IMG/VR virus record: IMGVR_UViG_3300036884_000676 | Strand: one strand, 5' to 3' | DNA length: 64,000 bases | DNA from: a virus | Lineage: Duplodnaviria > Heunggongvirae > Uroviricota > Caudoviricetes | Shown: piece after piece, positions 1 through 64,000 of the stretch | Position numbering within the stretch: the first letter of the stretch is position 1 | Layout: the number at the start of each line of letters is the position of its first letter | The notes under the pieces: model-generated | Database searches by the model: none | What the model saw: the letters and a program-made list of their open reading frames with translations, nothing else | Told to the model about the DNA's origin: nothing | Program-made: the position numbers and the translations under genes

Positions 1-161
1 ATAATAGCGAATGAGTCTTGTGGATAAAATTTATAATCTCTTGCTATCGAATTAAATTTATGTTCGATTTCAGAAGATGTCATTCTATTAATGAATATTT
101 CACCATCCATTACTTCTTGATAAATGACTAAAAATGTTCTTTCTTTTTCTTTCTTTTTCAT
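1..161 (-). CDS. hypothetical protein, runs off the left edge
   Basis: Manual translation from ATG at 161 (MKKKEKERTFLVIYQEVMDGEIF...) stays open to position 1. Confidence 0.55.
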   Translation of the reverse strand, partial: MKKKEKERTFLVIYQEVMDGEIFINRMTSSEIEHKFNSIARDYKFYPQDSFAI

Positions 162-198
162 ATCTATTATATCATTTTTTCACAACAAAGTTTTGAGC

Positions 199-230
199 AA
201 AAAAAAGTCGGAACTGAGTCCGACTTTTTT
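199..230. terminator. intrinsic terminator after major capsid gene (bidirectional)
   Basis: AAGTCGGA-loop-TCCGACTT stem flanked by A and T runs. Confidence 0.85.
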
Positions 231-253
231 GTATATGGTAATTAAACCTACTA

Positions 254-2083
254 TTAGATTAAGTAACCATGTGTATCAGTAACTTTAATACTCATGTATT
301 GTTTTTCTGGGAAGAAACCGATATCAGATACTGCGTATCTTGAACGGATTAACATTCTTGGTGCCCATGTTGCTTCACTGATTAAACTGATAGACTGTGC
401 CATCAAATAAGGAATGAAAACAAGACCCGGCTGGTCAATTGTGTTCTTTCTTCCTACGAAGATTTGATTGTCATCCCATCTCATGTAAGGATCTACATAA
501 ATTTGGATGTTACCGATGTTACCCATTGGGTATAACTGACCGTTGGTGTTTAATTTACCAACATTGGTTGGGTTAAGTGTGTAACCAGCGATATCTTGTA
601 ATACGGAAGCGATGTTACCGTTTGTTACTAAATATTGAGCTGGTCCAATTCTACCATCAGTAGCGATGAAGTTAGAAGCGTTGTTGATCTTGGCAACTAA
701 CTTTCTTTGAATTGTGTGGGTTGTTTCACCACCCGGTGCGTAACCAGTTGCTGACAAGTAGGTATCAACATTGAAGTCAAATTTACTTGTTCCGTCTGCG
801 TTCTTTGGACAGGTGTTTGAAATTCTGTTCTTAGCTGCCAAACTTCTGATCTTAGCTACGATTTCTTTTGAAATAACCTGAGTTAATTCATTGATAAGAA
901 CACCTTCCAATTTCTGAACGATGTCCATTCCAGTAGCGGCTTTAATATCCTCAATTTGAGTTCTCTTTAAAGCTGAACTGATTTCGATGTCACCAACGGT
1001 AACAACTTTTGTGAATACGTCAGGACCAATAACACCCGGATAGGTCTTTTCATCCTGATATCTGTTCATTGCACCACCACCGTTTGACTTGTAGTTATCT
1101 CTGTCTGCGGCTGCTTGAGCTGACCATGCATCTTCGAAACCATTTTGTCCTGCTGAAAATCCCGGTAATTGATCTTCCAATAAGGAAACCAATGTGATTG
1201 TGGCACCAGTGATATAACTTGTCCAAGTTGGAACAACTGATGTAGTTGTACCTGAAGCGTAGACGAAACCACCGATTAAAGTAGTTGTCATGGCTGTAGT
1301 TTGGTCAAATGTATTCTTAGCTGCTGTCCAAGCTGAACCATCTTGTGGTAATACTGGACCAACTGAGAAACCAGCTTGACGATAACATCTGAAAATTGGT
1401 AATCCATCAATTCTGGAGAATCCTAAGAATTCCAACCAGTTTACTTTTGATGCTGTTCCCGGACCACTTATTAAGGTTTTACCACTACCACCAAAGGTTG
1501 TGTCACTACCTAAATAAACCCAAGTTCTCTTATCAATTCCACCAATTCTTTCTTGAATCTGATAAACACCTAATTGCCATTTCAAATCAGCGATGATAGC
1601 TGCTGTAATAGTAGCTGCTGTTGCACCACCACCTTGTAATTTGAAAACCAATGGTCTTTGTTCAGCTTCTTGATCTTCACGAGATCCATCACCATAAGCA
1701 TTATCGTATTTGAAATCTACGAATAACAACTCAATTCTTGGAGAAGCGGTTGGTTTTACAGCTACTAAATCTAAACCGATTGTTTGAGCTGCGATCTTCA
1801 TTGATACTGGAAGTAAATTCTGTGCAACATCACCACTACCGATGTTACCAGCACCTGCTTGCCATACTGAAGATGGGATAGTTCCAACTGTTGGAGCTAA
1901 AATGTTACCCATACCGTTTTGGTTAAGGTTGACATATGCCACGTTTTCATTGATATGAAGCTGGTGCATTTCAGCGTATTCGGCCATCCATTCTCTTTTT
2001 TCTTCGTCCTTTACTTTTAAGGCTTCGAGGATTGGTGTCCATTTCTTTAAAGCTTTTGCTTTGTCTACTATAAAGTGTGTCAT
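254..2083 (-). CDS. major capsid protein, T4 gp23-like
   Basis: C-terminal FIPYLMAQSISLISEATWAPRMLIRSRYAV resembles the gp23 PY...F.P......RY motif; VKP motif; directly follows protease and portal; putative maturation site INE at aa 44-46. Confidence 0.92.
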   Translation of the reverse strand: MTHFIVDKAKALKKWTPILEALKVKDEEKREWMAEYAEMHQLHINENVAYVNLNQNGMGNILAPTVGTIPSSVWQAGAGNIGSGDVAQNLLPVSMKIAAQTIGLDLVAVKPTASPRIELLFVDFKYDNAYGDGSREDQEAEQRPLVFKLQGGGATAATITAAIIADLKWQLGVYQIQERIGGIDKRTWVYLGSDTTFGGSGKTLISGPGTASKVNWLEFLGFSRIDGLPIFRCYRQAGFSVGPVLPQDGSAWTAAKNTFDQTTAMTTTLIGGFVYASGTTTSVVPTWTSYITGATITLVSLLEDQLPGFSAGQNGFEDAWSAQAAADRDNYKSNGGGAMNRYQDEKTYPGVIGPDVFTKVVTVGDIEISSALKRTQIEDIKAATGMDIVQKLEGVLINELTQVISKEIVAKIRSLAAKNRISNTCPKNADGTSKFDFNVDTYLSATGYAPGGETTHTIQRKLVAKINNASNFIATDGRIGPAQYLVTNGNIASVLQDIAGYTLNPTNVGKLNTNGQLYPMGNIGNIQIYVDPYMRWDDNQIFVGRKNTIDQPGLVFIPYLMAQSISLISEATWAPRMLIRSRYAVSDIGFFPEKQYMSIKVTDTHGYLI

Positions 2084-2106
2084 AGTTTATTTTTTTATTA
2101 TTTTTT

Positions 2107-2144
2107 TATTTATATATTTAATCAAAAAACTCACTTTTTTCCAT
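2107..2144 (-). promoter_or_regulatory. late promoter of capsid gene with upstream element
   Basis: Minus strand AATGGAAAAAAGTGAGTTTTTTGATTAAATATATAAATA; contains the T4 late consensus TATAAATA. Confidence 0.75.
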
Positions 2145-2187
2145 TTTACCTGAATTAGTGGTAATTAAACATATAATTTTAACAGAT

Positions 2188-4644
2188 TTAGTATCTGTTA
2201 AGAACATTTTTCATATGCTCAACTTGTTCATCAGAAAGTGAATAATTATCGTATGTATTTATGTTTTCATTCAATACTTTCTTTCCTGTGTTAGCTTGTG
2301 CATATTGTAGAAGATCTCTGGTTAACCAGAATGATTCTACTTTTTTCTCCGTAGTTAAGTCAGTATAGAATTGTGCTGTATCTAAAATACTTTCTTGTAC
2401 TTTCGGATTTAATTTTTCCCAAATTGGCTGTAAGTCACTTGGAATATTTTCAACCAATGTTTCATTTAATGATCTGGTTGGTTTGAACAATGCTTTCTGC
2501 ATTAATATAAGAACATCACTTTCGTTTGAATAATTTCCCTTGTTTTCGTTCATGACAAAGTTTACTTTTTCCTTATCTTCTGGAGTTAAACCATAATAAG
2601 CGGCTTTCTTCTTTTCAGGTAAGAATAATAAGAAGTGAGGATCTTCTGTCTTAGCGGCTTCGCGTTTTTTAGCGGCTTCGATGAGTTTCTTTATGTCTTT
2701 TGTTATCTGATTCGTATTTTCGTAAATTTTGGTTGTACCTAAAATTGTAAGTCTACTTTCTTCGACTTCAACTTCTTCGCCAGTATCTCCCATTTTTACA
2801 ACTACAATTTTTGTAGTATCATCTGTTGCGAGAACTTCACCTGTACGAGTTGGTTCTTCAGTAGCTCCTTCAGTACCTTCTGGTTGTGCTGTTTCTTCAT
2901 CTTTATCTCCCTTAACAGTAACAATCATACCCGGAGTAATACCTAAACCTGTTTCTTCTTGTGGTGGAACTTCCTCAGTATTTACACCTTCAGCATCCTG
3001 AGCTGGTGTTTCTTCTACTGGTGGTGTTTCACCTTGTACTGGTGCTTCCTGAGCTGGTTTTTCTTCAGCTGGAGGTGTTTCCTGAGCCGGTTCTTCAACC
3101 TTAGGTTCTTCTGTTGCACCATCTGCTGGTTTTTCTTCTGGTTTATCTTCATAATAATTTGAAGGATCATCAGTTGTCATATCACCAATGGCTTCAGTAA
3201 CACCTAATTTCTCAACAACTCTCTTTGTGTAGTCAATGTGTCTATCAATGACTTCTGCTTCATATTTTTGATAAGCGATAGAATCGGTAAGATTTTCAGC
3301 CAACATTTCTGAATAACGGATACCGTTATCAGTTTGTTCTGCTACATATTCACCATATCTGATAGCGTTATCTACATGCTCGGCGATGTATTGAGTATAA
3401 TCAACAATCTTTTCTGCACTTTCACTGATGTAATCGGCGTAATCAACAAGATTGTCAACCGTTTCGGCTACATATTCAGCGTACATAATGTTCTTATCGA
3501 GATGTTCTGCGATATAATCAGCGTAATCAGCTATCTTATCAAAGTTTTCAGCGATGTATTCACTATATTTAATAGTGTTTTCAGTCTGTTCAGCTACATA
3601 TTCGATAAAACTAATACCGTTATCTAACTTTTCAGCGATGTATTTTTGATAATCAATAACTTGGTCGGTTGTACCTGCTAAATAATCAATATAACCAATT
3701 GTTTTTTCGACTGCTTCTGCGATGTGGTCGTTGTGTTCGATAATGAGTTTTGTTTTTTCTTTGTTTTTCTCAACTCTTTCTTCCAGTTTGTCGTTTGTTT
3801 TCTTCAACTGTTTGTTTTCTTGAACTAAAACATTAATCGCGTCTGCTATCTGATCAAGATATTCGGCCATTCTTTTTTGACCCTCGGATAATGTTTCGAA
3901 TTCTTCATAAAGGCGAGAGAGTTTTTCCGGATCGAAATTCTTTGAATTAAGAGTTTCTTCAATGGAATTTTTTGTTTTCAATAACTCACTGTCTAAATAG
4001 GATTTGAACTCTTCCAATTTTGTCTGAGTTCCAATTTCGTTTTTTTCCATATTGAACAATTCATTTATTTTTGACTCCTCAGATATATCGAATATCCTGA
4101 AGTTTAAATTTTCATTGAATCCCAATGATTCATTCATGTTTTTCAATTCCATTCGGGCTGAACTAAATCCGGGGTCTGCAACACAATCATAGGTGAATAA
4201 CTTTTTAATTGTTACTTCACCATTCGATTCTGTTACACCGGCAGCTCTACTGGAAACGAAAATAGGTAGGTCATCATCTACAAGAGCTTGTGCTTCCTTT
4301 CCATAAAAGGTATTAGTTAATTTAATTTCTCCATCAACTCTATTGGTTTCCTTTATAAACCAAGCATTTTGAATTGTATGAGAAATACGAGTTAAGCTAG
4401 TATCAAATACATCTGGATGATCAAACTCTCCATAGACAACTTTTAACAGTTTTTTTCTTTCTAATAATTCACTAAGATGGGGTAAGAATTTCTCTGCGGT
4501 GTAAATCCTGTCATTTCTATTTCTAATATTGAATTCTGTAAAAATACCCTTCATGATATATAGGATATTACCCTTACTACTTACGACCTCATTGATTTTC
4601 TCCAGACCACCCAATGTATTATCAATTATTATTACATTTTTCAT
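2188..4644 (-). CDS. prohead protease (gp21-like) fused to scaffold/core protein
   Basis: N-terminal NRNDRIY, GEFDHP, SSRAAG and TYDCVADPGFSSA motifs of gp21; followed by 14-aa coiled-coil repeats and an acidic Pro-rich linker. Confidence 0.9.
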   Translation of the reverse strand: MKNVIIIDNTLGGLEKINEVVSSKGNILYIMKGIFTEFNIRNRNDRIYTAEKFLPHLSELLERKKLLKVVYGEFDHPDVFDTSLTRISHTIQNAWFIKETNRVDGEIKLTNTFYGKEAQALVDDDLPIFVSSRAAGVTESNGEVTIKKLFTYDCVADPGFSSARMELKNMNESLGFNENLNFRIFDISEESKINELFNMEKNEIGTQTKLEEFKSYLDSELLKTKNSIEETLNSKNFDPEKLSRLYEEFETLSEGQKRMAEYLDQIADAINVLVQENKQLKKTNDKLEERVEKNKEKTKLIIEHNDHIAEAVEKTIGYIDYLAGTTDQVIDYQKYIAEKLDNGISFIEYVAEQTENTIKYSEYIAENFDKIADYADYIAEHLDKNIMYAEYVAETVDNLVDYADYISESAEKIVDYTQYIAEHVDNAIRYGEYVAEQTDNGIRYSEMLAENLTDSIAYQKYEAEVIDRHIDYTKRVVEKLGVTEAIGDMTTDDPSNYYEDKPEEKPADGATEEPKVEEPAQETPPAEEKPAQEAPVQGETPPVEETPAQDAEGVNTEEVPPQEETGLGITPGMIVTVKGDKDEETAQPEGTEGATEEPTRTGEVLATDDTTKIVVVKMGDTGEEVEVEESRLTILGTTKIYENTNQITKDIKKLIEAAKKREAAKTEDPHFLLFLPEKKKAAYYGLTPEDKEKVNFVMNENKGNYSNESDVLILMQKALFKPTRSLNETLVENIPSDLQPIWEKLNPKVQESILDTAQFYTDLTTEKKVESFWLTRDLLQYAQANTGKKVLNENINTYDNYSLSDEQVEHMKNVLNRY
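3211..3735 (-). repeat. about 13 x 14-aa protein repeat, [YF]xx[YF][IV]AE
   Basis: YQKYIAE, FIEYVAE, YSEYIAE, YADYIAE, YAEYVAE etc. at an exact 14-residue period. Confidence 0.9.
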
Positions 4645-4667
4645 AGTCTATGGTTTCAATGCTTTTT

Positions 4668-4703
4668 TTATATATATTCACCAAATAATATGGTATTTTT
4701 CCA
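4668..4703 (-). promoter_or_regulatory. late promoter of protease/scaffold gene
   Basis: Minus strand AATGGAAAAATACCATATTATTTGGTGAATATATATAA, about 25 nt before ATG. Confidence 0.65.
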
Positions 4704-4731
4704 TTAAAAAGATATGTTTGACCTCAACTGA

Positions 4732-4742
4732 TTAATATATAA
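4732..4742 (+). promoter_or_regulatory. late promoter motif
   Basis: TTAATATATAA about 20 nt upstream of ORF 4762. Confidence 0.6.
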
Positions 4743-4761
4743 CAAGAAAACCCTTTAAAGC

Positions 4762-5106
4762 ATGCTAATTTCAAAGATTGTTCAGATTGTAATTACGAAA
4801 AGAAATATCGGATTTTTTCGTAAAAAAGGATACGATGCTGAAATGATGGATACCCTTAGTGTATTTGTGGGAGATTTACCCGAAAATAGTCATTGTGAAG
4901 TTGATGTTTCTTGTGATAATTGTAAAAAAATTAGAAAAATGAAATATTTTGAGTATAAAAGATATGGTGATAAATATATGTGTAGACAATGTTCGGAAGG
5001 TAAAAGGCAAGAAACAAGCATGAAAAATTGGGGGGTTGATAATCCCTCCAAGAGTGATATAATAAAACAAAAGATAAGTGATACCTTAAAAAAATTAAAA
5101 TCTTAG
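4762..5106 (+). CDS. small Zn-ribbon protein with WGVDNPSK motif (resembles homing-endonuclease N-terminal parts)
   Basis: CDNC...CRQC and KNWGVDNPSKS; has its own promoter motif. Confidence 0.6.
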   Translation: MLISKIVQIVITKRNIGFFRKKGYDAEMMDTLSVFVGDLPENSHCEVDVSCDNCKKIRKMKYFEYKRYGDKYMCRQCSEGKRQETSMKNWGVDNPSKSDIIKQKISDTLKKLKS

Positions 5107-6917
5107 ATAGTGGGTGTTTGTCCACCACCTTGTCCTTGTCCACCGGCCTGACCACCTCCACCCTGAGGTCCACCAGCTGGGCCACCCTGAGGAACACCAC
5201 CTTGCGGTGCACCACCCTGAGGACCACCAACACCACCTTGCGGTGCACCACCCTGAGGACCACCAACACCACCTTGAGCACCACCTTCAGGGGCACCACC
5301 TTCAGGAGGCGGAATTTCTCCACCACCACCCGGACCACCACCACCCGGCTCTTCTGGTGGATTTAATCCCTGCTCTAGCATAAATTTCTTTCGTTCTATC
5401 ATTTTATATTTCTCATTTTCTTCAATATCTTTATCAGTGAATTTCATGATATTACGGGCTATCCATTCAACACTTAAATATGGTTTATCTCCCATATCTC
5501 TTAAATTACTGGATAGATTGGCTGCTATTGATGCCCTTTTATCTAAGTTGGCTAAATATTTCCATTCTTCAAATAACACATCAGAATTAAACATTAACTT
5601 CATAGAGTTAAAGAATACAACATCTTTCTTTAATTCTGGAAAATTCAAAATCATTTGAATTCTCAAAGGTTTAGTAATAATTTCTTTAAAAATGGTTCTA
5701 ATACGATTGATAAAATTCTTGAACTTAATTTCATCTCTGGTTATCTGAGTAGTTGAGTCATATAATGTACCACCACCACTTTCTTCTTCGAATCTTTGGA
5801 ATGGAATTTTACTTGCTCTTTTAAAATTCTTAAAGAACCATTGTAAAGTAACATCTTCTGCTAGATTATTTTGTTCTGGTTTTACTATTTCGAATGATGG
5901 TGTTTGACCAGCACTTGATGGAAACCAGAAATCTTTTGCGTGAGGAATGTTTGTACTTCCATTCATCATAACCAATCCTAAGTGTTCATCCCATTGAACA
6001 TCTTCATGGTAATCGGACATTAATTCATAAATCTGTTGTTCGGCTTGTTGACGGGATAAACCATCAACTGGAATTATAAATTTTTTGTAAAGAGAAGCTT
6101 GATTAATATTGTATAATAATTTTGCCTGTTCAATCATTTTTAATTGATTAAAAGGTCTAATAAGGTTTTCAACATAACTTGTATCACCATATTCATTATT
6201 ATTAGAATATGATATGTATACAATTTGTGAATCCAATAATACTCTACGAAGTTGAGGATTATCTGGGTATTGAATCCAGATCATTGTATTGGATACTGGA
6301 TCTGTAGCCACAATTAATGTTATTGGATCAAGTGGGGCCAAATCTATGATATTTTTTTGACGATCATCATAAATGATTTCATAAGCGATATAACCATCAA
6401 TCAATAAACTTTTAAGATAATTCCAAGCAACGACACCATCAATAAAATTGAATTCGTTCATTAATCTATCAAACACTTCTTGATATTTTTGTCTTGTTGT
6501 TTGGTCGTAACTATCTGGTAAATCCTTTATATAACAAAATTTGTTATTGTCATCATATATAATACACTCATCACATATTTGAATGATGAAGTCCTTTATT
6601 TCATCTTTGATTGAATATTGTCTTAGAATTTTTCTTTTATCTAAATATGTTCTATCTAAATAGGCTATTGATTTCTTATCGAGAAAACGAGCAATCGTTT
6701 TTTTAGTAAATAAATCATACATATTTGTACTCTGGGGATGGTATAAAACATCACTCGTTTCTTCATGAACACCCAAGGCATAAGCATTTTTGATCTTCAT
6801 ATCATTATAATCAAGACCACCAAAAACATTAGATAATCCTCTTAAAACTCTGTTGAAAATTGTCGGGTTTTGTTGGGCTGACTGTTGACTTGAATAATCA
6901 CCTCTATAACTTGCCAC
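5103..6917 (-). CDS. portal protein, T4 gp20-like, with Gly/Pro-rich C-terminal tail
   Basis: NQLKMIEQA, DFWFP and ITRDEIKFKNFINRIR match gp20 motifs; synteny with head genes; GTG start. Confidence 0.93.
   Translation of the reverse strand: MASYRGDYSSQQSAQQNPTIFNRVLRGLSNVFGGLDYNDMKIKNAYALGVHEETSDVLYHPQSTNMYDLFTKKTIARFLDKKSIAYLDRTYLDKRKILRQYSIKDEIKDFIIQICDECIIYDDNNKFCYIKDLPDSYDQTTRQKYQEVFDRLMNEFNFIDGVVAWNYLKSLLIDGYIAYEIIYDDRQKNIIDLAPLDPITLIVATDPVSNTMIWIQYPDNPQLRRVLLDSQIVYISYSNNNEYGDTSYVENLIRPFNQLKMIEQAKLLYNINQASLYKKFIIPVDGLSRQQAEQQIYELMSDYHEDVQWDEHLGLVMMNGSTNIPHAKDFWFPSSAGQTPSFEIVKPEQNNLAEDVTLQWFFKNFKRASKIPFQRFEEESGGGTLYDSTTQITRDEIKFKNFINRIRTIFKEIITKPLRIQMILNFPELKKDVVFFNSMKLMFNSDVLFEEWKYLANLDKRASIAANLSSNLRDMGDKPYLSVEWIARNIMKFTDKDIEENEKYKMIERKKFMLEQGLNPPEEPGGGGPGGGGEIPPPEGGAPEGGAQGGVGGPQGGAPQGGVGGPQGGAPQGGVPQGGPAGGPQGGGGQAGGQGQGGGQTPTI
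5195..5276. repeat. 36-nt tandem repeat (about 2.3 copies) encoding GGPQGGAPQGGV
   Basis: caccaccttgcggtgcaccaccctgaggaccaccaa at 5195-5230 and 5231-5266. Confidence 0.95.
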
Positions 6918-6990
6918 AAATTGAAATTATTTTTTATTTCAGTTATCCACTGAATATAACCTATATATTATTTTATATTAATCAAAAAGT

Positions 6991-7806
6991 TTAATCTTTA
7001 AAGAGTTCGAAATGAGTTTCGAGCTGTCTAAGTTTTTTTAATAAATCTTTTTCATCACTGTCTAAATCACCTAATATTTTATCAAATGATTCTAATATTG
7101 CCTTAATTTTATCTTTTTCAATATCTATTTGAGAACTTTTATATGTTTCTATAATGTTTTTTCTATTTAACAATTTACAATCAATAAACATCATCCTCTG
7201 AGCAATCGTACTTGATATGGCATATAAATCTGGACTTCCTGATGAAAATTTATTTATTTTATCTGGATCATAAGCCGTCAAAGAATATTCATATCCCCCA
7301 TTCATCTTTAAAAGATTATATACAGCGTAAGATTCAGATCTCAATGGAACTTCATTTAGAACATTTTCCCCTTTTAAATGTATATTTTTATTTTTATCTA
7401 TTCTATCACTATTAGCTTTAAATATTCTATCAAAGACGGCTATTCTGTATTTATATGGCAAATAATCAAGATTAAGAGCATACATAATCATTTTTTTATT
7501 TTTTCCATATCTCTGAACTATTTTTTCCGATTCTCTGAAACCTAATACATAAATAGGACACCATATTTTCAAAGAAGGTACATATTTTTTATCGATATAT
7601 TTTTCCTCATAAAATTTATCACTTATGTATTCGTATTTTATCAGGTAAAATTTACCCGGTAATAATTTAGATGGTTTGGCAACCATAACCTCTTTGTTAT
7701 TGTTGTTAATCAAATCAAAAATGATATGAGTAGATTCATAAACACAAGTTTTCAAATTCTTGTTATATTCTCCCAATAAAGCGTAACATTCTTCAAGAAA
7801 TGTCAT
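6991..7806 (-). CDS. putative DNA end-protector protein, T4 gp2-like
   Basis: PGKFYLIKY...ALNLDYLPYKYR resembles the gp2 GxxY...GLNLHYLP motif; adjacent to gp4 as in T4. Confidence 0.55.
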   Translation of the reverse strand: MTFLEECYALLGEYNKNLKTCVYESTHIIFDLINNNNKEVMVAKPSKLLPGKFYLIKYEYISDKFYEEKYIDKKYVPSLKIWCPIYVLGFRESEKIVQRYGKNKKMIMYALNLDYLPYKYRIAVFDRIFKANSDRIDKNKNIHLKGENVLNEVPLRSESYAVYNLLKMNGGYEYSLTAYDPDKINKFSSGSPDLYAISSTIAQRMMFIDCKLLNRKNIIETYKSSQIDIEKDKIKAILESFDKILGDLDSDEKDLLKKLRQLETHFELFKD

Positions 7807-7809
7807 AAA

Positions 7810-8328
7810 TTAAAATAATTTTACTTTTGGATTGTCTTTATCTTCAAAAAACTTAGGTGTTATTATATAAAATTCAATCCCTTTTTTTTCACAAAATTTC
7901 TTAGCAGCTGACCACTTGATAATATTTTTCTGAAATGTTCTCAAAGCATATTCGTAATTCTTCAAGGATTTTGCTGTTTTTGTCTTAGGTTCTTTTGGTG
8001 GTTCAAAATTTCTATATTCACTCCAAGGTTTTATTTCTAAAACAACTATACGAGTACTACCATCACTCTTTTTAAATTCACAATAAGCGTCAGGATAATA
8101 ACGATGTGTACTCCAATTTCCATGTTCATTAACTTCATATGGAATTGTTAATCCCTCAGCTGACCACTTTAAAACTCTATTATTGTTGTCTAAATAGTAA
8201 TAGAGTTTCCTTTCCCAAGATGATCTAAAATAAATTCTTTCAAGATCTCCCAAATATTTATCTGGGTTCATACAAACATAAAGACCCTGATGGTATTTTT
8301 TATTATTAGGTGGATGACTATTTCCCAT
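7810..8328 (-). CDS. head completion nuclease, T4 gp4-like
   Basis: QGLY..MNPDKY.GD...I.FRSSWE, WSAE...IPY, HRYYPD, EIKP, N..KW.AA..FC. Confidence 0.92.
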   Translation of the reverse strand: MGNSHPPNNKKYHQGLYVCMNPDKYLGDLERIYFRSSWERKLYYYLDNNNRVLKWSAEGLTIPYEVNEHGNWSTHRYYPDAYCEFKKSDGSTRIVVLEIKPWSEYRNFEPPKEPKTKTAKSLKNYEYALRTFQKNIIKWSAAKKFCEKKGIEFYIITPKFFEDKDNPKVKLF

Positions 8329-8343
8329 AAACTATTTTTATTT

Positions 8344-8724
8344 TTATATATTAAAAAATCCCTCACCATCATTACAAGAGTCCAAACTTATTGTGGGAAT
8401 CCCCTCTTGATTTGATTTTTTATTCAATAATTTATTATACCCATCCGCTGCCCCTCTTTTAAAAATTTCAGTGAAATAGGGCATTGCTACTTTAAATTTT
8501 TTATCATTGAAACTATTCCAATTTAAATACATGAATAATAATCCAGATTGTAAACAATCTTTTTTATCATCCTCAGTTTTGTAACGGTGTTTTAATTTTA
8601 CAATAGTGTTATCACCAATTAATTTAATCATTATTTCAGCTTTTTTAGTTAAAAATCCCTTTCCTTTTGATAATACTATTTGATAATAAAAATCATCTTC
8701 ATCGAGATATCCTTTTTTTGACAT
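8344..8724 (-). CDS. short late sigma factor, T4 gp55-like
   Basis: DCLQSG....LNWNSFN..K...AMPYFTEIFK resembles the gp55 region-2 motif (D......NF...K...F.YFT.I); located next to head genes. Confidence 0.7.
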   Translation of the reverse strand: MSKKGYLDEDDFYYQIVLSKGKGFLTKKAEIMIKLIGDNTIVKLKHRYKTEDDKKDCLQSGLLFMYLNWNSFNDKKFKVAMPYFTEIFKRGAADGYNKLLNKKSNQEGIPTISLDSCNDGEGFFNI

Positions 8725-8862
8725 ACATTAGTTCTTGCTTTTTTTGATCTTATAGTGAAATACCATAAAAATCAAGGAAGATAAAAGAATCTGAATAGGA
8801 GTAGGAAGGATTAAAAAGGAATATAAATTTATCGGTCAATTTTCAAACTTTTCTTATTTTTC

Positions 8863-8886
8863 GACATATATTATAATATATATGTC
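8863..8886. promoter_or_regulatory. perfect 9-bp inverted repeat overlapping a TAATATAT motif upstream of the sigma gene
   Basis: GACATATAT-tataat-ATATATGTC. Confidence 0.5.
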
Positions 8887-8919
8887 ATTTTATAAATTTT
8901 GTTTAATTTATTTTCAATG

Positions 8920-8956
8920 AAAAACCACCGACAGAAAAATCCATCGGTGGTCTTTT
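8920..8956 (-). terminator. intrinsic terminator
   Basis: ACCACCGA...TCGGTGGT stem with T run on the minus strand, downstream of ORF 8975-10264. Confidence 0.75.
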
Positions 8957-8974
8957 GTTTTTAAGAACTAAAAA

Positions 8975-10264
8975 TTAACGGACTAAGGATTTCTTAAACT
9001 GTGTTTTTTCGTCTTTAATCTTATTGAGTTCCTGATAAAGTCCCTCTCTCATTCTCAATAAATTATCGAATAAAAGTTTCAAACTCTTATCTGATTCCAA
9101 TAATGCTTTCTCATATTTTAATTCATCAATAGCGTTGGAATTGTCTATAATCTGGGCTTCAATGACTTTTTCTTTATCTTCTAAAGTTTTAATTTTCTTC
9201 ATTTCCTTTGAAAGTTTATTTTCGAAGAAATGTGTAACATCAAAATCTAATTCTTTACGAATTTCATTGATAAGTTCTGAAACTGATTCAAATTGATAGA
9301 ATGCACTTCCTGTTCTTGCGTCTTTTGAATATAGATACATATTGTCTTTATAATTGAATACAAAACATTCCAATGTCGGTTGTAACATATTATAAACCTT
9401 TAAAGCTATATCCAATTCAATTATATTTGAAATGTTTTCTTTAACAGCGTTTACCATAAGGAAGTAATCTTTCTTTAAGTAAGGAATAATTGGAGAAGCA
9501 AAAATACTTTCAAGAGTTGTTTCTGGATCTAATTTTTCTTCATTAACATATAAAGATTTATCATTTTTTGTTGAAATTCCTACTACAATATTTTCATCAA
9601 CCTTGATATTGAATCTATCTTTTTCAACTTCACCTAAGGTAAGAGCTTGCTCTAAAATTCTTAATTGTCTAACTCTATCTTCATCTTTTACATAATCTTC
9701 AACTAAAACTTGTCTAATTCCTTTGTCATCAATCATAAACCATCTATCTGCTATAAAGGCCATATAACCATTTTCAACTTTTTCTATTAAAGTGAATATT
9801 TTTTCACCTTTACCAGAATTTGACATATTTTGGACATCCAAAGGATTTTTTGTTAAATTCCATACAAATTTCTTTATTTCTGGCACCCAATCATAAAGTT
9901 TTAATTCATGTAAAATTTGTTCCATTCTGGTACTGTCATCTGGTAATTGGATGATTTCCAATATAACATTTAACGGATGACGATATAATTCACCACCATT
10001 GGTTCTTTCAACTCTCTTATAAAGGTCTTTTAATTCGTAAATAAGGTTAAAAGATTGAATTTCACCATCAACTGTTTCCAATAATGACTTCACATCTGTA
10101 TCATATGTATAAGGCATTAACCTCTCTTTTAAACCTTTTTGAATTTCTTTTTCTGAGAAATCATTAAAATTCAAAAGAAAAGATTCGATGATATTTGAAA
10201 TTTCTTCTTGTTCGAATACCAACTTTTGTTTAAATTCGAATAATTCCATTTTTAAATTTTTCAT
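8975..10264 (-). CDS. hypothetical late protein, C-terminal coiled coil
   Basis: 429-aa ORF; late promoter with upstream element at 10327-10360. Confidence 0.75.
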   Translation of the reverse strand: MKNLKMELFEFKQKLVFEQEEISNIIESFLLNFNDFSEKEIQKGLKERLMPYTYDTDVKSLLETVDGEIQSFNLIYELKDLYKRVERTNGGELYRHPLNVILEIIQLPDDSTRMEQILHELKLYDWVPEIKKFVWNLTKNPLDVQNMSNSGKGEKIFTLIEKVENGYMAFIADRWFMIDDKGIRQVLVEDYVKDEDRVRQLRILEQALTLGEVEKDRFNIKVDENIVVGISTKNDKSLYVNEEKLDPETTLESIFASPIIPYLKKDYFLMVNAVKENISNIIELDIALKVYNMLQPTLECFVFNYKDNMYLYSKDARTGSAFYQFESVSELINEIRKELDFDVTHFFENKLSKEMKKIKTLEDKEKVIEAQIIDNSNAIDELKYEKALLESDKSLKLLFDNLLRMREGLYQELNKIKDEKTQFKKSLVR

Positions 10265-10326
10265 ATTCTTTATTGTTATTTTTTAGCAATCTTTTACATT
10301 TTGAAAAAATTGAATACAATTCAAAC

Positions 10327-10360
10327 TTATATATTAAGTCTCACAGCTCATTTTTTTCCA
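10327..10360 (-). promoter_or_regulatory. late promoter with upstream element
   Basis: Minus strand TGGAAAAAAATGAGCTGTGAGACTTAATATATAA. Confidence 0.65.
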
Positions 10361-10398
10361 AATATTTTTTATTTGAAAAAAATTATCGTAATATTGCA

Positions 10399-10409
10399 TT
10401 AATATATAA
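10399..10409 (+). promoter_or_regulatory. late promoter motif
   Basis: TTAATATATAA about 21 nt before ORF 10431. Confidence 0.65.
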
Positions 10410-10430
10410 GGGAAAAGAAACACTTTCCCA

Positions 10431-10766
10431 ATGAAGTATCTTAAATCTTTTCTTCAACTAACAGAAAACATGGAAATCGAACCTCATAAAGTAACTAATT
10501 TATCAGTTGAACAACAAATGTTGTTAAATATTAATAGGTATAATGTAGAAGAAGTCGCTGAACGATATACGAGAAAGCAATTAGCAAAAACTATTGTCTA
10601 CACAACTTGTTATTCTGAATCTTTAATGAAGCAATATAAGGAATTTAAAACAAAAGAAGATATGGTTCTTTATATTATTGAATGGCTTGATGAATGTTTT
10701 GAAGATTTAGGATATGTTGAAGATTTAATTGAAACGATTGATAATTGTAATAACGGTACATATTAA
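10431..10766 (+). CDS. putative internal head protein (CTS-like N-terminus)
   Basis: Begins MKYLKSFLQLTE; late promoter. Confidence 0.6.
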   Translation: MKYLKSFLQLTENMEIEPHKVTNLSVEQQMLLNINRYNVEEVAERYTRKQLAKTIVYTTCYSESLMKQYKEFKTKEDMVLYIIEWLDECFEDLGYVEDLIETIDNCNNGTY

Positions 10767-11050
10767 TTATCTTCTTCCATATAATCTTCTATTTCAGGGA
10801 AACTTATTTCCTGAACATAATCATATACATTTCGAAGCTGTTCCAGAATATCATCTATTACATCTTCTCTGTCAAATATTTCGTTTTCTAAATCATATGG
10901 AACTGATCCACTTATAGCTTCAACATGCCAATTTGAATTTTTATAAATACGAATAACAAATTTATCAACAATATCATCTTCCTCTTCATGAAGTTTATCT
11001 TTTTCTTCATGTTCTTCAATGAAAACATAATAGATCTCGTCTTTATACAT
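10763..11050 (-). CDS. acidic hypothetical protein
   Basis: 95-aa ORF with TAAATATATA motif upstream. Confidence 0.65.
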   Translation of the reverse strand: MYKDEIYYVFIEEHEEKDKLHEEEDDIVDKFVIRIYKNSNWHVEAISGSVPYDLENEIFDREDVIDDILEQLRNVYDYVQEISFPEIEDYMEEDN

Positions 11051-11108
11051 ACACAGTTTCTTTTTTTAAACCATATATATTTAAAAATTCAGTCCAAAAT
11101 TGATAATT

Positions 11109-11366
11109 CTATTTTATTTTTAATACAGGTGGAATATAACTCAATATAACTACTGTTGATATTCCTGTTTCGTTGACTTGCGGTTTAATACTATATTCGT
11201 TGAATTTGTAGTTCATCCAACCATTACACTTCAAATAATTCAAAAGATTTCTAATGTTTAAATTTTCTGGTATATCAGATAGTTGAATTTTCATACGTTT
11301 TCCAAAGGGATCATCATCAATAATGATCGAACCGAAGTCTTTAAACCTCGATGAAGGACTACTCAT
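11109..11366 (-). CDS. hypothetical protein
   Basis: 85-aa ORF; late motif at 11421-11431. Confidence 0.55.
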   Translation of the reverse strand: MSSPSSRFKDFGSIIIDDDPFGKRMKIQLSDIPENLNIRNLLNYLKCNGWMNYKFNEYSIKPQVNETGISTVVILSYIPPVLKIK

Positions 11367-11450
11367 AAATTAATCATTTTTTTAGGATTTACACAAAAAT
11401 GTGTGTATAAGATATTTTCTTTATATATTAAATTTCAAATATTGTTTATT

Positions 11451-13214
11451 TTAATCTGGTGGAGGTGGTGCTTGTCCAGTAGTGAAATTTTTAATCACAC
11501 CATAAGAAAAACCGAATATATTTTGTGCATAAGCTACATAATAATATTTAGTACCAGACAATAATCCACTAATAGTTCCACTAAAATTAAGTGGGGCATT
11601 TCCAGTTCCACAACTCTTAACTGTTCCAGTGTAAACACCAAAAGAAGTAAGAGAATATTTCATTCCTAAATCTATTATAGATCCACCACCATTTGAAATT
11701 AAAGATCCAGTTAAAACAGCTGATGATGAAGTAACACTTGTAGAACCGATAGTTGCAACAGTTGGAGCAGGTGATGAGGAAGTTGTTATAGTTAATATAG
11801 ATCCATAACCTGTACCCAATGAATTAGTGGCAAAGGCTCTAACATAATAGATTGTCAATTGATTTAATCCCATCATAGTATCTGTATAAGATCCTATTCC
11901 TGTACTACCATCATAAACAACCGTATTATTCAATGTCGGGTTGTTCGTTGTAGAATAACAAATTCCACGAACAGTTGCCAATCCACCATCACTTGTCACA
12001 TTACAAGAGACTGTACAAGAATTATATCCCGGAGTTCCAGTTGATACAGTAGTGACACTTGGAATTGAATAAGTTGGGGGTGGAGGTGGAGGTGGTAATG
12101 GTTGTGGAACAACATTCTGTTGTAAATCCGTTGTAAAAGTTCCCTGAAATTCACTGATTAAAAAACCATTTTCAAAAATCCCATTTAACCACATTCCAGA
12201 AAAAAACATTCCAGATTTAAAAATTCCATTCATCCATAATCCGTCATACCAAAGTCCATTTTTCCAAATTGTTAATGAAGTAAAGGCATCTTCTGCACTT
12301 GTATTGAATACCCCACCATACCATTTTCCATAATTGAATAATCCTTTTTCGAAATGACCACCGAACCAAAATCCATTGTTAAATGTTCCGTCTTTCCAAT
12401 GAGTAACATTATGATCAACACTAGCTATAGTATTTCCACTACTATCAATATTAAGTCCAGACATAAATTGTCCATTTTCAAAAACACCATTATACCAAGT
12501 TGTTAGTGTTGTTGTTCCACTTTCAGTTCCAAATCTTGCTAATATATTAGTTTTTATTTGATTGAATGTTCCTGTTTTCCAAATACCTTTAAGAAAATCT
12601 CCACCGAAAAATCCACCACTCCACCATTCATAATTATCAAAATAACCATTATAAAACTTCCCGTTAACCCAATATGAATTTTTAACCGTACCATTATTGA
12701 ATACACCGTTCATCCAGACTGAATTTTTGAATAATCCATTATAGTAATTTCCATTATACCAATATGGACAATCAAGGGCCCCCGTTGTAACCTGTGTAGA
12801 TGTCATTCCAGAAACATTATTATCATTCCCAAAGATACCATTATGCCATTCACCGTTTAACCATTTACCGTTCAAAAACTGAGAATACATTTTATCTTCT
12901 TCAACAATCACAAATCTTTTTGTTAATATCATTGATTTATCCAATAAATAAGAAAACCAACGACCTTTTTTCCAAATTCCATCATGCCAAATTCCAGAAT
13001 ACCATGTACCATCTTCCCATTCTCCACAAATCCATTCTCCCATGTACCATACTAAACCATAATCATCCAAACCTAAAACAGCATTTCGGATGGAGGCATT
13101 TAATATCCAATTATATCTAACCTTTAATATTTCTATGGTTAAATCATCAGTCAATAAGATATTATTAACATTGTTTTCTATATTTACTATTTGAACTTTA
13201 AAAGCCATTCCCAA
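11451..13214 (-). CDS. virion protein with W/F-x-x-G repeats and two C-terminal FN3-like domains
   Basis: Many WxNG/FxNG pentamers; poly-Pro linker; YYVRAFATNSLGTGYGS and YYYVAYAQNIFGFSYG FN3 signatures. Confidence 0.7.
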   Translation of the reverse strand: MGMAFKVQIVNIENNVNNILLTDDLTIEILKVRYNWILNASIRNAVLGLDDYGLVWYMGEWICGEWEDGTWYSGIWHDGIWKKGRWFSYLLDKSMILTKRFVIVEEDKMYSQFLNGKWLNGEWHNGIFGNDNNVSGMTSTQVTTGALDCPYWYNGNYYNGLFKNSVWMNGVFNNGTVKNSYWVNGKFYNGYFDNYEWWSGGFFGGDFLKGIWKTGTFNQIKTNILARFGTESGTTTLTTWYNGVFENGQFMSGLNIDSSGNTIASVDHNVTHWKDGTFNNGFWFGGHFEKGLFNYGKWYGGVFNTSAEDAFTSLTIWKNGLWYDGLWMNGIFKSGMFFSGMWLNGIFENGFLISEFQGTFTTDLQQNVVPQPLPPPPPPPTYSIPSVTTVSTGTPGYNSCTVSCNVTSDGGLATVRGICYSTTNNPTLNNTVVYDGSTGIGSYTDTMMGLNQLTIYYVRAFATNSLGTGYGSILTITTSSSPAPTVATIGSTSVTSSSAVLTGSLISNGGGSIIDLGMKYSLTSFGVYTGTVKSCGTGNAPLNFSGTISGLLSGTKYYYVAYAQNIFGFSYGVIKNFTTGQAPPPPD

Positions 13215-13231
13215 TTTTTATTTTTATAAAG

Positions 13232-15799
13232 TTAATCATATACTAATGTCCACCCTTTCAATATAAGATTATTTCTTGATACCTGAGATATCGTAGTAAC
13301 ATGAGCATTAAGACCAGCTATTCCCATTCCCGATGTATTTATATACCCATTTAAAAGTCCATTGGAATCAAGTATGTTAAAGAATTTATCCACATCAACA
13401 AGATTATTATTACTCAAATCTAAATGGGTGAGATATAGTAATCCAGTAATATCAAAATCTGGTAAAATATTATTAGATAATGTCAGAGATGTTAGATTGT
13501 TTATATTCATCACATTAGAAATAAATATACCACCACCATTTACTGTTACTGATCTTAGATACTGTAAATCCCCTTGGAAGGTTATACCAAAGAAATTATT
13601 AGCGGAATATGTATGACTTCCTATGTAATAACCATTAAAAGTAATGGTTTCTAATCCATCCCCCCAATCTATATCCAATGTTGTTGGTGAGATACTTTGT
13701 AAGATATAATTAAACACCATTCCAATTGTTGCTTTGATCTTAAATGAAAACGATCCATATGCTGTCGTTCCAGTTGTACTTCCACTTGTTGCCCCCGTTA
13801 ATAAATCATATGTTATCACTAAATTTTCACTTAAAATTGGAATTGGTATTTTTGTGTGTTTATCAACACCAATCTCAATCAATTCTATTGGTTTGTAAAT
13901 TAAATTAGGATCATAACTAAAAGTTATATTTCCACCATTGTTCATTAAATTTTCAGGATTGTACATTTCCAGAACGAACTTATGATTATCGTCTTGAGTT
14001 AATAAAGCTGTAGTATTTTTCGTTATATTTATATCATTTTCGATAATTCTGGAATATGAAATACAAATATCTTTTCTTAAATCATCATCTTTAACTCTGT
14101 ACCAATCGTTTTCTTCATTCTTATAAACAGAATATAATAATTCCGATATTCCTGTCAGAGTATAAATACTATCTATACTTGTTATGGTTAATCCAGAATT
14201 ACTCTTATATGTTTCTATAATGAAATATTCATTTGGAACATAATCTACAATCAATGTTTTGTAAATTGAATTCAAATTAACAAAAGTATGATTTTTTAGA
14301 AAATACATATCAGATGGGTTTGTCGGTGTAATCTTCACATAAGTTCCTTTTGGATACATTCCTAAATATTCCGAACTTTGAATTTCATTAAAAGCTGTTA
14401 ATCCCGATGTAAATAATGTCAAATTAACATCACTCAAAAAAGAATACGAATTATTAAAAATAGTTGGATTTATCGAATTCAAATGTTCATATAATTTATA
14501 TTTCGAATAAGAATTAGTGGTAGAAAATGAATATTCAGTATAAGAAACTCCACTATAAATAATTTGTAATCCATCATAATCAAAATAATGATTATATTGA
14601 TAATAAGTTGGAGATACATTTAATGATGGATCGACATAAAAATATTTGGAGTGATAAGCTGAATTTAAAATAGTTTGGATATTACCTATTGTTGACCATT
14701 GAAGATTTGTAATTGTATATGAATAACCACTTAAATCAGTCAATAAATTATTTGGAATAGGATCTTTCAAAGACACATAATAATCAACTGAATTGTCTTT
14801 ACTTTTTATAAATGTATTGTAGAAAAGACTGGTATTTCCTGATATTTCAATTTGTACATAATCATTTAAATTTGTATTACTATAAAAATTCGAACTCACT
14901 TTAACAAAAGTATAAACTGATTCATTTGTAGCTGTTAACCACCATTCATCATATTTATTAAACATCGTACTTCCAGATGTAATTCCCGTATAAATAAATT
15001 TGGTTGTGTCTGGATCAAGTATTATAATATATTCGTTATCATGATATTTAATCACGACTTTATCACCATTATTAAGAACATTAGAAACATTGAATCCTGT
15101 ATAAAGAGAATAATTTAATGGATTCATGTGTCTTGCTATATCATAATCAGTGAAAATCAATTTAGGAATTGGTATTGTCGCCCCCAAATTATAATTGAAG
15201 AAATTTTTTATAATATAGGTTTTACCCGACATATAATCAGCTGATTGATATGATACTGGAAAATAATCCCCTACATTTTTTAAATGATATTCCTTGTGTT
15301 TATTATCACCCAGCTTGACATAACCTTTGTATCTAAATGTATTCCCCGAATCAGCCATAAAATCTGATCTAATTAAAAATCCTCTTTGGTCGACATTGTA
15401 TAATCCATTTTGGGTTTTATCTGATTGATTTACCAGAAGGACTTTATGTTTCGTCTTTAAATAAGCATTATCAATCGTATAATATCTTAGGGTCAAATCT
15501 AAACTCGATGTACTACATACATCAACACTATCCATATTGACCATGAAATTATTTATAATATCAAATTCATTATACATATTGTAAATACACCAATTCTTTC
15601 CGACCATTGGATTTTTATTATAAATATCATCGAGAGTATTAACATATTGATAGGTGATACCAGATAAACATTTTTGGTATTTAAAATAGTTATCTGGGAT
15701 ATAAGTTACCCCGCTCCAATAAGCATCTAATCTCTCTTCTCTCAACCAAGTGTCGCCATTCAAAGTCCAATCAAATTTGATGTTCCATATGTCTTTCAT
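13232..15799 (-). CDS. large virion/tail-associated protein
   Basis: TIDN..L....KVLLVNQSDKTQNGLY motif seen in phage fibre/baseplate proteins; IDWGDG and short LRR-like C-terminus; late promoter 15826-15836. Confidence 0.6.
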   Translation of the reverse strand: MKDIWNIKFDWTLNGDTWLREERLDAYWSGVTYIPDNYFKYQKCLSGITYQYVNTLDDIYNKNPMVGKNWCIYNMYNEFDIINNFMVNMDSVDVCSTSSLDLTLRYYTIDNAYLKTKHKVLLVNQSDKTQNGLYNVDQRGFLIRSDFMADSGNTFRYKGYVKLGDNKHKEYHLKNVGDYFPVSYQSADYMSGKTYIIKNFFNYNLGATIPIPKLIFTDYDIARHMNPLNYSLYTGFNVSNVLNNGDKVVIKYHDNEYIIILDPDTTKFIYTGITSGSTMFNKYDEWWLTATNESVYTFVKVSSNFYSNTNLNDYVQIEISGNTSLFYNTFIKSKDNSVDYYVSLKDPIPNNLLTDLSGYSYTITNLQWSTIGNIQTILNSAYHSKYFYVDPSLNVSPTYYQYNHYFDYDGLQIIYSGVSYTEYSFSTTNSYSKYKLYEHLNSINPTIFNNSYSFLSDVNLTLFTSGLTAFNEIQSSEYLGMYPKGTYVKITPTNPSDMYFLKNHTFVNLNSIYKTLIVDYVPNEYFIIETYKSNSGLTITSIDSIYTLTGISELLYSVYKNEENDWYRVKDDDLRKDICISYSRIIENDINITKNTTALLTQDDNHKFVLEMYNPENLMNNGGNITFSYDPNLIYKPIELIEIGVDKHTKIPIPILSENLVITYDLLTGATSGSTTGTTAYGSFSFKIKATIGMVFNYILQSISPTTLDIDWGDGLETITFNGYYIGSHTYSANNFFGITFQGDLQYLRSVTVNGGGIFISNVMNINNLTSLTLSNNILPDFDITGLLYLTHLDLSNNNLVDVDKFFNILDSNGLLNGYINTSGMGIAGLNAHVTTISQVSRNNLILKGWTLVYD

Positions 15800-15825
15800 T
15801 GTAGATTCAACAAGGTAATTTCTTT

Positions 15826-15836
15826 TTATATATTAA
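15826..15836 (-). promoter_or_regulatory. late promoter motif
   Basis: TTAATATATAA on the minus strand, divergent from the copy at 15879. Confidence 0.65.
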
Positions 15837-15878
15837 ATTAGTGTCTTTCCTTTTTAATAAGAAAAAACTATTTTTGAT

Positions 15879-15889
15879 TTAATATATAA
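15879..15889 (+). promoter_or_regulatory. late promoter motif
   Basis: TTAATATATAA about 25 nt before ORF 15915. Confidence 0.65.
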
Positions 15890-15914
15890 AAAGAAAAAAT
15901 CTACTTCCCCTGAC

Positions 15915-17021
15915 ATGATATATAATATACAAAATCAAATTGACTTATCAGGATTCTACATTGTCTATAATGGTGTTGTCGTAAATGAAAAAGAGGGAAC
16001 TTATGGAATATCTCATTTAATAGAACATTTAGTATGTAAAAACTGGAATGATGAATTTGTGGATTCATTAGAAAAAAACGGTATAACTTGGAATGCTTAT
16101 ACAACACCGAATAATATAGTTTTCTATATCAAAGGTTTAGATGATTATGTTTATAATTTCAAAAATGAATTTCTTCAAAAAATCACAAACTTCAAAATAA
16201 CTCCTGATGTTTTTAAAATAGAAAAAAATGTGGTTTTAGAGGAATATACCGACTTATTCAATAGGTATAATAAAAATCATTTTCTCAATTTATATAGAAA
16301 AGTACTAAACAACTATAATTCAGTTGGGAAAAAAGAGGACATAGAACAATTAACAATGGAAAAATGCTTAGAACATTATTCGCAGTTTTATAGTAATCCA
16401 TCTAAAATAATATACATATCAAAGAAATATAAAGAAGAAACAACAAATATAACCTTTGATGATAAGTCAAGTAAAAAAACTTTTAAATTAGGAACATATG
16501 ATTATACCTTAGAAACTCCTTTATTATCTGGAAATAAATCTTCTATTATTTACCTTTCTCCAATAATAAATGAAGATTTCGATAAGATAATATTCATCAA
16601 CTATCTTCTATCTGGAGGATTAAAATCTCCGTTATATAAAGCAATTAGAGAAAAAAATAGTTTGGCTTATTATATCAACTGTCGTATTGATCGTCTGGAT
16701 GATAAAGGAATCATAATTATTTCAACCGAAACGAGCGATGTTAATGTGGAAAAATTAAATGAAACTATAATCAATGTTTTTAAAGAAAGATCCTATTTAA
16801 CCAGAGAAAAATTTGAAAGTGTAAAAAATTTCATTAAAATCAGTTTGATAAAATCGAATATTAACTTACAAGACAATGAAGATAAATTCATTCTCCCCCA
16901 GAATTGGCTTATAGAAGATACAATCGACAAGTTAACTTATGAGGATATTATGGTGGCTTTTGATAAATATTTCAACATCAATGACTTCTATAAAAGTGTA
17001 AATAAAAATGAATTTTCTTAA
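15915..17021 (+). CDS. M16 (insulinase-family) zinc peptidase
   Basis: GISHLIEHL inverted HxxEH, NAYT, EKNVVLEE and IREKNSLAY. Confidence 0.9.
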   Translation: MIYNIQNQIDLSGFYIVYNGVVVNEKEGTYGISHLIEHLVCKNWNDEFVDSLEKNGITWNAYTTPNNIVFYIKGLDDYVYNFKNEFLQKITNFKITPDVFKIEKNVVLEEYTDLFNRYNKNHFLNLYRKVLNNYNSVGKKEDIEQLTMEKCLEHYSQFYSNPSKIIYISKKYKEETTNITFDDKSSKKTFKLGTYDYTLETPLLSGNKSSIIYLSPIINEDFDKIIFINYLLSGGLKSPLYKAIREKNSLAYYINCRIDRLDDKGIIIISTETSDVNVEKLNETIINVFKERSYLTREKFESVKNFIKISLIKSNINLQDNEDKFILPQNWLIEDTIDKLTYEDIMVAFDKYFNINDFYKSVNKNEFS

Positions 17022-17187
17022 ACTTTTGATACACAAAAAAATATATTAAATTGACCGTAAAAATTCAAAAAATCAGTTTTTTTTTATTAATATATAAGTT
17101 AAATATTTTTGTAGGCTTCAATGGTAAATTTTAGGGCATGGATTGAATGGGTTGAAAAATAATTTAAAAAAAATAAAAATTAGAAAA

Positions 17188-17349
17188 ATGTCAGAACAGC
17201 AAGAACAAAGAATATCCTTTGTATTAAAAAATTTCATAGAAGAAATATCCAAAGACCTAAAGCTCACAGAAGAACAAAAAACAGAATTAAAAAAAATGGC
17301 TATTGAGGATACAAATAAACTCTTTAACTATAGCTTGGAAATCAAGTAA
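17188..17349 (+). CDS. small hypothetical protein
   Basis: Likely start ATG 17188 (MSEQQEQR); late motif at 17087-17097. Confidence 0.5.
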   Translation: MSEQQEQRISFVLKNFIEEISKDLKLTEEQKTELKKMAIEDTNKLFNYSLEIK

Positions 17350-17350
17350 T

Positions 17351-17386
17351 TTTAATTTTTTTATGACAGAAATTTTCTTATATTTG
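17351..17386 (+). promoter_or_regulatory. host-RNAP (Bacteroidota-type) promoter
   Basis: T-rich upstream tract plus TATATTTG (TAnnTTTG) before infC. Confidence 0.6.
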
Positions 17387-17433
17387 TATTCAATTCCCAA
17401 AAAATAGAATCGGGAAGTAAAAATAATTTATAT

Positions 17434-17958
17434 ATGAACAAAAACAACAGAGAAAAAACAGAAAAAATCAATCATCAAATTACATCTCATTCAGTTAGAC
17501 TAATATTTACAGATGGAACTCAACCATATGTAACCACAACAACGGAAGCTTTACAATTGTCGAAAGACTTGGGTGTGGATCTAATTGAAATTTCACCAAC
17601 AGCAAACCCACCAGTTTGTAAAATGATGGATTACAATAAGTTCCTTTACGAAAAGAAACAAAAAGACAAAGAAAATCAGAAAAACAATAAAAAAATAAAA
17701 TTGAAAGAGATCCGTATGACTTATAATACGGGAGAACATGATTTCAATTTTAAATTAAATCATGCCATCAATTTTCTCAACGATGGTGATAAAGTTAAAG
17801 CCTTTATATTTTTCGCTGGCCGAGAGCTAAAATTCAAAGAAATCGGGGAATTATTATTGTTGAAATTCGTTGATGGACTTAAAGAAGTCGGAAAAATTGA
17901 AAATATGCCTAAACTGGATGGTAACAGATTGTGGGTCATAATCCAACCGAAAAAATAA
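17434..17958 (+). CDS. infC: translation initiation factor IF-3
   Basis: VRLI...EAL......DLIEISPTANPPVCKMMDYNKFLYE and KEIRM...GEHDFNFK....FL..GDKVK. Confidence 0.95.
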   Translation: MNKNNREKTEKINHQITSHSVRLIFTDGTQPYVTTTTEALQLSKDLGVDLIEISPTANPPVCKMMDYNKFLYEKKQKDKENQKNNKKIKLKEIRMTYNTGEHDFNFKLNHAINFLNDGDKVKAFIFFAGRELKFKEIGELLLLKFVDGLKEVGKIENMPKLDGNRLWVIIQPKK

Positions 17959-18011
17959 ACAAAACTGATTATATTTGATATATACTAATAGAAAATAATA
18001 ACCTATTGAAA

Positions 18012-18266
18012 ATGAATCGTTTTATTTTATTATTTGAGGAACTTATCAATACTATTTTTAACAAGAGAAAGAAATATATAGTGGAAATTGTTAAATATCA
18101 GGATGATAATGGTAATGATGTTCCTATTGGATCAATCACTCAGAACGAAAAACTCGTTGATAAATTTGAGACCTACACATATTCCAGAAGATTAGCCTAC
18201 AAGATCGGAAAAACTGTAAATGCCGTCAAATATGACGGAAAGTTCGACATCAGGATATATGAATAA
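18012..18266 (+). CDS. hypothetical protein (weak CTS-like start)
   Basis: MNRFILLFEELIN; GATATATAC motif upstream. Confidence 0.55.
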   Translation: MNRFILLFEELINTIFNKRKKYIVEIVKYQDDNGNDVPIGSITQNEKLVDKFETYTYSRRLAYKIGKTVNAVKYDGKFDIRIYE

Positions 18267-18297
18267 TTTTTTTATTCATGAAATTGTCGTATCTTTG
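18266..18297 (+). promoter_or_regulatory. early promoter
   Basis: AATTTTTTTATT...TCGTATCTTTG. Confidence 0.7.
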
Positions 18298-18314
18298 TCA
18301 AAAATTAAACAATC

Positions 18315-18806
18315 ATGAGAAATAATTGGTTCATACGATTACGAATACGATTTAGAAATTATAGAAGAAATGTCGCGAAAAAGATTGAGGGTCAAGATGT
18401 TCTGAATGTTGATCAGCAATTGGGATTTGACATCTTCAAAATAGCTCTACAAGATGAAGGAAATATTCGTTATTATGATGCACCAAATGGGGCCAATACC
18501 TCTCACATAAAATACATCGTAAGTAAAGAATACTTTCAAGGGAAAAAGGATGTAGATACTTTCATTATTTTTGATGACGCTCAGGATAGGGGTAAAATGA
18601 TTGTAGTAAATCACGAATATAAATACAATTTTGAATTTCCCAAGAGAACAACAAATATAATGAATGATATATTTGACGATACAGTAAGAAAAGACAGAAA
18701 GAGGATGAAAGAAGAAATTTTGGCTAACATTACCACAAGTCTTACTATTGTATTGACCAAACTTAAAGAAAAAATGTTGGAATCCAAAAAACCCCTACCT
18801 AAATAG
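18315..18806 (+). CDS. hypothetical early protein
   Basis: 163-aa ORF behind early promoter. Confidence 0.7.
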   Translation: MRNNWFIRLRIRFRNYRRNVAKKIEGQDVLNVDQQLGFDIFKIALQDEGNIRYYDAPNGANTSHIKYIVSKEYFQGKKDVDTFIIFDDAQDRGKMIVVNHEYKYNFEFPKRTTNIMNDIFDDTVRKDRKRMKEEILANITTSLTIVLTKLKEKMLESKKPLPK

Positions 18807-18821
18807 TACTTTCTCCAAGTA

Positions 18822-19787
18822 TTAGATATTTATCGAATTTTTCATATTTTCGTAAAGTTGTTTTGGTGTTGATTCTTCATCCAATTTCACGATTTTTAGG
18901 TTTCTTTTCAATCTTTCCATAATTATAACATCTTGGCTATTGTCTAATCTCTTGCTAAACTTAATTATCTCAAGCAGGTTGTCTTTAAATACCTGAGAGT
19001 TAAAATCTATCGTGCCGGGATATGTCCCCTTATATAGAGTATAAATCGTTTGAATACCAGCATCTCCAATCCCACGATTTCCCTGCATAAAGATTGATTT
19101 GATATTATCTTTTCCATGACCCATTATCTTTCTGAAAAGTTCGAATTCATTATTTATCTCAACTGTCTTTTTTCCATTGAGAAATTTTTCGAAAAATTCA
19201 ACGAATTCCATTTCATTATTTGTTTGAAAAAGATTATCCTCAAAAGTCTTAACGATATTATCAGTGAACATATTATATTGTTCTGGTAGATAAACCCTTT
19301 CATCATTATATTTGAAATTATACATCATATTGATGTATTTGAGATCTAATCCATCATAGCAAATAAGTTCATATAAATCACTATCAGACGATACTATAAA
19401 CGTTGATTCCCCCTTTTTGTTTAAATTCTTTACAAGATATGCCATTATATCATCACCTTCCATCCTATCGACTTGAAGTAAATCAACAGTTTTTTTGAAT
19501 GATATGGCTGTTTTTAATTCACCATATTCTTGATAAATGAATTTCCAATCTATATCTTCGTCTTTTTTTCTTGTCCCTTTATATTCAGGATAAAAGTCTT
19601 TTCTCCAATTACCAGTGGAATCAGAGATGAAAAATGTTTTACGAAAATGAAAAAGGTGGGTTAAAATGTTGAAATCCCTTTCCAAAATATTATATAATTC
19701 CGAATAAAGGATCTTGTTTTTCCAGAGAGTACTTATATTTTTTCGTAAAAGATAATTCCCATCAATAAGCAAATTTAAATTAATCAT
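18822..19787 (-). CDS. T4 RNase H-like 5'-3' exonuclease
   Basis: LLIDGN, WRKDFYPEYKGTR, EGDDIMA and SSDSDL; start moved to ATG 19787. Confidence 0.88.
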   Translation of the reverse strand: MINLNLLIDGNYLLRKNISTLWKNKILYSELYNILERDFNILTHLFHFRKTFFISDSTGNWRKDFYPEYKGTRKKDEDIDWKFIYQEYGELKTAISFKKTVDLLQVDRMEGDDIMAYLVKNLNKKGESTFIVSSDSDLYELICYDGLDLKYINMMYNFKYNDERVYLPEQYNMFTDNIVKTFEDNLFQTNNEMEFVEFFEKFLNGKKTVEINNEFELFRKIMGHGKDNIKSIFMQGNRGIGDAGIQTIYTLYKGTYPGTIDFNSQVFKDNLLEIIKFSKRLDNSQDVIIMERLKRNLKIVKLDEESTPKQLYENMKNSINI

Positions 19788-19842
19788 TAAGGATTGATTA
19801 TTTTTCCTTATATAAAGTAGGTAAGAATGAAAGTTTATTATT

Positions 19843-20247
19843 TTAAGTGAGTGGAATATCTTCATCTGAAAGAATCCAATCTAATTTGAGCCTTCTTTCT
19901 TCATTAGTCATATAAGGTAGTTTGTCTTGATAATCAGCCAACATATTTGGTTTTTCTGGATCATCATTAATTACTCCTTCAGACTCCATCAAATATAATT
20001 TATTGTCATTAATTTTATAAAAAGGTGTCTTTTGGGGTGATTCTCTGTATATCATTTCGGTACAACCAAAAATAGAACCAATAGGATGTTCTTCTCGGAT
20101 ACTATGTGAACAAGATATATTTAATGTCACATCTAAATCCTTACCATTCAATTTTTGTCCACCAAGAACACGAACACGAACTTTCTTATCTTTTTTCCTG
20201 CTACCATTTTCTTTTTCGTAACAAGTTTTAACATAATAATAAGCCAT
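19843..20247 (-). CDS. hypothetical early protein
   Basis: 134-aa ORF; early-promoter-like sequence upstream; C-terminal ERRLKLDWIL motif. Confidence 0.7.
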   Translation of the reverse strand: MAYYYVKTCYEKENGSRKKDKKVRVRVLGGQKLNGKDLDVTLNISCSHSIREEHPIGSIFGCTEMIYRESPQKTPFYKINDNKLYLMESEGVINDDPEKPNMLADYQDKLPYMTNEERRLKLDWILSDEDIPLT

Positions 20248-20308
20248 ATCTCTGATTTTTTAATAAAGTTAAAAAAAAAATTCGAATAAAAAAATTAAAA
20301 GATTAGAT

Positions 20309-20620
20309 TTATATCATATAAGTTACTTTATCAAAACGAGGAAGAACAAGAGGTTGATTGTTTTCATCAAGCCCCATATTCACTTCATAAGTATAATAAA
20401 TAGTGACTGAATTTAATTTTTCTTTTTTAACTGGTTCACTACCATCTTCCGTTAATAGAGTTTCAGTTTCATAATTTAATTCAACACCCGGAATCTCACC
20501 AATCAAAGAATGTAAATCATTTTTAATTTGATTCGTATTTAAATTTCTTTCACTCAGGTCATATTGACTTGAAAAATAATTATTTATTTGCATTTTTTTG
20601 AAATTAGCTATTTCATCCAT
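20309..20620 (-). CDS. hypothetical late protein
   Basis: 103 aa; TTAATATATAA at 20643-20653. Confidence 0.65.
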   Translation of the reverse strand: MDEIANFKKMQINNYFSSQYDLSERNLNTNQIKNDLHSLIGEIPGVELNYETETLLTEDGSEPVKKEKLNSVTIYYTYEVNMGLDENNQPLVLPRFDKVTYMI

Positions 20621-20669
20621 TTTTTGAAAGATTTATTTTGACTTATATATTAAAACTAATGAGATCAGT

Positions 20670-22931
20670 TTAAATTAGTTTACTGATACTGTTCAGCATT
20701 TGATTTTTAGTTATTGGTTTGGACAAAAAATCATCAGCACCTAAATCATAAGCCTTTTTTCTAAATTCTGAAACAGCATATGCTGATTGAACAATTACGA
20801 CAATATTTTTATTGTGTGATTTCACATCTTTCAAAACTTTATAACCATCTATATCTCCAAGTCCAAGGTCGAGAAGAACTAAATTAATTTTATTCTTCTT
20901 GATAGTTTCTAAAACTTTATTACCATCACTAACAAAAATTTTGCAATTAGTTGCTTTTAAATAGGATCTCAGTATGTGTATAAAATTTTCATCATCCTCA
21001 ATTATTAAAATATTTATACCTGTTAAATCAATTAATTCGTCCTCTTCGGTATTTTCTGAAACATATATATCATCCTTTATAGCATAGGGAACTTCAAAAT
21101 AAAAAGTACTCCCCTTATCCAATTCAGAATCAAATTTTAAATCACCATAACCCAAAATTTCAATTAATGATTTCGAAATAGGTAAACCCAATCCGGCACC
21201 TTTGTTCTTTGATCCCGGTTGTCCAAATTGTGCAAAACGATTAAATATAATTTTGAGATTGTCTTTTGAAATTCCTATTCCAGTATCTTTAACATATATT
21301 TTCAATTTGTTTTTATCCAAAATTTCATAACCAAATTTAACGAACCCTTTTTTCGTGAATTTTATAGCATTACTTAATAAATTCATTAAAATTTGTTTCA
21401 ATCTATATTTATCAGTACATATACGAATATTACTATTTAAATCAATATCAATATTTAATTTAACTTTACTTGTACCAATGATTTTCGAATATTGTACTTT
21501 CAATTCTTGTAATAATTTATTGAGTTCAACTTCTGTTTTCTGAACTTTCAATGTACCAGAATCTATCTTAGTAATATCTATAATATCATTTATTAAATTG
21601 GTCAATATATCACCATTCTGGATAATAATATCCAAATAATTCATCTTCTCTGCTTTACTCACATTCTCTTTTAAGAGTTCAGAAAATCCTATTATACTAT
21701 TAATAGGAGTTCTCAAATCATGGCTCATATTAGATAAAAAAGCCATTTTTAATTTTTCAGATTCTTCTGCCTTTTCTTTGGATTTTATCAATTCTTCTTC
21801 GAATATTTTTCTATCGGTGATGTCTAATCCAAAAGATATTGTTCCTGATATAATATTATGCTTTCTAACTTCATTATTTTGCCACAATATATACCTTATT
21901 TCACCATGTTTTGTGATAATAGAATTTTCAACAATATCCGTAGAATCATCTTCTGATAAAATAGATTCGAATATTTTATTAACTTTAGGTAATTCATTCT
22001 TTGGTAATATCGGAATATCATTAAACCAATTCTTTCCCATCATTTCTTCTTTTGAATATCCAGTTATTTTTTCTGCTGTTTTATTAAATATATTTACACG
22101 GCCATTTATATCCAATCCAACAATCATAACATTTGCTGTATTCAATAGATTTTCCGTGAATAAATATGAATCTCTTAAAGTATTTTCTAATTCTATGTTT
22201 TCGGTAATATCTGATAATATTGAAATAAAACCTATATCGTTCCAAGGAGAACTTGACACTTCAAAGTGTTTGTTCATTTTTGGATAATAAAATCTAAATT
22301 TCTTCGGTTTTTTGTGTAAAACAACATCAGCATATTGATCTAACACTGGAATTTCACCATAAATTTCACTGGCCAACTTTCCTTTAACTTCTTCTCTCTT
22401 GAAACCAAATATATCCTCATATGTCTGATTGGTATCTATTATAGTATAATCTACTGGTTTTCCTTTTTCATCAAATATCATTTCGTGAATTGCCACTCCC
22501 TCAATCATATTATCCAATAATGATTCAAAATAAAGCTCATATTTTTTTAAATTTTTCCTTTTTATTTGCTGAAGTTTATTTTTAAGTACATTTTCTAAGG
22601 CGGATTTAATTTCCGATTTATCTGATGTTTTTATAATATAAGATGATACCCCGGCCCCAAACATTTTATTTTTCCAAATCACTGAATCTTCACAAGTAAA
22701 GATAGCAATTGGAATATCTGGATATGCATCTTTTAGGATTTCTGTATTTTCAACTGGATCAGTTTCGTTCAACAACAAATCTAATATAATAATATCAAAT
22801 TTTGATGAATCTAAATTTAATGCCCCCTCAAGGGTTAATGATGAAAACACAATTTCAGCAAAATCTTTTGTTAGAGTTTTAATACCAGAGATCGTAACTG
22901 GATGGTCATCTATAACTAATAATCTTATCAT
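20670..22931 (-). CDS. hybrid sensor histidine kinase, REC-PAS-PAS-HisKA-HATPase-REC
   Basis: VIDDH...IILDL...YIIK; two PAS-like segments; FLSNMSHDLRTPINSIIGF; NLLSNAIKFT, DTGIGI, GAGLGL; IIEDD...LLDLG...FLSKP. Confidence 0.95.
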   Translation of the reverse strand: MIRLLVIDDHPVTISGIKTLTKDFAEIVFSSLTLEGALNLDSSKFDIIILDLLLNETDPVENTEILKDAYPDIPIAIFTCEDSVIWKNKMFGAGVSSYIIKTSDKSEIKSALENVLKNKLQQIKRKNLKKYELYFESLLDNMIEGVAIHEMIFDEKGKPVDYTIIDTNQTYEDIFGFKREEVKGKLASEIYGEIPVLDQYADVVLHKKPKKFRFYYPKMNKHFEVSSSPWNDIGFISILSDITENIELENTLRDSYLFTENLLNTANVMIVGLDINGRVNIFNKTAEKITGYSKEEMMGKNWFNDIPILPKNELPKVNKIFESILSEDDSTDIVENSIITKHGEIRYILWQNNEVRKHNIISGTISFGLDITDRKIFEEELIKSKEKAEESEKLKMAFLSNMSHDLRTPINSIIGFSELLKENVSKAEKMNYLDIIIQNGDILTNLINDIIDITKIDSGTLKVQKTEVELNKLLQELKVQYSKIIGTSKVKLNIDIDLNSNIRICTDKYRLKQILMNLLSNAIKFTKKGFVKFGYEILDKNKLKIYVKDTGIGISKDNLKIIFNRFAQFGQPGSKNKGAGLGLPISKSLIEILGYGDLKFDSELDKGSTFYFEVPYAIKDDIYVSENTEEDELIDLTGINILIIEDDENFIHILRSYLKATNCKIFVSDGNKVLETIKKNKINLVLLDLGLGDIDGYKVLKDVKSHNKNIVVIVQSAYAVSEFRKKAYDLGADDFLSKPITKNQMLNSISKLI

Positions 22932-22954
22932 TTTTAATATGAACCCACTTTTTC

Positions 22955-22966
22955 AAATATATATAA
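22955..22966. promoter_or_regulatory. near-symmetric late-type motif between divergent kinase and RuvC-like genes
   Basis: AAATATATATAA lies 20-25 nt from both starts. Confidence 0.5.
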
Positions 22967-22987
22967 AAAAAGCAATCCAATAATTTT

Positions 22988-23722
22988 ATGAATTTGGTTG
23001 GAATAGACATATCGGTTAATAGTACTGGATTATCAATACTTAGAAATGATGAAATAATTTTATTTAATTTCACCACCACCAAAAAGAGTTATGTGTGGAT
23101 TAAAAAAACTTTAGAACATATAGATTTCGAGTTTATTAATTACACTCATCCAGATATAAAGAATTATAGTGAGAAAGAAATAATAAAACTGAGAGAATTC
23201 GACAAAGTATCTGATATGATTTTCAATAAAGTATATGGTAATATTGATAAGAGTAAAAAGACTTATATATGTATTGAAGGTTATAATTATGGATTGAAAA
23301 ATACTAATTCAATCATCGATATTGTTACTTTAACCACAATGATTCGTAAGAAATTATATGATGGAATTCCTAATCTTGAACAAATTCTCATTTTGGCACC
23401 AACTTCTATAAAAAGTAAAACCTGTGAGATGGTATATGGGTCAACAACAGTTGAAAAAGTTAATAAAAAAGGAATTAAAAAAGTAACCAAAACTATAAAT
23501 AAAAGTCCTGATAATATAACAGGTGGAAAATTTGAAAAACATGATATGTTGAAAGCCATCATTGATTTCGACATTGATATTAAATTGACCAGTTTCTTAA
23601 AAGAAAATAAAGATGAATTATTATCCCATAAGAACATACCAAAACCGTTTGATGATATAATTGATTCTCTATTTATTTTATTAATATTGAAAGATATCAT
23701 CAAACAGAAAACAATTTTGTGA
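22988..23722 (+). CDS. RuvC-like nuclease / Holliday junction resolvase
   Basis: VGIDISVNSTG, CIEGYNYG, APTSIK and DDIIDS acidic RNase H-fold pattern. Confidence 0.75.
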   Translation: MNLVGIDISVNSTGLSILRNDEIILFNFTTTKKSYVWIKKTLEHIDFEFINYTHPDIKNYSEKEIIKLREFDKVSDMIFNKVYGNIDKSKKTYICIEGYNYGLKNTNSIIDIVTLTTMIRKKLYDGIPNLEQILILAPTSIKSKTCEMVYGSTTVEKVNKKGIKKVTKTINKSPDNITGGKFEKHDMLKAIIDFDIDIKLTSFLKENKDELLSHKNIPKPFDDIIDSLFILLILKDIIKQKTIL

Positions 23723-23762
23723 TTTTAATATATAACCCCATAGAAAAATTATTCACTATTAA

Positions 23763-24725
23763 ATGTTTGATGCTTATGATTCTTATAATAACTTAACTGA
23801 TATTGCTTTCATTCCAAGATACAATTGGAAATTGAATGAAAGTACCAATATAATTACGGAAGCCCAAATGAATAAAGATTTAGTACCGGGTTTTCCCATC
23901 AATAAATTGATGAAATTCACTCCTCAAATGGATAATAAATTAGAACCATTACTTATTAAGGCAATTCAATATGGAATGGCATTAACAATAAGTTACAGGG
24001 GAGATAAGGATAAATGGCGTGGTGGTCGTATTCGTACCATCTATCCAATGGCCCTTGGTGTGAATCATAATACAAAGAATAAATTATTAAGAACTTTTCA
24101 TGTCGAGGGATGGTCTGTTCATAAAAGAAAAGAAGTTAATGACGAATGGAGATTAATGAAAACTATGAACATAATGTCAATAATGTTCACTGGAAATTTC
24201 TATCGAATGGCTCCAGCTGGTTATCGTCTTAATGATAGAGCTATGACAGAACGAATGATTTGTCAGGCTGATTTTTCAACTATTAGAAGAAATCAACAAA
24301 CCCTTATTAATGAGAAAAAAATTGAGAAGGTTGTTGAAACCGAACCAAAGAAAGTTCAAATCTCTAATCTAAATAAAACTTTAAATCTCAAAAAACCATT
24401 CGAAGGATTTGATAAAAAGGATCTCGAAAAACTTGAAATCACTATTTTAAAATCCATATTATCCAAACCAGAAAATAATTATGTTGCTATTGTAGGGGTC
24501 AGAGGAATTAAAGATCATAGAACCAGATTATTCACAAAAGAAAGTGGTGGAACAAGAGAAATGGGTAATTATTTAGTTCTTAGATATTTAACAAAATCAT
24601 CATCAAATAATACTAATTTGATAGAAACTTCTGTTCAAGCTCAAGATCAAGTTGAAAGACCATGTTATAATGTGGATGGAAAAACAGAATTTCCATTATT
24701 CAAATTTGATGGATTTATAAAATAA
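23763..24725 (+). CDS. WYL-like domain protein
   Basis: AI...MALTISYRG....R.IYP.ALG....LRTF...G.S....EWRLM....I pattern; late motif 23725-23735. Confidence 0.6.
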   Translation: MFDAYDSYNNLTDIAFIPRYNWKLNESTNIITEAQMNKDLVPGFPINKLMKFTPQMDNKLEPLLIKAIQYGMALTISYRGDKDKWRGGRIRTIYPMALGVNHNTKNKLLRTFHVEGWSVHKRKEVNDEWRLMKTMNIMSIMFTGNFYRMAPAGYRLNDRAMTERMICQADFSTIRRNQQTLINEKKIEKVVETEPKKVQISNLNKTLNLKKPFEGFDKKDLEKLEITILKSILSKPENNYVAIVGVRGIKDHRTRLFTKESGGTREMGNYLVLRYLTKSSSNNTNLIETSVQAQDQVERPCYNVDGKTEFPLFKFDGFIK

Positions 24726-24767
24726 ACTTCTATTTTTTAACTTAATATATTAAAATAAAAACCAATT

Positions 24768-25094
24768 ATGATAAATTTACATTTTTTAAACAAAAAGGAA
24801 TTTTTTGTAGATGAAAATAATGTGCTAATAACAGAAGAAAGAGAGAAAGAATATAAATCAAAAGGGGAAAATCCCCTTGTTAGTCATATCTTTATGGGTT
24901 CATATAAATGTGATACTGTGATAGATCTTCTCAAACTTATACAAAATATTTGTGTAGATGAATTTAAAGATGTTTATATTTACGATCAATCTACATTGGA
25001 AAATTTCTATTTTGCCACAAGAGATGATCTTTCTGGTTATGAAAATCTTATCAATAAAGAACGATCAAATAGATTAAAAGAAATATTAAAATAA
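24768..25094 (+). CDS. hypothetical protein
   Basis: 108-aa ORF ending RSNRLKEILK. Confidence 0.65.
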   Translation: MINLHFLNKKEFFVDENNVLITEEREKEYKSKGENPLVSHIFMGSYKCDTVIDLLKLIQNICVDEFKDVYIYDQSTLENFYFATRDDLSGYENLINKERSNRLKEILK

Positions 25095-25346
25095 TTATTT
25101 TATACGGGTAATTTTATAAGTTCTTTGGATATATTCATCTCCAATCTCAGCAAATTCTCCCCAATCAGTAATAGTTTCATCCCATTTATCATCCAGAACG
25201 GTTTCATCTTTCAATTTTTCTTCTAATTCGGGTAATTCTTCCAAAGAATATTCATCGGTATATCCACGACCAGTTAAATCTTTTAAGAGAAATAATTTTT
25301 CTCCATCAATATCTTCATTTATAAAATCTTTATATCTCTTAATCAT
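25095..25346 (-). CDS. putative internal head protein (CTS)
   Basis: Begins MIKRYKDFINE. Confidence 0.7.
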   Translation of the reverse strand: MIKRYKDFINEDIDGEKLFLLKDLTGRGYTDEYSLEELPELEEKLKDETVLDDKWDETITDWGEFAEIGDEYIQRTYKITRIK

Positions 25347-25362
25347 TTTAATTATGTTATTT

Positions 25363-26049
25363 TTACAAATTTACACTGAGATAGCCATGTCCATATCCAA
25401 CCTTTTTATTCCAATTTTCAATAGCTTTTCTGGCCTGTTCTTTAATTTTTGAATTTGTTAATAAATTCCTTCCCTCGTTTGTTATTGATCTGTTTTTTGC
25501 TAATAATCCTTTTTTAATTAATCTATCATAAAATTCATCTTGTAATTTTGGTCGTGCAAATGATTTCAAACTTTTTGAGGCGATTAAGATTATCAATTCT
25601 TCATCAGTTATATCCTCAGATTTCGATGTATCTGGTAGCATCAATTCGGATTTTGGTCCAGTATGAATTATAACTCTTTGTGGATAAGAACCATAAACAA
25701 CAAGTATCATTCCCTCTGGAATTTCAAGAGTTCCACTTTTTTTCTGACCTTCAATATAACCTTGTGGTGAATCAGATTCCCATCCACTTCTTGTGACAAT
25801 ATTTCCAACGGGAACTGCATTATTATTGGTAAGTCTAAAAAATTGATAAGTTTCACGATCAGCATCATGCCACGGCATACCAATTGTTACAGGCTTTCCA
25901 GATTGATCCAATCTATATTGTTGAATGTTCTTACCTGATATTTCTTTAGCCCAGTCACGAATTCCGTCTGGAATATTTTTTACCGATAAAAAAATATCAC
26001 TTGAATAACTTTCCTTAATAAATTCGATAAAAGATTTTAAATTTTTCAT
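25363..26049 (-). CDS. putative internal head protein (CTS)
   Basis: Start moved to 26049: MKNLKSFIEFIKES. Confidence 0.7.
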   Translation of the reverse strand: MKNLKSFIEFIKESYSSDIFLSVKNIPDGIRDWAKEISGKNIQQYRLDQSGKPVTIGMPWHDADRETYQFFRLTNNNAVPVGNIVTRSGWESDSPQGYIEGQKKSGTLEIPEGMILVVYGSYPQRVIIHTGPKSELMLPDTSKSEDITDEELIILIASKSLKSFARPKLQDEFYDRLIKKGLLAKNRSITNEGRNLLTNSKIKEQARKAIENWNKKVGYGHGYLSVNL

Positions 26050-26053
26050 TTTT

Positions 26054-27064
26054 TCATTCCTCTTTTTTCTTTTCATTTGCTGGTTTGAATCTCCATTTAA
26101 ACCAATAATAATTGTTTTTCTCGATGTAATAGGTTTTATCTTTTATTTTTAACACAATGAAAGGATCATTATTTTGATCTTCGTTGTGTCCTAAGACTTC
26201 AACTATTTTCCCTTCTTTTAAAAAGAATTGTCTACCCATTTCATCTCGAACAGGATTATTGTCCTTCAAATTTATATAAAGAGCTGATTCTGGTTTAAAC
26301 CATTTAACCAATTTTTTATACAAATAATTGTTCAATTTTAAAAAATACTCTCTATCAATATAAGGATAACGAGATTCATTCAATAATTCAGGACAGGTTA
26401 AGGCTGGTGGTTTATTCAAACCATTAAAATTTTTAAAAGCTCCGAAAAATTCTTCTTCATTAAATTCAAAAGACAGATAAACATCAAGTTTTAAAGATTC
26501 ATTCTGAACCATCCTTAATATCTTCATATTTTTATAATTAACACTATCTTCAAGGAATATATCACTTCTTTTATTGAACCTCGGATCATTGAATAAATCT
26601 TTGGCCATTTTCTGAGACATCTGCATTAATTTATTAGAAGTTCCGGCTGAACGAGCATATTGATCAACATACGGTCTATTATCATCACTATAAATAGATA
26701 AACTTGGATCTTGAGCAAATCCATAACCCGGACCAAATGGTGTTTGAACTTCTCCACCCATTAAGTATTGATTGAACTCAGATGATTCTACTATAATAAA
26801 ATCCATAAAATCTTCAAATTTTGTAATCATTTGTTCATCTATTTTTTCGAATTGAATCTGTTGATCTTTTAATTTTCCAAGTTGTGTAAGATTAACGGTC
26901 TCAATATCACCAATTTTCTCCGCACTTCTCATATAACACAATCTTTTTAAAATAATAGACAATTGTTTCTTCTTAGCTTCTTCTGATTGTGGTGAACCAA
27001 TACCACCACCATCCCATCCATTAGGATATCCTGTAATCTTTATTTTAAATGTTGTCTTACCCAT
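26054..27064 (-). CDS. hypothetical late protein with internal CTS-like start at 26830
   Basis: Start MGKTTF at 27064 after TTTATATATAA; internal MITKFEDFMDFIIVES. Confidence 0.65.
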   Translation of the reverse strand: MGKTTFKIKITGYPNGWDGGGIGSPQSEEAKKKQLSIILKRLCYMRSAEKIGDIETVNLTQLGKLKDQQIQFEKIDEQMITKFEDFMDFIIVESSEFNQYLMGGEVQTPFGPGYGFAQDPSLSIYSDDNRPYVDQYARSAGTSNKLMQMSQKMAKDLFNDPRFNKRSDIFLEDSVNYKNMKILRMVQNESLKLDVYLSFEFNEEEFFGAFKNFNGLNKPPALTCPELLNESRYPYIDREYFLKLNNYLYKKLVKWFKPESALYINLKDNNPVRDEMGRQFFLKEGKIVEVLGHNEDQNNDPFIVLKIKDKTYYIEKNNYYWFKWRFKPANEKKKEE

Positions 27065-27133
27065 AATTTTCTTTATATATAAATTTTGTATTTTCACTTT
27101 TTAATATATACTAAAAATAAAACAAGTCAACAA

Positions 27134-29023
27134 ATGATACAACTCAATAATTTAACACCATTTGAAGAATTCAAAAAAATGTATGAGGCTGTTAATCTTG
27201 GAACTGAGTTCAGTAATACAACAGGTCTAAAAGAATCTCTCCTTGGTAGAGGTATATTTGGTTTATTCAGAATGATTAAAAAAGGAATAAACGCCGTAAG
27301 ATTAGAATATTTTAAAAGAAGATTAGAAAATGAATATTTGGCCGGATTATTGAGATATTGTAAAACCAACAATATAGATTTAAAAAATCCACAAGCACTG
27401 AGTGACGAGGGAAAGAATGTTGCTAAACAATCATCGGAAGTAGAACAACAGAGAGATCAGGAAATGAAAGAACTTTTAAATGATATTTTATCTATCAAAT
27501 TCGACACTCCAGATTATAAAAAGATTTTAACCGAAACAAAAAATGAAATTAACAAAAATATCACTGAAATTACATCATCTGGATATAAATTAGATCAAAG
27601 TGATCAAGATTTAATTGAACAATTTAAAAAAGTAAATGAATTAATAGATAGTATTACAATTATTTGTGATAATTTTATATCCTTAAAAACAGAATATAAA
27701 GAAGAACATATTACAAATATTATCAATTCAGTAAAGAAAATGAAAGTAGATGGATTGAATTACACGGCTTCTGGAAGTGAAAAAGCCCTATTAGACACTC
27801 ACAAAGCAGAACAAGCTGTTCAGAATTTATTGTCTGAATTAAATGCTGTTACTAAAACAACTGAAAGTATTCTTAATGAAAAAGTAGGGAATAGTCCAGT
27901 TGGTATTGATTTTATTCTTGGTGATGAATTATCAACAGAGGGTGTTGGGGAATTTTTAAACAAACAAGGTGTTAATAATGTTAATGATATAAATTTTGTA
28001 CAGTTATCTAAAGTTTTTAATGATAAAATGAAAGAAAATGCCACTAAGCATGTGAATCAAAACGCCATTATGAGAGTTCAACATGGTGTTTCAGCTATAA
28101 TATATCATAAAACTACAACCCCAGATGATAGAGGTATGAATCCGGGAACAGGTGGTGGGATAGATACAGCTCAACCAACTGCACTTTATAAACCATGGCA
28201 AATAAAAGTTCAAAAAATATTGGGAGAATTTAGTCCATTTTTAAATGTTACAGCGATTGATCCATTCAAATTAAATATGTCAAATTATAATTTAAGTGAA
28301 GATCCCGGAAGTAAGAAACTTAAATCTGAAGATGAAAAGACAAAAGAGATGGATAGATTGTTCAAAATTTCAAAACTTGGACCAACAGTTGGTATTACCG
28401 AAGATTTGAAAAAATTCGGAATGATAAGATTATTTAGATCTGGTAAATTTTATGGACCTGTTTTTAAATTAGAAGAAACAAAAGGTCAAAGAGTTTACGA
28501 ATATGTGGGGAGTGTGAACATAGATAATATTAATAAGGATTTAGAAACACTTAAAAAATTAGATGATCCTAATACACAAAAATATGAAACTCCATTTGGA
28601 TCTAAAACAAAAAACGGTCTTGTTCCTGAATTTTTATCAAAAATAATACATGAAAAACAGACAATGAACTCGAAAGATTTAGTCGGGGTTTATTTTATTT
28701 TTGAAAACATTATTTCTTCACCATCAAGTGGTGAACATAGAACAAATAAAGCTCGAATTTTCTTCCTTTATTTCAAACATGGTGCCGGAAAAACATTTAC
28801 CAGTACAAATATTCCAGAATTTGAAATATATGGTTTAAATAAAGATGGAAGTAATATGATAAAAATTGATTTGACAAAATTAAATTCAATTGAGCCATTT
28901 GAGGTCGGTGTGGGTCAAACTTTTGAATTTTCCGATGAATGTCCACTTAAAAAAGATTTCTCAACACAAATAAATAATGTTGGTGTAAAATTCCTTGACT
29001 TATCAGGAGTTAGTTATAAATAA
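27134..29023 (+). CDS. large putative internal/ejection protein
   Basis: Start 27134, MIQLNNLTPFEEFKKMYEA; late motif 27101-27111. Confidence 0.65.
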   Translation: MIQLNNLTPFEEFKKMYEAVNLGTEFSNTTGLKESLLGRGIFGLFRMIKKGINAVRLEYFKRRLENEYLAGLLRYCKTNNIDLKNPQALSDEGKNVAKQSSEVEQQRDQEMKELLNDILSIKFDTPDYKKILTETKNEINKNITEITSSGYKLDQSDQDLIEQFKKVNELIDSITIICDNFISLKTEYKEEHITNIINSVKKMKVDGLNYTASGSEKALLDTHKAEQAVQNLLSELNAVTKTTESILNEKVGNSPVGIDFILGDELSTEGVGEFLNKQGVNNVNDINFVQLSKVFNDKMKENATKHVNQNAIMRVQHGVSAIIYHKTTTPDDRGMNPGTGGGIDTAQPTALYKPWQIKVQKILGEFSPFLNVTAIDPFKLNMSNYNLSEDPGSKKLKSEDEKTKEMDRLFKISKLGPTVGITEDLKKFGMIRLFRSGKFYGPVFKLEETKGQRVYEYVGSVNIDNINKDLETLKKLDDPNTQKYETPFGSKTKNGLVPEFLSKIIHEKQTMNSKDLVGVYFIFENIISSPSSGEHRTNKARIFFLYFKHGAGKTFTSTNIPEFEIYGLNKDGSNMIKIDLTKLNSIEPFEVGVGQTFEFSDECPLKKDFSTQINNVGVKFLDLSGVSYK

Positions 29024-29026
29024 ATA

Positions 29027-29518
29027 ATGATAAATATGATATTAGATTATGACAATTTTTTAAACGAGATAAACACTAATCAACAACCAGTAGCAGCTAA
29101 ACCAGCACCAGTTGCCAAACCAGCCACACCAGTTGTTGCTAAACCTGTGTCGACTACTAAACCAGTTGTTGCTAAACCTGTTTCTAAATCCGTAGAACAA
29201 CCTAAACCCGTAGAACAACCTAAACCCGTAGAACAACCTAAACCCGTAGAACAACCTAAACCAGTTTCGAAACCTGTAAATCAACCTAAACCTGTCACAT
29301 CCAATCAACAACCGAAACCGACTATAAATAATACAGCTGACGTAGAAAAAAAGATTTTAACACATATAACGAACTTATTCGATACCATTAAAAAGAAAAT
29401 ATCTGGGAAAAAAGAACCCACAACTCCTGAACAAACTAAGGAACAACCAAAAGAGCAACCGACTGAACAAACTAAACAACAACCAACTGAACAAAAACAA
29501 GAAACACCAATATTATGA
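29027..29518 (+). CDS. CTS-bearing low-complexity Pro/Lys/Gln protein
   Basis: MILDYDNFLNE; KPVEQP repeats. Confidence 0.65.
   Translation: MINMILDYDNFLNEINTNQQPVAAKPAPVAKPATPVVAKPVSTTKPVVAKPVSKSVEQPKPVEQPKPVEQPKPVEQPKPVSKPVNQPKPVTSNQQPKPTINNTADVEKKILTHITNLFDTIKKKISGKKEPTTPEQTKEQPKEQPTEQTKQQPTEQKQETPIL
29191..29262 (+). repeat. 18-nt perfect tandem repeat x4
   Basis: cgtagaacaacctaaacc x4, in frame (VEQPKP). Confidence 0.95.
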
Positions 29519-29898
29519 TAACGAAATTTCAAGATTTTCTCAATGAGGATAATGATATTCAAAAAAGAATATTGGATAGAATAAATAGGGAATTTGATAA
29601 GATAAGGTCAAAAATGCCACCAAGAGAAGAACAATCAAGTCCACCAGAAAAGATAGAACCTGAGAAAAATAAAGAGGGGAAAAAGGTCTCAAAAGCAAAA
29701 GAACCAAAACTCAAACCAGAAGAATCAAGATTTGATGATAAAAGATTAGATGATGCCTTTATTGCCCTGAAAGCTATGGGATATACCGAAAAGGCAATTA
29801 TTGAATTTTTGAATAGGATAGAATTAGAAACGACTGATACAGCCGATAGTATTGTTGAGTATGGTGTTAGTAACGCTAAAAAGGTTCATTTATTCTAA
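29515..29898 (+). CDS. CTS-bearing protein with RuvA-C-terminal-like helical domain
   Basis: MITKFQDFLNE; DDAFIALKAMGYTEKAI resembles the RuvA domain III A..AL..LGY motif. Confidence 0.6.
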   Translation: MITKFQDFLNEDNDIQKRILDRINREFDKIRSKMPPREEQSSPPEKIEPEKNKEGKKVSKAKEPKLKPEESRFDDKRLDDAFIALKAMGYTEKAIIEFLNRIELETTDTADSIVEYGVSNAKKVHLF

Positions 29899-29933
29899 AA
29901 ATTTTTTTATTTCAATAAACTTTCGTACCTTTG
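29899..29933 (+). promoter_or_regulatory. early promoter
   Basis: AATTTTTTTATTT...TCGTACCTTTG. Confidence 0.7.
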
Positions 29934-29955
29934 TATGATATTTTTTCATAATATA

Positions 29956-30210
29956 ATGAACTCAGAATTAAAAAGAAGGTTTTTCCTTCAGAAAATTGAA
30001 GATTTCAAATCAGATAATTGTCAACCATATCCGACAGTTATTTGTGAAATGGAGCGATCTAATATTATTGAAATAATAAGAAAAAATGTTCTTTTTTCAA
30101 CTATAATGAAACCGTGTACTTCATCTAATTTTAATCCAGAAGTAAAAGAAGTATTAGGAAAAGCATCAAATGACTTTGGTGATTTATATATTTTAGTATA
30201 TCCGAATTAA
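29956..30210 (+). CDS. hypothetical early protein
   Basis: Likely start 29956, since ATG 29935 abuts the -7 box. Confidence 0.55.
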   Translation: MNSELKRRFFLQKIEDFKSDNCQPYPTVICEMERSNIIEIIRKNVLFSTIMKPCTSSNFNPEVKEVLGKASNDFGDLYILVYPN

Positions 30211-30944
30211 TCCTCAAATTTTTCGATCCCAATTACATTGTATTTTCCATCCTCTTTCAGAGTAATTTCATTTTCATCTGGAAAATATAAGTTATTTATA
30301 ATAGTTTCATTTACATCTATTTGATCTTTTGTTGTTTCTATTTCAACAATGAATCCGTTGTGATCTTCATTCGCCATTATTGAATTCAGAAAATCATGAT
30401 CTATATCTCCTTTTCTTGTAACATAATGTACACCCAATTGATGCTGTTTAATTTTACTTTCATCTTCCACATCAAGATATCTGAATAAGTGTAACTGACT
30501 TGGAATATTCTTGAATCCTATTGGATAATTTAATTCTGTTTTATCCAAACAATTCTGAATACTTTGTTCGGCTGTCCAACCCACTTGACTACTATCGGTT
30601 AAAGTTGCCATTATTTTTTCCAAATCCAGTTTGGTTATATTACCGAAAGATTTTACAGTATGTTTTTTTGGTTCTTTTAACAATATAGGAACATCACTTT
30701 TTTTGATTATGAAATCATATTCAAAATAATCGAATTTTCTATATTTTATCTTATTCAGTTTGAATTTGGTTCTCAATATTCCGGCATTTTCCCTACCATT
30801 TGTGAATATCAAAACTTCATCATTCTTTAATCTATTTAAATATTTTCCCCAATTCTTTTTTACATCACTATAAGAATAAATAGTAAATCCATCTTTCTCT
30901 TTTGCTTCATTAATAAAATTTTCAAATAGTAATAAATATTTCAT
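30207..30944 (-). CDS. CTS-bearing protein with ADP-ribosyltransferase-like C-terminal domain
   Basis: MKYLLLFENFINE; LFRYL...LGVHY...DENEITL (R...ExE); late motif 30949-30959. Confidence 0.55.
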   Translation of the reverse strand: MKYLLLFENFINEAKEKDGFTIYSYSDVKKNWGKYLNRLKNDEVLIFTNGRENAGILRTKFKLNKIKYRKFDYFEYDFIIKKSDVPILLKEPKKHTVKSFGNITKLDLEKIMATLTDSSQVGWTAEQSIQNCLDKTELNYPIGFKNIPSQLHLFRYLDVEDESKIKQHQLGVHYVTRKGDIDHDFLNSIMANEDHNGFIVEIETTKDQIDVNETIINNLYFPDENEITLKEDGKYNVIGIEKFED

Positions 30945-31004
30945 GATGATATATATTAAAAGTGGTTTGTGAAATTAATATATAACGAAAAACAATTCTT
31001 TCTC

Positions 31005-31427
31005 ATGAAAAATCTAAAAACATTCATTGAATTTATAAATGAAGCTGATGCGAAAACTGCTTTAAATGTAATAGGTAGTAAAGAACAGCAGAAAACAGAT
31101 GTCAATCAAGATAGAAAAACTCCTGAGGGTGAGAAAGAACAAAAATTTCAACAGAAAACTAAAAATCAGGCACTCACCAGAACAGATGAATTAGAAAAAG
31201 CAGCTAAAGACATTGATACCAGACAACAGACAGCCAACAAAAGAATGGATGATATAACATTAAAACAAGATTTATTACCAGATGATCCAAATAAAAGGAA
31301 AGAGTTTTTAGATTCCACAAAGAATGATCTAAAAGATGTTGAGGGAGAACTTAATAACGCGGAACAACAAAGAAAATCACTTCAAAAACAAAAAGATAGG
31401 ATCAAAAATAACTTTTTAAAGAAGTAA
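31005..31427 (+). CDS. CTS-bearing coiled-coil protein
   Basis: Start 31005, MKNLKTFIEFINEA; late motif 30975-30985. Confidence 0.7.
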   Translation: MKNLKTFIEFINEADAKTALNVIGSKEQQKTDVNQDRKTPEGEKEQKFQQKTKNQALTRTDELEKAAKDIDTRQQTANKRMDDITLKQDLLPDDPNKRKEFLDSTKNDLKDVEGELNNAEQQRKSLQKQKDRIKNNFLKK

Positions 31428-31472
31428 GTTCTACTACATTTAATATATAACTAAAAACACCCCATCTAATTA

Positions 31473-34400
31473 ATGGCTAAAATAGACGAAAAATATGTAG
31501 AATCCCTAAACAATTATAGCAAGTCGTTGGAACAAGTGGTCGAACTTTTGCAACAACAGGTTAAGAATAAGGATACAGATATTGTTGAAACCATGCTAAA
31601 AAATATGGATGGTGATAAATTAAAAAAGATAGTTGATGACCTTAAAGAAATAAACGAAACCTCAAAGAAAATTGAATCTAAACAAGATAAGATTTTACAA
31701 GAGATAAAAGACATAAAGAAACAAAAGGAATCTGGAATGTTTGGTCAGGTTTCAGATCCGAAAAATAAAAATAAAATAGTAGATGGAATTAAAGTCATCG
31801 GTTTGATAGCCGGTGGAGTTTTAGCAATCGGGTTAGCTTTTAAAATTATTGGTCGTGTGGATGTTCTTTCTGTTATCGCTTTAGGTTTATCTATCTCGGT
31901 TATGGTGGCCACATTTGCTTATGTCAATGAGAAAATAAAAGAACCCGACATTAAGAAAACATCTCTTATAGGTGGAATGATGATTATTGTCGCTTCCGCT
32001 ATAACTGTTTCCAGTTGGATATTAAGATCAGCTGCCCCAATAAGTTTGAGAACGGCCCTATCAATAACATTCACATCATTGGCTGTTGGAAGTTCAATAT
32101 TCATGATGTCTAAATTAATGGAAAAAACAAAAATAACTCCAAGAGTAGTATTTGGATTCTTATTATTACCATTCTTAGCTCCAATTGTTTCGATGGCCAT
32201 AGTTACATCAAGTCATATATTATCAATGACTAAACCATTAGACATGAAGATTGTTGGGAGTGTTCTATTCACTTCATTAGCCCTTGGTATCGCTCTTTAT
32301 GGAATGACCAAGGCATTATCTCAATTAACATGGAAAGGGGCCTTAATCGCTATGTTAGGAAAGGGGGCTATATTAACTATTTTAATTGGTGCCGTCGCTG
32401 GTGGAATTGTTCTCGCTTCTTGGTTATTTAGTAAAATATCTCCAATATCATTAATGCAAGGGGTTACGGCTATTTTCGTAGCGGTAACATTAGGTATTAC
32501 TCTATTCTTAATGAGTAAGGTTATGAAATATGTACAACACATGACCCCAGATAAAGCTGTAACAGTCGGATTAGTGATGTTGGCAATAGCTGGTGTTATA
32601 CCAGTTGCCAGTTGGTTATTGAGTAAAACAGAAGTATTCTCATATTCCTTTGCACTTAAATTGGCTGTTACAGGGTTGGCTATTGGAATTGCTATATTAG
32701 CTATATCACCATCTTTCTACATCTTAAAGAAGGCTGGTATAAAATACGAAGATATTTTAAAACTTGGATTGACCGCCATCGCGATAGCCGCTGTAATTGT
32801 GGCTATAAGTCATATATTACCTCTCGGAAATTATACAGGACCATATCCGGGATGGGAATGGTCTTTGGAAGTTGGATTATCATTGGCTGTTTTCGGTGGA
32901 GCAATGTATTTGATTAGTAAATTTTCTGACCCTGTAAAAATGGCACTTGGTGGTCTTGGAGTTTTAATGATATCTGCTACAATTATGTTATCAAGTTGGG
33001 TTCTTTCAGCTGGTAATTATGATAAATATCCAAAATTAGAATGGTCAGAAGGAGTGGGATTGTCATTAGTGGCTTTTGGTGGTAGTATGGCTTTATTAGG
33101 ATGGATGTTTATGAGTGGAGTTGGAATCGCGGCTTTTGCACTTGGCGGACTTGGTGTTTTAATGGTATCAGCAGCAATTATGTTATCAAGTTGGATTCTT
33201 TCTGTTGGTAAATATGGAACATATCCAGATTTAGAATGGTCTAAGGGAGTTGGTCTTTCATTAGTAACATTTGGGGTAAGTATGTCCTTATTAGGATGGA
33301 TGATTCTTGGATCATTTGGATTAGGAATGGGTGCTTTGGCTCTTGGTACTATCGGTACACTCATGGTAGCCAATACCATTGTTGAAGTTTCTAAAATAAT
33401 ATCAAGAGGAAATTATACAAGAGGTCCTGATGCTAAATGGGCAGCTGGTACTGGTTTATTCATTACAACTGTTGGTACATCTATGATGTTATTAGGTGGA
33501 TTAGTAATGGGAACATTGGGAATGGGAATGATCGCTTTATTAATCGGTAGAGAAGCCACATACATGATAGCTAATACAATTGTTGATATATCTAAGGCTT
33601 TAGCTGGTGGTTCATACGGTTCGATTATCCCTTTAGATTGGGTGATATCTACTGGAATGTTGATAACAACGGTGGGAGCATCAATGTTATTAATGGGTTC
33701 TATGATAATGGGGACATTGGGTCTTGGTTGGTTAGCACTTAAAATCGGATCAGCTGGAACATATTTGATAGCAGATACAATTGTCAGAGTATCTAAAAAA
33801 TTATCAGAGGGTGTCTATAAAGGTGGTCCAACAGTAGAATGGGCCAAAGGAGTACAAGCTACTATTTTTGCATTCACTGGAACTATGACAGGATTAGATA
33901 GAATAAGTGATAAAGATTTTAGTTTATTGTCGAAATTAGGGGATTCAATAGTTGATTTTCTACAAAAAATAGATAGATATACTGGAAAAAGTAATATTCC
34001 TGAAATATCAACTAATATTGGTATGTTGGTTAAAAATTTACCATCAAGAGGGGTTGGATCTGAATTGGAATCAGTCGCTAATTCTATAATGAAAATATCA
34101 AATGCGGGATTAACAACGGCAAATGCCATTGATAGTTTATCGAGATCATTAAAACATTTGGATGACACTTTGAGGGGTACAGATATGGAAAGTTTCCAGA
34201 AGTTGGCAAAATTCTCAAGTACATTCACTACTATTTCATTAATAGATGATATGAAATTACAAAAAGCCATTGATACGATTAAAAATAGAAGTCTTGATAT
34301 AACAACCGTTATAGATGATAATTCTTCAAGATTTACTAATGTAACAGTTCCATATGCACCGGGAACAGTTCCTACTATCAACTCTCCGTTCTTAGATACA

Positions 34401-34553
34401 GATAAATTGTATGATCCATTGAGTGATTTAGTTTCATATAATAAAAATATAGATAAAAATATTCAAGAATTATTGAAAATACAGAAAGATTCTGTTGATA
34501 ATTCTGGAGATTATACTGTGAGTTCAGCTTCAAGAATAGGTAATCGTTCCTAA
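31473..34553 (+). CDS. tape-measure-like protein with hydrophobic repeats
   Basis: 1026 aa; coiled-coil N-terminus; about six 65-67-aa repeats GxY..P..W..GVGL; late motif 31440-31450. Confidence 0.55.
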   Translation: MAKIDEKYVESLNNYSKSLEQVVELLQQQVKNKDTDIVETMLKNMDGDKLKKIVDDLKEINETSKKIESKQDKILQEIKDIKKQKESGMFGQVSDPKNKNKIVDGIKVIGLIAGGVLAIGLAFKIIGRVDVLSVIALGLSISVMVATFAYVNEKIKEPDIKKTSLIGGMMIIVASAITVSSWILRSAAPISLRTALSITFTSLAVGSSIFMMSKLMEKTKITPRVVFGFLLLPFLAPIVSMAIVTSSHILSMTKPLDMKIVGSVLFTSLALGIALYGMTKALSQLTWKGALIAMLGKGAILTILIGAVAGGIVLASWLFSKISPISLMQGVTAIFVAVTLGITLFLMSKVMKYVQHMTPDKAVTVGLVMLAIAGVIPVASWLLSKTEVFSYSFALKLAVTGLAIGIAILAISPSFYILKKAGIKYEDILKLGLTAIAIAAVIVAISHILPLGNYTGPYPGWEWSLEVGLSLAVFGGAMYLISKFSDPVKMALGGLGVLMISATIMLSSWVLSAGNYDKYPKLEWSEGVGLSLVAFGGSMALLGWMFMSGVGIAAFALGGLGVLMVSAAIMLSSWILSVGKYGTYPDLEWSKGVGLSLVTFGVSMSLLGWMILGSFGLGMGALALGTIGTLMVANTIVEVSKIISRGNYTRGPDAKWAAGTGLFITTVGTSMMLLGGLVMGTLGMGMIALLIGREATYMIANTIVDISKALAGGSYGSIIPLDWVISTGMLITTVGASMLLMGSMIMGTLGLGWLALKIGSAGTYLIADTIVRVSKKLSEGVYKGGPTVEWAKGVQATIFAFTGTMTGLDRISDKDFSLLSKLGDSIVDFLQKIDRYTGKSNIPEISTNIGMLVKNLPSRGVGSELESVANSIMKISNAGLTTANAIDSLSRSLKHLDDTLRGTDMESFQKLAKFSSTFTTISLIDDMKLQKAIDTIKNRSLDITTVIDDNSSRFTNVTVPYAPGTVPTINSPFLDTDKLYDPLSDLVSYNKNIDKNIQELLKIQKDSVDNSGDYTVSSASRIGNRS

Positions 34554-34610
34554 TATTTTATAAACAAACCTCGGATTTTTGATATATAATTCAAAAAAGA
34601 TTTTCTATAT

Positions 34611-35039
34611 ATGTTTAGAAAAATAAAAAATTATTATACCTATCGTAAAATTATCAAACAGAATCTACCAACATTAACATCGAGATATAATTTGAAGTTT
34701 GATCCCGTTTATGGAAGATTATGGACTGTTTTTAATTTACCATTAGAAAATCATGAAACTGTTCGTAAATATGGTTATCGTTATCTGGATGATCAGGTAA
34801 AAAAGTATATCAGTTCATTACAAATATATTTCTGGGATATTGGTCTTGGTGAATTAATATCAATAAGAAAAACAGATATGATTGATACGGTCAATGTCTT
34901 AATTGTTTTTCGATATAAATATCACGGATCTCAAACACTCTTATATACAGCTATAATTTTAGCTTCTATCATAGGTGGAAGCATATTAATCGGTGGATTA
35001 GTAAAATTGATGATCTTTTTGTTCGGATTGATTTTTTAA
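34611..35039 (+). CDS. hypothetical protein with C-terminal membrane anchor
   Basis: Hydrophobic C-terminal ~35 aa. Confidence 0.65.
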   Translation: MFRKIKNYYTYRKIIKQNLPTLTSRYNLKFDPVYGRLWTVFNLPLENHETVRKYGYRYLDDQVKKYISSLQIYFWDIGLGELISIRKTDMIDTVNVLIVFRYKYHGSQTLLYTAIILASIIGGSILIGGLVKLMIFLFGLIF

Positions 35040-35041
35040 TA

Positions 35042-35275
35042 ATGGAATACACAGAGGAAAATATTTTTGATTGGTATAATTTACAACCAATTGATAACCC
35101 TTTATCAGAATGTTTCGGATGTGAAGCTAATATGTGTGATTATGGTTCAAGAATACCATATTGTACTATGGATCAATACGATTATAAAGCTGGAAATTGG
35201 AAACCCAATTTTGAAGATTCTGTGAATAGATGGAGAGAAATGAAACTTAATGAAATTTTAAACGAAGAATCTTAA
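35042..35275 (+). CDS. small Cys-containing hypothetical protein
   Basis: CFGC...C...C; ends REMKLNEILNE. Confidence 0.6.
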   Translation: MEYTEENIFDWYNLQPIDNPLSECFGCEANMCDYGSRIPYCTMDQYDYKAGNWKPNFEDSVNRWREMKLNEILNEES

Positions 35276-35321
35276 ACTTTTAATTTTAGTAGGAATATAA
35301 ATTTAAAAATAATTTTCAATT

Positions 35322-35786
35322 ATGGCAGAATTACAAAAAACAAGTGAAGATGTTATTCAATATTTTGAAAACATAGAAAAAAATTTAGCACATGCTTTTG
35401 ATGTGAAGTATGTCTTTGTGACAAATGACAAATCAAAGAAGTTAATTAAGGTAAGTAAATTATCAGATCCGTTTTTATTTTTATTGAACGCTCATATTTT
35501 AGTTACTTTCAATGAAAAATTCTTTGAAAATTTCGATGACCAAGAAAAAGAAATTCTTATAAGTCAGGAATTGGATAAAATTGAATGTGATGCTGAAAAA
35601 GGTCAAGTAAAAATAAATTCCAATCCGTTAATTTCGACTTCAAGTGGAATCATTGAAAAATTCACCTTGGAACTTGTCAAAAACGCTAATAAATTAGAAC
35701 GAGAATATTTGGCACAATTAAAAGAAAAGGAAAAAGAAGAAAAGGCCGCTAAAGGTGGTGGGAAAAAAGGTAGAAAAAGATTCTAA
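35322..35786 (+). CDS. putative phage metallopeptidase-like protein with degenerate HELxH
   Basis: EILISQELDKI at the position of the usual L..HELxH motif; basic tail. Confidence 0.4.
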   Translation: MAELQKTSEDVIQYFENIEKNLAHAFDVKYVFVTNDKSKKLIKVSKLSDPFLFLLNAHILVTFNEKFFENFDDQEKEILISQELDKIECDAEKGQVKINSNPLISTSSGIIEKFTLELVKNANKLEREYLAQLKEKEKEEKAAKGGGKKGRKRF

Positions 35787-35807
35787 AATAAAATAAATAA
35801 GGAAATT

Positions 35808-36152
35808 ATGGAATACGAAATCGAATGGGAAGATGTCATGGAATATTTAGAAAAACATTCAATATCTTTGTCTGAAAAAGATAGTGTATTAGATGCTATT
35901 AATTACGACATAGATGATATTATTGAATATCTCGAAAATCATGATATATCGGATTCAGATACAAATGAAATATTAGAAGCCGTAGATCACACTTGTAAAG
36001 AGATTGTCGAAGAAGAACCATATGGTCTAAAATTACCAACTGAAAATTTAAATGATGAATGTAGATTCGATATCGTAAGAAATTTATACAACAATTTAAC
36101 CTTAGAAGAACTACAAGATATTGAAAATAAAATCAAGATAAGAATTATCTAA
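35808..36152 (+). CDS. acidic hypothetical protein with internal duplication
   Basis: EYLEKHSIS / EYLENHDIS repeats. Confidence 0.65.
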   Translation: MEYEIEWEDVMEYLEKHSISLSEKDSVLDAINYDIDDIIEYLENHDISDSDTNEILEAVDHTCKEIVEEEPYGLKLPTENLNDECRFDIVRNLYNNLTLEELQDIENKIKIRII

Positions 36153-36159
36153 AAAATAA

Positions 36160-37068
36160 ATGAATAAGAAAATGGAAGAGAAAGAATTAAAGGACTTCGC
36201 ATTAACAGAAGGGGAATACAACAAATACAAAGACGCTGAAATTAAAACATCCTTAGAAGATCTTGAAAAATTTGATTTTTCGAGTGATGCTCAACTTAAT
36301 TTAGATGAATATGCTGAAATGGTTCATCTTTTAGAATTAACTCAAAACCCAACCGAAGAAAAAAGAGAAGCTCTTAAAGCACAAGATGCTGAGAATGTTA
36401 TCTTGAAAGAAGGAGAAAAATTTGTAGGGAAAGAAGTTGTCGAACAATTTGAAAAAGAAAGACAAAGACTAAAAGATTTTCTTCGTAAATACGAAGTAAA
36501 TACCGAATTAGTCAAGAATATGAGTGAACCAGAAAAAAATAAACTTTATGAAATAGCCAATTTCTTATTCAGTAATTTTCAAAAGCTACATAATAATTTG
36601 AACATTATATTTCCACTATCCATTGAAGAATTTAAATTTGTCAATGAGGTTATCACAAAGAAATTAGATTATGACAGGGATGGTTGTTTTCAAGTAAAAG
36701 AACTTAAAGAAACATATCTGAATCATTATCCAAAATTCATTAAGAGTGATGTTAATGTTACCGATATGGGAACTATAATCAACATCAATACTCTTATGAT
36801 TTTATATCACCACATAACCAGATATAAAGTTAAAGGAGCTCAAACTGAATTTGATTTATTCATCAGTATGGTTACAAAGATGGAAGAAAGACTTATGTTA
36901 TACAACGCTTATAAAATTTTAACAGAGAGATTGAGTCAAGAATTCGTGGTATGGGGTGGTGCAATTTCAGTAGATGAAGAATCTGTTGTTGGTAATACTG
37001 GTCAACCACAAACTGAAGTTAAAGATGAATTAAAAGTAGTTGATGAAGTAACAGGAAAAGAAAAATAA
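36160..37068 (+). CDS. hypothetical protein
   Basis: 302-aa ORF in operon. Confidence 0.75.
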   Translation: MNKKMEEKELKDFALTEGEYNKYKDAEIKTSLEDLEKFDFSSDAQLNLDEYAEMVHLLELTQNPTEEKREALKAQDAENVILKEGEKFVGKEVVEQFEKERQRLKDFLRKYEVNTELVKNMSEPEKNKLYEIANFLFSNFQKLHNNLNIIFPLSIEEFKFVNEVITKKLDYDRDGCFQVKELKETYLNHYPKFIKSDVNVTDMGTIININTLMILYHHITRYKVKGAQTEFDLFISMVTKMEERLMLYNAYKILTERLSQEFVVWGGAISVDEESVVGNTGQPQTEVKDELKVVDEVTGKEK

Positions 37069-37153
37069 AATGACCGACACACTTTAACACAATCAATTAA
37101 AGCTTTGACCCATATGGATTGAAGCTTTTTTTGTGTAAAACAAAATGAATTAG

Positions 37154-37612
37154 ATGAAAATAAAAGTAGTAAATAAATCAAACAATGAATTACCATCATA
37201 TCAAACCAGTGGATCGGCAGGAATGGATGTGAGGGCTTGGATAGAAAGTCCAATGGGAGAAGTCCCAATGATCATAAGATTAAAACCAATGGAAAGAAAG
37301 ATGATTCAAACAGGACTTTACTTTGAAATTCCAGAGGGTTACGAATTACAAATTAGACCTCGTAGTGGTTTAGCTATCAAAAACGGGATTACTATTATCA
37401 ATACACCCGGTACATTAGATTCTGATTATCGTGGAGAATTATGTATTTTATTAGTGAATTTATCAAATGAAATTTTCGAAATTAATAATGGAGATAGAAT
37501 AGCCCAAATTCTTATTAAACAGTATGAGATTGCTGAATGGGAACAAGTAGAAACTCTTTCAAATAATACAGAAAGAGGTAAGGGAGGTTTCAATTCAACT
37601 GGAATTAAATAA
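37154..37612 (+). CDS. dut: dUTPase (trimeric)
   Basis: GSAGMD, RPRSGLA, NTPGTLDSDYRGE, GDRIAQ and RGKGGFNSTG. Confidence 0.95.
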   Translation: MKIKVVNKSNNELPSYQTSGSAGMDVRAWIESPMGEVPMIIRLKPMERKMIQTGLYFEIPEGYELQIRPRSGLAIKNGITIINTPGTLDSDYRGELCILLVNLSNEIFEINNGDRIAQILIKQYEIAEWEQVETLSNNTERGKGGFNSTGIK

Positions 37613-37634
37613 TATATAAATAAAAAACATAGAT

Positions 37635-38033
37635 ATGATGAAAAAATTATTAATGTATATCGGAATCGTTCTTCTAATGATATTATCTTGTAGTAGTTGT
37701 AGTAAGGATACTGATGATAATGTAATTAGATCTTTACCACTTCAGAGTGGAATAATTACAGATTCAACAATCTGTGTTGATCTTACAAGTCTCTCAAATG
37801 TAACGGGAGTTAAAGTTATACTTCATTTATTACCATCCAAAGTGGATACTTTTACCTCAGTATTACTTTTTGGACAATTTAAAACTGGAATTACTGGATG
37901 TGATACAACAGCAACTTCTGATTGTTCAGTATTTGAATTTTCTTTGAATATGAAAGAAATGAAAACAAAAGCATTATTTAGAGTAAAACCATCGGATAAT
38001 TATCAATCATATCGAGCAGAAGTCAACTATTAA
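37635..38033 (+). CDS. putative lipoprotein
   Basis: MMKKLL + hydrophobic stretch + LSCSSC lipobox. Confidence 0.65.
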   Translation: MMKKLLMYIGIVLLMILSCSSCSKDTDDNVIRSLPLQSGIITDSTICVDLTSLSNVTGVKVILHLLPSKVDTFTSVLLFGQFKTGITGCDTTATSDCSVFEFSLNMKEMKTKALFRVKPSDNYQSYRAEVNY

Positions 38034-38079
38034 AACTTTAACCCATTTTTTCCATATAATATAAAAGAGAATTGATTAT

Positions 38080-38634
38080 ATGGAACATTGTAATTTTAGT
38101 GGTGGTGCAATTGGAAGTGATCTCCTTTTTGAAACTGAGGGTGAAAAATATGGAGTTAAAACAAGAGCATATTCTTTTTATGGTCATGATACTTCGTCAA
38201 AAAATAGATGGGTTCTCACATCTAAACAATTAGAAGAAGGATTTGACCATGTTAAAATAGCCAATAAATCCTTGAAAAGAAATATTACCACAATATCATC
38301 TTATATTAAAAATTTATTAAGTAGAAATTGGTATCAGGTAAAAAATTCAATAGCTATTTATGCCATTGGAACTATTCAAGAAAATATGAAAATAGTTAAT
38401 GGTGGAACTGGTTGGGCTTGTCAAATGGCTATAGATAATCATAAACCAGTTTATGTTTTTGATCAAAATAAAAATAGTTGGTTTATGTTTGATCTTAATA
38501 AATGGGAATTCGATAAAATGAATACAATTCCAGTATTAACAGAAAATTTTGCTGGTATTGGAACTCGTGATATAAATGAAGATGGAAAAAGGGCCATTCA
38601 GGAATTATATAAATCAAATTTAAAAATTAAATAA
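38080..38634 (+). CDS. SLOG/DprA-like Rossmann-fold protein
   Basis: SGGAIGSD, GGTGWACQMA, KPVYVFDQ and FAGIGTR. Confidence 0.65.
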   Translation: MEHCNFSGGAIGSDLLFETEGEKYGVKTRAYSFYGHDTSSKNRWVLTSKQLEEGFDHVKIANKSLKRNITTISSYIKNLLSRNWYQVKNSIAIYAIGTIQENMKIVNGGTGWACQMAIDNHKPVYVFDQNKNSWFMFDLNKWEFDKMNTIPVLTENFAGIGTRDINEDGKRAIQELYKSNLKIK

Positions 38635-38638
38635 CAAA

Positions 38639-38722
38639 ATGGGTTATTTATTAGGTTTTTTAATAGGAATAATTATTATTTTTTTGTTTTTGCTTTTAAT
38701 GGAACATTTAGATGATAAATAA
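38639..38722 (+). CDS. 27-aa hydrophobic peptide (not in ORF track)
   Basis: MGYLLGFLIGIIIIFLFLLLMEHLDDK fills the intergenic gap. Confidence 0.45.
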   Translation: MGYLLGFLIGIIIIFLFLLLMEHLDDK

Positions 38723-38725
38723 TAA

Positions 38726-39127
38726 ATGAAATTTAGAACACACATACAAGCTAAATTATATTTAAAATGGATTAACTTTTGGTATCCTATAAAATTTAAG
38801 TGGAAAGGTCAACATTTAAAAGGGAATCATTCTCGTATAATAAAAGAAGGTGAGATAAATGGTATAATGGATGATAATAAATATACCGTTTTTAAAGAAT
38901 TTTGGACTCAGGAAATGATTGATGACCTAAAAAACATGAAAAGTATGGATGAAGTACTTGAAATGGAAACTGAAATAAATCATAATGAAGAAAGAAAACA
39001 AAAATTAGATTGGATGTTAGATGATAAGAAAATTGAACCAACTGAACCCACTCCTTTTGAATTATCAATAAGTAAAAAAATAAAAGAGAATGCAGAGAAA
39101 TATAGAAATGACAATTTAAAATTATAA
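38726..39127 (+). CDS. hypothetical protein
   Basis: 133 aa; EERKQKLDWML motif. Confidence 0.65.
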   Translation: MKFRTHIQAKLYLKWINFWYPIKFKWKGQHLKGNHSRIIKEGEINGIMDDNKYTVFKEFWTQEMIDDLKNMKSMDEVLEMETEINHNEERKQKLDWMLDDKKIEPTEPTPFELSISKKIKENAEKYRNDNLKL

Positions 39128-39414
39128 TGGAAGAAGAAAATGAAGAAATCAGAATAGCGAATTTCAAATTCCCTATTCTTTTGTATGAATGGGATAGTAG
39201 GATATGGATGAATGATCCCGAAGATGATTATATCATAAAGAGAACATATGTTGATATTGATGGAGATTCTGGTGAAAAAGAAATATTTTCATATAGGGAG
39301 GTTGAATGTGGTGATACAATAGAATTCGAAGGGGAGATATATCGTTTTCCATTACCGAAAACATCAAATCATATAAATATATTAATTGATATATTAAAAG
39401 AAGAATTTGAATAA
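39127..39414 (+). CDS. hypothetical protein
   Basis: Stop/start coupled ORF. Confidence 0.65.
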   Translation: MEEENEEIRIANFKFPILLYEWDSRIWMNDPEDDYIIKRTYVDIDGDSGEKEIFSYREVECGDTIEFEGEIYRFPLPKTSNHINILIDILKEEFE

Positions 39415-39444
39415 AAATAAGAACAATTTAAAGATTAGATTCAA

Positions 39445-39954
39445 ATGATAAACAAACGAGTTAAAATTGTTAGAGACACAGTATCACATAGAATCCCAAT
39501 TGGAAATATTGTAAGAATTAAAAGTGAATACGATAAAACCATCAAAGGGAAAAAATGTTGGAATATTTTAGATTTAAACTGCTATGTATCAGAAGATGAT
39601 ATTGAAGTTTTATCTGAAGAAGAAGAAGAATTAAAAACACCCGTATTAATAAATGAGATCTTTGATAAGAACGAAAATAAAGATTTGAAAAAAGCCGATG
39701 ATACATGGTTCGATTCTTACTCTGATACAATATTAAAAAGTGAAACTAAATCAACCAAAGAGAATAAATTTAAAAAAGGAGATAAAGTTTATGCTCGAAA
39801 TGTGACGGCACTGACACCCAATGGTACTCAAAATAAGGCCAAAGACGGTGTTTATTTCTTTTATGAAATTGCCAATAATAGAATTTGGTTAAGACGAAAT
39901 GATAAAACTGACTTAAATGAATATTTTTGTCTTGAGAAAGATGTAAAAAAATAA
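39445..39954 (+). CDS. hypothetical protein with SH3/KOW-like segments
   Basis: IGNIVRI and FKKGDKVY patterns. Confidence 0.6.
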   Translation: MINKRVKIVRDTVSHRIPIGNIVRIKSEYDKTIKGKKCWNILDLNCYVSEDDIEVLSEEEEELKTPVLINEIFDKNENKDLKKADDTWFDSYSDTILKSETKSTKENKFKKGDKVYARNVTALTPNGTQNKAKDGVYFFYEIANNRIWLRRNDKTDLNEYFCLEKDVKK

Positions 39955-39956
39955 AC

Positions 39957-40109
39957 ATGAAATTATCAAATAACAAAAAGGATCTGGATCAAGAATGGAA
40001 ATGCTTACTTTCTGTTTATTCTAATTTAAATTGGGACGGAAGAAATATTGCAAAGAAAAGAATAAAGACAATCAGACTTAAATTAAAAAAAATTAATAAG
40101 AATGGATAG
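39957..40109 (+). CDS. 50-aa basic protein (not in ORF track)
   Basis: MKLSNNKKDLDQEWKCLL... translated by hand. Confidence 0.45.
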   Translation: MKLSNNKKDLDQEWKCLLSVYSNLNWDGRNIAKKRIKTIRLKLKKINKNG

Positions 40110-40548
40110 TAAATTAGAAACAACAAGACATATTCTCAGGGTGAAAGATCTCCTGATGGAGTTTAGAGAAAAACTTCAACAAAGAGGTATAGACCATGAT
40201 GAATCAAAACTTCAAGAACCAGAAAAAACTGGATTTGATGAAATGACATATAAATTAAGTAGTATTACTTATGGAAGTGACGAATATAAACAGATGTTAA
40301 AGGATTTAAAGCCAATCCTCGACCACCATTATGAAAATAATTCTCACCACCCAGAACATTATGAAAATGGTGTGGATGGAATGGACTTATTGGATATTGT
40401 TGAAATGTTAATGGATTGGAGAGCATCAACAGAAAGACATTCTGATGGTGATATTCATAAATCTCTCGAAATAAATAAAGAAAGATTTCATATGTCAAAT
40501 CAATTATATAATATTTTAAAAAATACAATAAAGAACTTTAATTGGTAA
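40102..40548 (+). CDS. HD-like domain protein (DUF5662-like)
   Basis: HDESK, HHYENNSHHPEH and DIVEMLMDW. Confidence 0.75.
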   Translation: MDSKLETTRHILRVKDLLMEFREKLQQRGIDHDESKLQEPEKTGFDEMTYKLSSITYGSDEYKQMLKDLKPILDHHYENNSHHPEHYENGVDGMDLLDIVEMLMDWRASTERHSDGDIHKSLEINKERFHMSNQLYNILKNTIKNFNW

Positions 40549-40570
40549 AATACAAAGATTAATCTATTAA

Positions 40571-40765
40571 ATGACACAAGAAGAATGTTATTTCTATTTA
40601 GACATGGAAAGGATTTTTATACGACTTCATACAATTTTTGAACTCGGTGGTGATGGAAGTTTTATTGCCAAACAAAAATTATATATGTACCAACAGTTAT
40701 TTAAACCCGTATATTCAAATGGTGATGTGTATATTGATTTTTCTGGGTGTATTTGTTTTAATTAG
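40571..40765 (+). CDS. hypothetical protein
   Basis: 64-aa ORF in co-directional cluster. Confidence 0.45.
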   Translation: MTQEECYFYLDMERIFIRLHTIFELGGDGSFIAKQKLYMYQQLFKPVYSNGDVYIDFSGCICFN

Positions 40766-40787
40766 TGTAATTAATAAAATTTAAGAA

Positions 40788-41036
40788 ATGATAAAGATAA
40801 CAGAAGAACAATACAATGAGGCAGTAAAAACAATTAAAAAATATCATCAACAAAAGAAAGAATTAGTTGCTGATAAATGTTCTCACAGGGGAGCTTGGAT
40901 GATAGCAAATAAAGAACATCCCAATTCATTATCAAATAATTTTTATTGTCCAGATTGTAAATTGGCATTTACTACGACAAGATGTGAAATTTGTAATGGA
41001 ACTGGTGAATTTTATATCAAATTAAAAACAAGATAA
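40788..41036 (+). CDS. Zn-finger hypothetical protein
   Basis: CSH, CPDC and CEIC. Confidence 0.6.
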   Translation: MIKITEEQYNEAVKTIKKYHQQKKELVADKCSHRGAWMIANKEHPNSLSNNFYCPDCKLAFTTTRCEICNGTGEFYIKLKTR

Positions 41037-41037
41037 T

Positions 41038-41337
41038 ATGTCTGAAAAAATTATTGATGTTATAAAAGATGTTTATGACAGACCAGATCAAATTGAAGTA
41101 CCAGTGTGGTATGATAGAGGTGGTGGATTAATAGTCCGTAGAGATGCTTTATCTCCAGATAATCCAGAACATACTTATAATTACATGAAAAATGTAATGA
41201 ATGTTTGTCCAGAAGATTATGGTGTATTACATCCTGATACAGAAAAGTATAAAGATTATACCAAAGAACAATTAATGTCCCGTATAATCGAACTCGAAAA
41301 AGAAAACAGATATTTATCAAATAATATCTATCCATGA
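41038..41337 (+). CDS. hypothetical protein
   Basis: 99-aa ORF. Confidence 0.6.
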   Translation: MSEKIIDVIKDVYDRPDQIEVPVWYDRGGGLIVRRDALSPDNPEHTYNYMKNVMNVCPEDYGVLHPDTEKYKDYTKEQLMSRIIELEKENRYLSNNIYP

Positions 41338-41714
41338 TAAAATACGAAGATTTAAATATAGGGGATATAATTCTTATCCCAAAAGGAACAGCAATTTGGA
41401 GTATCAAATTACAACAAACAATTGTGTTGTATAATGATATTATGACTAAAATAACACATACAACATATGATAATGGATCTATTTTTGTTATGCCACAAAT
41501 AAAAATAGCTCCAATAATGTATATAGATTTTAGTTACGACAAGTCAAAAGAATTGACTCCATCTCCCATAACTCCCGAATATGTAGATGACGAAACATTT
41601 GGTGAACTTCACTATGGATATGATCCAGAAATATATACGAACAATAATAGAAATTTAAATTTGAAAAATATTTTAAATGAACTTGGTACAGAACAAGATA
41701 CATTAAATATATAA
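41334..41714 (+). CDS. hypothetical protein
   Basis: 126-aa ORF, ATGA overlap. Confidence 0.6.
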   Translation: MIKYEDLNIGDIILIPKGTAIWSIKLQQTIVLYNDIMTKITHTTYDNGSIFVMPQIKIAPIMYIDFSYDKSKELTPSPITPEYVDDETFGELHYGYDPEIYTNNNRNLNLKNILNELGTEQDTLNI

Positions 41715-41726
41715 GAATAAAATGTT

Positions 41727-42098
41727 ATGACAGAAAACAAAAAAAACCTTATTAGACAATTAATGTATCTAAATGGTTCTATTAATTCACAGCATGAATT
41801 CATTCAGAATGTAATAGAAACGATTAAGGGGGCTGTTCCCGAAATTGAACACATTTCCTTGGCTGACATCGCAGAAGATGTCCTGAACGAGATAATACCC
41901 CTCTATGACAAATATTTCACTGAAGAACAATTACAGGAATTATATGATTTCTTTTCAATAAGAGCATTTTATTTCAAGAATGTTCTTCAAATAAATCAAG
42001 AAAGTTTTAATATCGGAGAAAAAATAGGAGAAATAGTATCACAGAGAATTAATGAATATAAACAACAACAATTAAAAAAAGAAGAAAATGGAAAATAA
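41727..42098 (+). CDS. DUF2059-like helical protein
   Basis: IIPLYDKYFTEEQLQELYDFF motif. Confidence 0.55.
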   Translation: MTENKKNLIRQLMYLNGSINSQHEFIQNVIETIKGAVPEIEHISLADIAEDVLNEIIPLYDKYFTEEQLQELYDFFSIRAFYFKNVLQINQESFNIGEKIGEIVSQRINEYKQQQLKKEENGK

Positions 42099-42471
42099 AT
42101 TTATTAAACTACCAATATCTGGTAGAAGAATTAAGAAGTCCGAAATCGTCTATTACAATAAAGATGGAATAAGATTGTACTATCGTTTAAAACACAGAGC
42201 CGATAGTATTTATATTAATTATTCAACAGAAGAAGATATACAAGCTGATCTTAAAAAATTCGATGAGATATATTTCGATTCGGAAAGAAAAGGACTTGAT
42301 GAACCTATAAGAAAGATTCTTAGTCAATTTTTCATTGATATTTATTCGGATGTGAGAAATGATGGTAAATTATTAGGAACAGACGATATACTTGAAAAAT
42401 TAAATAAGTCCGAAAAAGTGAACGATAATGTTCAAAAAATAAAAGAATTATTTTATGGGAAAACTGATTGA
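42088..42471 (+). CDS. hypothetical protein
   Basis: 127-aa ORF. Confidence 0.6.
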   Translation: MENKFIKLPISGRRIKKSEIVYYNKDGIRLYYRLKHRADSIYINYSTEEDIQADLKKFDEIYFDSERKGLDEPIRKILSQFFIDIYSDVRNDGKLLGTDDILEKLNKSEKVNDNVQKIKELFYGKTD

Positions 42472-42913
42472 TAAATTTATTGATGAAGAATTCTTTCTAA
42501 GTAATTTTTATATTAGTCCAATAATTTATAAAGGAAAAGAATATAAAACCGTTGAACATGCTTTCCAAGCATCAAAAGCTGATAACGAATCGGAACATGA
42601 ATGGATTCGTAATATGGATACTCCCGGAAAAGCAAAAAGAAATGGTTCAGATCCACATAAAGTTCACCTGAGAAAAGATTGGGAAGAAATAAAAGAGGAT
42701 TTGATGTTGGAATTACTTCGAATCAAATTTTCAGATCCAGAATTATCAAAAAAATTAATTGATACAAAAAATTATATACTGGTTGAGGGGAATTATTGGC
42801 ATGATAATTTTTGGGGCAATTGTACCTGTTCAAATTGTAGAAATATTGAGGGTCAAAATAAATTAGGTGAATTACTAATGAAAGTTCGACAAGAAATTAT
42901 TGATTTGTTGTAA
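42455..42913 (+). CDS. NADAR-family hydrolase
   Basis: FLSNFY, TVEHAFQASK, P..AKR.G, W......M..LL..KF, LVEGN.WHD.FWG and G.N.LG.LLM.VR. Confidence 0.92.
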   Translation: MGKLIDKFIDEEFFLSNFYISPIIYKGKEYKTVEHAFQASKADNESEHEWIRNMDTPGKAKRNGSDPHKVHLRKDWEEIKEDLMLELLRIKFSDPELSKKLIDTKNYILVEGNYWHDNFWGNCTCSNCRNIEGQNKLGELLMKVRQEIIDLL

Positions 42914-42920
42914 ATTTCTT

Positions 42921-43376
42921 TTACCATATAATTTCATTTAAATATTTTCTTCTAATAGATTCAAAAAATAACCACCTTCTATCACTCATTTGAACTAATT
43001 TACTAAAAGGATCAACATAGATATATTGTTCATAAACATTGTTCAATTCATCTTCATATATCATTTTAAGGCTCATCCTTTCTCGAACCAAAAGGGAACT
43101 GATGTTTATTTCTTCTATTTCATTAATATTCATTGAGGTCTGCTTAATATAACATTTCTTTCCATTTATTGTGAATAATGAAAGATCTCCATTTATATTT
43201 AATTTATATAAATTTGATTTTATTTTTTTAATGTCAAAATCCAAAGACATTTCTGTTTTAGACATAACCCTGTTATTATTATCTTTACTAATTATGAATT
43301 CTCCTGATTTTTTATCTAATAGAAATAATCTAACTGATGTTATGATTGATAAAATTAAAGCTATTATACTTATCAT
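42921..43376 (-). CDS. membrane-anchored hypothetical protein
   Basis: N-terminal hydrophobic MISIIALILSII. Confidence 0.6.
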   Translation of the reverse strand: MISIIALILSIITSVRLFLLDKKSGEFIISKDNNNRVMSKTEMSLDFDIKKIKSNLYKLNINGDLSLFTINGKKCYIKQTSMNINEIEEINISSLLVRERMSLKMIYEDELNNVYEQYIYVDPFSKLVQMSDRRWLFFESIRRKYLNEIIW

Positions 43377-43528
43377 AATTTTTTAATTTCTTTTTTAATC
43401 AAGTATTCGATATACTTTGATTTATTCACTTTCTTCTCTTCGCAAATCTTATTCAATATTTCATCCAATTCAATATTAACTGATATTGATAAGCTTTTTT
43501 TCTTGTTTGTTATTTTTGGTCTACCCAT
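43373..43528 (-). CDS. ribbon-helix-helix DNA-binding protein (not in ORF track)
   Basis: MGRPK...KSLSISVNIELDEILNKICEEKKVNKSKYIEYLIKK, 51 aa. Confidence 0.65.
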   Translation of the reverse strand: MGRPKITNKKKSLSISVNIELDEILNKICEEKKVNKSKYIEYLIKKEIKKL

Positions 43529-43573
43529 CGGATTAGGTTTTTTCTTATATATCTTGAAAATGGAGTTTGGTTT

Positions 43574-43613
43574 AAAAAAGAAATCCCCTCAGTATGAAAT
43601 TGAGAGGATTTCT
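43574..43613 (-). terminator. intrinsic terminator
   Basis: AGAAATCCTCTCA...TGAGGGGATTTCT followed by a T run on the minus strand. Confidence 0.75.
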
Positions 43614-43641
43614 AATAAATTGTAATAGTGTTTTTACTATT

Positions 43642-44217
43642 TTACCAACTATCTTTCTTTTCTGATTTTACTTTATTCATTGAAAGTTTTAGACTTTCTA
43701 TTGTGGAATAAATTTGAATTTTGGCATCGTTTTTGATTTTATCCCATTGTTTTTGAGGTATATTCATTCCCTGTCCTGATTTTTCTTGTTGTAGGGGAAT
43801 TTTACCTGATGTATTGTATTGATTTTCAAAATATAAATTATTAATTGTATATTTATATTTTCCATTTTTACACTGAACATTGATTGTGAAATATCCATAA
43901 CCTATCATATACAGCCCCCCTATAAAAACATTTGGATGTTGATTTACAGGAACACAACCATTTCCTACAATTTTCCCCAAATCTTTGTCTGAAATTTGAA
44001 TAACAGATTTGGCTGAATTGAATGTGTTAGCTATCCAATCCTGTAATTGAGAATATAATTGGTCTTTTGTAATTGAGGAATCTACAATTATGATATTTGT
44101 GATTTCTCCTATTATCCATTGTTTTTCAAAAGATTCATCATTTGAATTAAAAACATCTTGTGCATTTATACTGACTGTACAAATCAATATTGAAAATAAA
44201 ACAAATAGTTTTTTCAT
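43642..44217 (-). CDS. secreted protein, DUF4468-like
   Basis: Signal peptide MKKLFVLFSILICTVSINAQ; SAKSVIQ.SDKD.GKI.G.G and CKNGKYKY motifs. Confidence 0.65.
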   Translation of the reverse strand: MKKLFVLFSILICTVSINAQDVFNSNDESFEKQWIIGEITNIIIVDSSITKDQLYSQLQDWIANTFNSAKSVIQISDKDLGKIVGNGCVPVNQHPNVFIGGLYMIGYGYFTINVQCKNGKYKYTINNLYFENQYNTSGKIPLQQEKSGQGMNIPQKQWDKIKNDAKIQIYSTIESLKLSMNKVKSEKKDSW

Positions 44218-44256
44218 AATTTTGTTGTTTTAATTGTTATTTTATAATGATATTTT

Positions 44257-44685
44257 TTAAAAATTAAATTTAAGACCGTTTCCATCTGTTACTAAACTAT
44301 ATTTTTTATTCTTACTTTGTTGAATAATAATACCAGCCTGATTTATTTGATGAGAACCAATAAAAAAACATACTATGCTCGATATAAAAAATCCACCAGA
44401 TACACCAATTAATAATTTTCTATATGTATCATTTTGAACTATTTGACTATGTGTTTTCCCATCAAAAGTAAAAGCTATGCTAATTCCACTCAAAATAGAA
44501 AGTGAAAAACAAACACCAGCTCCTGTGAAATTCTGGCCAGCCTTGTGTAGATAATATCCTTCATCCTTTAATTGTAAATTATTTGGATTAATTTTATTAT
44601 CCTTAAAATATCTTTGTAAAGGAGTTTGTGCGTTTAAACTGACTGCACAAATCAATAGTGTGATAATTAATACAATTTTTTTCAT
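44257..44685 (-). CDS. exported/membrane protein
   Basis: Signal peptide near-identical in style to the neighbouring gene (ICAVSLNAQ); two hydrophobic segments; early promoter at 44700-44734. Confidence 0.65.
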   Translation of the reverse strand: MKKIVLIITLLICAVSLNAQTPLQRYFKDNKINPNNLQLKDEGYYLHKAGQNFTGAGVCFSLSILSGISIAFTFDGKTHSQIVQNDTYRKLLIGVSGGFFISSIVCFFIGSHQINQAGIIIQQSKNKKYSLVTDGNGLKFNF

Positions 44686-44725
44686 AATTTTGATGTTTTT
44701 ACAAATTTAATCAATTTTCTTGAAT

Positions 44726-44793
44726 AAAAAAATTAAAATATGTGAAAATGGAAAAATATAAAAAAATTAAAATATGTGAAAATGGAAAAATAT
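44726..44793. repeat. perfect 34-nt tandem duplication in divergent promoter region
   Basis: aaaaaaattaaaatatgtgaaaatggaaaaatat x2. Confidence 0.9.
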
Positions 44794-44834
44794 GACTTTT
44801 CAACATTAATATATACTACTAAAAAGACACACAT

Positions 44835-44996
44835 ATGAAAAAACCGATAACAAAAAGAAAAATATCACTCAGATTAGACACTGAGATTTGTGAATTCTTA
44901 GAAGATAATTTTGAAAACAAATCCAGATATATTGAGTATTTAATATATAATGACATTAAAGATTGTGGTTTGTTAGAAAAAGAAATCATCCTGTGA
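44835..44996 (+). CDS. ribbon-helix-helix protein (not in ORF track)
   Basis: MKKPITKRKISLRLDTEICEFLEDNFENKSRYIEYLI, 53 aa; late motif 44806-44816. Confidence 0.65.
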   Translation: MKKPITKRKISLRLDTEICEFLEDNFENKSRYIEYLIYNDIKDCGLLEKEIIL

Positions 44997-44997
44997 A

Positions 44998-45880
44998 ATG
45001 AAACTTAAATGTGTATATGTTTTTTTAGATCATAGAAAGCCGGGAAATTATGTTTATGATAATTTGACATTCGATTACGAACCAATATATGTTGGAAAGG
45101 GGTGTTTGAATAGACCACAAAGACATAAAGTACGATACAAAAAAGAAGTCAATAGATTCTATTCTAAATTAAAATCCATTGTCAAAGAAACAAATGAGTT
45201 TCCAAATTATGTCATTATTCGAAAAGATATATCTGAATTAATAGCCAACAATCTGGAAATAGAATACATCAAAAAGATAGGAAGAATTGAAAATGGTGGA
45301 ACTTTAACTAATATGAGTGATGGTGGTGAAGGTCAATCTGGATTTGTATTTTCAGAAGAAACCAAGAAAAAAAATGTCTCTTAAAAGAAAAGGAAAAAAA
45401 TTAGGGCCCATGTCAGAGGAAGTTAAAAAAAAGTTATCTGAATCAAAAAAAGGTAAATATTGTGGGATAAACTCTGGAATGTATGGTAAAAAAATGTCTA
45501 AAGAATCAAAAGAAAAAATAAGTTTGTCGAGAAAAGGAAAATATTTTGGTATAAACAACCCCAACTATGGTAAGAAAATGTCAGAAAAATCAAAAAAGGT
45601 TATTTCAGAAAAGAATAAAGGGAAATTATCTGGTGATAAACATCCAAATTACAAAAATCTGAATCATATAAATGTTGTAGTGAAGGACACTTGGGAATTA
45701 ACAGATATAAATGGTAAAACAATAATAATACAAAGTTTAAGTAGATTTTGTAATGAAAATAATTTAAATGCTTGTTGCATGAGAGATATTTTTTATGGTA
45801 AACAAAAATCGCCACATAGAGGATGGACAAAAGTAATCAAATTAACAAATAATGTAAAAAATAAAAAAGATCAGAAATAA
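44998..45880 (+). pseudogene. GIY-YIG homing endonuclease with NUMOD3-like repeats, frameshifted at A8 (45367-45374)
   Basis: CVYVFLD...IYVGKG, E...IKKIGR...LTN.SDGGEG; continues in the other frame as KMSLKRKGK, SESKKGK repeats. Confidence 0.75.
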
Positions 45881-45893
45881 TCTGACCTTTTTT
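45863..45893 (-). terminator. terminator between convergent dnaK and endonuclease
   Basis: AAAAAAGGTCAGA-ttatt-TCTGATCTTTTTT on the minus strand. Confidence 0.75.
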
Positions 45894-45901
45894 ATTTAAA
45901 A

Positions 45902-47809
45902 TTATTTTACTTCAGTGAATTCTACATCCTGAACATCCTCTGGTGGTTGTTTTGGTCCTTTTTGAGTTTCACCAGATGTATTCTGTTGTTGAGTTGTTTC
46001 ACCACCCTGACTCTGTTGGTACATTTTCGTAGAAATAGAATTCCACTTTTCATTCAGTTCGTTTGTAAGACTATCAACTGTTGGAATGTCCTTTATGGAA
46101 TGTGCCTGTCTGAGTTTATCAAGAGTTTCCTTTAATGTAGTTCTATCACTTTCAGTTAATTTCTCTCCAAAATCTTTGATGTTTTTTTCACTCTGGAAAA
46201 TTGAGGCATCTGCTTTATTAAGTTTATCAATATCATCCTTTTCTTTCTTGTCCTTTTCTTCATTTTCCTGAGCTTCCCTTTTCATCCTTTCAATTTCATC
46301 CTTGGATAAATTTGAAGAACCTTCAATACGGATATTCTGTTTCTTCTGAGTTGCTTTGTCAACAGCCAAGACTTCGATGATACCGTTCGCGTTGATATCC
46401 AACGAAACACTGATTTGCGGCACGCCTCGTGGTGCTGGTGGTAATCCATCCAATATAAATTTTCCTAAGGATTTATTATCCTTAGCCATTGGACGCTCCC
46501 CTTGAAGAACATGAATCTCTACGGATGGTTGATTATCAGCGGCCGTTGAAAAAACTTCAGTTTTTGATACTGGAATTGTAGTATTAGCTTCAACCAATTT
46601 TGTGAATACCCCACCGAATGTTTCAATTCCAAGTGAAAGAGGGGTAACATCAAGTAATAAAATATCCTTTACTTCACCACCAATAATACCAGCTTGGATG
46701 GCTGCTCCAACGGCAACGGCTTCATCAGGATTAACTGATCGGTTTGGTTCTTTTCCGAAAATACTTTTAACAAGTGTCTGAACGGCTGGAATTCTTGTTG
46801 AACCACCGACCAAAACGATTTCATCCAGTTCTTCTTTTTTCAAACCACTATCCTCAAGGGCTTTTCTTGAAATAGGAATCAATCTCTGGAAAATAGGATC
46901 ACAAATTTGATCGAATTTGGCTCTGTTAAGTTTTACAACCATGTGTTTAGGAACACCATCAATCGGCATTATATAAGGTAGGTTGATTTCTGTTTCAACA
47001 GAAGAAGAAAGTTCAATCTTAGCTTTCTCGGCTGCATCTTTTAATCTTTGGAGTGCCATCGGATCTTTCTTTAAATCCACACCACCATTTTCTTTTCTGA
47101 ATCCCTCATTCAACCAATCTACAATAGCATCATCAATATCATTACCTCCAAGGTGGACATCACCATAAGTTGATTTCACCTCAAAAACACCTTCACCTGA
47201 TTCAAGAACAGACACATCGAATGTACCACCACCAAAGTCGAACACAACAATCTTCATATCCTTGTTCTGTTTGTCCAATCCGTAAGCGAGAGCTGCGGCC
47301 GTTGGTTCATTTACTATCCTTTCAACTTTGAAACCAGCGATTTCACCAGCCTCTTTAGTCGCCTGTCTTTGTTCATTATTAAACCAAGCCGGAACAGTAA
47401 TAACTGCTCTGTCTACGGTTTGACCAAGATAATCCTCGGCTGTTTTCTTCATTTTTTGAAGAATCATTGCACTGATTTCCTGAGGGGTGAAATCTTTACC
47501 ATCAATACTGACAACAGGATTACCATTACTTGCCCTTTTAACAGGAAATGATACCCTTTTGATTTCATCGGTCAATTTTTCGTATTTCTCACCCATGAAT
47601 CTTTTAATGGATGATATTGTTCTTGGACTGTTAGTTACCTGTTGACGGCGAGCTGGTGCTCCTACTTTTCTTTCACTATCAATGAAAGCTACAATACTCG
47701 GTGTGGTTCTTTGTCCTTCACTGTTTGCGATAATAACGGGAACTCCGCCTTCCATTACAGCAACGGCACTAAAAGTAGTTCCTAAGTCGATTCCTACAAT
47801 TTTACTCAT
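45902..47809 (-). CDS. dnaK: Hsp70 chaperone DnaK
   Basis: [39 protein letters not shown] and [11 protein letters not shown]. Confidence 0.98.
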
Positions 47810-47893
47810 AAATAATATTCCTTTCTTATTTTATATGTTTTTGATTTAAGATTGTTTCAATTATTATACCATTGACAGATGTATGTCATTCTG

Positions 47894-48118
47894 TCAGATT
47901 AGTTCTCTTTCCACTTCTTTTTCTATCTTCTCGACTTCTTCTTTTGACAGTCCAAGAACTTTCTCTACCAGTTTCAATCCATAATTTCTCTGGAGTACTT
48001 CCTGATAATCGGGTTCATCCCATGCCATAACGGACAAATCCCCATATTGGCTTTTCATTTTCTTTATCCAAATTTGATAAAGCCTAATTTCTTCTTTGTA
48101 ACTTTCTATTGGTGTCAT
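47894..48118 (-). CDS. hypothetical protein
   Basis: 74-aa ORF. Confidence 0.55.
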   Translation of the reverse strand: MTPIESYKEEIRLYQIWIKKMKSQYGDLSVMAWDEPDYQEVLQRNYGLKLVEKVLGLSKEEVEKIEKEVERELI

Positions 48119-48145
48119 ATTTTTTGTTATTTGAATTTCATTTTA

Positions 48146-48481
48146 TCATTCATTATTTATCCATTCATGTCCACAGACTAAACAAGTTACTAATCTACCC
48201 CAACTACTGGTTTTAGGATGTTCACAAGTTTCGTTTTTTGAATTTTCAAAACCTTTTGTTATTTGAACTTCAGTTCCTTTCGGAAAGTACATACTTTTTA
48301 CACAATAATTCATTTGAGGCAAAGTATATTCCACTTCAATTATATCTCCATTCTTCACAAGTTCATCAAGAACATCGGTAATATTCTGATCTGGTTCATT
48401 ATTGGTCATGAATCTTACGACAATTTCAGTTGCTTTAATCGGGCCAAACTCGTTTACTATTTCAATTATTTTTTCTCTCAT
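48146..48481 (-). CDS. hypothetical protein, winged-helix-like start and C-terminal Zn knuckle
   Basis: IIEIVNEFGPIKATEI...LDELVKNGDI; CEH...CLVC. Confidence 0.55.
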   Translation of the reverse strand: MREKIIEIVNEFGPIKATEIVVRFMTNNEPDQNITDVLDELVKNGDIIEVEYTLPQMNYCVKSMYFPKGTEVQITKGFENSKNETCEHPKTSSWGRLVTCLVCGHEWINNE

Positions 48482-48577
48482 ACTTCACTTTTTCTTAATA
48501 TAATAAAAAAATCAATAAAAAAAAAAGAAAATGAGTTTTTTACTTTAATATATAATAGAAAAAATAAAAAACGACAT

Positions 48578-49693
48578 ATGGAAATTACCACGAGAGACAT
48601 CAGAATAGCTTTCTACGAATTAGGAAGAATCTTAGAAAAATTAAACAACACTGTTTTATTAATCAATGAAAAATATGGTGAAAATCAGGGGAAACTTTTT
48701 GAAGCTGGTTTCTGGGATAGATTGAAAACTGGTGCTGGAAAAGTGGGATCAGCAATTGGTGGAGCAGCAGGATCAGTAAAGAATATAGGTACAACCGCCG
48801 TAGACAGAACAAAACAAGCCGTATCAACAGCTATAGATAAAACAAAACAAGTCGCCACTTCAGCTTATGATAAAGGAAAACAATTAGGTCAACAAGCAGT
48901 TACAGCAATTGGTGAAATCGCTAATAAAGTCGCTGGATATTTTTCTCAAGCTTTTCAATGGATCTCAGAACAACCTGAAGCTTTCTGGAACAAAGTAAAA
49001 GAGGGATGGGATAATGTAGCTGATCAAATAGCTAAAATGAAAGAAACAGCAGGTGATAAATTCCAATTAAATGTCGGTTTAATTCTCGAAGATATAAACA
49101 AGAAATTATGTAAGAAATTAAGAGAACTAACAAATGATAAACAAATGGGTGCTTATGCAATCGCAAGAAAAAGACCATCAGATTTTAAAGGTAAATACGC
49201 TAAATTCAAAGGAACATTTCAAGCAGTAGGTCAAGAATTGGTAAAGAGTAAATACGCCGCTGCTAAGGAATTCGGTCAAAAATTATTGGATTCACTTGAA
49301 CAAGGAGCAGAAGATGTATTCTATTTCACATTAGGATTGATTTTAGTACCTTTTTACGCTGTTGGTTGGGTAGCAAAGAAATTAATGGTTTTGGGTATTG
49401 ATTTTGGTCATGTTGTAGAAGAATTCATTAAAACAGCCAAGGTAGAATTACCTGAGGTTTGGAGTGAGTTTAAAGGTGGAGTTAAAACTGGTTATCAAGA
49501 AAAAACAGAACCAGCTACAGTTCCAACAACTGAACCAGCAGCTCCTGTTACACCAGCCCCAGCTACTGAAAGAACAATTTTAAGATTTGCTGATTTTGTT
49601 AATGAAAAAAAGAAATTGAAAAAGAAAGACAGAGAAAAAGGAAAAATATGTGATGATTGTAAAAAATTTCCATGTGAATGTCCAACTGAATAA
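48578..49693 (+). CDS. late amphipathic-helix protein with C-terminal CTS-like motif
   Basis: Start 48578 after TTAATATATAA (48545); 11-mer-like KTKQ repeats; ILRFADFVNE near the C-terminus, then CDDC..PCEC. Confidence 0.65.
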   Translation: MEITTRDIRIAFYELGRILEKLNNTVLLINEKYGENQGKLFEAGFWDRLKTGAGKVGSAIGGAAGSVKNIGTTAVDRTKQAVSTAIDKTKQVATSAYDKGKQLGQQAVTAIGEIANKVAGYFSQAFQWISEQPEAFWNKVKEGWDNVADQIAKMKETAGDKFQLNVGLILEDINKKLCKKLRELTNDKQMGAYAIARKRPSDFKGKYAKFKGTFQAVGQELVKSKYAAAKEFGQKLLDSLEQGAEDVFYFTLGLILVPFYAVGWVAKKLMVLGIDFGHVVEEFIKTAKVELPEVWSEFKGGVKTGYQEKTEPATVPTTEPAAPVTPAPATERTILRFADFVNEKKKLKKKDREKGKICDDCKKFPCECPTE

Positions 49694-49698
49694 AACAA

Positions 49699-49724
49699 AA
49701 AAAACCCGAAACTTCGGGTTTTTT
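49699..49724. terminator. bidirectional intrinsic terminator
   Basis: AAAAAACCCGA-aact-TCGGGTTTTTT. Confidence 0.85.
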
Positions 49725-49755
49725 CTTGCGTCAAACTAAAAACAAAAAATGAAAA

Positions 49756-50019
49756 TCACGATAGAAAAAATTCTTTATTTCTTTTAATGGCTCTTACCAA
49801 TCCGATGATTAATCCTATAACCAGACTGAAATAGACCCATTGTAACATTATAAATCCAAGATATTGATACCATTTGTACCAGATAGAAATCAATTGGAAA
49901 TAATTTATACCGAATAATTTTGTCGTGATAAACCAGTTGAAATATGTCAGTAAAAACAGAAGTGGTAAATAAGTTATTAGAATCTTAAATATAACCACAA
50001 ATTTCTTATTGAGTTCCAT
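49756..50019 (-). CDS. small membrane protein
   Basis: Start 50019, MELNKKFVV; two hydrophobic segments. Confidence 0.6.
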   Translation of the reverse strand: MELNKKFVVIFKILITYLPLLFLLTYFNWFITTKLFGINYFQLISIWYKWYQYLGFIMLQWVYFSLVIGLIIGLVRAIKRNKEFFLS

Positions 50020-50284
50020 TGTTTCCTTCTTTCTTAATGAATTTCTGATACTTCGTTTTGTACTTATCAACTCTACCAGCAGTATCAATAAGTTTCATTT
50101 TACCCGTAAAGAAAGGATGTGATGTATTACTTATCTCCAACTTAATCAAAGGATATTCCACTCCATCTTCCCATAAGATAGTATCTTTGGTTTGAGCGGT
50201 AGATTTGGATAAAAAAGAATATCCATTCGACATATCTTTAAAAACGACAACCCTGTATTCTTTTGGGTGAATTCCTTTTTTCAT
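50006..50284 (-). CDS. rpmE2: ribosomal protein bL31 type B
   Basis: Start 50284: MKKGIHPKEYRVVVFKDMS...YPLIKLEISNTSHPFFTGK...DTAGRVDKY; no Zn-binding Cys. Confidence 0.93.
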   Translation of the reverse strand: MKKGIHPKEYRVVVFKDMSNGYSFLSKSTAQTKDTILWEDGVEYPLIKLEISNTSHPFFTGKMKLIDTAGRVDKYKTKYQKFIKKEGNNGTQ

Positions 50285-50301
50285 TTCAATAACTATTAAT
50301 A

Positions 50302-50514
50302 TTAACCATAAAACTGTACTAAACGCATCACTTCTTCCTGACAATCGGGATCTTCCATTGCTCTCCTCATTCTTTCATCAAAATAATCATGAAACATAAA
50401 CTGATCATTTTCTGATGATGGGGGATACACTTCGTTTAAACCATTATTGATTCTCTGAATTGCTTCAGATGTCGGTTTCGAAATGGGTTTCTGGTTTTTG
50501 GTTGATTTTTTCAT
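50302..50514 (-). CDS. hypothetical early protein
   Basis: Start 50514 behind early promoter. Confidence 0.55.
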   Translation of the reverse strand: MKKSTKNQKPISKPTSEAIQRINNGLNEVYPPSSENDQFMFHDYFDERMRRAMEDPDCQEEVMRLVQFYG

Positions 50515-50543
50515 TTGTATGTTCCTTTTTAAGTTTGACAATA

Positions 50544-50578
50544 CAAAGGTACGATTGATTTCTGAGATAAAAAAATTA
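50544..50578 (-). promoter_or_regulatory. early promoter (upstream of the bL31B unit)
   Basis: Minus strand AATTTTTTTATCTC...TCGTACCTTTG. Confidence 0.72.
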
Positions 50579-50586
50579 ATGTCTTA

Positions 50587-50961
50587 TTATTGAAAATATT
50601 TATTATCTTTAATACACCATTCAATTGCAAGAGCAAGGATTGAAGTATCTGGACCGTGGTCTCTACCCTTATACCAGTTAATAAGTTTGTCGAACTCTTC
50701 TTTGGTAAATTTTAGTTCATCAATACACCTTTTAACAGCATCGTATGTTTGTGGAATAGATACAATGTTTCCGTATTGTTCCATTCCTTTGAAACGGTAC
50801 ATTCCTGTTTCCCCTAATTTGTCGTGTTCTTCTTTAAGGATAATTTCAAAAATTTCCATCATTCCAAAGAATGAATCACGACCACCGAGCCTATCAACTG
50901 TCATAATTTGACGGCTCATATTTAAGATTTTGAGTAAAGGATTTTCTTTTGTTTCGTTCAT
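50587..50961 (-). CDS. hypothetical protein
   Basis: 124-aa ORF. Confidence 0.65.
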   Translation of the reverse strand: MNETKENPLLKILNMSRQIMTVDRLGGRDSFFGMMEIFEIILKEEHDKLGETGMYRFKGMEQYGNIVSIPQTYDAVKRCIDELKFTKEEFDKLINWYKGRDHGPDTSILALAIEWCIKDNKYFQ

Positions 50962-51101
50962 TTTCTTTCTTTCTGATAATTACCATATATTTTCTTGGCC
51001 ATTGAACATCCTATCGTGTGATGTAGCATCCAAATATAACCATTTCCGCATGATTCCTTACACATTGGACATTTTTCTGTTTTCTCTTTCTTTGTGTTCA
51101 T
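50958..51101 (-). CDS. 47-aa Cys/His protein (not in ORF track)
   Basis: MNTKKEKTEKCPMCKESC...HH..GC; ATGA overlap with the next gene. Confidence 0.5.
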   Translation of the reverse strand: MNTKKEKTEKCPMCKESCGNGYIWMLHHTIGCSMAKKIYGNYQKERK

Positions 51102-51131
51102 CTTTTTTATATTAAAAGAGTAGAGTGGGGA

Positions 51132-52598
51132 TTACCACCTACGAAGTTTTCCCCACACTACCATTAACTTAGTTTTGATACTTGGGTTCAATTCACGATT
51201 TAACCACAGTTTAGCACCCTTTAAAGTGGTAAATTCGAGGTTATCCTGAGCTTCATCTGCCTTCTTCAAGATTTCACCGAACTTCAATCCCGGCTTCATC
51301 CCGATTTCAATCAGATGGCGACCCATCAGAATGGACTTCCTCTGTTCAGTTGTAACATGGAGTGTCTTTGCGAGATTCCATACTTCCTCGATTTCAGTCC
51401 TAACTTTAAGAATCCTTTCTTCATCGACATTATCCCTACCCAGAGCATCAGCCTCAATAACAAAGAGTAAATCCTTGATAGTAGACGGATGAATGTTCTT
51501 AGAAAGTCTCAGAAGAGCTTTCTTCCTACTACTCAGTCCGTTGATTGAAAAGATGTTGACATGAGCCAAATGGAACTTAATCAGTTTTACAATCTGTTCG
51601 ACCAACACTGGTTTAATTCCAATCCTGTTAAGGATTTCTTCAGCCATCACAGCACCTAATCCCTCATGACCCTTACTTGTAACACAAATTCTACCACCCT
51701 TTTCTTCATGTTCGGTAGTTTGTGGTTTTGCGATATCATGAAGTAACATGGTAAACATGAACTTGGCTCTTTCATCCTCGACAATTCCCTCTCTTTCACA
51801 AATACTCAACATCCTTTTCATGGTCAGTTGGGTATGCTTTTCAACATCACCCTCTGGGTGCCAAATCGGGTCTTGTTCAGTATCTTTCAGAAGTCCAAGT
51901 TCAGGAATAACGACCATAGAACCACTTTCACGAAGAAAATCAAAAATCAGTTCAGGGTGTTTTCCCTTAATTGCCCATTTCATGAATTCTTCGGATAACC
52001 TTTCTTTCGGAAGATGTTTCAGTTCTTCAGACATTTCCCTCATGACCTCAAAAGTTTCAGGTGCCACAGTAAATCCAAAACGGGATTGAAACTGTAAACC
52101 CCTCAGAACCCTAAGAGAATCTTCCTTAAACTTATCAGAAGTATGACGAATGATACCATTCTGTAAATCTTCCAGACCGTTAAAGAAGTCAAAAAGGATA
52201 TTGTTAATTGGGTCGAAACCCAGAGCGTTCCATGTAAAATCCCTACGGAGAGCGGCTTCTTCTTTGGTCATTGGTTCGAAACTAACTTCGAAATCCTTAT
52301 GACCAACACCAAGACGATTTTCCTTACGAGGTACGGAAAAATCACATTCCAAATTATCTTTTTTGAATTTCAAAATACCGAAACTCTTACCTACGGAATC
52401 AACCTTTCCAAGACGGGAAAGAATCTTATCAAGTTGTTCGACAGTACATCCATGCACTTCAATATCAATATCTTTCGGATCAATTTCCATAAATTTATCA
52501 CGGACACATCCCCCGATCAATACGGGTTCAAATCCATTTTTACGGAGTTCCTGAAGAATCGAAATTAATATGTTATCGGTGAATGTGATGTTCGTCAT
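51132..52598 (-). CDS. cca: CCA-adding tRNA nucleotidyltransferase with HD domain
   Basis: GGCVRD...KDIDIE, RRDFTWNA, F.EDSLRVLR, ERL.EE, HPEGDV..H and LLHDIAK. Confidence 0.9.
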   Translation of the reverse strand: MTNITFTDNILISILQELRKNGFEPVLIGGCVRDKFMEIDPKDIDIEVHGCTVEQLDKILSRLGKVDSVGKSFGILKFKKDNLECDFSVPRKENRLGVGHKDFEVSFEPMTKEEAALRRDFTWNALGFDPINNILFDFFNGLEDLQNGIIRHTSDKFKEDSLRVLRGLQFQSRFGFTVAPETFEVMREMSEELKHLPKERLSEEFMKWAIKGKHPELIFDFLRESGSMVVIPELGLLKDTEQDPIWHPEGDVEKHTQLTMKRMLSICEREGIVEDERAKFMFTMLLHDIAKPQTTEHEEKGGRICVTSKGHEGLGAVMAEEILNRIGIKPVLVEQIVKLIKFHLAHVNIFSINGLSSRKKALLRLSKNIHPSTIKDLLFVIEADALGRDNVDEERILKVRTEIEEVWNLAKTLHVTTEQRKSILMGRHLIEIGMKPGLKFGEILKKADEAQDNLEFTTLKGAKLWLNRELNPSIKTKLMVVWGKLRRW

Positions 52599-52623
52599 TT
52601 ATCTATTTTTAAATTTGACTCTA

Positions 52624-52658
52624 CAAAGATACGATCTTTATGCGAGATAAAAAAATTT
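52624..52658 (-). promoter_or_regulatory. early promoter of cca
   Basis: Minus strand AATTTTTTTATCTC...TCGTATCTTTG. Confidence 0.72.
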
Positions 52659-52688
52659 ATATATAAAGAAAATTGAGTTATTTTCTCT

Positions 52689-53636
52689 ATGATTATTACT
52701 GAATTCAACAAATTTAACAAAAGGAATGTGGTGAGCTTCGATTTTGATGGAGTGCTTCATTTAAGTATGATTCCCGGCACGATCCATCCTGCTGATTGGA
52801 TCAATTATAAGACATGGATACCGAGTAAAAAATTACACGGAATTTTAAAAAAAGAACATCAGAATGGTAATAAAATAATCGTAATTAGTGCTCGTGATAA
52901 AAAATTTTATGATTTTAATAAACCAGATTTCAATTGGGACTCCCCACCATTAGACATGAAAAAGATCATGATGAAATTTATGAAATTATATCAATTACCA
53001 GTGGATGATATAATTTTAACTGACAATGGTCCAAAAAAGCAAATTTTAATTGATATGAAGGCCATAAGACATTATGATGATAATATTGATATGGAACGAG
53101 AATTAAAAGATACTAATATTGAATTTGTATATGTTTATAATGATAAAATAGTAAGAAGAATTAAAAATAAAGGTAATAATATTTCTGAGGAAAAAATTAT
53201 TGATAGTGAAACGATTGGGGAAATTCAAAAGCATATTGCTGATGGAACGAAAAATGACAAACCAATATTAACACCTGACGGTAAAAATGTGTATGTGATT
53301 CGAGCTGTTCAAAAAGGAGAATTTGATCATGTTATGAATAAAGGTGGGGTATCTGGAACATTCTGGGGAACTGAAATAAGTTATCGTAGTAATTATTATT
53401 TTATTAAACCAGATTCAGGATATGATAAAAGTTGGTCTTTTAGCCTTGACTTCAATCCAACCATTAGTAATTGGCCAGATGAACCTCGTATTGAAAAACC
53501 AAATCCAAATTATAGACTACCAAACAAATTAATAGATCATTTTCAGGAAGTAGGTAGAAGAAGTGCCGTATCCTTAGAGGATATTTCCTATATCTTAGAT
53601 TCAAAAGGAGAAATTGTATATGATAAAGGAATTTAA
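52689..53636 (+). CDS. HAD-superfamily domain protein with additional C-terminal domain
   Basis: SFDFDGVL (DxD), ISAR, K and HYDDN; start MIITEFNKF; late motif 52656-52666. Confidence 0.7.
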   Translation: MIITEFNKFNKRNVVSFDFDGVLHLSMIPGTIHPADWINYKTWIPSKKLHGILKKEHQNGNKIIVISARDKKFYDFNKPDFNWDSPPLDMKKIMMKFMKLYQLPVDDIILTDNGPKKQILIDMKAIRHYDDNIDMERELKDTNIEFVYVYNDKIVRRIKNKGNNISEEKIIDSETIGEIQKHIADGTKNDKPILTPDGKNVYVIRAVQKGEFDHVMNKGGVSGTFWGTEISYRSNYYFIKPDSGYDKSWSFSLDFNPTISNWPDEPRIEKPNPNYRLPNKLIDHFQEVGRRSAVSLEDISYILDSKGEIVYDKGI

Positions 53637-54219
53637 AATATTTGAAAGTAAACAGATTGGTGTGTTATATCATTTCACTACTTTGAGTAGCCTTTTCGAC
53701 ATGATACTTCGAGCAAGATATGTAACAAGTGAGGAAAACAAAATATTTCTCAAATTCGGATATAAAACAAATATTTCTCTCAGTAGAAATTTTAATATGA
53801 AATCATCAGAATTAAAAATTGAAAAACAATGTGTAAGAATAGTCATCAATGGAGATAAATTATCAAATCATTATAAAATTGAACCTTTTTCAGATCCAAT
53901 ATATGATAAAACTCGTTCAGAAAGAGAAGAAAGAATTATGAGAGGTAGAAGAGATGATGTCGCCGATATTACAAATTATATCATTCAAATTGATGTTTTA
54001 AAAAATCCAGTATTAGCTGATCTTTATCCTTGGAAGCCTATTAATTCATACACTTTTTCAGATCCGAAAAATACTCAATTAAAAATAAGTGTATCCGAAA
54101 CAGATGAAATCATTAGATTATATGAAATGTATTTGAAAGAAACCCTAAGATTTTTCGGTTTTTGTAAATTCAACTTTAAAATTAATGTAGTTGATAAAAT
54201 GAATCCTGTTCGACTATGA
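53620..54219 (+). CDS. CTS-bearing ADP-ribosyltransferase-fold-like protein
   Basis: MIKEFKIFES; LYHFT...ISLSRN...GDKLSNHYKI...EREERI. Confidence 0.55.
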   Translation: MIKEFKIFESKQIGVLYHFTTLSSLFDMILRARYVTSEENKIFLKFGYKTNISLSRNFNMKSSELKIEKQCVRIVINGDKLSNHYKIEPFSDPIYDKTRSEREERIMRGRRDDVADITNYIIQIDVLKNPVLADLYPWKPINSYTFSDPKNTQLKISVSETDEIIRLYEMYLKETLRFFGFCKFNFKINVVDKMNPVRL

Positions 54220-55163
54220 TAACAGATTTTAAAATATTCGAAAGTAAAAATATACAGAATCTTTATCATATATTGGATACTGAAAAATTATACTATGTCT
54301 TAAAGAATAACGAAATCACATCTTATAAATTTCACTATATATCAACCACGAGAAATAAAATGATGAATGGGTATACTGGTGATAACTCAACTTCAATTTT
54401 TAAACTTGAATTGGATGGTCCGAAATTGACAGACAATTATAAAATGAAATCATTTCAAGACAGTGGGTGGGAACTTGGTACAGATAATGAAAGAACTCAT
54501 TTTTATCATCAGGAATGGGAAGAACAAATACAAACCAATAAAATTAAAAACGCAAAAAAGTACATTGTCAAAATAATATTACTGAAAAACAGGATAGATA
54601 GATTGAAAGATAGTTCATGGTTCGAAAATCATTTTAGTGAAAGAGGTAGAAAATCAAAATGGATAAATTTACCTGATATATTGAAAGACATCATCGACAA
54701 ATATAAAATAGAACTCTGGGTTCAGGATGGTTCAGTAATCAAAAAAGACGATGAATATGTAAATAGTATCATCAATTATGATGTCAGAAAAAAATATCAT
54801 GGATTTGCTTTATATTGGAGGGGATATATTACCCAGAAAGATAGATTTGGTTATTTGGAAAAAACTTTACCATTGGATAAAAGAAATCCAAAAATAGAAA
54901 AACTGGTAGTCGGATATACATATGATAATCTCTGGGTGAAATCAAAATTAGATATATCAAAGAATCTTATAAAAAACAGACCAAAAATATTCAAAGCGGA
55001 AGCATCATTAAACATCTTCAATTTCGAATATGATGAAGATGATATTCTCAAAAAAGAGGGTGATTTTATTCTTTTAAAACAAGGTAAATTAAAAGAAATA
55101 GATCCAATTCAGAAATATGATTACGCTTGGGATAGAGAAATGGTACTCGATACAGAATTTTAA
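54216..55163 (+). CDS. paralog of upstream ART-fold-like protein
   Basis: MITDFKIFES; LYH...ISTTRN...LDGPKLTDNYKM...EWEEQI. Confidence 0.55.
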   Translation: MITDFKIFESKNIQNLYHILDTEKLYYVLKNNEITSYKFHYISTTRNKMMNGYTGDNSTSIFKLELDGPKLTDNYKMKSFQDSGWELGTDNERTHFYHQEWEEQIQTNKIKNAKKYIVKIILLKNRIDRLKDSSWFENHFSERGRKSKWINLPDILKDIIDKYKIELWVQDGSVIKKDDEYVNSIINYDVRKKYHGFALYWRGYITQKDRFGYLEKTLPLDKRNPKIEKLVVGYTYDNLWVKSKLDISKNLIKNRPKIFKAEASLNIFNFEYDEDDILKKEGDFILLKQGKLKEIDPIQKYDYAWDREMVLDTEF

Positions 55164-55271
55164 TCCCAAAAAGTTTGTTTTTTCATATTTTTTTCGTAAT
55201 ATATAATACTTTATTTTAAAAAATAAATCCAATGTTTTATGGACTGACAAAATAATGATTAAAAAAGAGAA

Positions 55272-55649
55272 ATGAAAAAAAACGGATTTGGACCTCATTT
55301 GATGTTAGATTTAAATGAGTGTAATGTAGATAAGTTGAACGATTACAAATTCATTTTTGAGTTGTTGAACACCATTCCTGATAGAATTGGGATGACAAAA
55401 ATAACACAACCCTATGTGTTTCCATATTCTGGGTTAGTTCCTGAAGATGAAGGAATAACTGGAATAGTAATAATAGCAGAAAGTCATATAAGTATACATA
55501 CATTTCCAAAAAAGAAATATGTTTTCATTGACATTTTTTCATGTAAATACTTTGATCTGGAAAATATAAAGCAAGAACTAATCAAGACATTTGAATCTAA
55601 AAAGTTTCATGTTCATTTCACCGAAAGAGGTAAAGATTTTCCGAGATAA
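55272..55649 (+). CDS. speD: S-adenosylmethionine decarboxylase proenzyme (class 1B)
   Basis: G.HL.LDL, GITGIVIIAESHISIHTFP and DIFSC. Confidence 0.92.
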   Translation: MKKNGFGPHLMLDLNECNVDKLNDYKFIFELLNTIPDRIGMTKITQPYVFPYSGLVPEDEGITGIVIIAESHISIHTFPKKKYVFIDIFSCKYFDLENIKQELIKTFESKKFHVHFTERGKDFPR

Positions 55650-56018
55650 TTATTTCTTCAATTCATCACCCAAACCATAAAGAAGATAAACCTGAGATGT
55701 ATTATTAAAAAAAGCGTTAGGGTCCATTACATCACTATCACCTTGATTGATGACTGTACCAGAAACATCTACCGTTCTTTTTAATTCATTTAGTTTATCT
55801 TGGGATTCTTTAGTTTGTTTATCCCATTCGTTTGGTCCCTGATTACTATATTTTTCATAATCAGGATAATAATCGTCCTTATTCTGATATCCTGATGCAT
55901 CACGAACCCTGATATCAAACCCATTTACATTTTCAGATTCATTCACATTTTCATATGGTTCTCTGTGAATGTTGAATCCGTTTGGAGAATAATTGTAATA
56001 ATCTTCCATAGTATTCAC
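55650..56018 (-). CDS. hypothetical late protein
   Basis: 122 aa; TAATATATAG at 56032-56041. Confidence 0.6.
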   Translation of the reverse strand: MNTMEDYYNYSPNGFNIHREPYENVNESENVNGFDIRVRDASGYQNKDDYYPDYEKYSNQGPNEWDKQTKESQDKLNELKRTVDVSGTVINQGDSDVMDPNAFFNNTSQVYLLYGLGDELKK

Positions 56019-56089
56019 AGTTATTTTCTTTCTATATATTATTTCGGAATGATCCTATTTTATATATACAAAAAAACATAGATTATTTT

Positions 56090-56770
56090 ATGAAAAGAAT
56101 AGATCCAACAAATACAACATTGATTAATGATTATAATAAAGAAGAAAAACTTACCGAATTAGAATTTTTAAGAAATGATGTTAAAGACTTATTAGATGAA
56201 ATGGATGATTTTCCTACTCCACCACCTGATTTATTACCGGGACTAAATTTAGAACGACAAACACACGATTACGAAAGAGATTTGGAATTAATAAAAGAAG
56301 AAACCAAAGAAACTCTTGATTGTATATCGAGTTTATATCTTGATGACGAAACAATGCAAAAGAAAAACATATCAAATATTATCCGAAATGATGCGGAAAC
56401 AATTTGTACCATAAAATTTTCAATCGAATGTGCCAAACGTGGTTTAGTTTCTTGTATGAAACAATTAGATGCCGGAACAACTAACGCTGAAATGTATATG
56501 GCTGTTAGTGCTTTTCAAAAGGAAATTCGAGATAGTAGTAAAATGAATTATGAACTCGTAACAAAAATGAAAACATTTTATAAAGAATTAAGAACCGAAT
56601 TAAAACAAGATAATTTGAATATATCTGGGGATTCACTTTCTGATCATCCACAACCTAAGATTGGTTCAAAAGAAAACGAGGGTTTATTTGTGTTCGATCC
56701 AAAATTAATAGATGATATTTTGGAAGAACGCAAAAAAAATCCCACCCTTTTAGATGGTGGGACTTTTTAA
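56090..56770 (+). CDS. helical late protein (distant small-terminase-like pattern)
   Basis: DYERDLELIKE...AEMYMAVSAFQKEI; late motif upstream; family call weak. Confidence 0.45.
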   Translation: MKRIDPTNTTLINDYNKEEKLTELEFLRNDVKDLLDEMDDFPTPPPDLLPGLNLERQTHDYERDLELIKEETKETLDCISSLYLDDETMQKKNISNIIRNDAETICTIKFSIECAKRGLVSCMKQLDAGTTNAEMYMAVSAFQKEIRDSSKMNYELVTKMKTFYKELRTELKQDNLNISGDSLSDHPQPKIGSKENEGLFVFDPKLIDDILEERKKNPTLLDGGTF

Positions 56771-56776
56771 AGAATT

Positions 56777-57595
56777 TTAATCATTATCAAGATTAGAATT
56801 ACCATGACTATCAACACTTGGTTGTACTCTTTCATCATCTTTTATACCATATCTATTTGGTCTCCCTTCTGATTTTATTGATGAATATTTATCAGGATAT
56901 AAATATTTAACAAAATCTTCATCTTTAAGGGTATCTACTGGTATTTTAGGATATTCATATCCATATGTATCATTTGCGAAATATTTCTTCTCCTTATGAT
57001 TAATATCAATAACACACAAACCTAAGTCGTTATACTTATAATTAAATAGCATTAATTTTTCTTTTTTGCCTCTTATATAGAAAGTTATGGTTATACCATT
57101 TACTCCCTCATTCCTGACGAGCGGAGATACTTCCGATGAACCGACAATATTTTTTAATCTTTGTCCTAATTCCTGAGCATATGTAATAATTTCACTATCT
57201 TTCATTTCTACAAATTTCTCAAATGTTTTTGATTCATATCCTCTATCCACTACATTGATTAATGTATCTGGACTTCCAGCCTTACCAGATGGATCAAATA
57301 TTTCTGGTTCTACATCATATTCAGAACCAAGATATAAAGTCATAAAAATTCTGAATCCCGTTATATGTTCGATTAATTCATCAACAACTTCTTCTGGGGT
57401 ATCTGTTACATTACTCATAAGATATTCTTTCAATTCTTCATTGGTAGAATCCTCGTCATTATTAACAATCTCCATCAACATATCCCAATCAGCTAAATTA
57501 GAATATTTCTTTTTAAATTCAGTAACCCATTGTAAAAATTCCTCTTTTTTTGGAATATCACTTCTTTCATTGATGAAATCTTTAAATCTTTTCAT
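56777..57595 (-). CDS. putative internal head protein (CTS)
   Basis: MKRFKDFINE; second internal motif KTFEKFVE. Confidence 0.7.
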   Translation of the reverse strand: MKRFKDFINERSDIPKKEEFLQWVTEFKKKYSNLADWDMLMEIVNNDEDSTNEELKEYLMSNVTDTPEEVVDELIEHITGFRIFMTLYLGSEYDVEPEIFDPSGKAGSPDTLINVVDRGYESKTFEKFVEMKDSEIITYAQELGQRLKNIVGSSEVSPLVRNEGVNGITITFYIRGKKEKLMLFNYKYNDLGLCVIDINHKEKKYFANDTYGYEYPKIPVDTLKDEDFVKYLYPDKYSSIKSEGRPNRYGIKDDERVQPSVDSHGNSNLDND

Positions 57596-57604
57596 TCTTA
57601 TTAA

Positions 57605-57925
57605 TTATTTTTTTGGTCCATTCAATACAAAATCAGAAAACTTGGTAAAAACTTTTGGCTTATTATTTTTATTACCTTTTTTACTTTTCTTACTTTTTTT
57701 TCTATCTAATTTATCAAAACGATCACCCATATCATAAGCTGCTCTATCCCCACTTCCGACAGTACCAGATCCACCTTGCCAAACTGAACCCGGAAGTGAA
57801 CCGACTTGAGCTGTTGTTATATTACCCATTCCATTGATATTGGCTGTAGCAAAAGCTGTACCACCTCCACCGTCTCCATCTTCATTTAACTTTATGTATT
57901 CACTATATTTTATAATTTTTTCCAT
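57605..57925 (-). CDS. CTS-bearing protein containing a copy of the capsid N-arm
   Basis: KYSEYIKLNE, then 39 aa with 22 identities to capsid aa 49-87. Confidence 0.8.
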   Translation of the reverse strand: MEKIIKYSEYIKLNEDGDGGGGTAFATANINGMGNITTAQVGSLPGSVWQGGSGTVGSGDRAAYDMGDRFDKLDRKKSKKSKKGNKNNKPKVFTKFSDFVLNGPKK

Positions 57926-57928
57926 GTT

Positions 57929-58156
57929 TTACTTTTTAATTTCTTCAACACTGAAATCGTGTAAATAATTTGTTCTTTTAAATTCACTTGCCTCTCCTCT
58001 TGTTTTAAATTGTTTTGCATCTTTCTTAGACTTTGAAGTAATAATATGATCTTTCATCATAATTTCTTGAAAATATGTATTATCTTTATCTTGCAAAACA
58101 AAAACTAATTTATCTTTCTTTTCTGTGAATTCTTCGAATAATTTGATGTATTTCAT
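57929..58156 (-). CDS. putative internal head protein (CTS)
   Basis: Start 58156, MKYIKLFEEFTE. Confidence 0.7.
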   Translation of the reverse strand: MKYIKLFEEFTEKKDKLVFVLQDKDNTYFQEIMMKDHIITSKSKKDAKQFKTRGEASEFKRTNYLHDFSVEEIKK

Positions 58157-58182
58157 AATATTTTGTTTATTTTTAGATGTCA

Positions 58183-58713
58183 TTATCTCCATGTTGTTTG
58201 ATTTTCCCAATATTTTTTATTTAATTTGGTTATTGATTTTTTTTCTTCACCAGATTTACCAAAATTTATTACTTTCACTTTATCACCTTCTCTTGCTAAA
58301 ACACGATATTTATGTTTACCTTTTCCCTCATATTTCTTCGGATGATTAAACCCCGGAAAAGTTTCATTCCTATATTTTAAACCATGAGCCAAACGCTCAA
58401 CATCTACACTCTCTCCCTCTGTTAATAGAGATTCTTCCATTTCTTCACCACCTTCCATATATTCATGTCCATCTAATTCGAAACCATGTTTTTTTGCGTA
58501 TATATCCGCGTGATAATAAACATGATCAATCCCACTACCGTTTCCTATTAATTCTTCTACGCTGTCATATTCTGGTAGTTGACCATTTTCTTTACACCAT
58601 AAATCATAATGATATAACCAATGTTCCAAGATGTTATCAGGTATTAGACCATAATCTACCTCGTAGTAATCACTCTCATTAATAAATTCTTCATATTTCT
58701 TAATTCTTTTCAT
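58183..58713 (-). CDS. putative internal head protein (CTS)
   Basis: MKRIKKYEEFINES; late motif 58735-58745 heads the operon 58713 to 56777. Confidence 0.7.
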   Translation of the reverse strand: MKRIKKYEEFINESDYYEVDYGLIPDNILEHWLYHYDLWCKENGQLPEYDSVEELIGNGSGIDHVYYHADIYAKKHGFELDGHEYMEGGEEMEESLLTEGESVDVERLAHGLKYRNETFPGFNHPKKYEGKGKHKYRVLAREGDKVKVINFGKSGEEKKSITKLNKKYWENQTTWR

Positions 58714-58792
58714 GGTATGTGAAATAATTTTCTGTTATATATTAATTTCTAACAGTGATTTTTTATATATACCTAAAAATAACTGACACTAA

Positions 58793-59368
58793 ATGAAAAA
58801 AGGATATGTTAAACTTTTCGAGGAATTTATTGATGCCGACTATGATATGCAGAGAATTATAAAAGAATTGGAAAAAAGAGCCAATCATTGGTTCGAAAAA
58901 GGTGAACTATCAAAAGATGCCCAATTGGTTGATATTAAACAAACAGAAACGGCAATCTCCACAAGAAAAAGTTTAGTGGTCGAATTCAATGATAATGAAT
59001 TTTATTATCAAGTGATTATAAGGGTAAATATAGAACACATGGATAAATGTGAATTAATAATTAAAAAATACAATCCAAATGCAAAAGATGGTGATACTTT
59101 AAAATTAGAAGATCAATTAACATTAACTGGTGAAGATAGTATTGATGTGAATGATATAAAAGGAAAATTCATACTTGATAAGATATCGGAATTAAATGGA
59201 AAAAGTAAAAATCCAGATGAAAATGATATAGATATTCCAAAAGAACCAGAACCACCAGAACAACCAGCTCCAGAAACACCACCTGAAGGTGAAACACCAC
59301 CTCAATCACAAGCACCACCACAAACTCAGGGGGGTCCACCTGCACAAGAGGCCCCACCATCATTATAA
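58793..59368 (+). CDS. CTS-bearing protein with Pro/Gln-rich tail
   Basis: MKKGYVKLFEEFID; late motif 58762-58772. Confidence 0.65.
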   Translation: MKKGYVKLFEEFIDADYDMQRIIKELEKRANHWFEKGELSKDAQLVDIKQTETAISTRKSLVVEFNDNEFYYQVIIRVNIEHMDKCELIIKKYNPNAKDGDTLKLEDQLTLTGEDSIDVNDIKGKFILDKISELNGKSKNPDENDIDIPKEPEPPEQPAPETPPEGETPPQSQAPPQTQGGPPAQEAPPSL

Positions 59369-59383
59369 AAATAAAAACTTAAC

Positions 59384-59872
59384 ATGAATATAGTTTGTTC
59401 ATCCTTAGTTGCAAGAAACTTTGAAAAAGTAAAAGAATTTAAAAGAGATTTAGGATTTACTCTAAGTCAAGATGTAAAAAATGGAAATGGTCCTATGAGA
59501 ACAATATTCAAAATAAGAGATCCCTTTGTTAGACATTATTTTGAAATTTATGGGTTTTATCCTAATAAAAATGGGACTATTGGTAAAATAGGAATTTATA
59601 TAGATCCGAAGGTCTTGAATGATAAATTAAAATTGTTCGATGATGATAAAGAATTTGTTTTCGAATTTGATTCGAATATTGAGAATGTAAGGGCCTATCT
59701 TTCAAAAGTTATCGGAGATATTGAATCTGGTACAGTAAAAGCTAAAGATATTGAAGTTAATACCGATGGTAGTATTGAATTCTATGTTGATCCTAATTTA
59801 CCACCAGAACAATATATGGAAGAATTCCTGAAACAGAAAAAGAGAATGGAAGAATTAAATTTATTAAAGTAA
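59384..59872 (+). CDS. hypothetical protein
   Basis: 162-aa ORF. Confidence 0.7.
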   Translation: MNIVCSSLVARNFEKVKEFKRDLGFTLSQDVKNGNGPMRTIFKIRDPFVRHYFEIYGFYPNKNGTIGKIGIYIDPKVLNDKLKLFDDDKEFVFEFDSNIENVRAYLSKVIGDIESGTVKAKDIEVNTDGSIEFYVDPNLPPEQYMEEFLKQKKRMEELNLLK

Positions 59873-60172
59873 TGGAAACCAAAAAATTACATACCAAAAA
59901 AGATGCTGATTCTGTATTGGAACTTATACAAGAAAACATCTCAAAAGAATCAACATTAATTGGTGGTTTTGGTAAAGGTAAAAAAAACATCTCACCATGA
60001 TATTGATATACTTATCCCAAATAAAAAATTCAATTCGACATTAAAAAACAAATTAAAAAAATTATTGAACACTAAATCGGTTGAAAATACAGATTGGGGT
60101 GGATGGTATTTTAACGACACAGATTTTGGTGATATTGATATATTTCACACAACAAAAGATTTTGAATATTAA
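59872..60172 (+). pseudogene. minimal Pol-beta-type nucleotidyltransferase, frameshifted at A8 (59980-59987)
   Basis: METKK...LIGGFGKGKK joins TSHHDIDILI if one A is removed, giving the G-G/S...DxD motif. Confidence 0.6.
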
Positions 60173-60188
60173 AAAATAATTAAAATGT

Positions 60189-60389
60189 ATGGATAATATA
60201 AATTATAAAGATAATGTAGAAGAAGTAATAAAAGAAATGGAAGATAATGCAAAAAACATCGAAAGTTTCAAAGTAATTACAGAAATTATTTCAGTCCAAA
60301 CACCAAAAGTAGAAAATTCTGAGAATGGAACTGCTTATGTTGATAATAATTTAAATGGTATGGGTAACATCGTGAGTCCTCAACCTTAA
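60189..60389 (+). CDS. small protein ending in a partial capsid N-arm copy
   Basis: AYVDNNLNGMGNIVSP vs capsid AYVNLNQNGMGNILAP. Confidence 0.65.
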   Translation: MDNINYKDNVEEVIKEMEDNAKNIESFKVITEIISVQTPKVENSENGTAYVDNNLNGMGNIVSPQP

Positions 60390-60443
60390 TTAAGAATATT
60401 TTTTGGTTTTTAGAATCAATATATATAAGAAAAAACACATCTT

Positions 60444-61157
60444 ATGTCAGTAGAGCAATTAGACCTTTCAACATTAGTACAAGCTAATTTTCCAGAAAGC
60501 GAATATTACAAAATAGAAACTCCTAAAAATCAGATACTTATACATCATACAGTATCAGGGCCAAACGCCAATGGTGTTATAAATTGGTGGATTCAAGATC
60601 CCGGTAGAGTAGCTACCCATTTTATAGTAGATGGAAATGGTACTATCTATCAATTATATAGTAGTAAATATTGGGCACATCACTTAGGAATTAAAAGCAC
60701 TTTTTTACAGCAACAGGGATTCTCTGATTATGGAACAAGAAATGTTTTATTAAATCAAAGTTCCGTGGCCATAGAAACTTGTCGTTGGGGTGGATTAATA
60801 AAAGACGCTAATGGTTTTCATCCTTCATTATGGGATGCAAACTCAGGTAAAGAAATCGGAAATCCGAAAATAGTGATACCACCAGAAAATGTAGTTACAT
60901 TCAATTCACCATTTAGAAGTTATCAATATTTTGAAAAATACACAGACCAACAGATAACATCTCTTATGAAATTGGTTAATTATCTTTGTGATAAATTTGA
61001 CATTCCAAAAGATTACAACCCCGGAATGTGGGATATATCAAAAGATGCATTAGGTGGTAAGCCGGGAATTTGGACTCATGTTAGTTATCGTCCAGATAAA
61101 AGCGATATGTGTCCACAACCTGAATTGATAAGTGCATTACAATCACTATCCATGTAA
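60444..61157 (+). CDS. N-acetylmuramoyl-L-alanine amidase (endolysin)
   Basis: ILIHHT, THFIVD.NGTIYQ, AHH, AIE and TH...DK.DMCP; late motif 60418-60428. Confidence 0.88.
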   Translation: MSVEQLDLSTLVQANFPESEYYKIETPKNQILIHHTVSGPNANGVINWWIQDPGRVATHFIVDGNGTIYQLYSSKYWAHHLGIKSTFLQQQGFSDYGTRNVLLNQSSVAIETCRWGGLIKDANGFHPSLWDANSGKEIGNPKIVIPPENVVTFNSPFRSYQYFEKYTDQQITSLMKLVNYLCDKFDIPKDYNPGMWDISKDALGGKPGIWTHVSYRPDKSDMCPQPELISALQSLSM

Positions 61158-61213
61158 ATTTTAAAACTATAATCATTTGGATAAATATAATTTCCAAAAA
61201 TAATTATTTTCTT

Positions 61214-61519
61214 ATGAAGAAAGATAATTTTTGGCCTTATAATTTTGATATTCTACAAAAGACAAAACCAGTAGAACACTTGGTCGAATGTGGAAATCTG
61301 GAAAAATCTGGTAATGGATTCGAAAAAAATTCTTTTGTGACCCTATCTGAACAAATTAAAATGTTGAATAAAAATGCAGAAGAAATATTATCAACATTAA
61401 ATAAAAATGTACAAGAAATGACATCAACAAACGAAATAGAGTGGAGGAAAAAGGATATAAATGATAAAAAAGATTATGAATATTTAAAAAATTACTCCAA
61501 TATATTAGACATACTATGA
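61214..61519 (+). CDS. hypothetical protein
   Basis: 101-aa ORF. Confidence 0.55.
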   Translation: MKKDNFWPYNFDILQKTKPVEHLVECGNLEKSGNGFEKNSFVTLSEQIKMLNKNAEEILSTLNKNVQEMTSTNEIEWRKKDINDKKDYEYLKNYSNILDIL

Positions 61520-61923
61520 GATGTAGAAGATTGAAACAAAATAATTTTGAAGATTGTAAAATAATCTTTGATGAAATATTTGATACTAATGACTTCGAAG
61601 CGGAATGGACTTTGATGATGAAATATGGAAGAATATATGGATTGTATGATAAGAATATATTAATTGGTTTTTGCAGTTGGGTTCATTTTTCTGAAGATGA
61701 CTATATAACTTTATGTAATTTAACTATTAAAAAAGATCTCTGGAGAAAAGGTTTCGGAACAAAAATAATTAAATATGTCATGAGTAAGAAAAAAGGAAAA
61801 TCATTGCTCGTACAAACAAATGCCAAAGAATTTTTTGAAAAACTCAACTTTAAAATAACTACCGATTTCGAAGATGATGAAACTCAGCCATACAGATATA
61901 TTATGAAATATTTGGAAAAGTAA
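61516..61923 (+). CDS. GNAT acetyltransferase
   Basis: LTIKKDLWRKGFGTKII motif A; FFEKLNF. Confidence 0.85.
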   Translation: MRCRRLKQNNFEDCKIIFDEIFDTNDFEAEWTLMMKYGRIYGLYDKNILIGFCSWVHFSEDDYITLCNLTIKKDLWRKGFGTKIIKYVMSKKKGKSLLVQTNAKEFFEKLNFKITTDFEDDETQPYRYIMKYLEK

Positions 61924-61960
61924 AATATTTTTCGTAATATATACAAAAAACAGAAAATAC

Positions 61961-62425
61961 ATGGATACGACTTGTGGAATTTATCTAATAAATAAAAACA
62001 ATCAAATACTTTTGGTACACCCAATTAATGCTCCTAAATTTATATGGTCTATACCAAAAGGTTTAATGGATAAGGGTGAAACTTATTTAGAAACAGCTTT
62101 GAGAGAAACCTTTGAGGAAACCAATATTAAAATTGATATGCATTCTTCAACCATTAAAAGAATTATGGAGTTTGAAATGGTCAAGTATAGAAAAACCAAA
62201 AAACAGCTCAAGTCATATGCCTTAATAGTCAACGATGATTTCTCTGGTATTACCTTAAAGTGTACAAGTACATTTAAGAACAGGGATGGTATAAATGTAC
62301 CAGAAAATGATTTAGTTCAATGGTATCCATTAGAATTTAAATCAGATCCACAATATTCACATATTCAGCTTCATGAATCTCAGGAAACCATTTTAGAACT
62401 TTTAGTCAAAAAGTTAACAGATTAA
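61961..62425 (+). CDS. NUDIX hydrolase
   Basis: WSIPKGLMDKGETYLETALRETFEETN Nudix box. Confidence 0.92.
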   Translation: MDTTCGIYLINKNNQILLVHPINAPKFIWSIPKGLMDKGETYLETALRETFEETNIKIDMHSSTIKRIMEFEMVKYRKTKKQLKSYALIVNDDFSGITLKCTSTFKNRDGINVPENDLVQWYPLEFKSDPQYSHIQLHESQETILELLVKKLTD

Positions 62426-62474
62426 TTTTTTTATTTCAATATTTTTCGTTATATTCATTTTAAATTAAAAAATC

Positions 62475-63014
62475 ATGATGATATCACTAATGAAATCGAA
62501 GCTTCACAACATTCCAGTTACAGAAGCCAATCCAAATTATATGGGGTCTGTTACCATAGATGAAGATTACATGGATGATGTTAATCTCATTGAAAACGAA
62601 CAAGTACAAGTCCTGAATAAGAATAACGGTGAGAGAATATGGACCTATGTAATCAAAGGTGAAAGAGGAAGTAAAACCATTGGAATAAATGGTCCAGCTG
62701 CACAGAGATTCACTGTCGGTGATAAAATTATCATTATATCATATGCTATAATGGATTATGAAACAGCTAAGAATTTTAAACCTTTAATTAAAATGTTCGA
62801 ATCTCCTGATGATTTGATAAATTTAAGACTTAATGAGGAAAACTTGACTAAACCATATAAAGAACATTTAGAATCTGAAAACTTGACTAAGCCATATAAA
62901 GAATATATAGAATCTTTTAAAAAATTCGAGAAAGATGTCACTTCAACAAAAGAAAAAGCTATCGAATTTTTACAATCAATTGGTTATTTACCATATGAAA
63001 CAACAGAAAAATGA
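62475..63014 (+). CDS. panD: aspartate 1-decarboxylase with C-terminal extension
   Basis: KSKLH..VTEAN.NYMGSVTID, NGERIWTY.I.G, NGPAA and GDKIIIISY. Confidence 0.93.
   Translation: MMISLMKSKLHNIPVTEANPNYMGSVTIDEDYMDDVNLIENEQVQVLNKNNGERIWTYVIKGERGSKTIGINGPAAQRFTVGDKIIIISYAIMDYETAKNFKPLIKMFESPDDLINLRLNEENLTKPYKEHLESENLTKPYKEYIESFKKFEKDVTSTKEKAIEFLQSIGYLPYETTEK
62838..62915 (+). repeat. 39-nt tandem duplication in the panD extension
   Basis: ENLTKPYKEHLES / ENLTKPYKEYIES. Confidence 0.85.
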
Positions 63015-63373
63015 GTGTTCGAATGATTAAAACTGAGATTGATATTCTATTTAGTGGGGACAAGTTATCAATTAAAGACCTCAAAAAGAAATTAAAAGTT
63101 CCGATTAAAACATTAGTCGAATATGATGAGATTGCCAAACTTGGTCGTTATAAAAACAAACCATCTCCATACGGTTTAGGTGTGTTAACAGTTGATAATA
63201 CTAAACTTGGAAAAATTTTGAGTGTTCTGGTAAATAACTTCAAAGTTTTACAAGAAAGTGGAGTTGATAGAATTTTTCTTTCGGTAAAATTGGGTAACAA
63301 AAATTTCTTCTTATCGTTTGATGATTTAATAAAACTAACTATGTTAAATGCCGATATTGAAGTTTGGAAATAA
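63011..63373 (+). CDS. hypothetical protein (DUF4279-like pattern)
   Basis: 120-aa ORF, ATGA overlap; family call weak. Confidence 0.5.
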   Translation: MSVRMIKTEIDILFSGDKLSIKDLKKKLKVPIKTLVEYDEIAKLGRYKNKPSPYGLGVLTVDNTKLGKILSVLVNNFKVLQESGVDRIFLSVKLGNKNFFLSFDDLIKLTMLNADIEVWK

Positions 63374-63381
63374 CAAAAAAA

Positions 63382-63636
63382 ATGAGTATAACAAGAAAAA
63401 TATTATTGATTATAATAAGTTCACCTCTTTTTATTTTGGGAATATTATGGGGTTTAATGACAGCTTGCCTATTACCAGTAGTTTTACCTTTTTTATTTTT
63501 AGTAACAATAATACTGGTAATCAAGAAAGATGAGGATGCTTATTCTGATTTTTGGGGATTTCTATGTATGTGGTGTGGATTAGGTTTTTATATTTATTTT
63601 GATATGGTTTGGGATTATGAACTTTTTGATTTTTGA
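63382..63636 (+). CDS. small membrane protein
   Basis: Long hydrophobic segments. Confidence 0.55.
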   Translation: MSITRKILLIIISSPLFILGILWGLMTACLLPVVLPFLFLVTIILVIKKDEDAYSDFWGFLCMWCGLGFYIYFDMVWDYELFDF

Positions 63637-63656
63637 TTTGGTTTGATTTTGGTTCG

Positions 63657-63686
63657 AAAATGGGGGTGTTTGTCATCCCCATTTTT
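63657..63686. terminator. bidirectional intrinsic terminator
   Basis: AAAATGGGGGTG-tttgt-CATCCCCATTTT. Confidence 0.75.
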
Positions 63687-63689
63687 GTT

Positions 63690-64000
63690 TTATTTCAGAA
63701 TCTTTATTGCATCAGTAAACCACCTTGGAAAATAATTTGTCTTTTTTAATACATCAGAAAAACAACTATCTAAAATAAAGGTATGACCCCAATCTGTATC
63801 AGATCTAACCACACGTCCATAAGCTTGCATAATTTCTATACAAGTTGTGTAATCGTACCATTTTTTATTACTTCTCTGTCTGGCTTTAATTTTATTACTA
63901 CTTATATTCGGATATGGCACCTTTAATAAAATTTGAAAGCGCGATAATTCATCGTCTAAACTTATTCCAGTGGTCATGGAAGGAGAGACTATTACTTTAT
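63690..64000 (-). CDS. DinG/Rad3-like helicase C-terminus (5' end outside window)
   Basis: Frame open to the edge: KVIVSPSMTTGISL.D..SRFQI..KVPYP...QAYGRVVRSDTDWG..FILD. Confidence 0.85.
   Translation of the reverse strand, partial: KVIVSPSMTTGISLDDELSRFQILLKVPYPNISSNKIKARQRSNKKWYDYTTCIEIMQAYGRVVRSDTDWGHTFILDSCFSDVLKKTNYFPRWFTDAIKILK

Follow-up and report, generated by a model that had tools for sequence, protein, structure and literature searches.

A T4-like N-terminal leader on about 25 otherwise unrelated proteins of an uncultivated giant phage suggests a packaged cargo that can be read from sequence

Bacteriophage T4 carries an N-terminal capsid targeting sequence (CTS) of 10–19 residues, in which positions 4 and 7 are aromatic, 8 is Ile or Leu and 10 is Glu, on three to five proteins whose mature parts are unrelated, and its T-even relatives carry varied CTS-bearing proteins. 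The T4 prohead is shaped or filled by gp67, gp68, gp22 and gp24; gp22 is cleaved at several L/I-x-E sites, and the L/I-x-E rule permits either Asn or Ala at P2. Mutagenesis of the IPIII CTS has shown that residues 4 and 7 govern targeting and residues 8 and 10 govern processing, with Asp at residue 10 blocking processing but not targeting (PMC9026906). In the giant phages phiKZ, 201phi2-1 and SPN3US (gp175/gp245 proteases), a gp21-related protease likewise cuts many head proteins after Glu, releasing propeptides thought to direct proteins into the prohead, and large protein masses are ejected; 19 processed head proteins are known in 201phi2-1 (PMC9026906).

Here we describe a 110-kb contig of an uncultivated giant phage (IMG/VR record IMGVR_UViG_3300036884_000676; coordinates refer to the window, the 64,000-nucleotide stretch that was analysed first) on which about 25 (22–26) otherwise unrelated proteins, 12–14% of the ORFs, have a common T4-like N-terminal tag of 9–18 residues. 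Unlike T4, this phage is known from sequence alone, falls in a clade of 630–735-kb megaphages and probably has a Bacteroidota bacterium as its host. We consider it likely that the leader is a T4-type CTS that doubles as a propeptide, loading proteins into the head for trimming and injection, and the phage would then probably pack, trim and inject a large set of proteins predictable from their sequences. A preliminary description of this DNA had proposed one sorting tag loading diverse cargo into the head, in a set larger than that of T4; the sequence evidence supports the tag, and the 22–26 candidate bearers on this fragment alone exceed the T4 complement. Around 20 processed head proteins are not unprecedented for giant phages, but the propeptides of phiKZ, 201phi2-1 and SPN3US mostly exceed 100 residues, share no common short leader and follow an S/A-x-E motif; the difference here is the short T4-type tag, and we found no publication describing this leader set. 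Being short and of a stereotyped, T4-like form, the tag allows its bearers to be listed from sequence alone.

Across the contig, 14 leaders are canonical, 8 show one deviation (tier 2, with [ILVMF]-x-E retained at residues 9–18) and 4 are doubtful. All 17 N-termini quoted in the preliminary description were found where it had placed them, with the minor corrections given below, and 4–5 of these are imperfect matches; that four or five candidates are without a clean site counts against the reading. Nine further candidates comprise eight elsewhere on the contig and a weak, doubtful one in the window (18012..18266, +; MNRFILLFEELINT..., 9.7 bits). Building the motif and scanning the ORFs, as had been proposed, revealed N-terminal enrichment: the first 30 residues of the 179 ORFs (5,370 positions) hold F-x-x-F-[ILV]-x-E 9 times versus 3 times for 29,228 internal positions, a rate about 16-fold higher, and one of the three internal matches proved to be a genuine N-terminus preceded by a promoter motif (g32210-33529). 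The shorter F[ILV][NTDK]E is found 16 times N-terminally versus 9 internally. With a position weight matrix, 13 matches reached at least 19 bits, all of them 1–5 residues past a Met, and the best internal score was 13 bits. Phe, Ile, Leu and Glu codons differ from leader to leader; conservation is therefore at the protein level. The bodies behind the leaders are indeed unrelated, with BLASTP finding no similarity save in one weak pair (53620–54219 and 54216–55163).

The resemblance to T4 extends to individual residues. When a matrix built from the 14 canonical leaders is applied to every ATG-ORF start in 100 kb of T4, ipIII and ipII come out on top at 14.5 bits, ahead of 10.7 for the next, and these are the two T4 matches of at least 12 bits; at that threshold, the same matrix gives 17 matches on the contig and none in either the Bacteroides phage crAss001 (100 kb) or a 41-kb sample of LR756500 (24.7% GC). 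The leader MKTFKEFVNE is identical to T4 IPI over the first seven residues. The four conserved leader positions (aromatic at P7 and P4, I/L/V at P3 and Glu at P1) coincide with IPIII residues 4, 7, 8 and 10, whereas P2, unlike in T4, is usually Asn.

In the window, the leaders are distributed over both strands. The first belongs to an acidic protein of 111 residues (10431..10766, +; MKYLKSFLQLTE, tier 2) with a late-type promoter-like motif 30 nt upstream. On the minus strand, a late-type motif at about 27073–27082 heads an operon of three leader genes: 25095..25346 (MIKRYKDFINE, canonical, 22.5 bits; 83 residues, very acidic, with no match in Pfam and PHROG searches), 25363..26049 (MKNLKSFIEFIKE, canonical, 20.2 bits; 228 residues) and 26054..26830 (MITKFEDFMDFIIVE, tier 2). 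The leader at 26830 is present but begins at an internal Met, the ORF being open to 27097 with an ATG at 27064, which the motif precedes; the orthologue in the 735-kb phage LR756501 (54% identity) starts exactly at its leader, MITKFNNYLKE. A plus-strand series follows. The 629-residue product of 27134..29023 (MIQLNNLTPFEEFKKMYE, tier 2; late-type motif 31 nt upstream) has an LR756501 orthologue that retains ...TPFEEFKKILE up to the predicted cut. Next come 29036..29518 (MILDYDNFLNE, 18.5 bits), with a basic, Pro/Ala/Lys-rich low-complexity body (pI 9.8), and 29515..29898 (MITKFQDFLNE, canonical, 20.8 bits; 127 residues), whose ATG overlaps the preceding stop codon; the former leader had been placed at 29027, where its ORF opens, but begins at the Met at 29036. 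At the matching positions in LR756501 are a similar protein beginning MLKFTQFIDDKLTE and a counterpart beginning MITKFDQFNE. In all four LR756501 comparisons the leaders are kept and the bodies have diverged, and sampled parts of LR756501/02/04 also bear leaders. Two canonical leaders complete this region: 30207..30944 (−; MKYLLLFENFINE, 22.4 bits; 245 residues) and 31005..31427 (+; MKNLKTFIEFINE, 23.4 bits; 140 residues), the latter starting at an ATG within a longer ORF whose first codon is a GTG at 30969, with a promoter-like motif of the late type 28 nt upstream of 31005.

Further along, the N-terminus at 52689 (52689..53636, +; MIITEFNKFNKR...) is present as described but lacks [ILV]-x-E and hence a Glu site, and we class it as doubtful; a late-type motif lies 31 nt upstream. 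Its DFDGVL motif is of the HAD-phosphatase type and it has a weak match to PHROG 505 (polynucleotide kinase; 0.005), suggesting a probable HAD phosphatase. The adjoining 53620..54219 (+; MIKEFKIFE, tier 2, I-x-E; 199 residues) and 54216..55163 (+; MITDFKIFE, tier 2; 315 residues) encode weak paralogues. For the second, an ADP-ribosyltransferase fold is probable but no more than a lead: its nearest named Atlas clusters all belong to the ART superfamily, at scores (0.81–0.89) below the reliable range. A minus-strand operon is headed by 58183..58713 (MKRIKKYEEFINE, canonical, 22.7 bits; 176 residues; late-type motif 30 nt upstream) and continues through 57929..58156 (MKYIKLFEEFTE, tier 2; 75 residues, basic) and 57605..57925 (MEKIIKYSEYIKLNE) to 56777..57595 (MKRFKDFINE, canonical, 23.8 bits), a 272-residue ORFan whose 10-residue leader has the length of that of T4 IPIII and which, in a search among 5.8 billion proteins, matched only itself. 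Behind its leader, the 57605..57925 product copies the N-arm of the mature capsid protein and then continues into a Lys-rich tail (pI 10); BLASTP aligns it to capsid residues 31–87 (43% identity over 61 residues, E = 3e-15) across both predicted cleavage junctions. The last N-terminus (58793..59368, +; MKKGYVKLFEEFIDA...; 191 residues) is present, with Asp at P1 in place of the Glu of other leaders and an L-F-E site further upstream.

Where tagged proteins can be identified, domain searches point to cargo of the effector type. We found an ART-PolyVal domain (2.8e-15; a second copy is weaker), a SprT-like protease (4e-8) and a J-domain protein (8e-20), each domain beginning past the leader. T4 Alt, a packaged ADP-ribosyltransferase, is a direct precedent for a bearer of this kind, packaging being predicted from sequence in the present case. 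ART-PolyVal domains and polyvalent proteins are delivered with phage or conjugative DNA. The domains found here belong to the same ART family (Pfam PF18760), presumed to modify host targets early on DNA entry, but each makes up a small protein by itself behind a CTS-like leader and is not a module of a giant multidomain protein.

The phage, like T4, encodes gp20, gp21 and gp23 types of head protein. The portal lies at 5103..6917 (−; PF07230, 1.5e-64). The 609-residue gp23-type major capsid protein (254..2083, −; PF07068, 1.4e-27) has an N-terminus resembling that of T4 gp23 (...KW.P.LE) and a predicted propeptide of residues 1–46 (nt 1946–2083; ...EYAEMHQLHINE) that finishes with ...INE↓N; ten orthologues, with identities as low as 32%, conserve this junction in the form ...[LI]-(x)-N/H/Y-E↓N. 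Unlike in T4, the prohead protease (residues 1 to about 200) is fused to the scaffold (about 200–818) in one gene (2188..4644, −; PHROG 207 'head maturation protease', 1.2e-25). It matches T4 gp21 by BLASTP (5e-9), with His76 and Ser131 aligned to the catalytic His85 and Ser140; the PF03420 (S77) match is weak (3e-5, below cut-off) and counts against the assignment. A possible N-terminal propeptide ends in EKINE at residue 19. With the fused protein, tblastn finds matches in 622 phage records, T4-like cyanophages and Lak phages among them.

The scaffold contains eleven tandem 14-residue units (residues 325–478; 3211..3672, −), defined by regular expression and a register table, that end in a CTS-like heptad, [YF]-x-x-[YMR]-[IVLE]-[ASV]-E, typically Y-x-x-Y-[IV]-A-E. 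Ten matches follow an exact 14-residue period over residues 331–457; TRF detected no such repeat at the DNA level. The repeats are conserved in LR756501/02/04, and at least five copies occur in 87 of 140 full-length representative homologues. Their P2 is Ala where that of the leaders is mostly Asn, which counts against equating them; the two motif classes are therefore not identical. The multiple cleavage of T4 gp22 resembles this arrangement, and herpesvirus UL26/UL26.5, lambda C/Nu3 and T4 gp21/gp22 similarly couple a protease physically to a scaffold that is later degraded; in the literature on these systems we found no description of a regular array of 10–15 units of 14 residues that each bear the cargo-tag motif.

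The capsid gene, the protease gene and 12 leader genes have the late-type motif (for example 2110..2118, −; consensus about TTTAATATATAA) 24–36 nt upstream. When whole operons are taken into account, 22 of the 26 leader genes stand behind it versus 80 of 153 others (Fisher p = 0.002), in keeping with the earlier statement that most do. It also heads leaderless genes, among them that for a sensor kinase, so the label 'late' derives solely from its location before head genes. The signal had been said to be missing from early and host-like genes, and this held: three replication-type blocks, delimited post hoc with the data already seen, have no leader among their 66 genes, versus 26 among the 113 genes elsewhere (p = 3e-6), and no leader was found on genes for L31, DnaK, PanD, SAM decarboxylase, a CCA/poly(A) polymerase-type enzyme or NUDIX.

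We favour head loading because about 25 proteins are tagged and the protease-scaffold repeats the tag eleven times. The leader, probably a short amphipathic helix, would be made late in infection on proteins produced alongside the head proteins, and would draw them into the prohead's scaffold core during assembly. The scaffold-fused gp21-family protease would then cut the tags after Glu, cleave the scaffold at its eleven repeats and remove the capsid propeptide, so that mature proteins remain free in the head and leave it with the DNA when the next cell is infected.

An alternative that we regard as unlikely differs only in the fate of the cargo: the tag would be a removable propeptide and head-incorporation signal, with most bearers core or structural components that shape or fill the prohead and are degraded or retained rather than injected as effectors. 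Many bearers (among them those at 25095, 29036, 31005, 57605 and 57929) are small, very acidic or basic, low-complexity or coiled-coil-like, as are T4 core proteins and IPs; one of them copies the capsid N-arm, and the GAP32 scaffold itself begins MSKLDKFLNE. Against this, several bearers are predicted host-takeover enzymes (ART-PolyVal, SprT-like protease, J domain, probable HAD phosphatase), and a very large head could house both classes. Under the head-loading reading, too, part of the tagged set may have a core or structural role, like T4 gp67, gp68 and gp24, and some members could be degraded and expelled rather than delivered.

Less probable still is an inhibitory propeptide controlled by cleavage, or another kind of tag (chaperone hand-off to the phage DnaK/J-domain pair, localisation within the infected cell, or turnover), unrelated to capsid loading. 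The phage does encode DnaK and a leader-bearing J-domain protein, an amphipathic N-terminal helix suits many purposes, and we infer capsid loading from sequence; such a tag leaves unexplained, however, the match to T4 at functionally mapped positions, the heptad repetition in the scaffold and the homology of the 57605..57925 product to the junction at the end of the capsid propeptide. That the similarity merely reflects AT-rich codon usage or a constraint of translation initiation on the first codons, and has no role in the protein, is effectively refuted, for although K, I, F, N, E and Y codons are AT-rich and the genome has 29.5% G+C, the motif is missing from the 153 remaining ORFs, leaders differ freely in their synonymous codons, neither crAss001 nor the LR756500 sample, which is even richer in A+T, yields a match, and orthologues conserve both spacing and residue identity.

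The N-terminal leader shared by 17 otherwise unrelated proteins (W1–W17) is probably best explained as a capsid targeting sequence (CTS) of the T4 type combined with a propeptide. The tag would direct proteins made late in infection to the core of the scaffold; a fused gp21-type protease would cut after the leader's glutamate and release the cargo, the same protease dicing the scaffold and trimming the capsid protein. All 17 N termini quoted in the preliminary description were found. The observation is real, and its interpretation as capsid targeting is, at the level of sequence, well supported. Scanning the whole contig yielded eight further candidates outside the window and one weak candidate within it, bringing the total to 26: a canonical tier (n = 14; M-x(1-5)-[FY]-x-x-[FY]-[ILV]-x-E, ending at residue 10–13), a second tier with a single deviation (n = 8; [ILVMF]-x-E kept at residues 9–18) and a doubtful tier (n = 4). 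The predicted cut falls at residues 9–18 (mode 11), placing the leader at the extreme N terminus, as is the T4 CTS with its 10–19 residues, and the leader methionine is the first ATG or is backed by a promoter motif or operon packing.

A matrix made solely from the leaders of this phage, applied to every ORF start at an ATG within 100 kb of T4 sequence, placed ipIII and ipII at the top with 14.5 bits, the next match scoring 10.7 bits. This third-best match, MLLEFKQFLYE, starts at an internal ATG in the C-terminal region of uvsW (14210–14440 of the sampled piece L017; 114210–114440 of the record) and is probably due to chance. One leader, MKTFKEFVNE, has the same first seven residues as T4 IPI. 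Counting back from the Glu before the predicted cut (P1), the 25 aligned leaders have Phe or Tyr at P7 in 17 cases, Phe at P4 in 14, Ile, Leu or Val at P3 in 20 and Glu at P1 in all 25. These are exactly the four functional positions of the IPIII CTS, in which residues 4 and 7 mainly govern targeting and residues 8 and 10 processing, the gp21 cleavage motif being L/I-x-E (PMC9026906). Because Asp at position 10 of the IPIII CTS blocks processing and not targeting (PMC9026906), W17, with Asp at P1, may be targeted yet left uncut at that site. Read as sequences, the leaders have every feature that marks the T4 CTS class, whose functional hallmark is a tag both necessary and sufficient for packaging and removed by the protease. 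This phage differs from T4 in scale (22–26 bearers on 110 kb), in lineage and in having its scaffold fused to the protease and built of tandem tag-like units.

The protease and scaffold are joined in an 818-residue protein (2188–4644, −), the N-terminal 200 residues of which form a gp21-family (Peptidase S77) prohead protease that matches PHROG 207 at 1.2e-25, Pfam S77 (PF03420) at 23.9 bits, under the cut-off of 27, and 622 phage records. BLASTP aligns it to T4 gp21 at 5e-9, GEFDHP against GELNHP and VSSR against VSSR, with conservation of the catalytic His and Ser, which we take to be His85 and Ser140 in T4 gp21. Its own N-terminal segment ends EKINE at residue 19, resembling the LIE at residue 9 of T4 gp21. 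Residues 325–478 (3211–3672, −) consist of eleven tandem 14-residue units that all close with a heptad, for instance YSEYIAE or YQKYIAE. No repeat was detected here at the DNA level by TRF; recent duplication is thereby rejected, and the array is old and maintained as protein. The uncultured phage genomes LR756501, LR756502 and LR756504 carry it in 10–13 copies with a consensus near NIAYSEYIAENLDK, and in LR756500 it has decayed; of 140 full-length sequences that represent clusters of homologues, 87 show at least five copies and 61 at least three successive 14-residue spacings. The array fits a scaffold that would be diced by the protease in the manner of T4 gp22, a scaffold that is so diced.

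The leader motif is carried by the scaffold repeats and also by the capsid propeptide. At its N terminus the capsid protein (254–2083, −) has a segment that closes with EYAEMHQLHINE, the next residue being Asn; ten orthologues, the most divergent at 32% identity, conserve this junction, which lies about 43 residues ahead of the segment aligning to the conserved N-arm region of T4 gp23. W14 (57605–57925, −; 106 residues) joins a CTS-like leader to a copy of the N-arm of the mature capsid protein, followed by a tail rich in Lys, and is homologous to capsid residues 31–87 across both predicted junctions (43% identity, E = 3e-15); it could mimic the capsid N-arm and thereby tether DNA or cargo to the inside of the shell. 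The C-terminal end of W14 is a second leader-like stretch, KVFTKFSDFVL.

The cargo tag shows a likeness to one unit of the scaffold array, which in protease-scaffolds of the megaphage clade comprises 10–15 tandem 14-residue units of the form I-x-Y-S-E-Y-[IL]-A-E-N-L-D-K. We tentatively raise the possibility, in our judgement short of an even chance, that the tag is a single copy of the scaffold repeat unit and that cargo enters the prohead by adding a one-unit leader to the array, with one protease specificity for all. Cargo leaders would then join the array during its assembly, and a single specificity would serve for cutting up the scaffold, releasing the cargo and trimming the capsid protein. 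A complex prediction between the scaffold repeats (residues 320–480) and the first 40 residues of the tagged protein W13 gave a score of 0.00 with low pLDDT and is counted neither for nor against this possibility. If correct, this link would offer a structural explanation of T4 CTS action, and all the proteins that uncultivated giant phages package in their heads would become readable from sequence: dozens per genome, including several ADP-ribosyltransferases (ARTs), a protease and a J-domain co-chaperone. It is in any case a concrete, testable idea of targeting.

Behind their leaders the tagged proteins diverge. With the first 18 residues removed, an all-against-all BLASTP returned one weak pair only, and the domains that were recognized differ (ART, SprT, DnaJ), as expected of the unrelated mature proteins that carry the T4 CTS. 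Most tagged proteins in the window gave no significant Pfam or PHROG match, and an Atlas search returned nothing for W5. In coordinates of the whole contig (prefix g), the product of g31707–32204 matches ART-PolyVal (PF18760) at 57.7 bits, over the cut-off of 31.2, and that of g12728–13228 at 28.2 bits, under it; W11 and W12 have language-model leads only, to the ART superfamily. The other identifiable tagged proteins are an SprT-like metalloprotease and a J-domain protein (g13612–13962), the phage also encoding DnaK; one further tagged protein is possibly a HAD phosphatase. In each case the identified domain begins after the leader. Others among the tagged proteins are strongly acidic, strongly basic or low in complexity, similar to the core proteins and internal proteins of T4. 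Because such proteins and enzymes both bear tags, we expect the cargo to include injected effectors as well as proteins that belong to the core or associate with DNA. That the tagged proteins are chiefly core components and not injected effectors would suit the acidic, basic and low-complexity members, and the ART-like, SprT-like and J-domain members speak for effectors; we regard it as unlikely.

Less probable still is a tag that serves another process, or one that is merely an inhibitory propeptide. Such a role leaves unexplained the agreement with both the targeting and the processing positions of the IPIII CTS. Signal peptides were rejected, the leaders being, on direct reading, charged and amphipathic and not hydrophobic.

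A composition or initiation artefact is effectively excluded by the controls, and we give it almost no weight. Across 179 ORFs the motif F..F[ILV].E occurs nine times within the first 30 residues versus three times in 29,228 internal positions, one of these three being a genuine start with its own promoter motif, and the best 13 matches of the matrix scan all directly follow a Met. At 12 bits or more the same matrix finds 17 matches on this contig, none in 100 kb of Bacteroides phage crAss001, the negative control, and none in a 41-kb sample of the more AT-rich LR756500. Base composition does not account for the leader motif. The codons for Phe, Ile, Leu and Glu vary between leaders, from which we infer selection at the protein level; a DNA-level recombination cassette common to the leaders was rejected, as synonymous sites differ.

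A motif near TTTAATATATAA precedes, at a distance of 24–36 nt, the genes for the capsid protein and the protease, further large genes of the head region and 12 leader genes. We infer that it is a late promoter motif because it precedes head genes and resembles the TATAAATA of T4. The preliminary description placed most leader genes behind this motif or in operons behind it, and the counts agree: with operons included, it stands ahead of 22 of the 26 leader genes versus 80 of 153 other genes (p = 0.002). The W2–W4 operon also has a late-type motif, and the last leader gene sits at the contig end. The accompanying claim that early and host-like genes lack the signal is supported for replication-type and host-like genes. 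Three long co-directional blocks, delimited after the data were seen, contain no leader among 66 genes versus 26 among 113 elsewhere (p = 3e-6); they hold genes for DNA polymerase B, a DNA methylase, dUTPase, a microbial-type PARG (28006–28890 of the contig, 8006–8890 of the sampled piece L002; PF10021 at 1.5e-26) and a protein with a NADAR domain (42455–42913 of the window; 1.9e-25). Leaders are likewise lacking in the host-like products ribosomal protein L31 (50006–50284, −; PF01197 at 1e-24), full-length DnaK (45902–47809, −; PF00012 at 1e-239), an HD-domain enzyme of the CCA-adding/poly(A) polymerase type (51132–52598, −), a 5′–3′ exonuclease and the metabolic enzymes S-adenosylmethionine decarboxylase (55272–55649, +), aspartate 1-decarboxylase (PanD; 62475–63014, +) and a NUDIX hydrolase (61961–62425, +). 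The leaderless PARG and NADAR proteins share the contig with several leader-tagged ADP-ribosyltransferases.

The single contig of 110,119 bp (29.5% G+C), in which the window occupies bases 41,511–105,510, has termini without overlap on end comparison and is therefore a fragment. Its portal (5103–6917, −; PF07230 at 1.5e-64) and major capsid protein (PF07068 at 1.4e-27) are of the T4 type. The head gene cluster also holds a protein with a TnsA-like endonuclease N-terminal domain (7810–8328, −), and an M16 (insulinase-type) peptidase is encoded near the head genes, downstream of a late-type motif (15915–17021, +). Nearest in the phage collection are the complete genomes LR756501–4 and LR745206 of uncultured phages (634–735 kb), with protease-scaffold identities of 40–54%; more remote relatives are Lak phages, the GAP32 group and T4-like cyanophages. 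The lineage is that of the megaphage clade, the hosts of which are probably Bacteroidota.

Scans of 41–87-kb samples of related genomes found further leaders in LR756501, LR756502 and LR756504, and leaders also stand beside the head genes of closer IMG/VR relatives. In LR756501 a syntenic cluster upstream of a large membrane protein holds W4 and W5 orthologues together with proteins that correspond to W6 and W7 by position; each of the four carries a leader, the bodies of two being beyond tblastn detection. A homologue search with W13 returned only W13 itself. The leader-gene cluster in the window is followed by a leaderless 1026-residue protein (31473–34553, +), with which a related-locus search found one distant locus only; its LR756501 counterpart (20001–25076 of the sampled piece L005) has 1691 residues, with numerous hydrophobic segments and, internally, a tandem repeat of 58 residues, and the two may be tape-measure or ejection-conduit proteins. 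GAP32 is a cultured jumbo phage; the gene that follows its protease gene, annotated as scaffolding protein in homologous phage records, starts MSKLDKFLNE, which points to LNE-type tags being widespread in phages with T4-type heads.

Occurrence of the tag in so distant an uncultivated giant-phage lineage suggests that the mechanism is old and widespread among phages with T4-type heads. The tag would allow the proteins carried into the cell, the first weapons against host defences, to be listed from sequence, here 12–14% of genes. Processing of numerous head proteins is known from the giant phages of the phiKZ group as well (19 proteins in 201phi2-1; PMC9026906); there, however, the propeptides are long and unlike one another, and the motif is S/A-x-E (PMC5694885). 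A full-text literature search on the CTS in metagenomic, huge-phage and megaphage contexts found no description of such a tag set. The window also encodes, behind a late-type motif, a hybrid sensor histidine kinase with its full domain set (REC, PAS, HisKA, HATPase, REC; 20670–22931, −), and LR756501 has a 737-residue counterpart at the same position (8254–10467 of L005).

Follow-up and report, generated by a model that had tools for sequence, protein, structure and literature searches.

A predicted soluble hybrid histidine kinase in a fixed genomic slot of a huge-phage lineage, with exchangeable input domains

The stretch of viral DNA analysed here (64,000 nucleotides, referred to as the window) belongs to IMG/VR record IMGVR_UViG_3300036884_000676, assigned to the Caudoviricetes. 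The kinase-bearing record is a 110-kb fragment of a huge phage, with a CheckV completeness of 23%. A gene for a hybrid sensor histidine kinase lies on the minus strand and is transcribed away from a RuvC-like resolvase gene across a short spacer, with a set of conserved genes downstream on the same strand. The features of the locus, with the domains of the kinase given by their coding coordinates, are as follows.

18822-20247 (-): gene g134 and a 5'-3' exonuclease gene (Pfam 5_3_exonuc_N), downstream of the kinase on the same strand, syntenic in L009, L012, L013 and L102
20309-20620 (-): conserved gene for a 103-aa protein (g103), just downstream of the kinase, which it follows in 7 of 9 loci
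20670-22931 (-): hybrid sensor histidine kinase gene, 753 aa (P0001), an exact open reading frame with Pfam domains and orthologs
22566-22931 (-): REC1, N-terminal NarL/VraR-like receiver, aa 1-122 (PF00072, 49.5 bits, cut-off 30.2)
22182-22544 (-): PAS-A, aa 130-250 (PAS_8; PAS fold in the AF2 model, pLDDT 87.5; orthologs 55-71% identical)
21804-22178 (-): PAS-B, aa 252-376, directly N-terminal to the DHp helix (PAS, E 7e-17)
21537-21794 (-): DHp/HisKA, aa 380-465 (HisKA, E 9.7e-19; PF00512, 67.6 bits, cut-off 26.9)
21072-21434 (-): catalytic ATP-binding domain, aa 500-620 (HATPase_c, E 2.2e-22; PF02518, 80.1 bits, cut-off 26.4)
20673-21026 (-): REC2, C-terminal receiver, aa 636-753 (PF00072, 86.2 bits)
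22932-22987 (no strand): divergent spacer of 56 nt with a palindromic TATATATA box at 22958-22965, a candidate bidirectional T4-late-like promoter
22988-23722 (+): divergent RuvC-like resolvase gene, 244 aa, a constant neighbour of the kinase (phrog_159, E 1.4e-6)

Pfam gives the domain order REC-PAS-PAS-HisKA-HATPase_c-REC for the open reading frame, with Response_reg matched twice (N-terminally and at residues 641-749), PAS_8 at 134-191, PAS at 260-368, HisKA at 396-459 and HATPase_c at 507-616, and every domain exceeds its curated Pfam cut-off. The phosphotransfer residues, which had been described as intact in a prior sequence-only reading of this DNA, are all located. REC1 carries the acidic pair D8/D9, the phospho-acceptor D51 (22779-22781, within IIILDLLL), T79 and K101; the phospho-histidine is H404 (21720-21722) within SHDLRTP, where D405 and T408 form a DxxT motif; the N, G1, F and G2 boxes of the ATP-binding domain are all present, including N521, D549-x-G-x-G553 and G578-x-G-x-G582; and REC2 contains E645/D646, the phospho-acceptor D688 (20868-20870, within LLDLG), S716 and K738 of the SKP motif. 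As had also been noted, P0001 contains no transmembrane-like segment, its highest 19-residue Kyte-Doolittle mean being 1.11, and hydrophobic segments are likewise absent from all members examined of the phage clade described below. A capsid-targeting leader at the N-terminus was ruled out, as the receiver's first strand opens the protein. By its sequence P0001 is a genuine, intact and soluble class I (HisKA-type) hybrid histidine kinase, its activity being predicted from residue conservation and from the low dN/dS of orthologs given below. The protein itself is unremarkable as hybrid kinases go; what makes it of interest is its carrier, its fixed slot and its modular evolution.

The kinase is flanked by phage genes, as first reported, with a major head protein, a prohead protease, a portal protein, IF3, the 5'-3' exonuclease and the RuvC-like resolvase encoded around it, while the remainder of the 110-kb record consists of ORFans together with split B-family polymerase, helicase and PARG genes. 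The GC content of the kinase gene is 27.0% compared with 27.6-27.9% in its flanks, and in every related locus kinase GC tracks that of its own locus. A search of relatives for the gene and its synteny, as proposed in the sequence-only reading, recovered nine related loci, assembled independently, in which the kinase has the same position and diverges from the RuvC-like gene; one of them is in phage LR756501 (735,411 bp). The gene order g320, RuvC-like, kinase, g103, g134, exonuclease and IF3 recurs over these nine loci, which come from different samples, and the RuvC-like protein (47-81% identical) adjoins the kinase in all nine. Scanning IMG/VR with a single protein as query returned no match, and the same scan with an alignment as query returned two loci. 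Since the slot is constant and the genes on phage contigs group in a single clade to the exclusion of cellular homologs, the kinase is a fixed and, it appears, vertically inherited feature of the huge-phage lineage that includes LR756501.

The phylogeny suggested earlier places about 42 sequence clusters in one clade (SH-aLRT 100; stem length 0.42) that is nested among Bacteroidota kinases, in a tree built by a quick search under a single-matrix model, which gives poor resolution of the backbone near the clade. The best GTDB species representatives are 34-38% identical and the closest of them are almost all Bacteroidota; T9SS sorting domains and Ddl are encoded around the sister protein, P0045, whose setting is that of a Bacteroidota chromosome. 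Within the clade, H404 is invariant in all 42 rows, as are N517, N521, D549, G551, G553, F563, F566, G578, G580 and G582. D646, D688 and K738 of REC2 are also invariant, position 716 is S or T and position 405 is D or E throughout (42/42 each), and the catalytic residues overall, with E645 among the REC2 set, are invariant or conservatively replaced in every row. The dN/dS ratio is 0.07 overall and 0.02-0.12 per domain, values that come from two orthologs, L001 and L010, which are relatives of the window's own gene, and for which dS is near saturation. The kinase core and the C-terminal receiver are thus under strong purifying selection. The kinase was probably acquired once from a Bacteroidota-type host by huge phages related to LR756501.

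The same data bear on whether the gene belongs to the phage at all. In IMG/VR the 110-kb record is labelled a provirus, and the nearest cellular relatives are Bacteroidota kinases of similar architecture, such as the 761-aa Prolixibacteraceae protein P0078 (95% query coverage), as would be expected of a host fragment misassembled onto phage DNA or of a recent passenger gene useless to the phage. Such an origin is, however, hardly credible: the same slot is found in nine independent assemblies, kinase GC equals that of the flanks, cellular proteins are at most about 40% identical compared with 45-73% for the phage orthologs, the clade is monophyletic with the low dN/dS given above, and a host-like flank is absent from the 110-kb record. 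The syntenic slot, the GC match and flanks without host character rule out the insert, chimera and provirus readings alike, and the chimeric insert that the sequence-only reading had named as its own possible undoing is thereby contradicted. The observation of a phage-owned kinase, taken as a whole, is confirmed by the follow-up analysis.

The input end varies considerably within the clade, comprising two to five PAS domains, with or without a GAF domain and with or without a NarL-like N-terminal receiver. PAS-B is 62-74% identical in L001, L010, L014 and L101 and is swapped for another PAS or a GAF domain in L009, L012, L013 and L102. REC1 is optional, since both the closest relative (L101) and the 735-kb LR756501 are without it; in six other clade members it is present, 50-77% identical and with all five key residues kept. 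Among PDB and NCBIfam entries it is closest to the receivers of VraR, a LuxR-family regulator, ChrA, EvgA and NarL, at low scores of 40-47 bits. Receivers of the NarL/FixJ type are normally followed by a LuxR-type HTH, and those of the NarL/VraR type normally take phosphate from a separate kinase; REC1 carries a DDHP motif and is followed by PAS domains, without an HTH. Comparison across the clade shows that the input end has been rebuilt between lineages through the addition, loss and exchange of PAS, GAF and NarL-like receiver domains. An AF2 model of PAS-A and PAS-B (pLDDT 87.5) superposes on helix-joined two-PAS units with TM scores of up to 0.69; FixL (8js5), DosP (9cmf), NifL (9qq6) and MmoS (3ewk) share the predicted arrangement of tandem PAS domains joined by a helix, at an identity of just 13-16%. 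A FixL-type heme His is not conserved, the sole His on the F-alpha helix of PAS-A (H205) being Asn in the 735-kb ortholog, and the LOV cysteine motif is absent from the PAS domains of P0001. For these reasons, and with fold matches to generic tandem PAS, no cofactor or ligand can be assigned.

The earlier statement that the window contains neither an Hpt domain nor a separate response regulator holds for the 110-kb record as well, and the genome-wide search that had been suggested gave a similar result in LR756501. Searches with PF01627 (E<=0.1) detected no Hpt in either record; this model matches 10 of 14 control genomes, and a divergent Hpt may escape a single Pfam model. The only receivers in the 110-kb record are the two within P0001, and no regulator with an output domain is encoded in it or in LR756501, although the record covers about 23% of the phage and partners may lie in the remainder. 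LR756501 has one further receiver gene, stand-alone and 123 aa long (L005), and in L013 a 114-aa stand-alone receiver is encoded some 4.3 kb away from the kinase. These two receivers are unlike each other, and a Rosetta-stone relationship, with REC1 as a fused copy of them, was ruled out (BLAST E 0.3). The 103-aa downstream protein has no family match in Pfam, PHROGs, PADLOC or NCBIfam searches, and it was rejected as a hidden Hpt, its sole His (H37) being Gln in orthologs; inspection of the sequence by eye also suggests a beta-rich C-terminal half. Within the records searched, a complete His-Asp-His-Asp phosphorelay does not seem to be encoded with the kinase, nor does the cognate output regulator, as a rule a neighbouring gene, by which a canonical two-component system is recognized.

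Upstream of the kinase, the TATATATA box is separated by 26 nt from the ATG of the kinase and by 22 nt from that of the RuvC-like gene, and it is kept in 8/8 orthologous spacers examined, where the remaining spacer sequence diverges. The late-type motif that had been noticed as common to the two divergent genes is present in the 56-nt spacer, and eight genes, those for the major head protein and prohead protease among them, carry a box of the same class (TATATATA/TATAAATA) at -24 to -34. The box also precedes genes without an obvious late role, and its enrichment is weak in such AT-rich DNA (8 observed, compared with 3.4 in shuffles, which reach 12 at most). Around the kinase gene, neither sigma-70 promoters nor intrinsic terminators exceed shuffled counts, and a scan of 19700-23800 revealed no terminator-like site between the kinase and g134/exonuclease. 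Because the TATATATA/TATAAATA box is common to the kinase, capsid and protease genes, the kinase gene is probably transcribed with the late class.

Considered jointly, these observations make it rather likely that the gene encodes a functional, soluble and phage-owned kinase, derived from a single uptake of a Bacteroidota-type gene, transmitted by vertical descent and directing its output at the host. The protein would form a dimer through its DHp helices; a cytoplasmic cue sensed by the PAS domains would set the rate of H404 autophosphorylation, with the phosphorylation state of REC1 (D51) as a second input in the window variant; and the phosphoryl group would pass from H404 to D688 of the C-terminal receiver. 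Since neither record encodes a recognisable Hpt or output regulator, the signal would most likely exit via host proteins, namely host Hpt and response-regulator proteins, or alternatively the kinase might act on host proteins as a phosphatase or phosphate sink. It had been proposed from the sequence that the kinase reads host state and feeds host phosphorelays or times late events such as lysis, which is a reasonable inference from the missing phage partners. With an intact kinase kept in one position among related giant phages while its sensing modules are shuffled, the phage probably does sense the condition of its host cell.

That alternative output can be extended to the whole protein, in that the kinase may run chiefly in the reverse direction and, by acting as a phosphatase or phosphate sink, drain or jam host phosphorelays, such as those of stress or defence, rather than relay any signal of its own; both receivers would then be decoys that host kinases or Hpt proteins engage. 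The HisKA DxxT motif goes with phosphatase activity, and the clade retains it beside H404, with D or E at position 405. Stand-alone receivers, which some relatives possess, serve as phosphate sinks in known systems; P0001 itself has two intact receivers with neither an output domain nor an Hpt, and its REC1 resembles receivers of the type normally phosphorylated by a separate kinase. Nevertheless, the N, G1, F and G2 boxes are invariant in 42/42 rows, although a protein acting purely as phosphatase or decoy could dispense with them, the elaborate and fast-changing PAS/GAF inputs favour regulated signalling, and no match to known defence-system kinases was found in PADLOC, so that this mode of action appears unlikely. 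A defence-system kinase as such was ruled out, the sole PADLOC match being an 18-bit partial receiver.

An output confined to the phage is less probable still. A closed circuit of this kind, in which the kinase signals to phage stand-alone receivers or to its own REC1 and these act on late functions by protein contact, would not require host components, and it agrees with the presence of stand-alone receivers alongside the REC1-less kinases of LR756501 (L005) and L013, and with the combination, in the 110-kb record, of a REC1-bearing kinase and no stand-alone receiver. This anticorrelation, however, rests on four cases, and no other receiver is encoded on two contigs, of 41 kb and 50 kb, whose kinases lack REC1. 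Moreover, REC1 is unrelated to the stand-alone receivers beyond family level, the two receivers do not resemble one another, and no Hpt was found, though a hybrid kinase normally needs one to reach a second receiver. A closed circuit is therefore very improbable.

Host-directed signalling, the preferred reading, also admits a bolder version, offered tentatively and on balance doubtful, in which one lineage among the largest phages known keeps a private, late-expressed cytoplasmic sensor and exchanges its sensing modules between phage lineages; variants such as P0001 would use a NarL-type REC1 to eavesdrop on a host kinase and act through host Hpt proteins and regulators on late events such as packaging or the timing or holding of lysis. 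If true, the phage would own a decision circuit assembled from two-component elements, and no paper was found that describes one. Phage lysis/lysogeny decisions use small dedicated sensors, such as arbitrium and receptors of host quorum signals, and a full histidine kinase with PAS/GAF input would extend the known set. A kinase long fixed in a lineage to which the largest recorded phage genome belongs, with purifying selection and swapped sensor modules, suggests that huge phages may measure intracellular conditions using the host's own signalling chemistry. The roughly 42 natural variants, with their constant core and differing inputs, represent testable material, and the absence of an Hpt and a regulator leads to a clear prediction of cross-talk with Bacteroidota phosphorelays.

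With regard to known systems, the sequence-only reading had described full two-component kinases as uncommon in phages, which stands for small phages but not in view of several PHROGs kinase families and a gene fixed in a huge-phage lineage. Histidine kinases in phages are already catalogued, since the core of P0001 is matched by phrog_20458 (the top match, E 2.6e-84), phrog_5982, phrog_857 and phrog_10912 ('kinase'), down to E 6.8e-48; all but one of these families are annotated 'unknown function', and none spans REC1 and PAS-A. A full-text literature search found no paper describing phage histidine kinases or analysing this family: the word kinase is absent from Al-Shayeb 2020 (PMC7162821), and Iyer 2021 (PMC7824862) mentions histidine kinases only to set its divergent receiver apart from two-component systems.

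Among named families, LuxQ, TorS, ArcB and BarA (NF041947, TIGR02956, NF008302 and NF008318) are the best matches to the P0001 core, and all share with it the expected His-to-Asp transfer within one polypeptide, followed by an Hpt step. P0001 is not an ortholog of any of them, as its scores of 226-274 bits fall far below the NCBIfam equivalog cut-offs (676-1200 bits). All four sit in the membrane, sense in the periplasm and use an Hpt that is either fused or dedicated (LuxU in the case of LuxQ), whereas P0001 has neither a membrane segment nor an Hpt. A closer likeness is found in the soluble 'PAS domain S-box' hybrid kinases of Bacteroidota (P0078, the Tenuifilaceae locus L015 and P0045), which have the same PAS-HisKA-HATPase_c-REC core and, in P0078, P0075 and P0094, the full REC-PAS-PAS-kinase-REC order over 95% of the length. 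Like P0001, these phylogenetic neighbours of the phage clade are without an Hpt and a membrane anchor; they differ in being chromosomal cell genes, 31-40% identical, from which the phage kinases are set apart by a long, fully supported stem and a fixed phage neighbourhood.

The kinase is encoded by one unbroken 753-aa ORF on the minus strand (window 20670-22931), and all of its Pfam domain calls exceed the curated cut-offs.

Domains and key residues of the kinase
N-terminal: receiver REC1, with D8/D9, D51, T79 and K101
aa 134-191: PAS_8
aa 260-368: PAS
aa 396-459: HisKA, with H404 in SHDLRTP
aa 507-616: HATPase_c, with N521, DTGIG (549-553) and GAGLG (578-582)
aa 641-749: second receiver REC2, with E645/D646, D688, S716 and K738

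REC1 is the weaker of the two receivers, yet its genome-wide search score of 49.5 bits is well clear of the 30.2-bit cut-off. The sequence-only reading had described the phosphotransfer residues as apparently intact and the protein as devoid of transmembrane segments; each listed residue was located in REC1, core or REC2, and a 19-residue hydrophobicity scan of the kinase and all its relatives revealed no segment sufficient for a membrane helix. As a protein it is unexceptional, a soluble Bacteroidota-type hybrid histidine kinase with PAS input.

The window represents bases 41511-105510 of a 110,119-bp IMG/VR record whose CheckV completeness of 23% implies a full genome of several hundred kilobases. 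Of the phages in public deposits, the uncultured 735,411-bp phage LR756501.1/LR756503.1 matches best. Al-Shayeb et al. 2020 assign their largest genomes to the 'Mahaphage' clade, with hosts predicted to be Bacteroidetes (PMC7162821). As first read, the kinase is flanked by phage genes. The window encodes a major head protein, a prohead protease and a portal, together with a 5'-3' exonuclease, a RuvC-like resolvase and the three genes listed next, of which the first two keep their synteny with the kinase region in related phages.

15915-17021: M16-family peptidase
17434-17958: full-length translation initiation factor IF3
51132-52598: CCA-adding tRNA nucleotidyltransferase

GC content of the kinase gene is 27.0%, compared with 27.6-27.9% in its flanks. 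Outside the window, the record holds short ORFans, a split B-family polymerase half, a helicase, PARG and an SPFH protein, with no host-like block, and a sample of the ten longest ORFs in the flanks showed neither a host-like flank nor an integrase. IMG/VR labels the record 'provirus', which looks like a mis-call because no host-like block is present; the cell-like translation genes are probably the source of the label.

Synteny was compared across nine related loci from different samples, comprising LR756501, two IMG/VR contigs, three JGI or ENA metagenome contigs and three Logan or JGI assembly contigs. All nine share the order g320, RuvC-like gene and, on the divergent strand, kinase; a 103-aa gene follows the kinase in seven, and on longer contigs the order continues with g134, 5'-3' exonuclease, IF3, M16 peptidase and g855. 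Kinase GC tracks locus GC at every related locus, over a range of 22% to 29%. A chimeric host insert, the artefact considered in the sequence-only reading, is therefore ruled out by the same arrangement in nine loci. In two close relatives, a glycoside hydrolase family 16 (GH16) gene, absent from the window, is inserted between the 103-aa gene and g134 (L101:6600-7478 and L102:6288-7223). A 169-aa antisense ORF also lies within the kinase gene (window 21778-22287, plus strand); the LR756501 kinase gene has an antisense ORF 64% identical to it. Conservation of the coding sequence on the opposite strand most likely accounts for this ORF.

Protein searches returned 42 clusters at E<=1e-148 with 45-73% identity, below which scores fall sharply to about 340 bits and identity to at most 40%; named proteins past this drop belong to Bacteroidota (Prolixibacteraceae, 'Bacteroidetes bacterium'). 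When prokaryotes were scanned at one genome per species, no match spanning more than half of the core exceeded 38% identity, and the closest matches were almost all Bacteroidota, namely Bacteroidales (Tenuifilaceae, Prolixibacteraceae) and Flavobacteriaceae. In a tree of the DHp-CA-REC2 core (95 rows, quick IQ-TREE search, LG+G4), the comparison with Bacteroidota kinases proposed earlier, a branch of length 0.42 with an SH-aLRT of 100 splits off 42 phage rows, one of them the window's, and this clade is nested among Bacteroidota kinases. Its sister protein (P0045, support 91) is encoded between a D-Ala-D-Ala ligase gene and T9SS-sorting-domain genes, a Bacteroidota chromosomal context. The simplest reading is that the gene was acquired once, long ago, from the host phylum; the backbone outside the phage clade is poorly resolved and singles out no donor family. 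Outside the clade, a 759-aa hybrid kinase (P0043) lies on an 8,081-bp phage-like contig (Logan SRR22315503). Its neighbours there are another kinase-receiver protein (498 aa), an enzyme of the CCA/poly(A) polymerase type and a thymidine kinase; this contig looks like another phage lineage, carrying two kinases.

Within the clade, H404, the N/G1/F/G2 boxes and REC2 residues D646, D688 and K738 are invariant in all 42 rows, and only Ser or Thr occurs at position 716. Between the LR756501 kinase gene and its L010 ortholog, dN/dS is 0.07 at a dS of about 0.96, which is near saturation, with values of 0.02-0.05 in DHp, CA and REC2 and 0.08-0.12 in the PAS domains. Purifying selection on the core is strong.

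The N-terminal half varies widely across the clade.

Layouts ahead of the core, with protein length
Two PAS: about 626 aa
Three PAS: 737 aa
Four PAS: about 855 aa
Five PAS: 986 aa
GAF-PAS: about 685 aa
GAF-PAS-GAF-PAS: about 950 aa
REC1 ahead of such inputs: 753-1113 aa

No second clade cluster shares the window's combination of REC1 and two PAS domains. As a module of its own, REC1 is well conserved (50-77% identity among seven members, five of five key residues kept); its best, though low-scoring, matches among solved and named proteins are the NarL-family receivers VraR, ChrA, EvgA and NarL. L101, the closest relative by flanking genes (79-88% identical), lacks REC1, with the junction exactly at KKYE[HL]YFESLL. 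PAS-B (aa 252-376) is 62-74% identical to its counterparts in the distant loci L001, L010 and L014, whereas L009, L012, L013 and L102 carry a different PAS or GAF domain despite flanks 72-81% identical to the window. This distribution indicates that sensor modules are exchanged among lineages around a constant core. An AlphaFold2 model of PAS-A (aa 130-250) and PAS-B was confident (pLDDT 87.5), with two PAS folds and a long connecting helix; it is structurally closest to the tandem PAS units of FixL, DosP, NifL and MmoS at 13-16% identity, and the PAS domains contain no conserved cofactor motif.

A 56-nt spacer separates the kinase gene from the RuvC-like gene and holds the palindrome TATATATA (window 22958-22965). 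Each of the eight orthologous spacers that were examined retains this box, although the surrounding bases diverge. A TATA[TA]ATA box begins 24-34 nt ahead of the ATG in eight genes of the record, among them those for major head protein (TATAAATA) and prohead protease as well as the kinase and RuvC-like gene, bearing out the late-type motif first noticed before the latter two. The T4 late promoter is TATAAATA, which the box resembles, and the head genes of these phages are T4-type. Relative to shuffled upstream regions the box is modestly enriched (8 versus a mean of 3.4, shuffle maximum 12), and late expression of the kinase from this candidate box is therefore likely. No terminator-like site lies between the kinase and g103, g134 and the exonuclease gene. 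Exact copies of TTATATATA occur in the window at 4668, 22958, 27073, 52657, 56060, 58763 and 60420, each within a short spacer immediately ahead of a gene and mostly between divergent pairs (9 strand matches versus 3.9 expected), a placement that suggests a bidirectional promoter element.

The Hpt model gave zero matches in the 110-kb record and the 735-kb relative, against 10 of 14 control genomes, and the record's only receivers are the kinase's own two, so that neither Hpt nor separate response regulator was found in the record, as originally stated for the window. The conserved 103-aa downstream protein was rejected as an Hpt candidate. Beyond its kinase, LR756501 encodes one stand-alone receiver (123 aa, L005:1483-1854, minus strand, around 350.3 kb), about 312 kb away, and L013 carries one of 114 aa (L013:3338-3682, plus strand) 4.3 kb from its kinase; both of these kinases lack an N-terminal receiver. 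The two stand-alone receivers are close neither to REC1 nor to one another, and none occurs in the window's record or in the two IMG/VR contigs. Since no complete phage-encoded pathway is visible in the record or the 735-kb relative, and even the latter lacks any receiver that carries an output domain, we infer, from an absence of partners in which Hpt domains are easily missed, that the signal passes through host proteins. The earlier proposal of a putative host-state sensor feeding host phosphorelays or timing late events such as lysis is plausible.

Existing phage kinase families in PHROGs match the kinase, and a literature search found no paper describing histidine kinases of huge phages. 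The kinase is not orthologous to LuxQ, TorS, ArcB or BarA. Noteworthy are its optional NarL-like input receiver and late-type promoter box, with no phage-encoded Hpt or output regulator found, its core under strong purifying selection while sensor modules swap, and its constant genomic position within a lineage to which the largest known phage genome belongs.

Follow-up and report, generated by a model that had tools for sequence, protein, structure and literature searches.

The internal proteins IPI, IPII and IPIII and the Alt protein of bacteriophage T4 carry a short N-terminal amphipathic tag, the capsid-targeting sequence (CTS), which ends in [LI]xE and is removed by the gp21-type protease. 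The mature product of the internal proteins is basic and lies in the head with the DNA. Two other T4 proteins, gp67 and gp68, are small components of the scaffold core that are also processed by gp21. Mutants in genes 67 and 68 form heads of aberrant shape.

The first 25–26 residues of the mature T4 major capsid protein (MCP) gp23* (residues 66–91) form the N-fist (PMC7136217, PMC9958956). Before expansion the equivalent segment is located inside the prohead, probably against the scaffold core, and it is disordered until the shell expands (PMC9546572). Upon expansion it is externalised and then touches four subunits (PMC9958956, PMC9546572, PMC7136217). The capsid-length mutation A66D falls within the fist, while A94V and G97S lie slightly past its end, where the N-terminal region is still flexible (PMC9546572). 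How proteins are addressed to the T4 scaffold core is still termed 'mysterious' (PMC9958956). These T4 papers (PMC9958956, PMC9546572, PMC7136217) do not describe any free-standing version of the stretch behind the MCP cleavage site.

Here we describe such a copy. The window that was analysed is a stretch of 64,000 nucleotides from a virus of the class Caudoviricetes (IMG/VR record IMGVR_UViG_3300036884_000676). A small gene in it encodes a protein with a T4-like tag, a core that matches the N-terminal segment of the MCP encoded in the same window, and a basic tail.

A small tagged gene away from the head-gene module

The small ORF (P0002; 57605..57925, minus strand, as are all of its parts) encodes 106 amino acids. 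Its N-terminal tag, aa 1–15 (MEKIIKYSEYIKLNE; 57881..57925), ends in L-N-E, the motif of a T4-type [LI]xE prohead-protease site. The tag is followed by an Asp/Gly-rich flexible linker, aa 16–23 (57857..57880), the length of which varies in the alignment of homologues, and by the capsid-like core, aa 24–62 (57740..57856), with residues G32, M33, G34, G46, G57, S58, G59 and D60 invariant in the family. Next come a Lys-rich basic tail, aa 75–91 (57653..57703), a K/R-rich stretch of this kind being kept in all homologues, and a second, tag-like helix at the C terminus, aa 92–106 (VFTKFSDFVLNGPKK; 57608..57652), with no Glu at the cleavage position. Behind the KLNE site, RKKSKKSKKGNKNNKPK makes up a strongly basic C-terminal region. 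The elements listed in the preliminary description, namely HINE in the MCP and KLNE, the Lys-rich stretch and the C-terminal FTKFSDFV in the small protein, are all present.

AlphaFold2 modelling with the family alignment predicted no fold for the small protein (pTM 0.14). The only helices in the model are at aa 7–13 and 96–102, in the two terminal tags. No Pfam or PHROG family matched P0002 at E<=0.01–0.1, and an HK97-fold body with a T4-type insertion domain was found neither by Pfam nor in the AlphaFold2 model. BLASTP revealed counterparts only of MCP aa 31–87; the rest of the protein is linker and Lys tail. As modelled, the small protein is intrinsically disordered.

The gene belongs to a tight four-gene run on one strand (56777..58713, minus), in which its three neighbours also have T4-like leaders. 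The upstream ORF (57929–58210) is in frame with the small ORF and separated from it only by TAA-AAC-ATG; in the homologues P0009 and P0024 the two form one fusion protein. A promoter-like motif, TATATATAAAAAA (58759..58771, minus), precedes the run. The same motif is found exactly upstream of the protease-scaffold gene (4664–4676) and with one mismatch upstream of the MCP gene (2102–2114). Allowing at most one mismatch, there are 15 matches versus 2.7 expected.

In this window 55 kb separate the small gene from the head-gene module. The T4-type portal protein is encoded at 5103..6917 (minus; Pfam PF07230, E=1.5e-64; phrog_213), and between its gene and that of the protease (2188–4644) there is only a plus-strand ORF of 114 aa. 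This is the slot of T4 genes 67 and 68. It is occupied by the family member ORF-299 (BBI90691) in Tenacibaculum phage PTm1, where ORF-299 lies between the portal and protease-scaffold genes, but not by the small gene of this window.

The core matches the MCP segment that follows the cleavage site

The MCP, P0001 (254..2083, minus; 609 aa), belongs to the gp23 family (Pfam PF07068, E=1.4e-27) and matches T4 gp23 chains in the PDB. Small-protein aa 24–62 and MCP aa 49–87 (nt 1823–1939, minus) align without gaps with 22 of 39 residues identical, a figure reported in the preliminary description and obtained again on recounting. BLASTP of the small protein against the MCP gave E=2e-13 and 26/61 identities. 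This alignment reaches back over the [LI]xE site and the pre-cleavage helix of the MCP, aa 27–46 (EEKREWMAEYAEMHQLHINE; 1946..2005, minus; predicted helix 27–41), which is aligned with the small-protein tag. When the MCP was compared with the whole 110-kb record by tblastn, the small ORF was the sole significant second match (E=1.6e-9).

The template of the mimicry is MCP aa 47–87 (1823..1945, minus), which extends from the predicted cleavage site HINE↓N to a conserved N-arm helix, LLPVSMKIAAQTIGLDLVAVKP. No structure is predicted for these residues in the monomer model; AlphaFold2 with a 48-sequence alignment produced a poor model of the MCP (mean pLDDT 58). The phmmer alignment of gp23 with the MCP is confined to the C-terminal half, a BLASTP comparison of their N-termini covers just the first ~20 residues, and BLASTP detects no similarity between the T4 fist and the GMG...GSGD segment of the clade. 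Like the N-fist, the copied segment comes straight after the maturation cleavage site and before the conserved N-arm helix, and both are Gly-rich and, the copied segment by prediction, disordered prior to assembly. We conclude that its counterpart in position is the N-fist of T4 gp23* (residues 66–91); the equivalence is one of position only, since the N-termini cannot be aligned by sequence and the MCP model is too poor. The preliminary description had spoken of a copy of the N-arm. A free-standing, tagged copy of the post-cleavage MCP segment it is, but by position it corresponds to the N-fist and not to the N-arm. A complex prediction for MCP residues 88–609 and small-protein residues 16–70, run without controls, scored 0.00, a value that counts neither for nor against binding.

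Predicted targeting and processing

An [LI]xE site stands before the Gly-rich linker in 28/28 homologues, and the predicted mature part is free of [LI]xE in 28/28. Pooled, the predicted mature parts (2582 residues) contain 32 Glu versus 151 Asp, as well as 351 Lys and 48 Arg; the genome background is 7.5% Glu and 6.4% Asp. The predicted mature product of this window has no Glu at all. Such depletion is expected where an unfolded protein has to withstand a prohead protease specific for Glu.

The prohead protease (S77, gp21-like) is fused to a coiled-coil scaffold in a single protein of 818 aa (2188..4644, minus; phrog_207, E=8e-25; PF03420, E=3.2e-5, under the curated cut-off). The scaffold contains ten 14-aa repeats of exact period (DNxIxYxEYIAExx; 3247..3666, minus), the third of which is ENTIKYSEYIAENF. 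On a position-specific scoring matrix (PSSM) made from the repeats, IKYSEYIKL of the small protein scores 11.9 bits, compared to a maximum of 7.9 for 1086 internal control windows; the match rests on a seven-residue identity, IKYSEYI. The score is higher than that of every other ORF N-terminus in the record, and as no other leader scores high we do not claim general repeat mimicry by leaders. Clade-B scaffolds have the same 14-aa repeat ~13 times; a simple pattern search for Y-x-E-Y-I-A-E did not find it in the W05 and PTm1 scaffolds. The C-terminal FTKFSDFVLNG has the aromatic spacing of the tag but lacks Glu. From the match of the tag to the scaffold repeat we infer that it brings the protein into the core by co-assembly with the repeats.

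A large family under purifying selection

A search of 5.8 billion proteins identified 28 close homologues of 87–166 aa. All of them begin with a helix that closes in [LI]xE, followed by an Asp/Gly-rich linker, the core and a Lys-rich stretch. The core, with the consensus TAFATxNxNGMGNIVxPQVGSxPGSVWQxGSGTIGSGD and eight invariant residues, is the most conserved part of the family, and at the C terminus the consensus, like most of the closer homologues, has PKxxTKFSDFLxGPK. Among 1.84 billion cluster representatives the family profile picked out 323 members from metagenomes (84 of them at E<=1e-10), which are 74–533 aa long and in many cases contain two or three matched stretches. The gene thus recurs as small ORFs in related huge phages, as the preliminary description had envisaged, and it does not behave as a decaying fragment: pairwise dN/dS values of four orthologues are 0.13–0.43 at dS of 0.8–2.3, as is typical of purifying selection. 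Judged by its conservation, the small ORF is a real gene.

Some relatives are polyproteins built of two or three tag-linker-core-basic modules. In these, the place of the C-terminal helix is taken by the cleavable tag of the next module. Module 1 of one such polyprotein (L028) is nearer to the MCP version than module 2, which argues for repeated re-copying. The Mahaphage orthologue has no C-terminal tag-like helix, so this element is dispensable in at least one lineage.

An identical small protein is encoded on a contig of 736,551 bp. The nearest public genomes are those of the 'Mahaphage' LR756501 and LR756503 (735 kb), with an MCP 68% identical by tblastn. Neither megablast of the locus against GenBank phages nor a single-sequence scan of IMG/VR gave a match. 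A profile scan of IMG/VR did, and several of its matches were the MCP itself.

The copy follows the resident MCP between clades

Small proteins and MCPs were compared in the complete huge-phage records LR756501, LR756502, LR745206, LR756504 and LR756500, in IMG/VR genomes G008 and G010 (97–98% complete), in the partial contigs G001 and G011 and in the cultured Tenacibaculum phage PTm1. Each of these has the MCP motif and one or two small-mimic genes detected with the family profile. Lak-A1 has no match to the family profile, and its MCP has LGSGD without GMG.

Small protein and own MCP share distinctive features: SVWQ.G.G..GSGD in this window, GATIGTNWSS in LR756502, GMGPV in LR756504, NVNG[MI]G...PGDP...[ST]FS.Q..GSGD in LR756500 and SYG.Q.P...VGMGAV.LP.VS......N...RGSGD in PTm1. 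ORF-299 of PTm1 is identical to its own MCP at 22/39 positions from the cleavage-site Glu onward (E=2e-11). The genomes fall into four clades, and each small-protein core was scored against each MCP segment as a mean local BLOSUM62 score. Means within a clade were 114, 78, 95 and 103, versus 31–63 between clades. In clades C and D the small protein is far nearer to its own MCP than to the small proteins of other clades (scores of 38 or less). For 10 genome pairs, a permutation test returned p=1.7e-4; since there are four clades, the reciprocal pattern has a permutation probability of just 1/24, and the weight is carried by the effect size and the shared indels. The co-variation with the capsid suggested in the preliminary description is thus borne out between deep clades (own 78–114, cross 31–63) but not within clade A, where one-to-one matching of small protein and MCP was looked for and not found.

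A single old duplication followed by independent divergence predicts scores that do not depend on clade, so the reciprocal pattern requires co-evolution, gene conversion or re-copying. Old gene conversion with independent purifying selection on both copies would yield the same pattern without a shared partner. In this window the same codon is used at 7/20 identical residues (Met and Trp excluded), compared to 9.0 +/- 2.1 expected from codon usage. Synonymous sites are thus randomised, and the amino-acid match is old and maintained. Raw counts in four other genomes are similar (8/18, 9/22, 8/17 and 11/24). The exception is LR756502, where 17/21 codons are common to the small gene and the MCP gene and an exact 27-nt stretch encoding GATIGTNWS is present in both. 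The sister genome LR745206 has the GATIGTNWS peptide in the small gene only, which suggests that the LR756502 patch moved from the small gene to the capsid gene. If so, conversion occurs and a patch of the small gene is tolerated in the MCP. That copy and capsid still match in four or more phage lineages points to an undescribed type of head-assembly or internal head protein.

A possible role in the prohead core

The reading that we prefer, with a probability of about one half, is that the small protein is a protease-processed minor protein of the prohead core, or internal head protein, which stands in for the N-terminus of the MCP and leaves a basic, DNA-associated peptide of 91 residues. The gene could have originated from a duplicated 5' part of the capsid gene that encodes the helix before the cleavage site, the site itself and the segment equivalent to the N-fist, with the Lys-rich tail added later. 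To judge from the sequence, the protein would be produced with the head genes. Its N-terminal helix, similar to a single 14-aa repeat of the scaffold and less closely to the capsid-targeting sequence of T4, would carry it into the prohead core and there be cut off at L-N-E by the gp21-type protease. The capsid-like core would then bind whatever the post-cleavage segment of the MCP binds. By analogy with T4, this partner would probably be the scaffold core as long as the shell is unexpanded and, later on, possibly the inter-capsomer docking site of the shell. The small protein would act as a surrogate or as a competitor of MCP N-termini in assembly. The Glu-poor, protease-resistant product of 91 residues would be retained in the head with its basic tail on the packaged DNA. 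Purifying selection together with occasional re-copying or gene conversion may uphold the match between core and MCP.

The preliminary description had suggested that an N-arm mimic could finish vertex or portal contacts, hold DNA by its basic tail or adjust head assembly and size. A second explanation, which takes up the main one of these ideas and which we regard as possible but doubtful, places the free core in the shell: it would dock in an inter-capsomer groove that lacks an MCP fist, next to a penton or the portal. Pockets on the inner side that become empty during expansion may be filled by it as well, with the Lys tail tying DNA to the shell. The T4 N-fist, in contact with four subunits, makes the expanded lattice more stable, the T4 vertex protein gp24 is not described as having an N-fist, and portal-facing fists are disordered (PMC9958956, PMC7136217). 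A docking groove in the MCP body would account for co-variation at the level of clades, and a full-length second MCP paralogue was not found in the genomes of four relatives. However, the T4 fist gets outside only through its N-arm tether during expansion (PMC9546572), and a free peptide with a polybasic tail would more likely remain on the DNA. Both tags are scaffold-like, which speaks for the core and not for the shell, and the multi-module polyproteins imply more copies than a few vertex sites require. Because the T4 segment is placed inside the prohead and the tag matches a scaffold repeat, a role in the scaffold core is at least as likely as one in completing the shell. Tentatively, the fist-like peptide could nevertheless be a structural element of the capsid that occupies MCP grooves from inside and with its polylysine tail holds on to the outer layer of the DNA. 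Its sites, which we would name with equal reserve, could be those left when MCP fists moved outward on expansion, or vertex and portal-adjacent ones that have no fist. If this were true, the shell would be coupled to the genome and, taken with the 'mini-MCP' paralogues of Mahaphage, huge phages would build or size their capsids with accessory proteins made of capsid fragments.

It is improbable, in our estimate, that the protein is only a basic, DNA-condensing cargo, in which tag and core serve for prohead delivery via the scaffold and the product that counts is the basic tail, comparable to the adenovirus core peptides VII and mu or to the basic T4 internal proteins. Every member of the family has the Lys-rich tail, the product is depleted in Glu, and a genome of ~736 kb has much charge to neutralise. 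Yet about two dozen other proteins of this genome appear to manage with a short leader alone, and the core, with its eight invariant residues, is better conserved than would be expected of a dispensable label that is kept on the predicted product.

About equally improbable is a protease decoy or timer, an analogue of the T4 inhibitor Inh, in which an MCP-like cleavage region buffers or delays cleavage of the MCP and the scaffold. The mimicry does take in the pre-cleavage helix and the [LI]xE site, the multi-module relatives have several sites per chain, and T4 encodes a head-located protease inhibitor (inh annotation). On the other hand, the residues after the site differ (the MCP has NVAYVNLN, the small protein a Gly/Asp linker whose length varies), the conserved core is 10 to >20 residues away from the scissile bond, and a decoy has no need of a persistent product depleted in Glu and rich in Lys.

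That the ORF is a non-functional relic of partial capsid-gene duplication or gene conversion is hardly credible and, as a pseudogene reading, is rejected on the conservation data, even though the Mahaphage genome has scattered partial MCP copies (with an in-frame stop in two tblastn matches) and the MCP does take part in gene conversion. Hundreds of clusters contain an intact ORF built of the same parts, its dN/dS values stay under 0.5 at saturated dS, indels are in frame, and 55% of residues are kept although synonymous sites are randomised relative to the MCP.

A protein that copies the scaffold-facing, size-determining N-terminal segment of the MCP, and is matched to it over deep divergence, provides a handle on how very large capsids are sized, stabilised and filled. 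A further handle is the targeting tag: its likeness to one scaffold repeat suggests that addressing works by co-assembly with the scaffold. With at least 323 clusters, the family is a large unannotated addition to the head proteins of jumbo and huge phages of the Bacteroidota type. Since one member, ORF-299 of PTm1, belongs to a cultured phage, proteomics, cryo-EM and genetics are feasible.

Comparison with known systems

Two systems outside T4 offer partial parallels. CpmB of the pathogenicity island SaPI1, a small protein, mimics the short recognition segment of the scaffolding protein of phage 80alpha, competes at its recognition site and changes assembly. CpmB, however, comes from a parasite, and as a scaffold mimic it binds the MCP, whereas the small protein is encoded by the phage and mimics the N-terminus of the phage's own MCP. 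Adenovirus pVII and pre-mu are small, highly basic precursors that are trimmed by the virion protease and stay on the packaged genome. They belong to an unrelated virus, with an unrelated protease and unrelated sequences, and have no capsid-mimic segment.

The N-fist of T4 exists only within the MCP, in contrast to the free-standing copy found here. In being processed by gp21, gp67 and gp68 resemble the small protein, for which removal of a leader by a gp21-type protease is proposed. In gp68 a SINE↓N site is followed by a very basic tail (KRKKALKRRK), comparable to KLNE and the basic region of the small protein. The two proteins do not align by BLASTP, and phrog_1049, the gp68 family, is matched by gp68 at 1.7e-71 but not by P0002. 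By eye, neither gp67 nor gp68 contains a copy of the gp23 N-fist, unlike the small protein.

The T4 internal proteins and Alt share with the small protein the short N-terminal tag ending in [LI]xE. As with the CTS-tagged T4 proteins, the small gene stands among other leader-tagged genes of its genome, and the predicted mature product, likened to theirs from sequence, is basic. No homology to IPI, IPII or IPIII is apparent (no Pfam or PHROG match). The body of the small protein is a disordered copy of a segment of its own MCP, where the T4 internal proteins have an effector domain, and its second, uncleavable tag-like helix at the C terminus is a feature that they do not have. While homologous to neither, the small protein would thus, by analogy, work like a CTS-tagged internal protein of T4 or like a core protein of the gp68 type.

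Organization of the small gene and its homologues

The small ORF (57605-57925, minus strand), which codes for the 106-aa tagged protein with a capsid-like core, is separated from the ORF upstream of it (57926-58210, minus strand) only by TAA-AAC-ATG, and both ORFs are in the same frame. The upstream ORF consists of a leader, MKYIKLFEEFTE, followed by a domain of ~60 aa. In two homologues of the small protein, P0009 and P0024, the two ORFs are fused into one, and the lengths and match offsets of many metagenome hits to the family profile suggest the same fusion. The unit may be a former polyprotein. The family also has a member in a cultured phage, ORF-299 (BBI90691; AP019524.1, 216794-217627) of Tenacibaculum phage PTm1, where an additional N-terminal domain of ~165 aa (phrog_2859) precedes NIIE/SLLE/SYGQQ... 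(slashes as dividers). This larger precursor would release the fist-like, basic part.

Copies of capsid protein segments in related genomes

The small gene (L013) and the major capsid protein (MCP) gene (L008) of the clade-B genome LR756502.1 have in common an exact 27-nt identity, GGTGCTACAATTGGTACAAATTGGTCA, coding for GATIGTNWS. This looks like short-patch gene conversion, probably directed from the small gene to the MCP gene, since the sister genome LR745206.1 carries GATIGTNWS in its small gene only. Both genomes encode a second, shorter paralogue (L021 in LR756502.1, L022 in LR745206.1). Its leader, MKHLKNYKSFNE, precedes AGMGGVSPAQPG...GSGD, the fist-like core, after which come a short stretch of basic residues and then an acidic tail.

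At least five additional partial MCP paralogues (L072, L075, L077, L078 and L079) were found in the related 735-kb Mahaphage genome LR756501.1, two of the matches having an in-frame stop. One of these paralogues, a "mini-MCP" of ~196 aa, combines propeptide, shortened fist and N-arm with part of the spine helix and with the C-terminal strand; another, a 459-aa frame, copies the N-arm helix almost exactly (PVSMKIAAQTIGLDLVKVKP). No second full-length, gp24-like MCP was detected in the four relatives examined. A leaderless 77-aa frame of LR756501.1 (L023) starts with MITLNQNGMGRIIAP, with 11/13 identities to residues 49-61 of that phage's own MCP; the remainder of the protein is unrelated.

Promoter-like motif

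At ≤1 mismatch there are 15 matches to an AT-rich motif, TATATATAAAAAA, versus 2.7 expected, with sites at, for example, 2102-2114, 4664-4676 and 58759-58771 on the minus strand and 22958-22970 on the plus strand. Its location upstream of head genes and of the four-gene run holding the small gene makes it a candidate late-promoter element.

Scaffold repeats and T4-like leaders

In the fused protease and scaffold protein (ORF 2188-4644), the scaffold portion carries ten 14-aa repeats, DNxIxYxEYIAExx, of exact period (3247-3666, minus strand); clade-B relatives have ~13 copies of LDKNIxYSEYIAEN. Since a protease-site-like [IV]-A/S-E triplet closes each repeat, the scaffold could be cleaved into pieces of ~14 residues.

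About 24 unrelated ORFs of the whole 110-kb record start with M-K-x-F-x-x-F-I-N-E (for example, 25095-25346, 29515-29898, 30207-30944, 31005-31427, 56777-57595 and 58183-58713). The pre-cleavage helix of MCP (EYAEMHQLHINE) follows the same pattern, and these leaders are close to the T4 capsid targeting sequence, MKTYQEFIAE.
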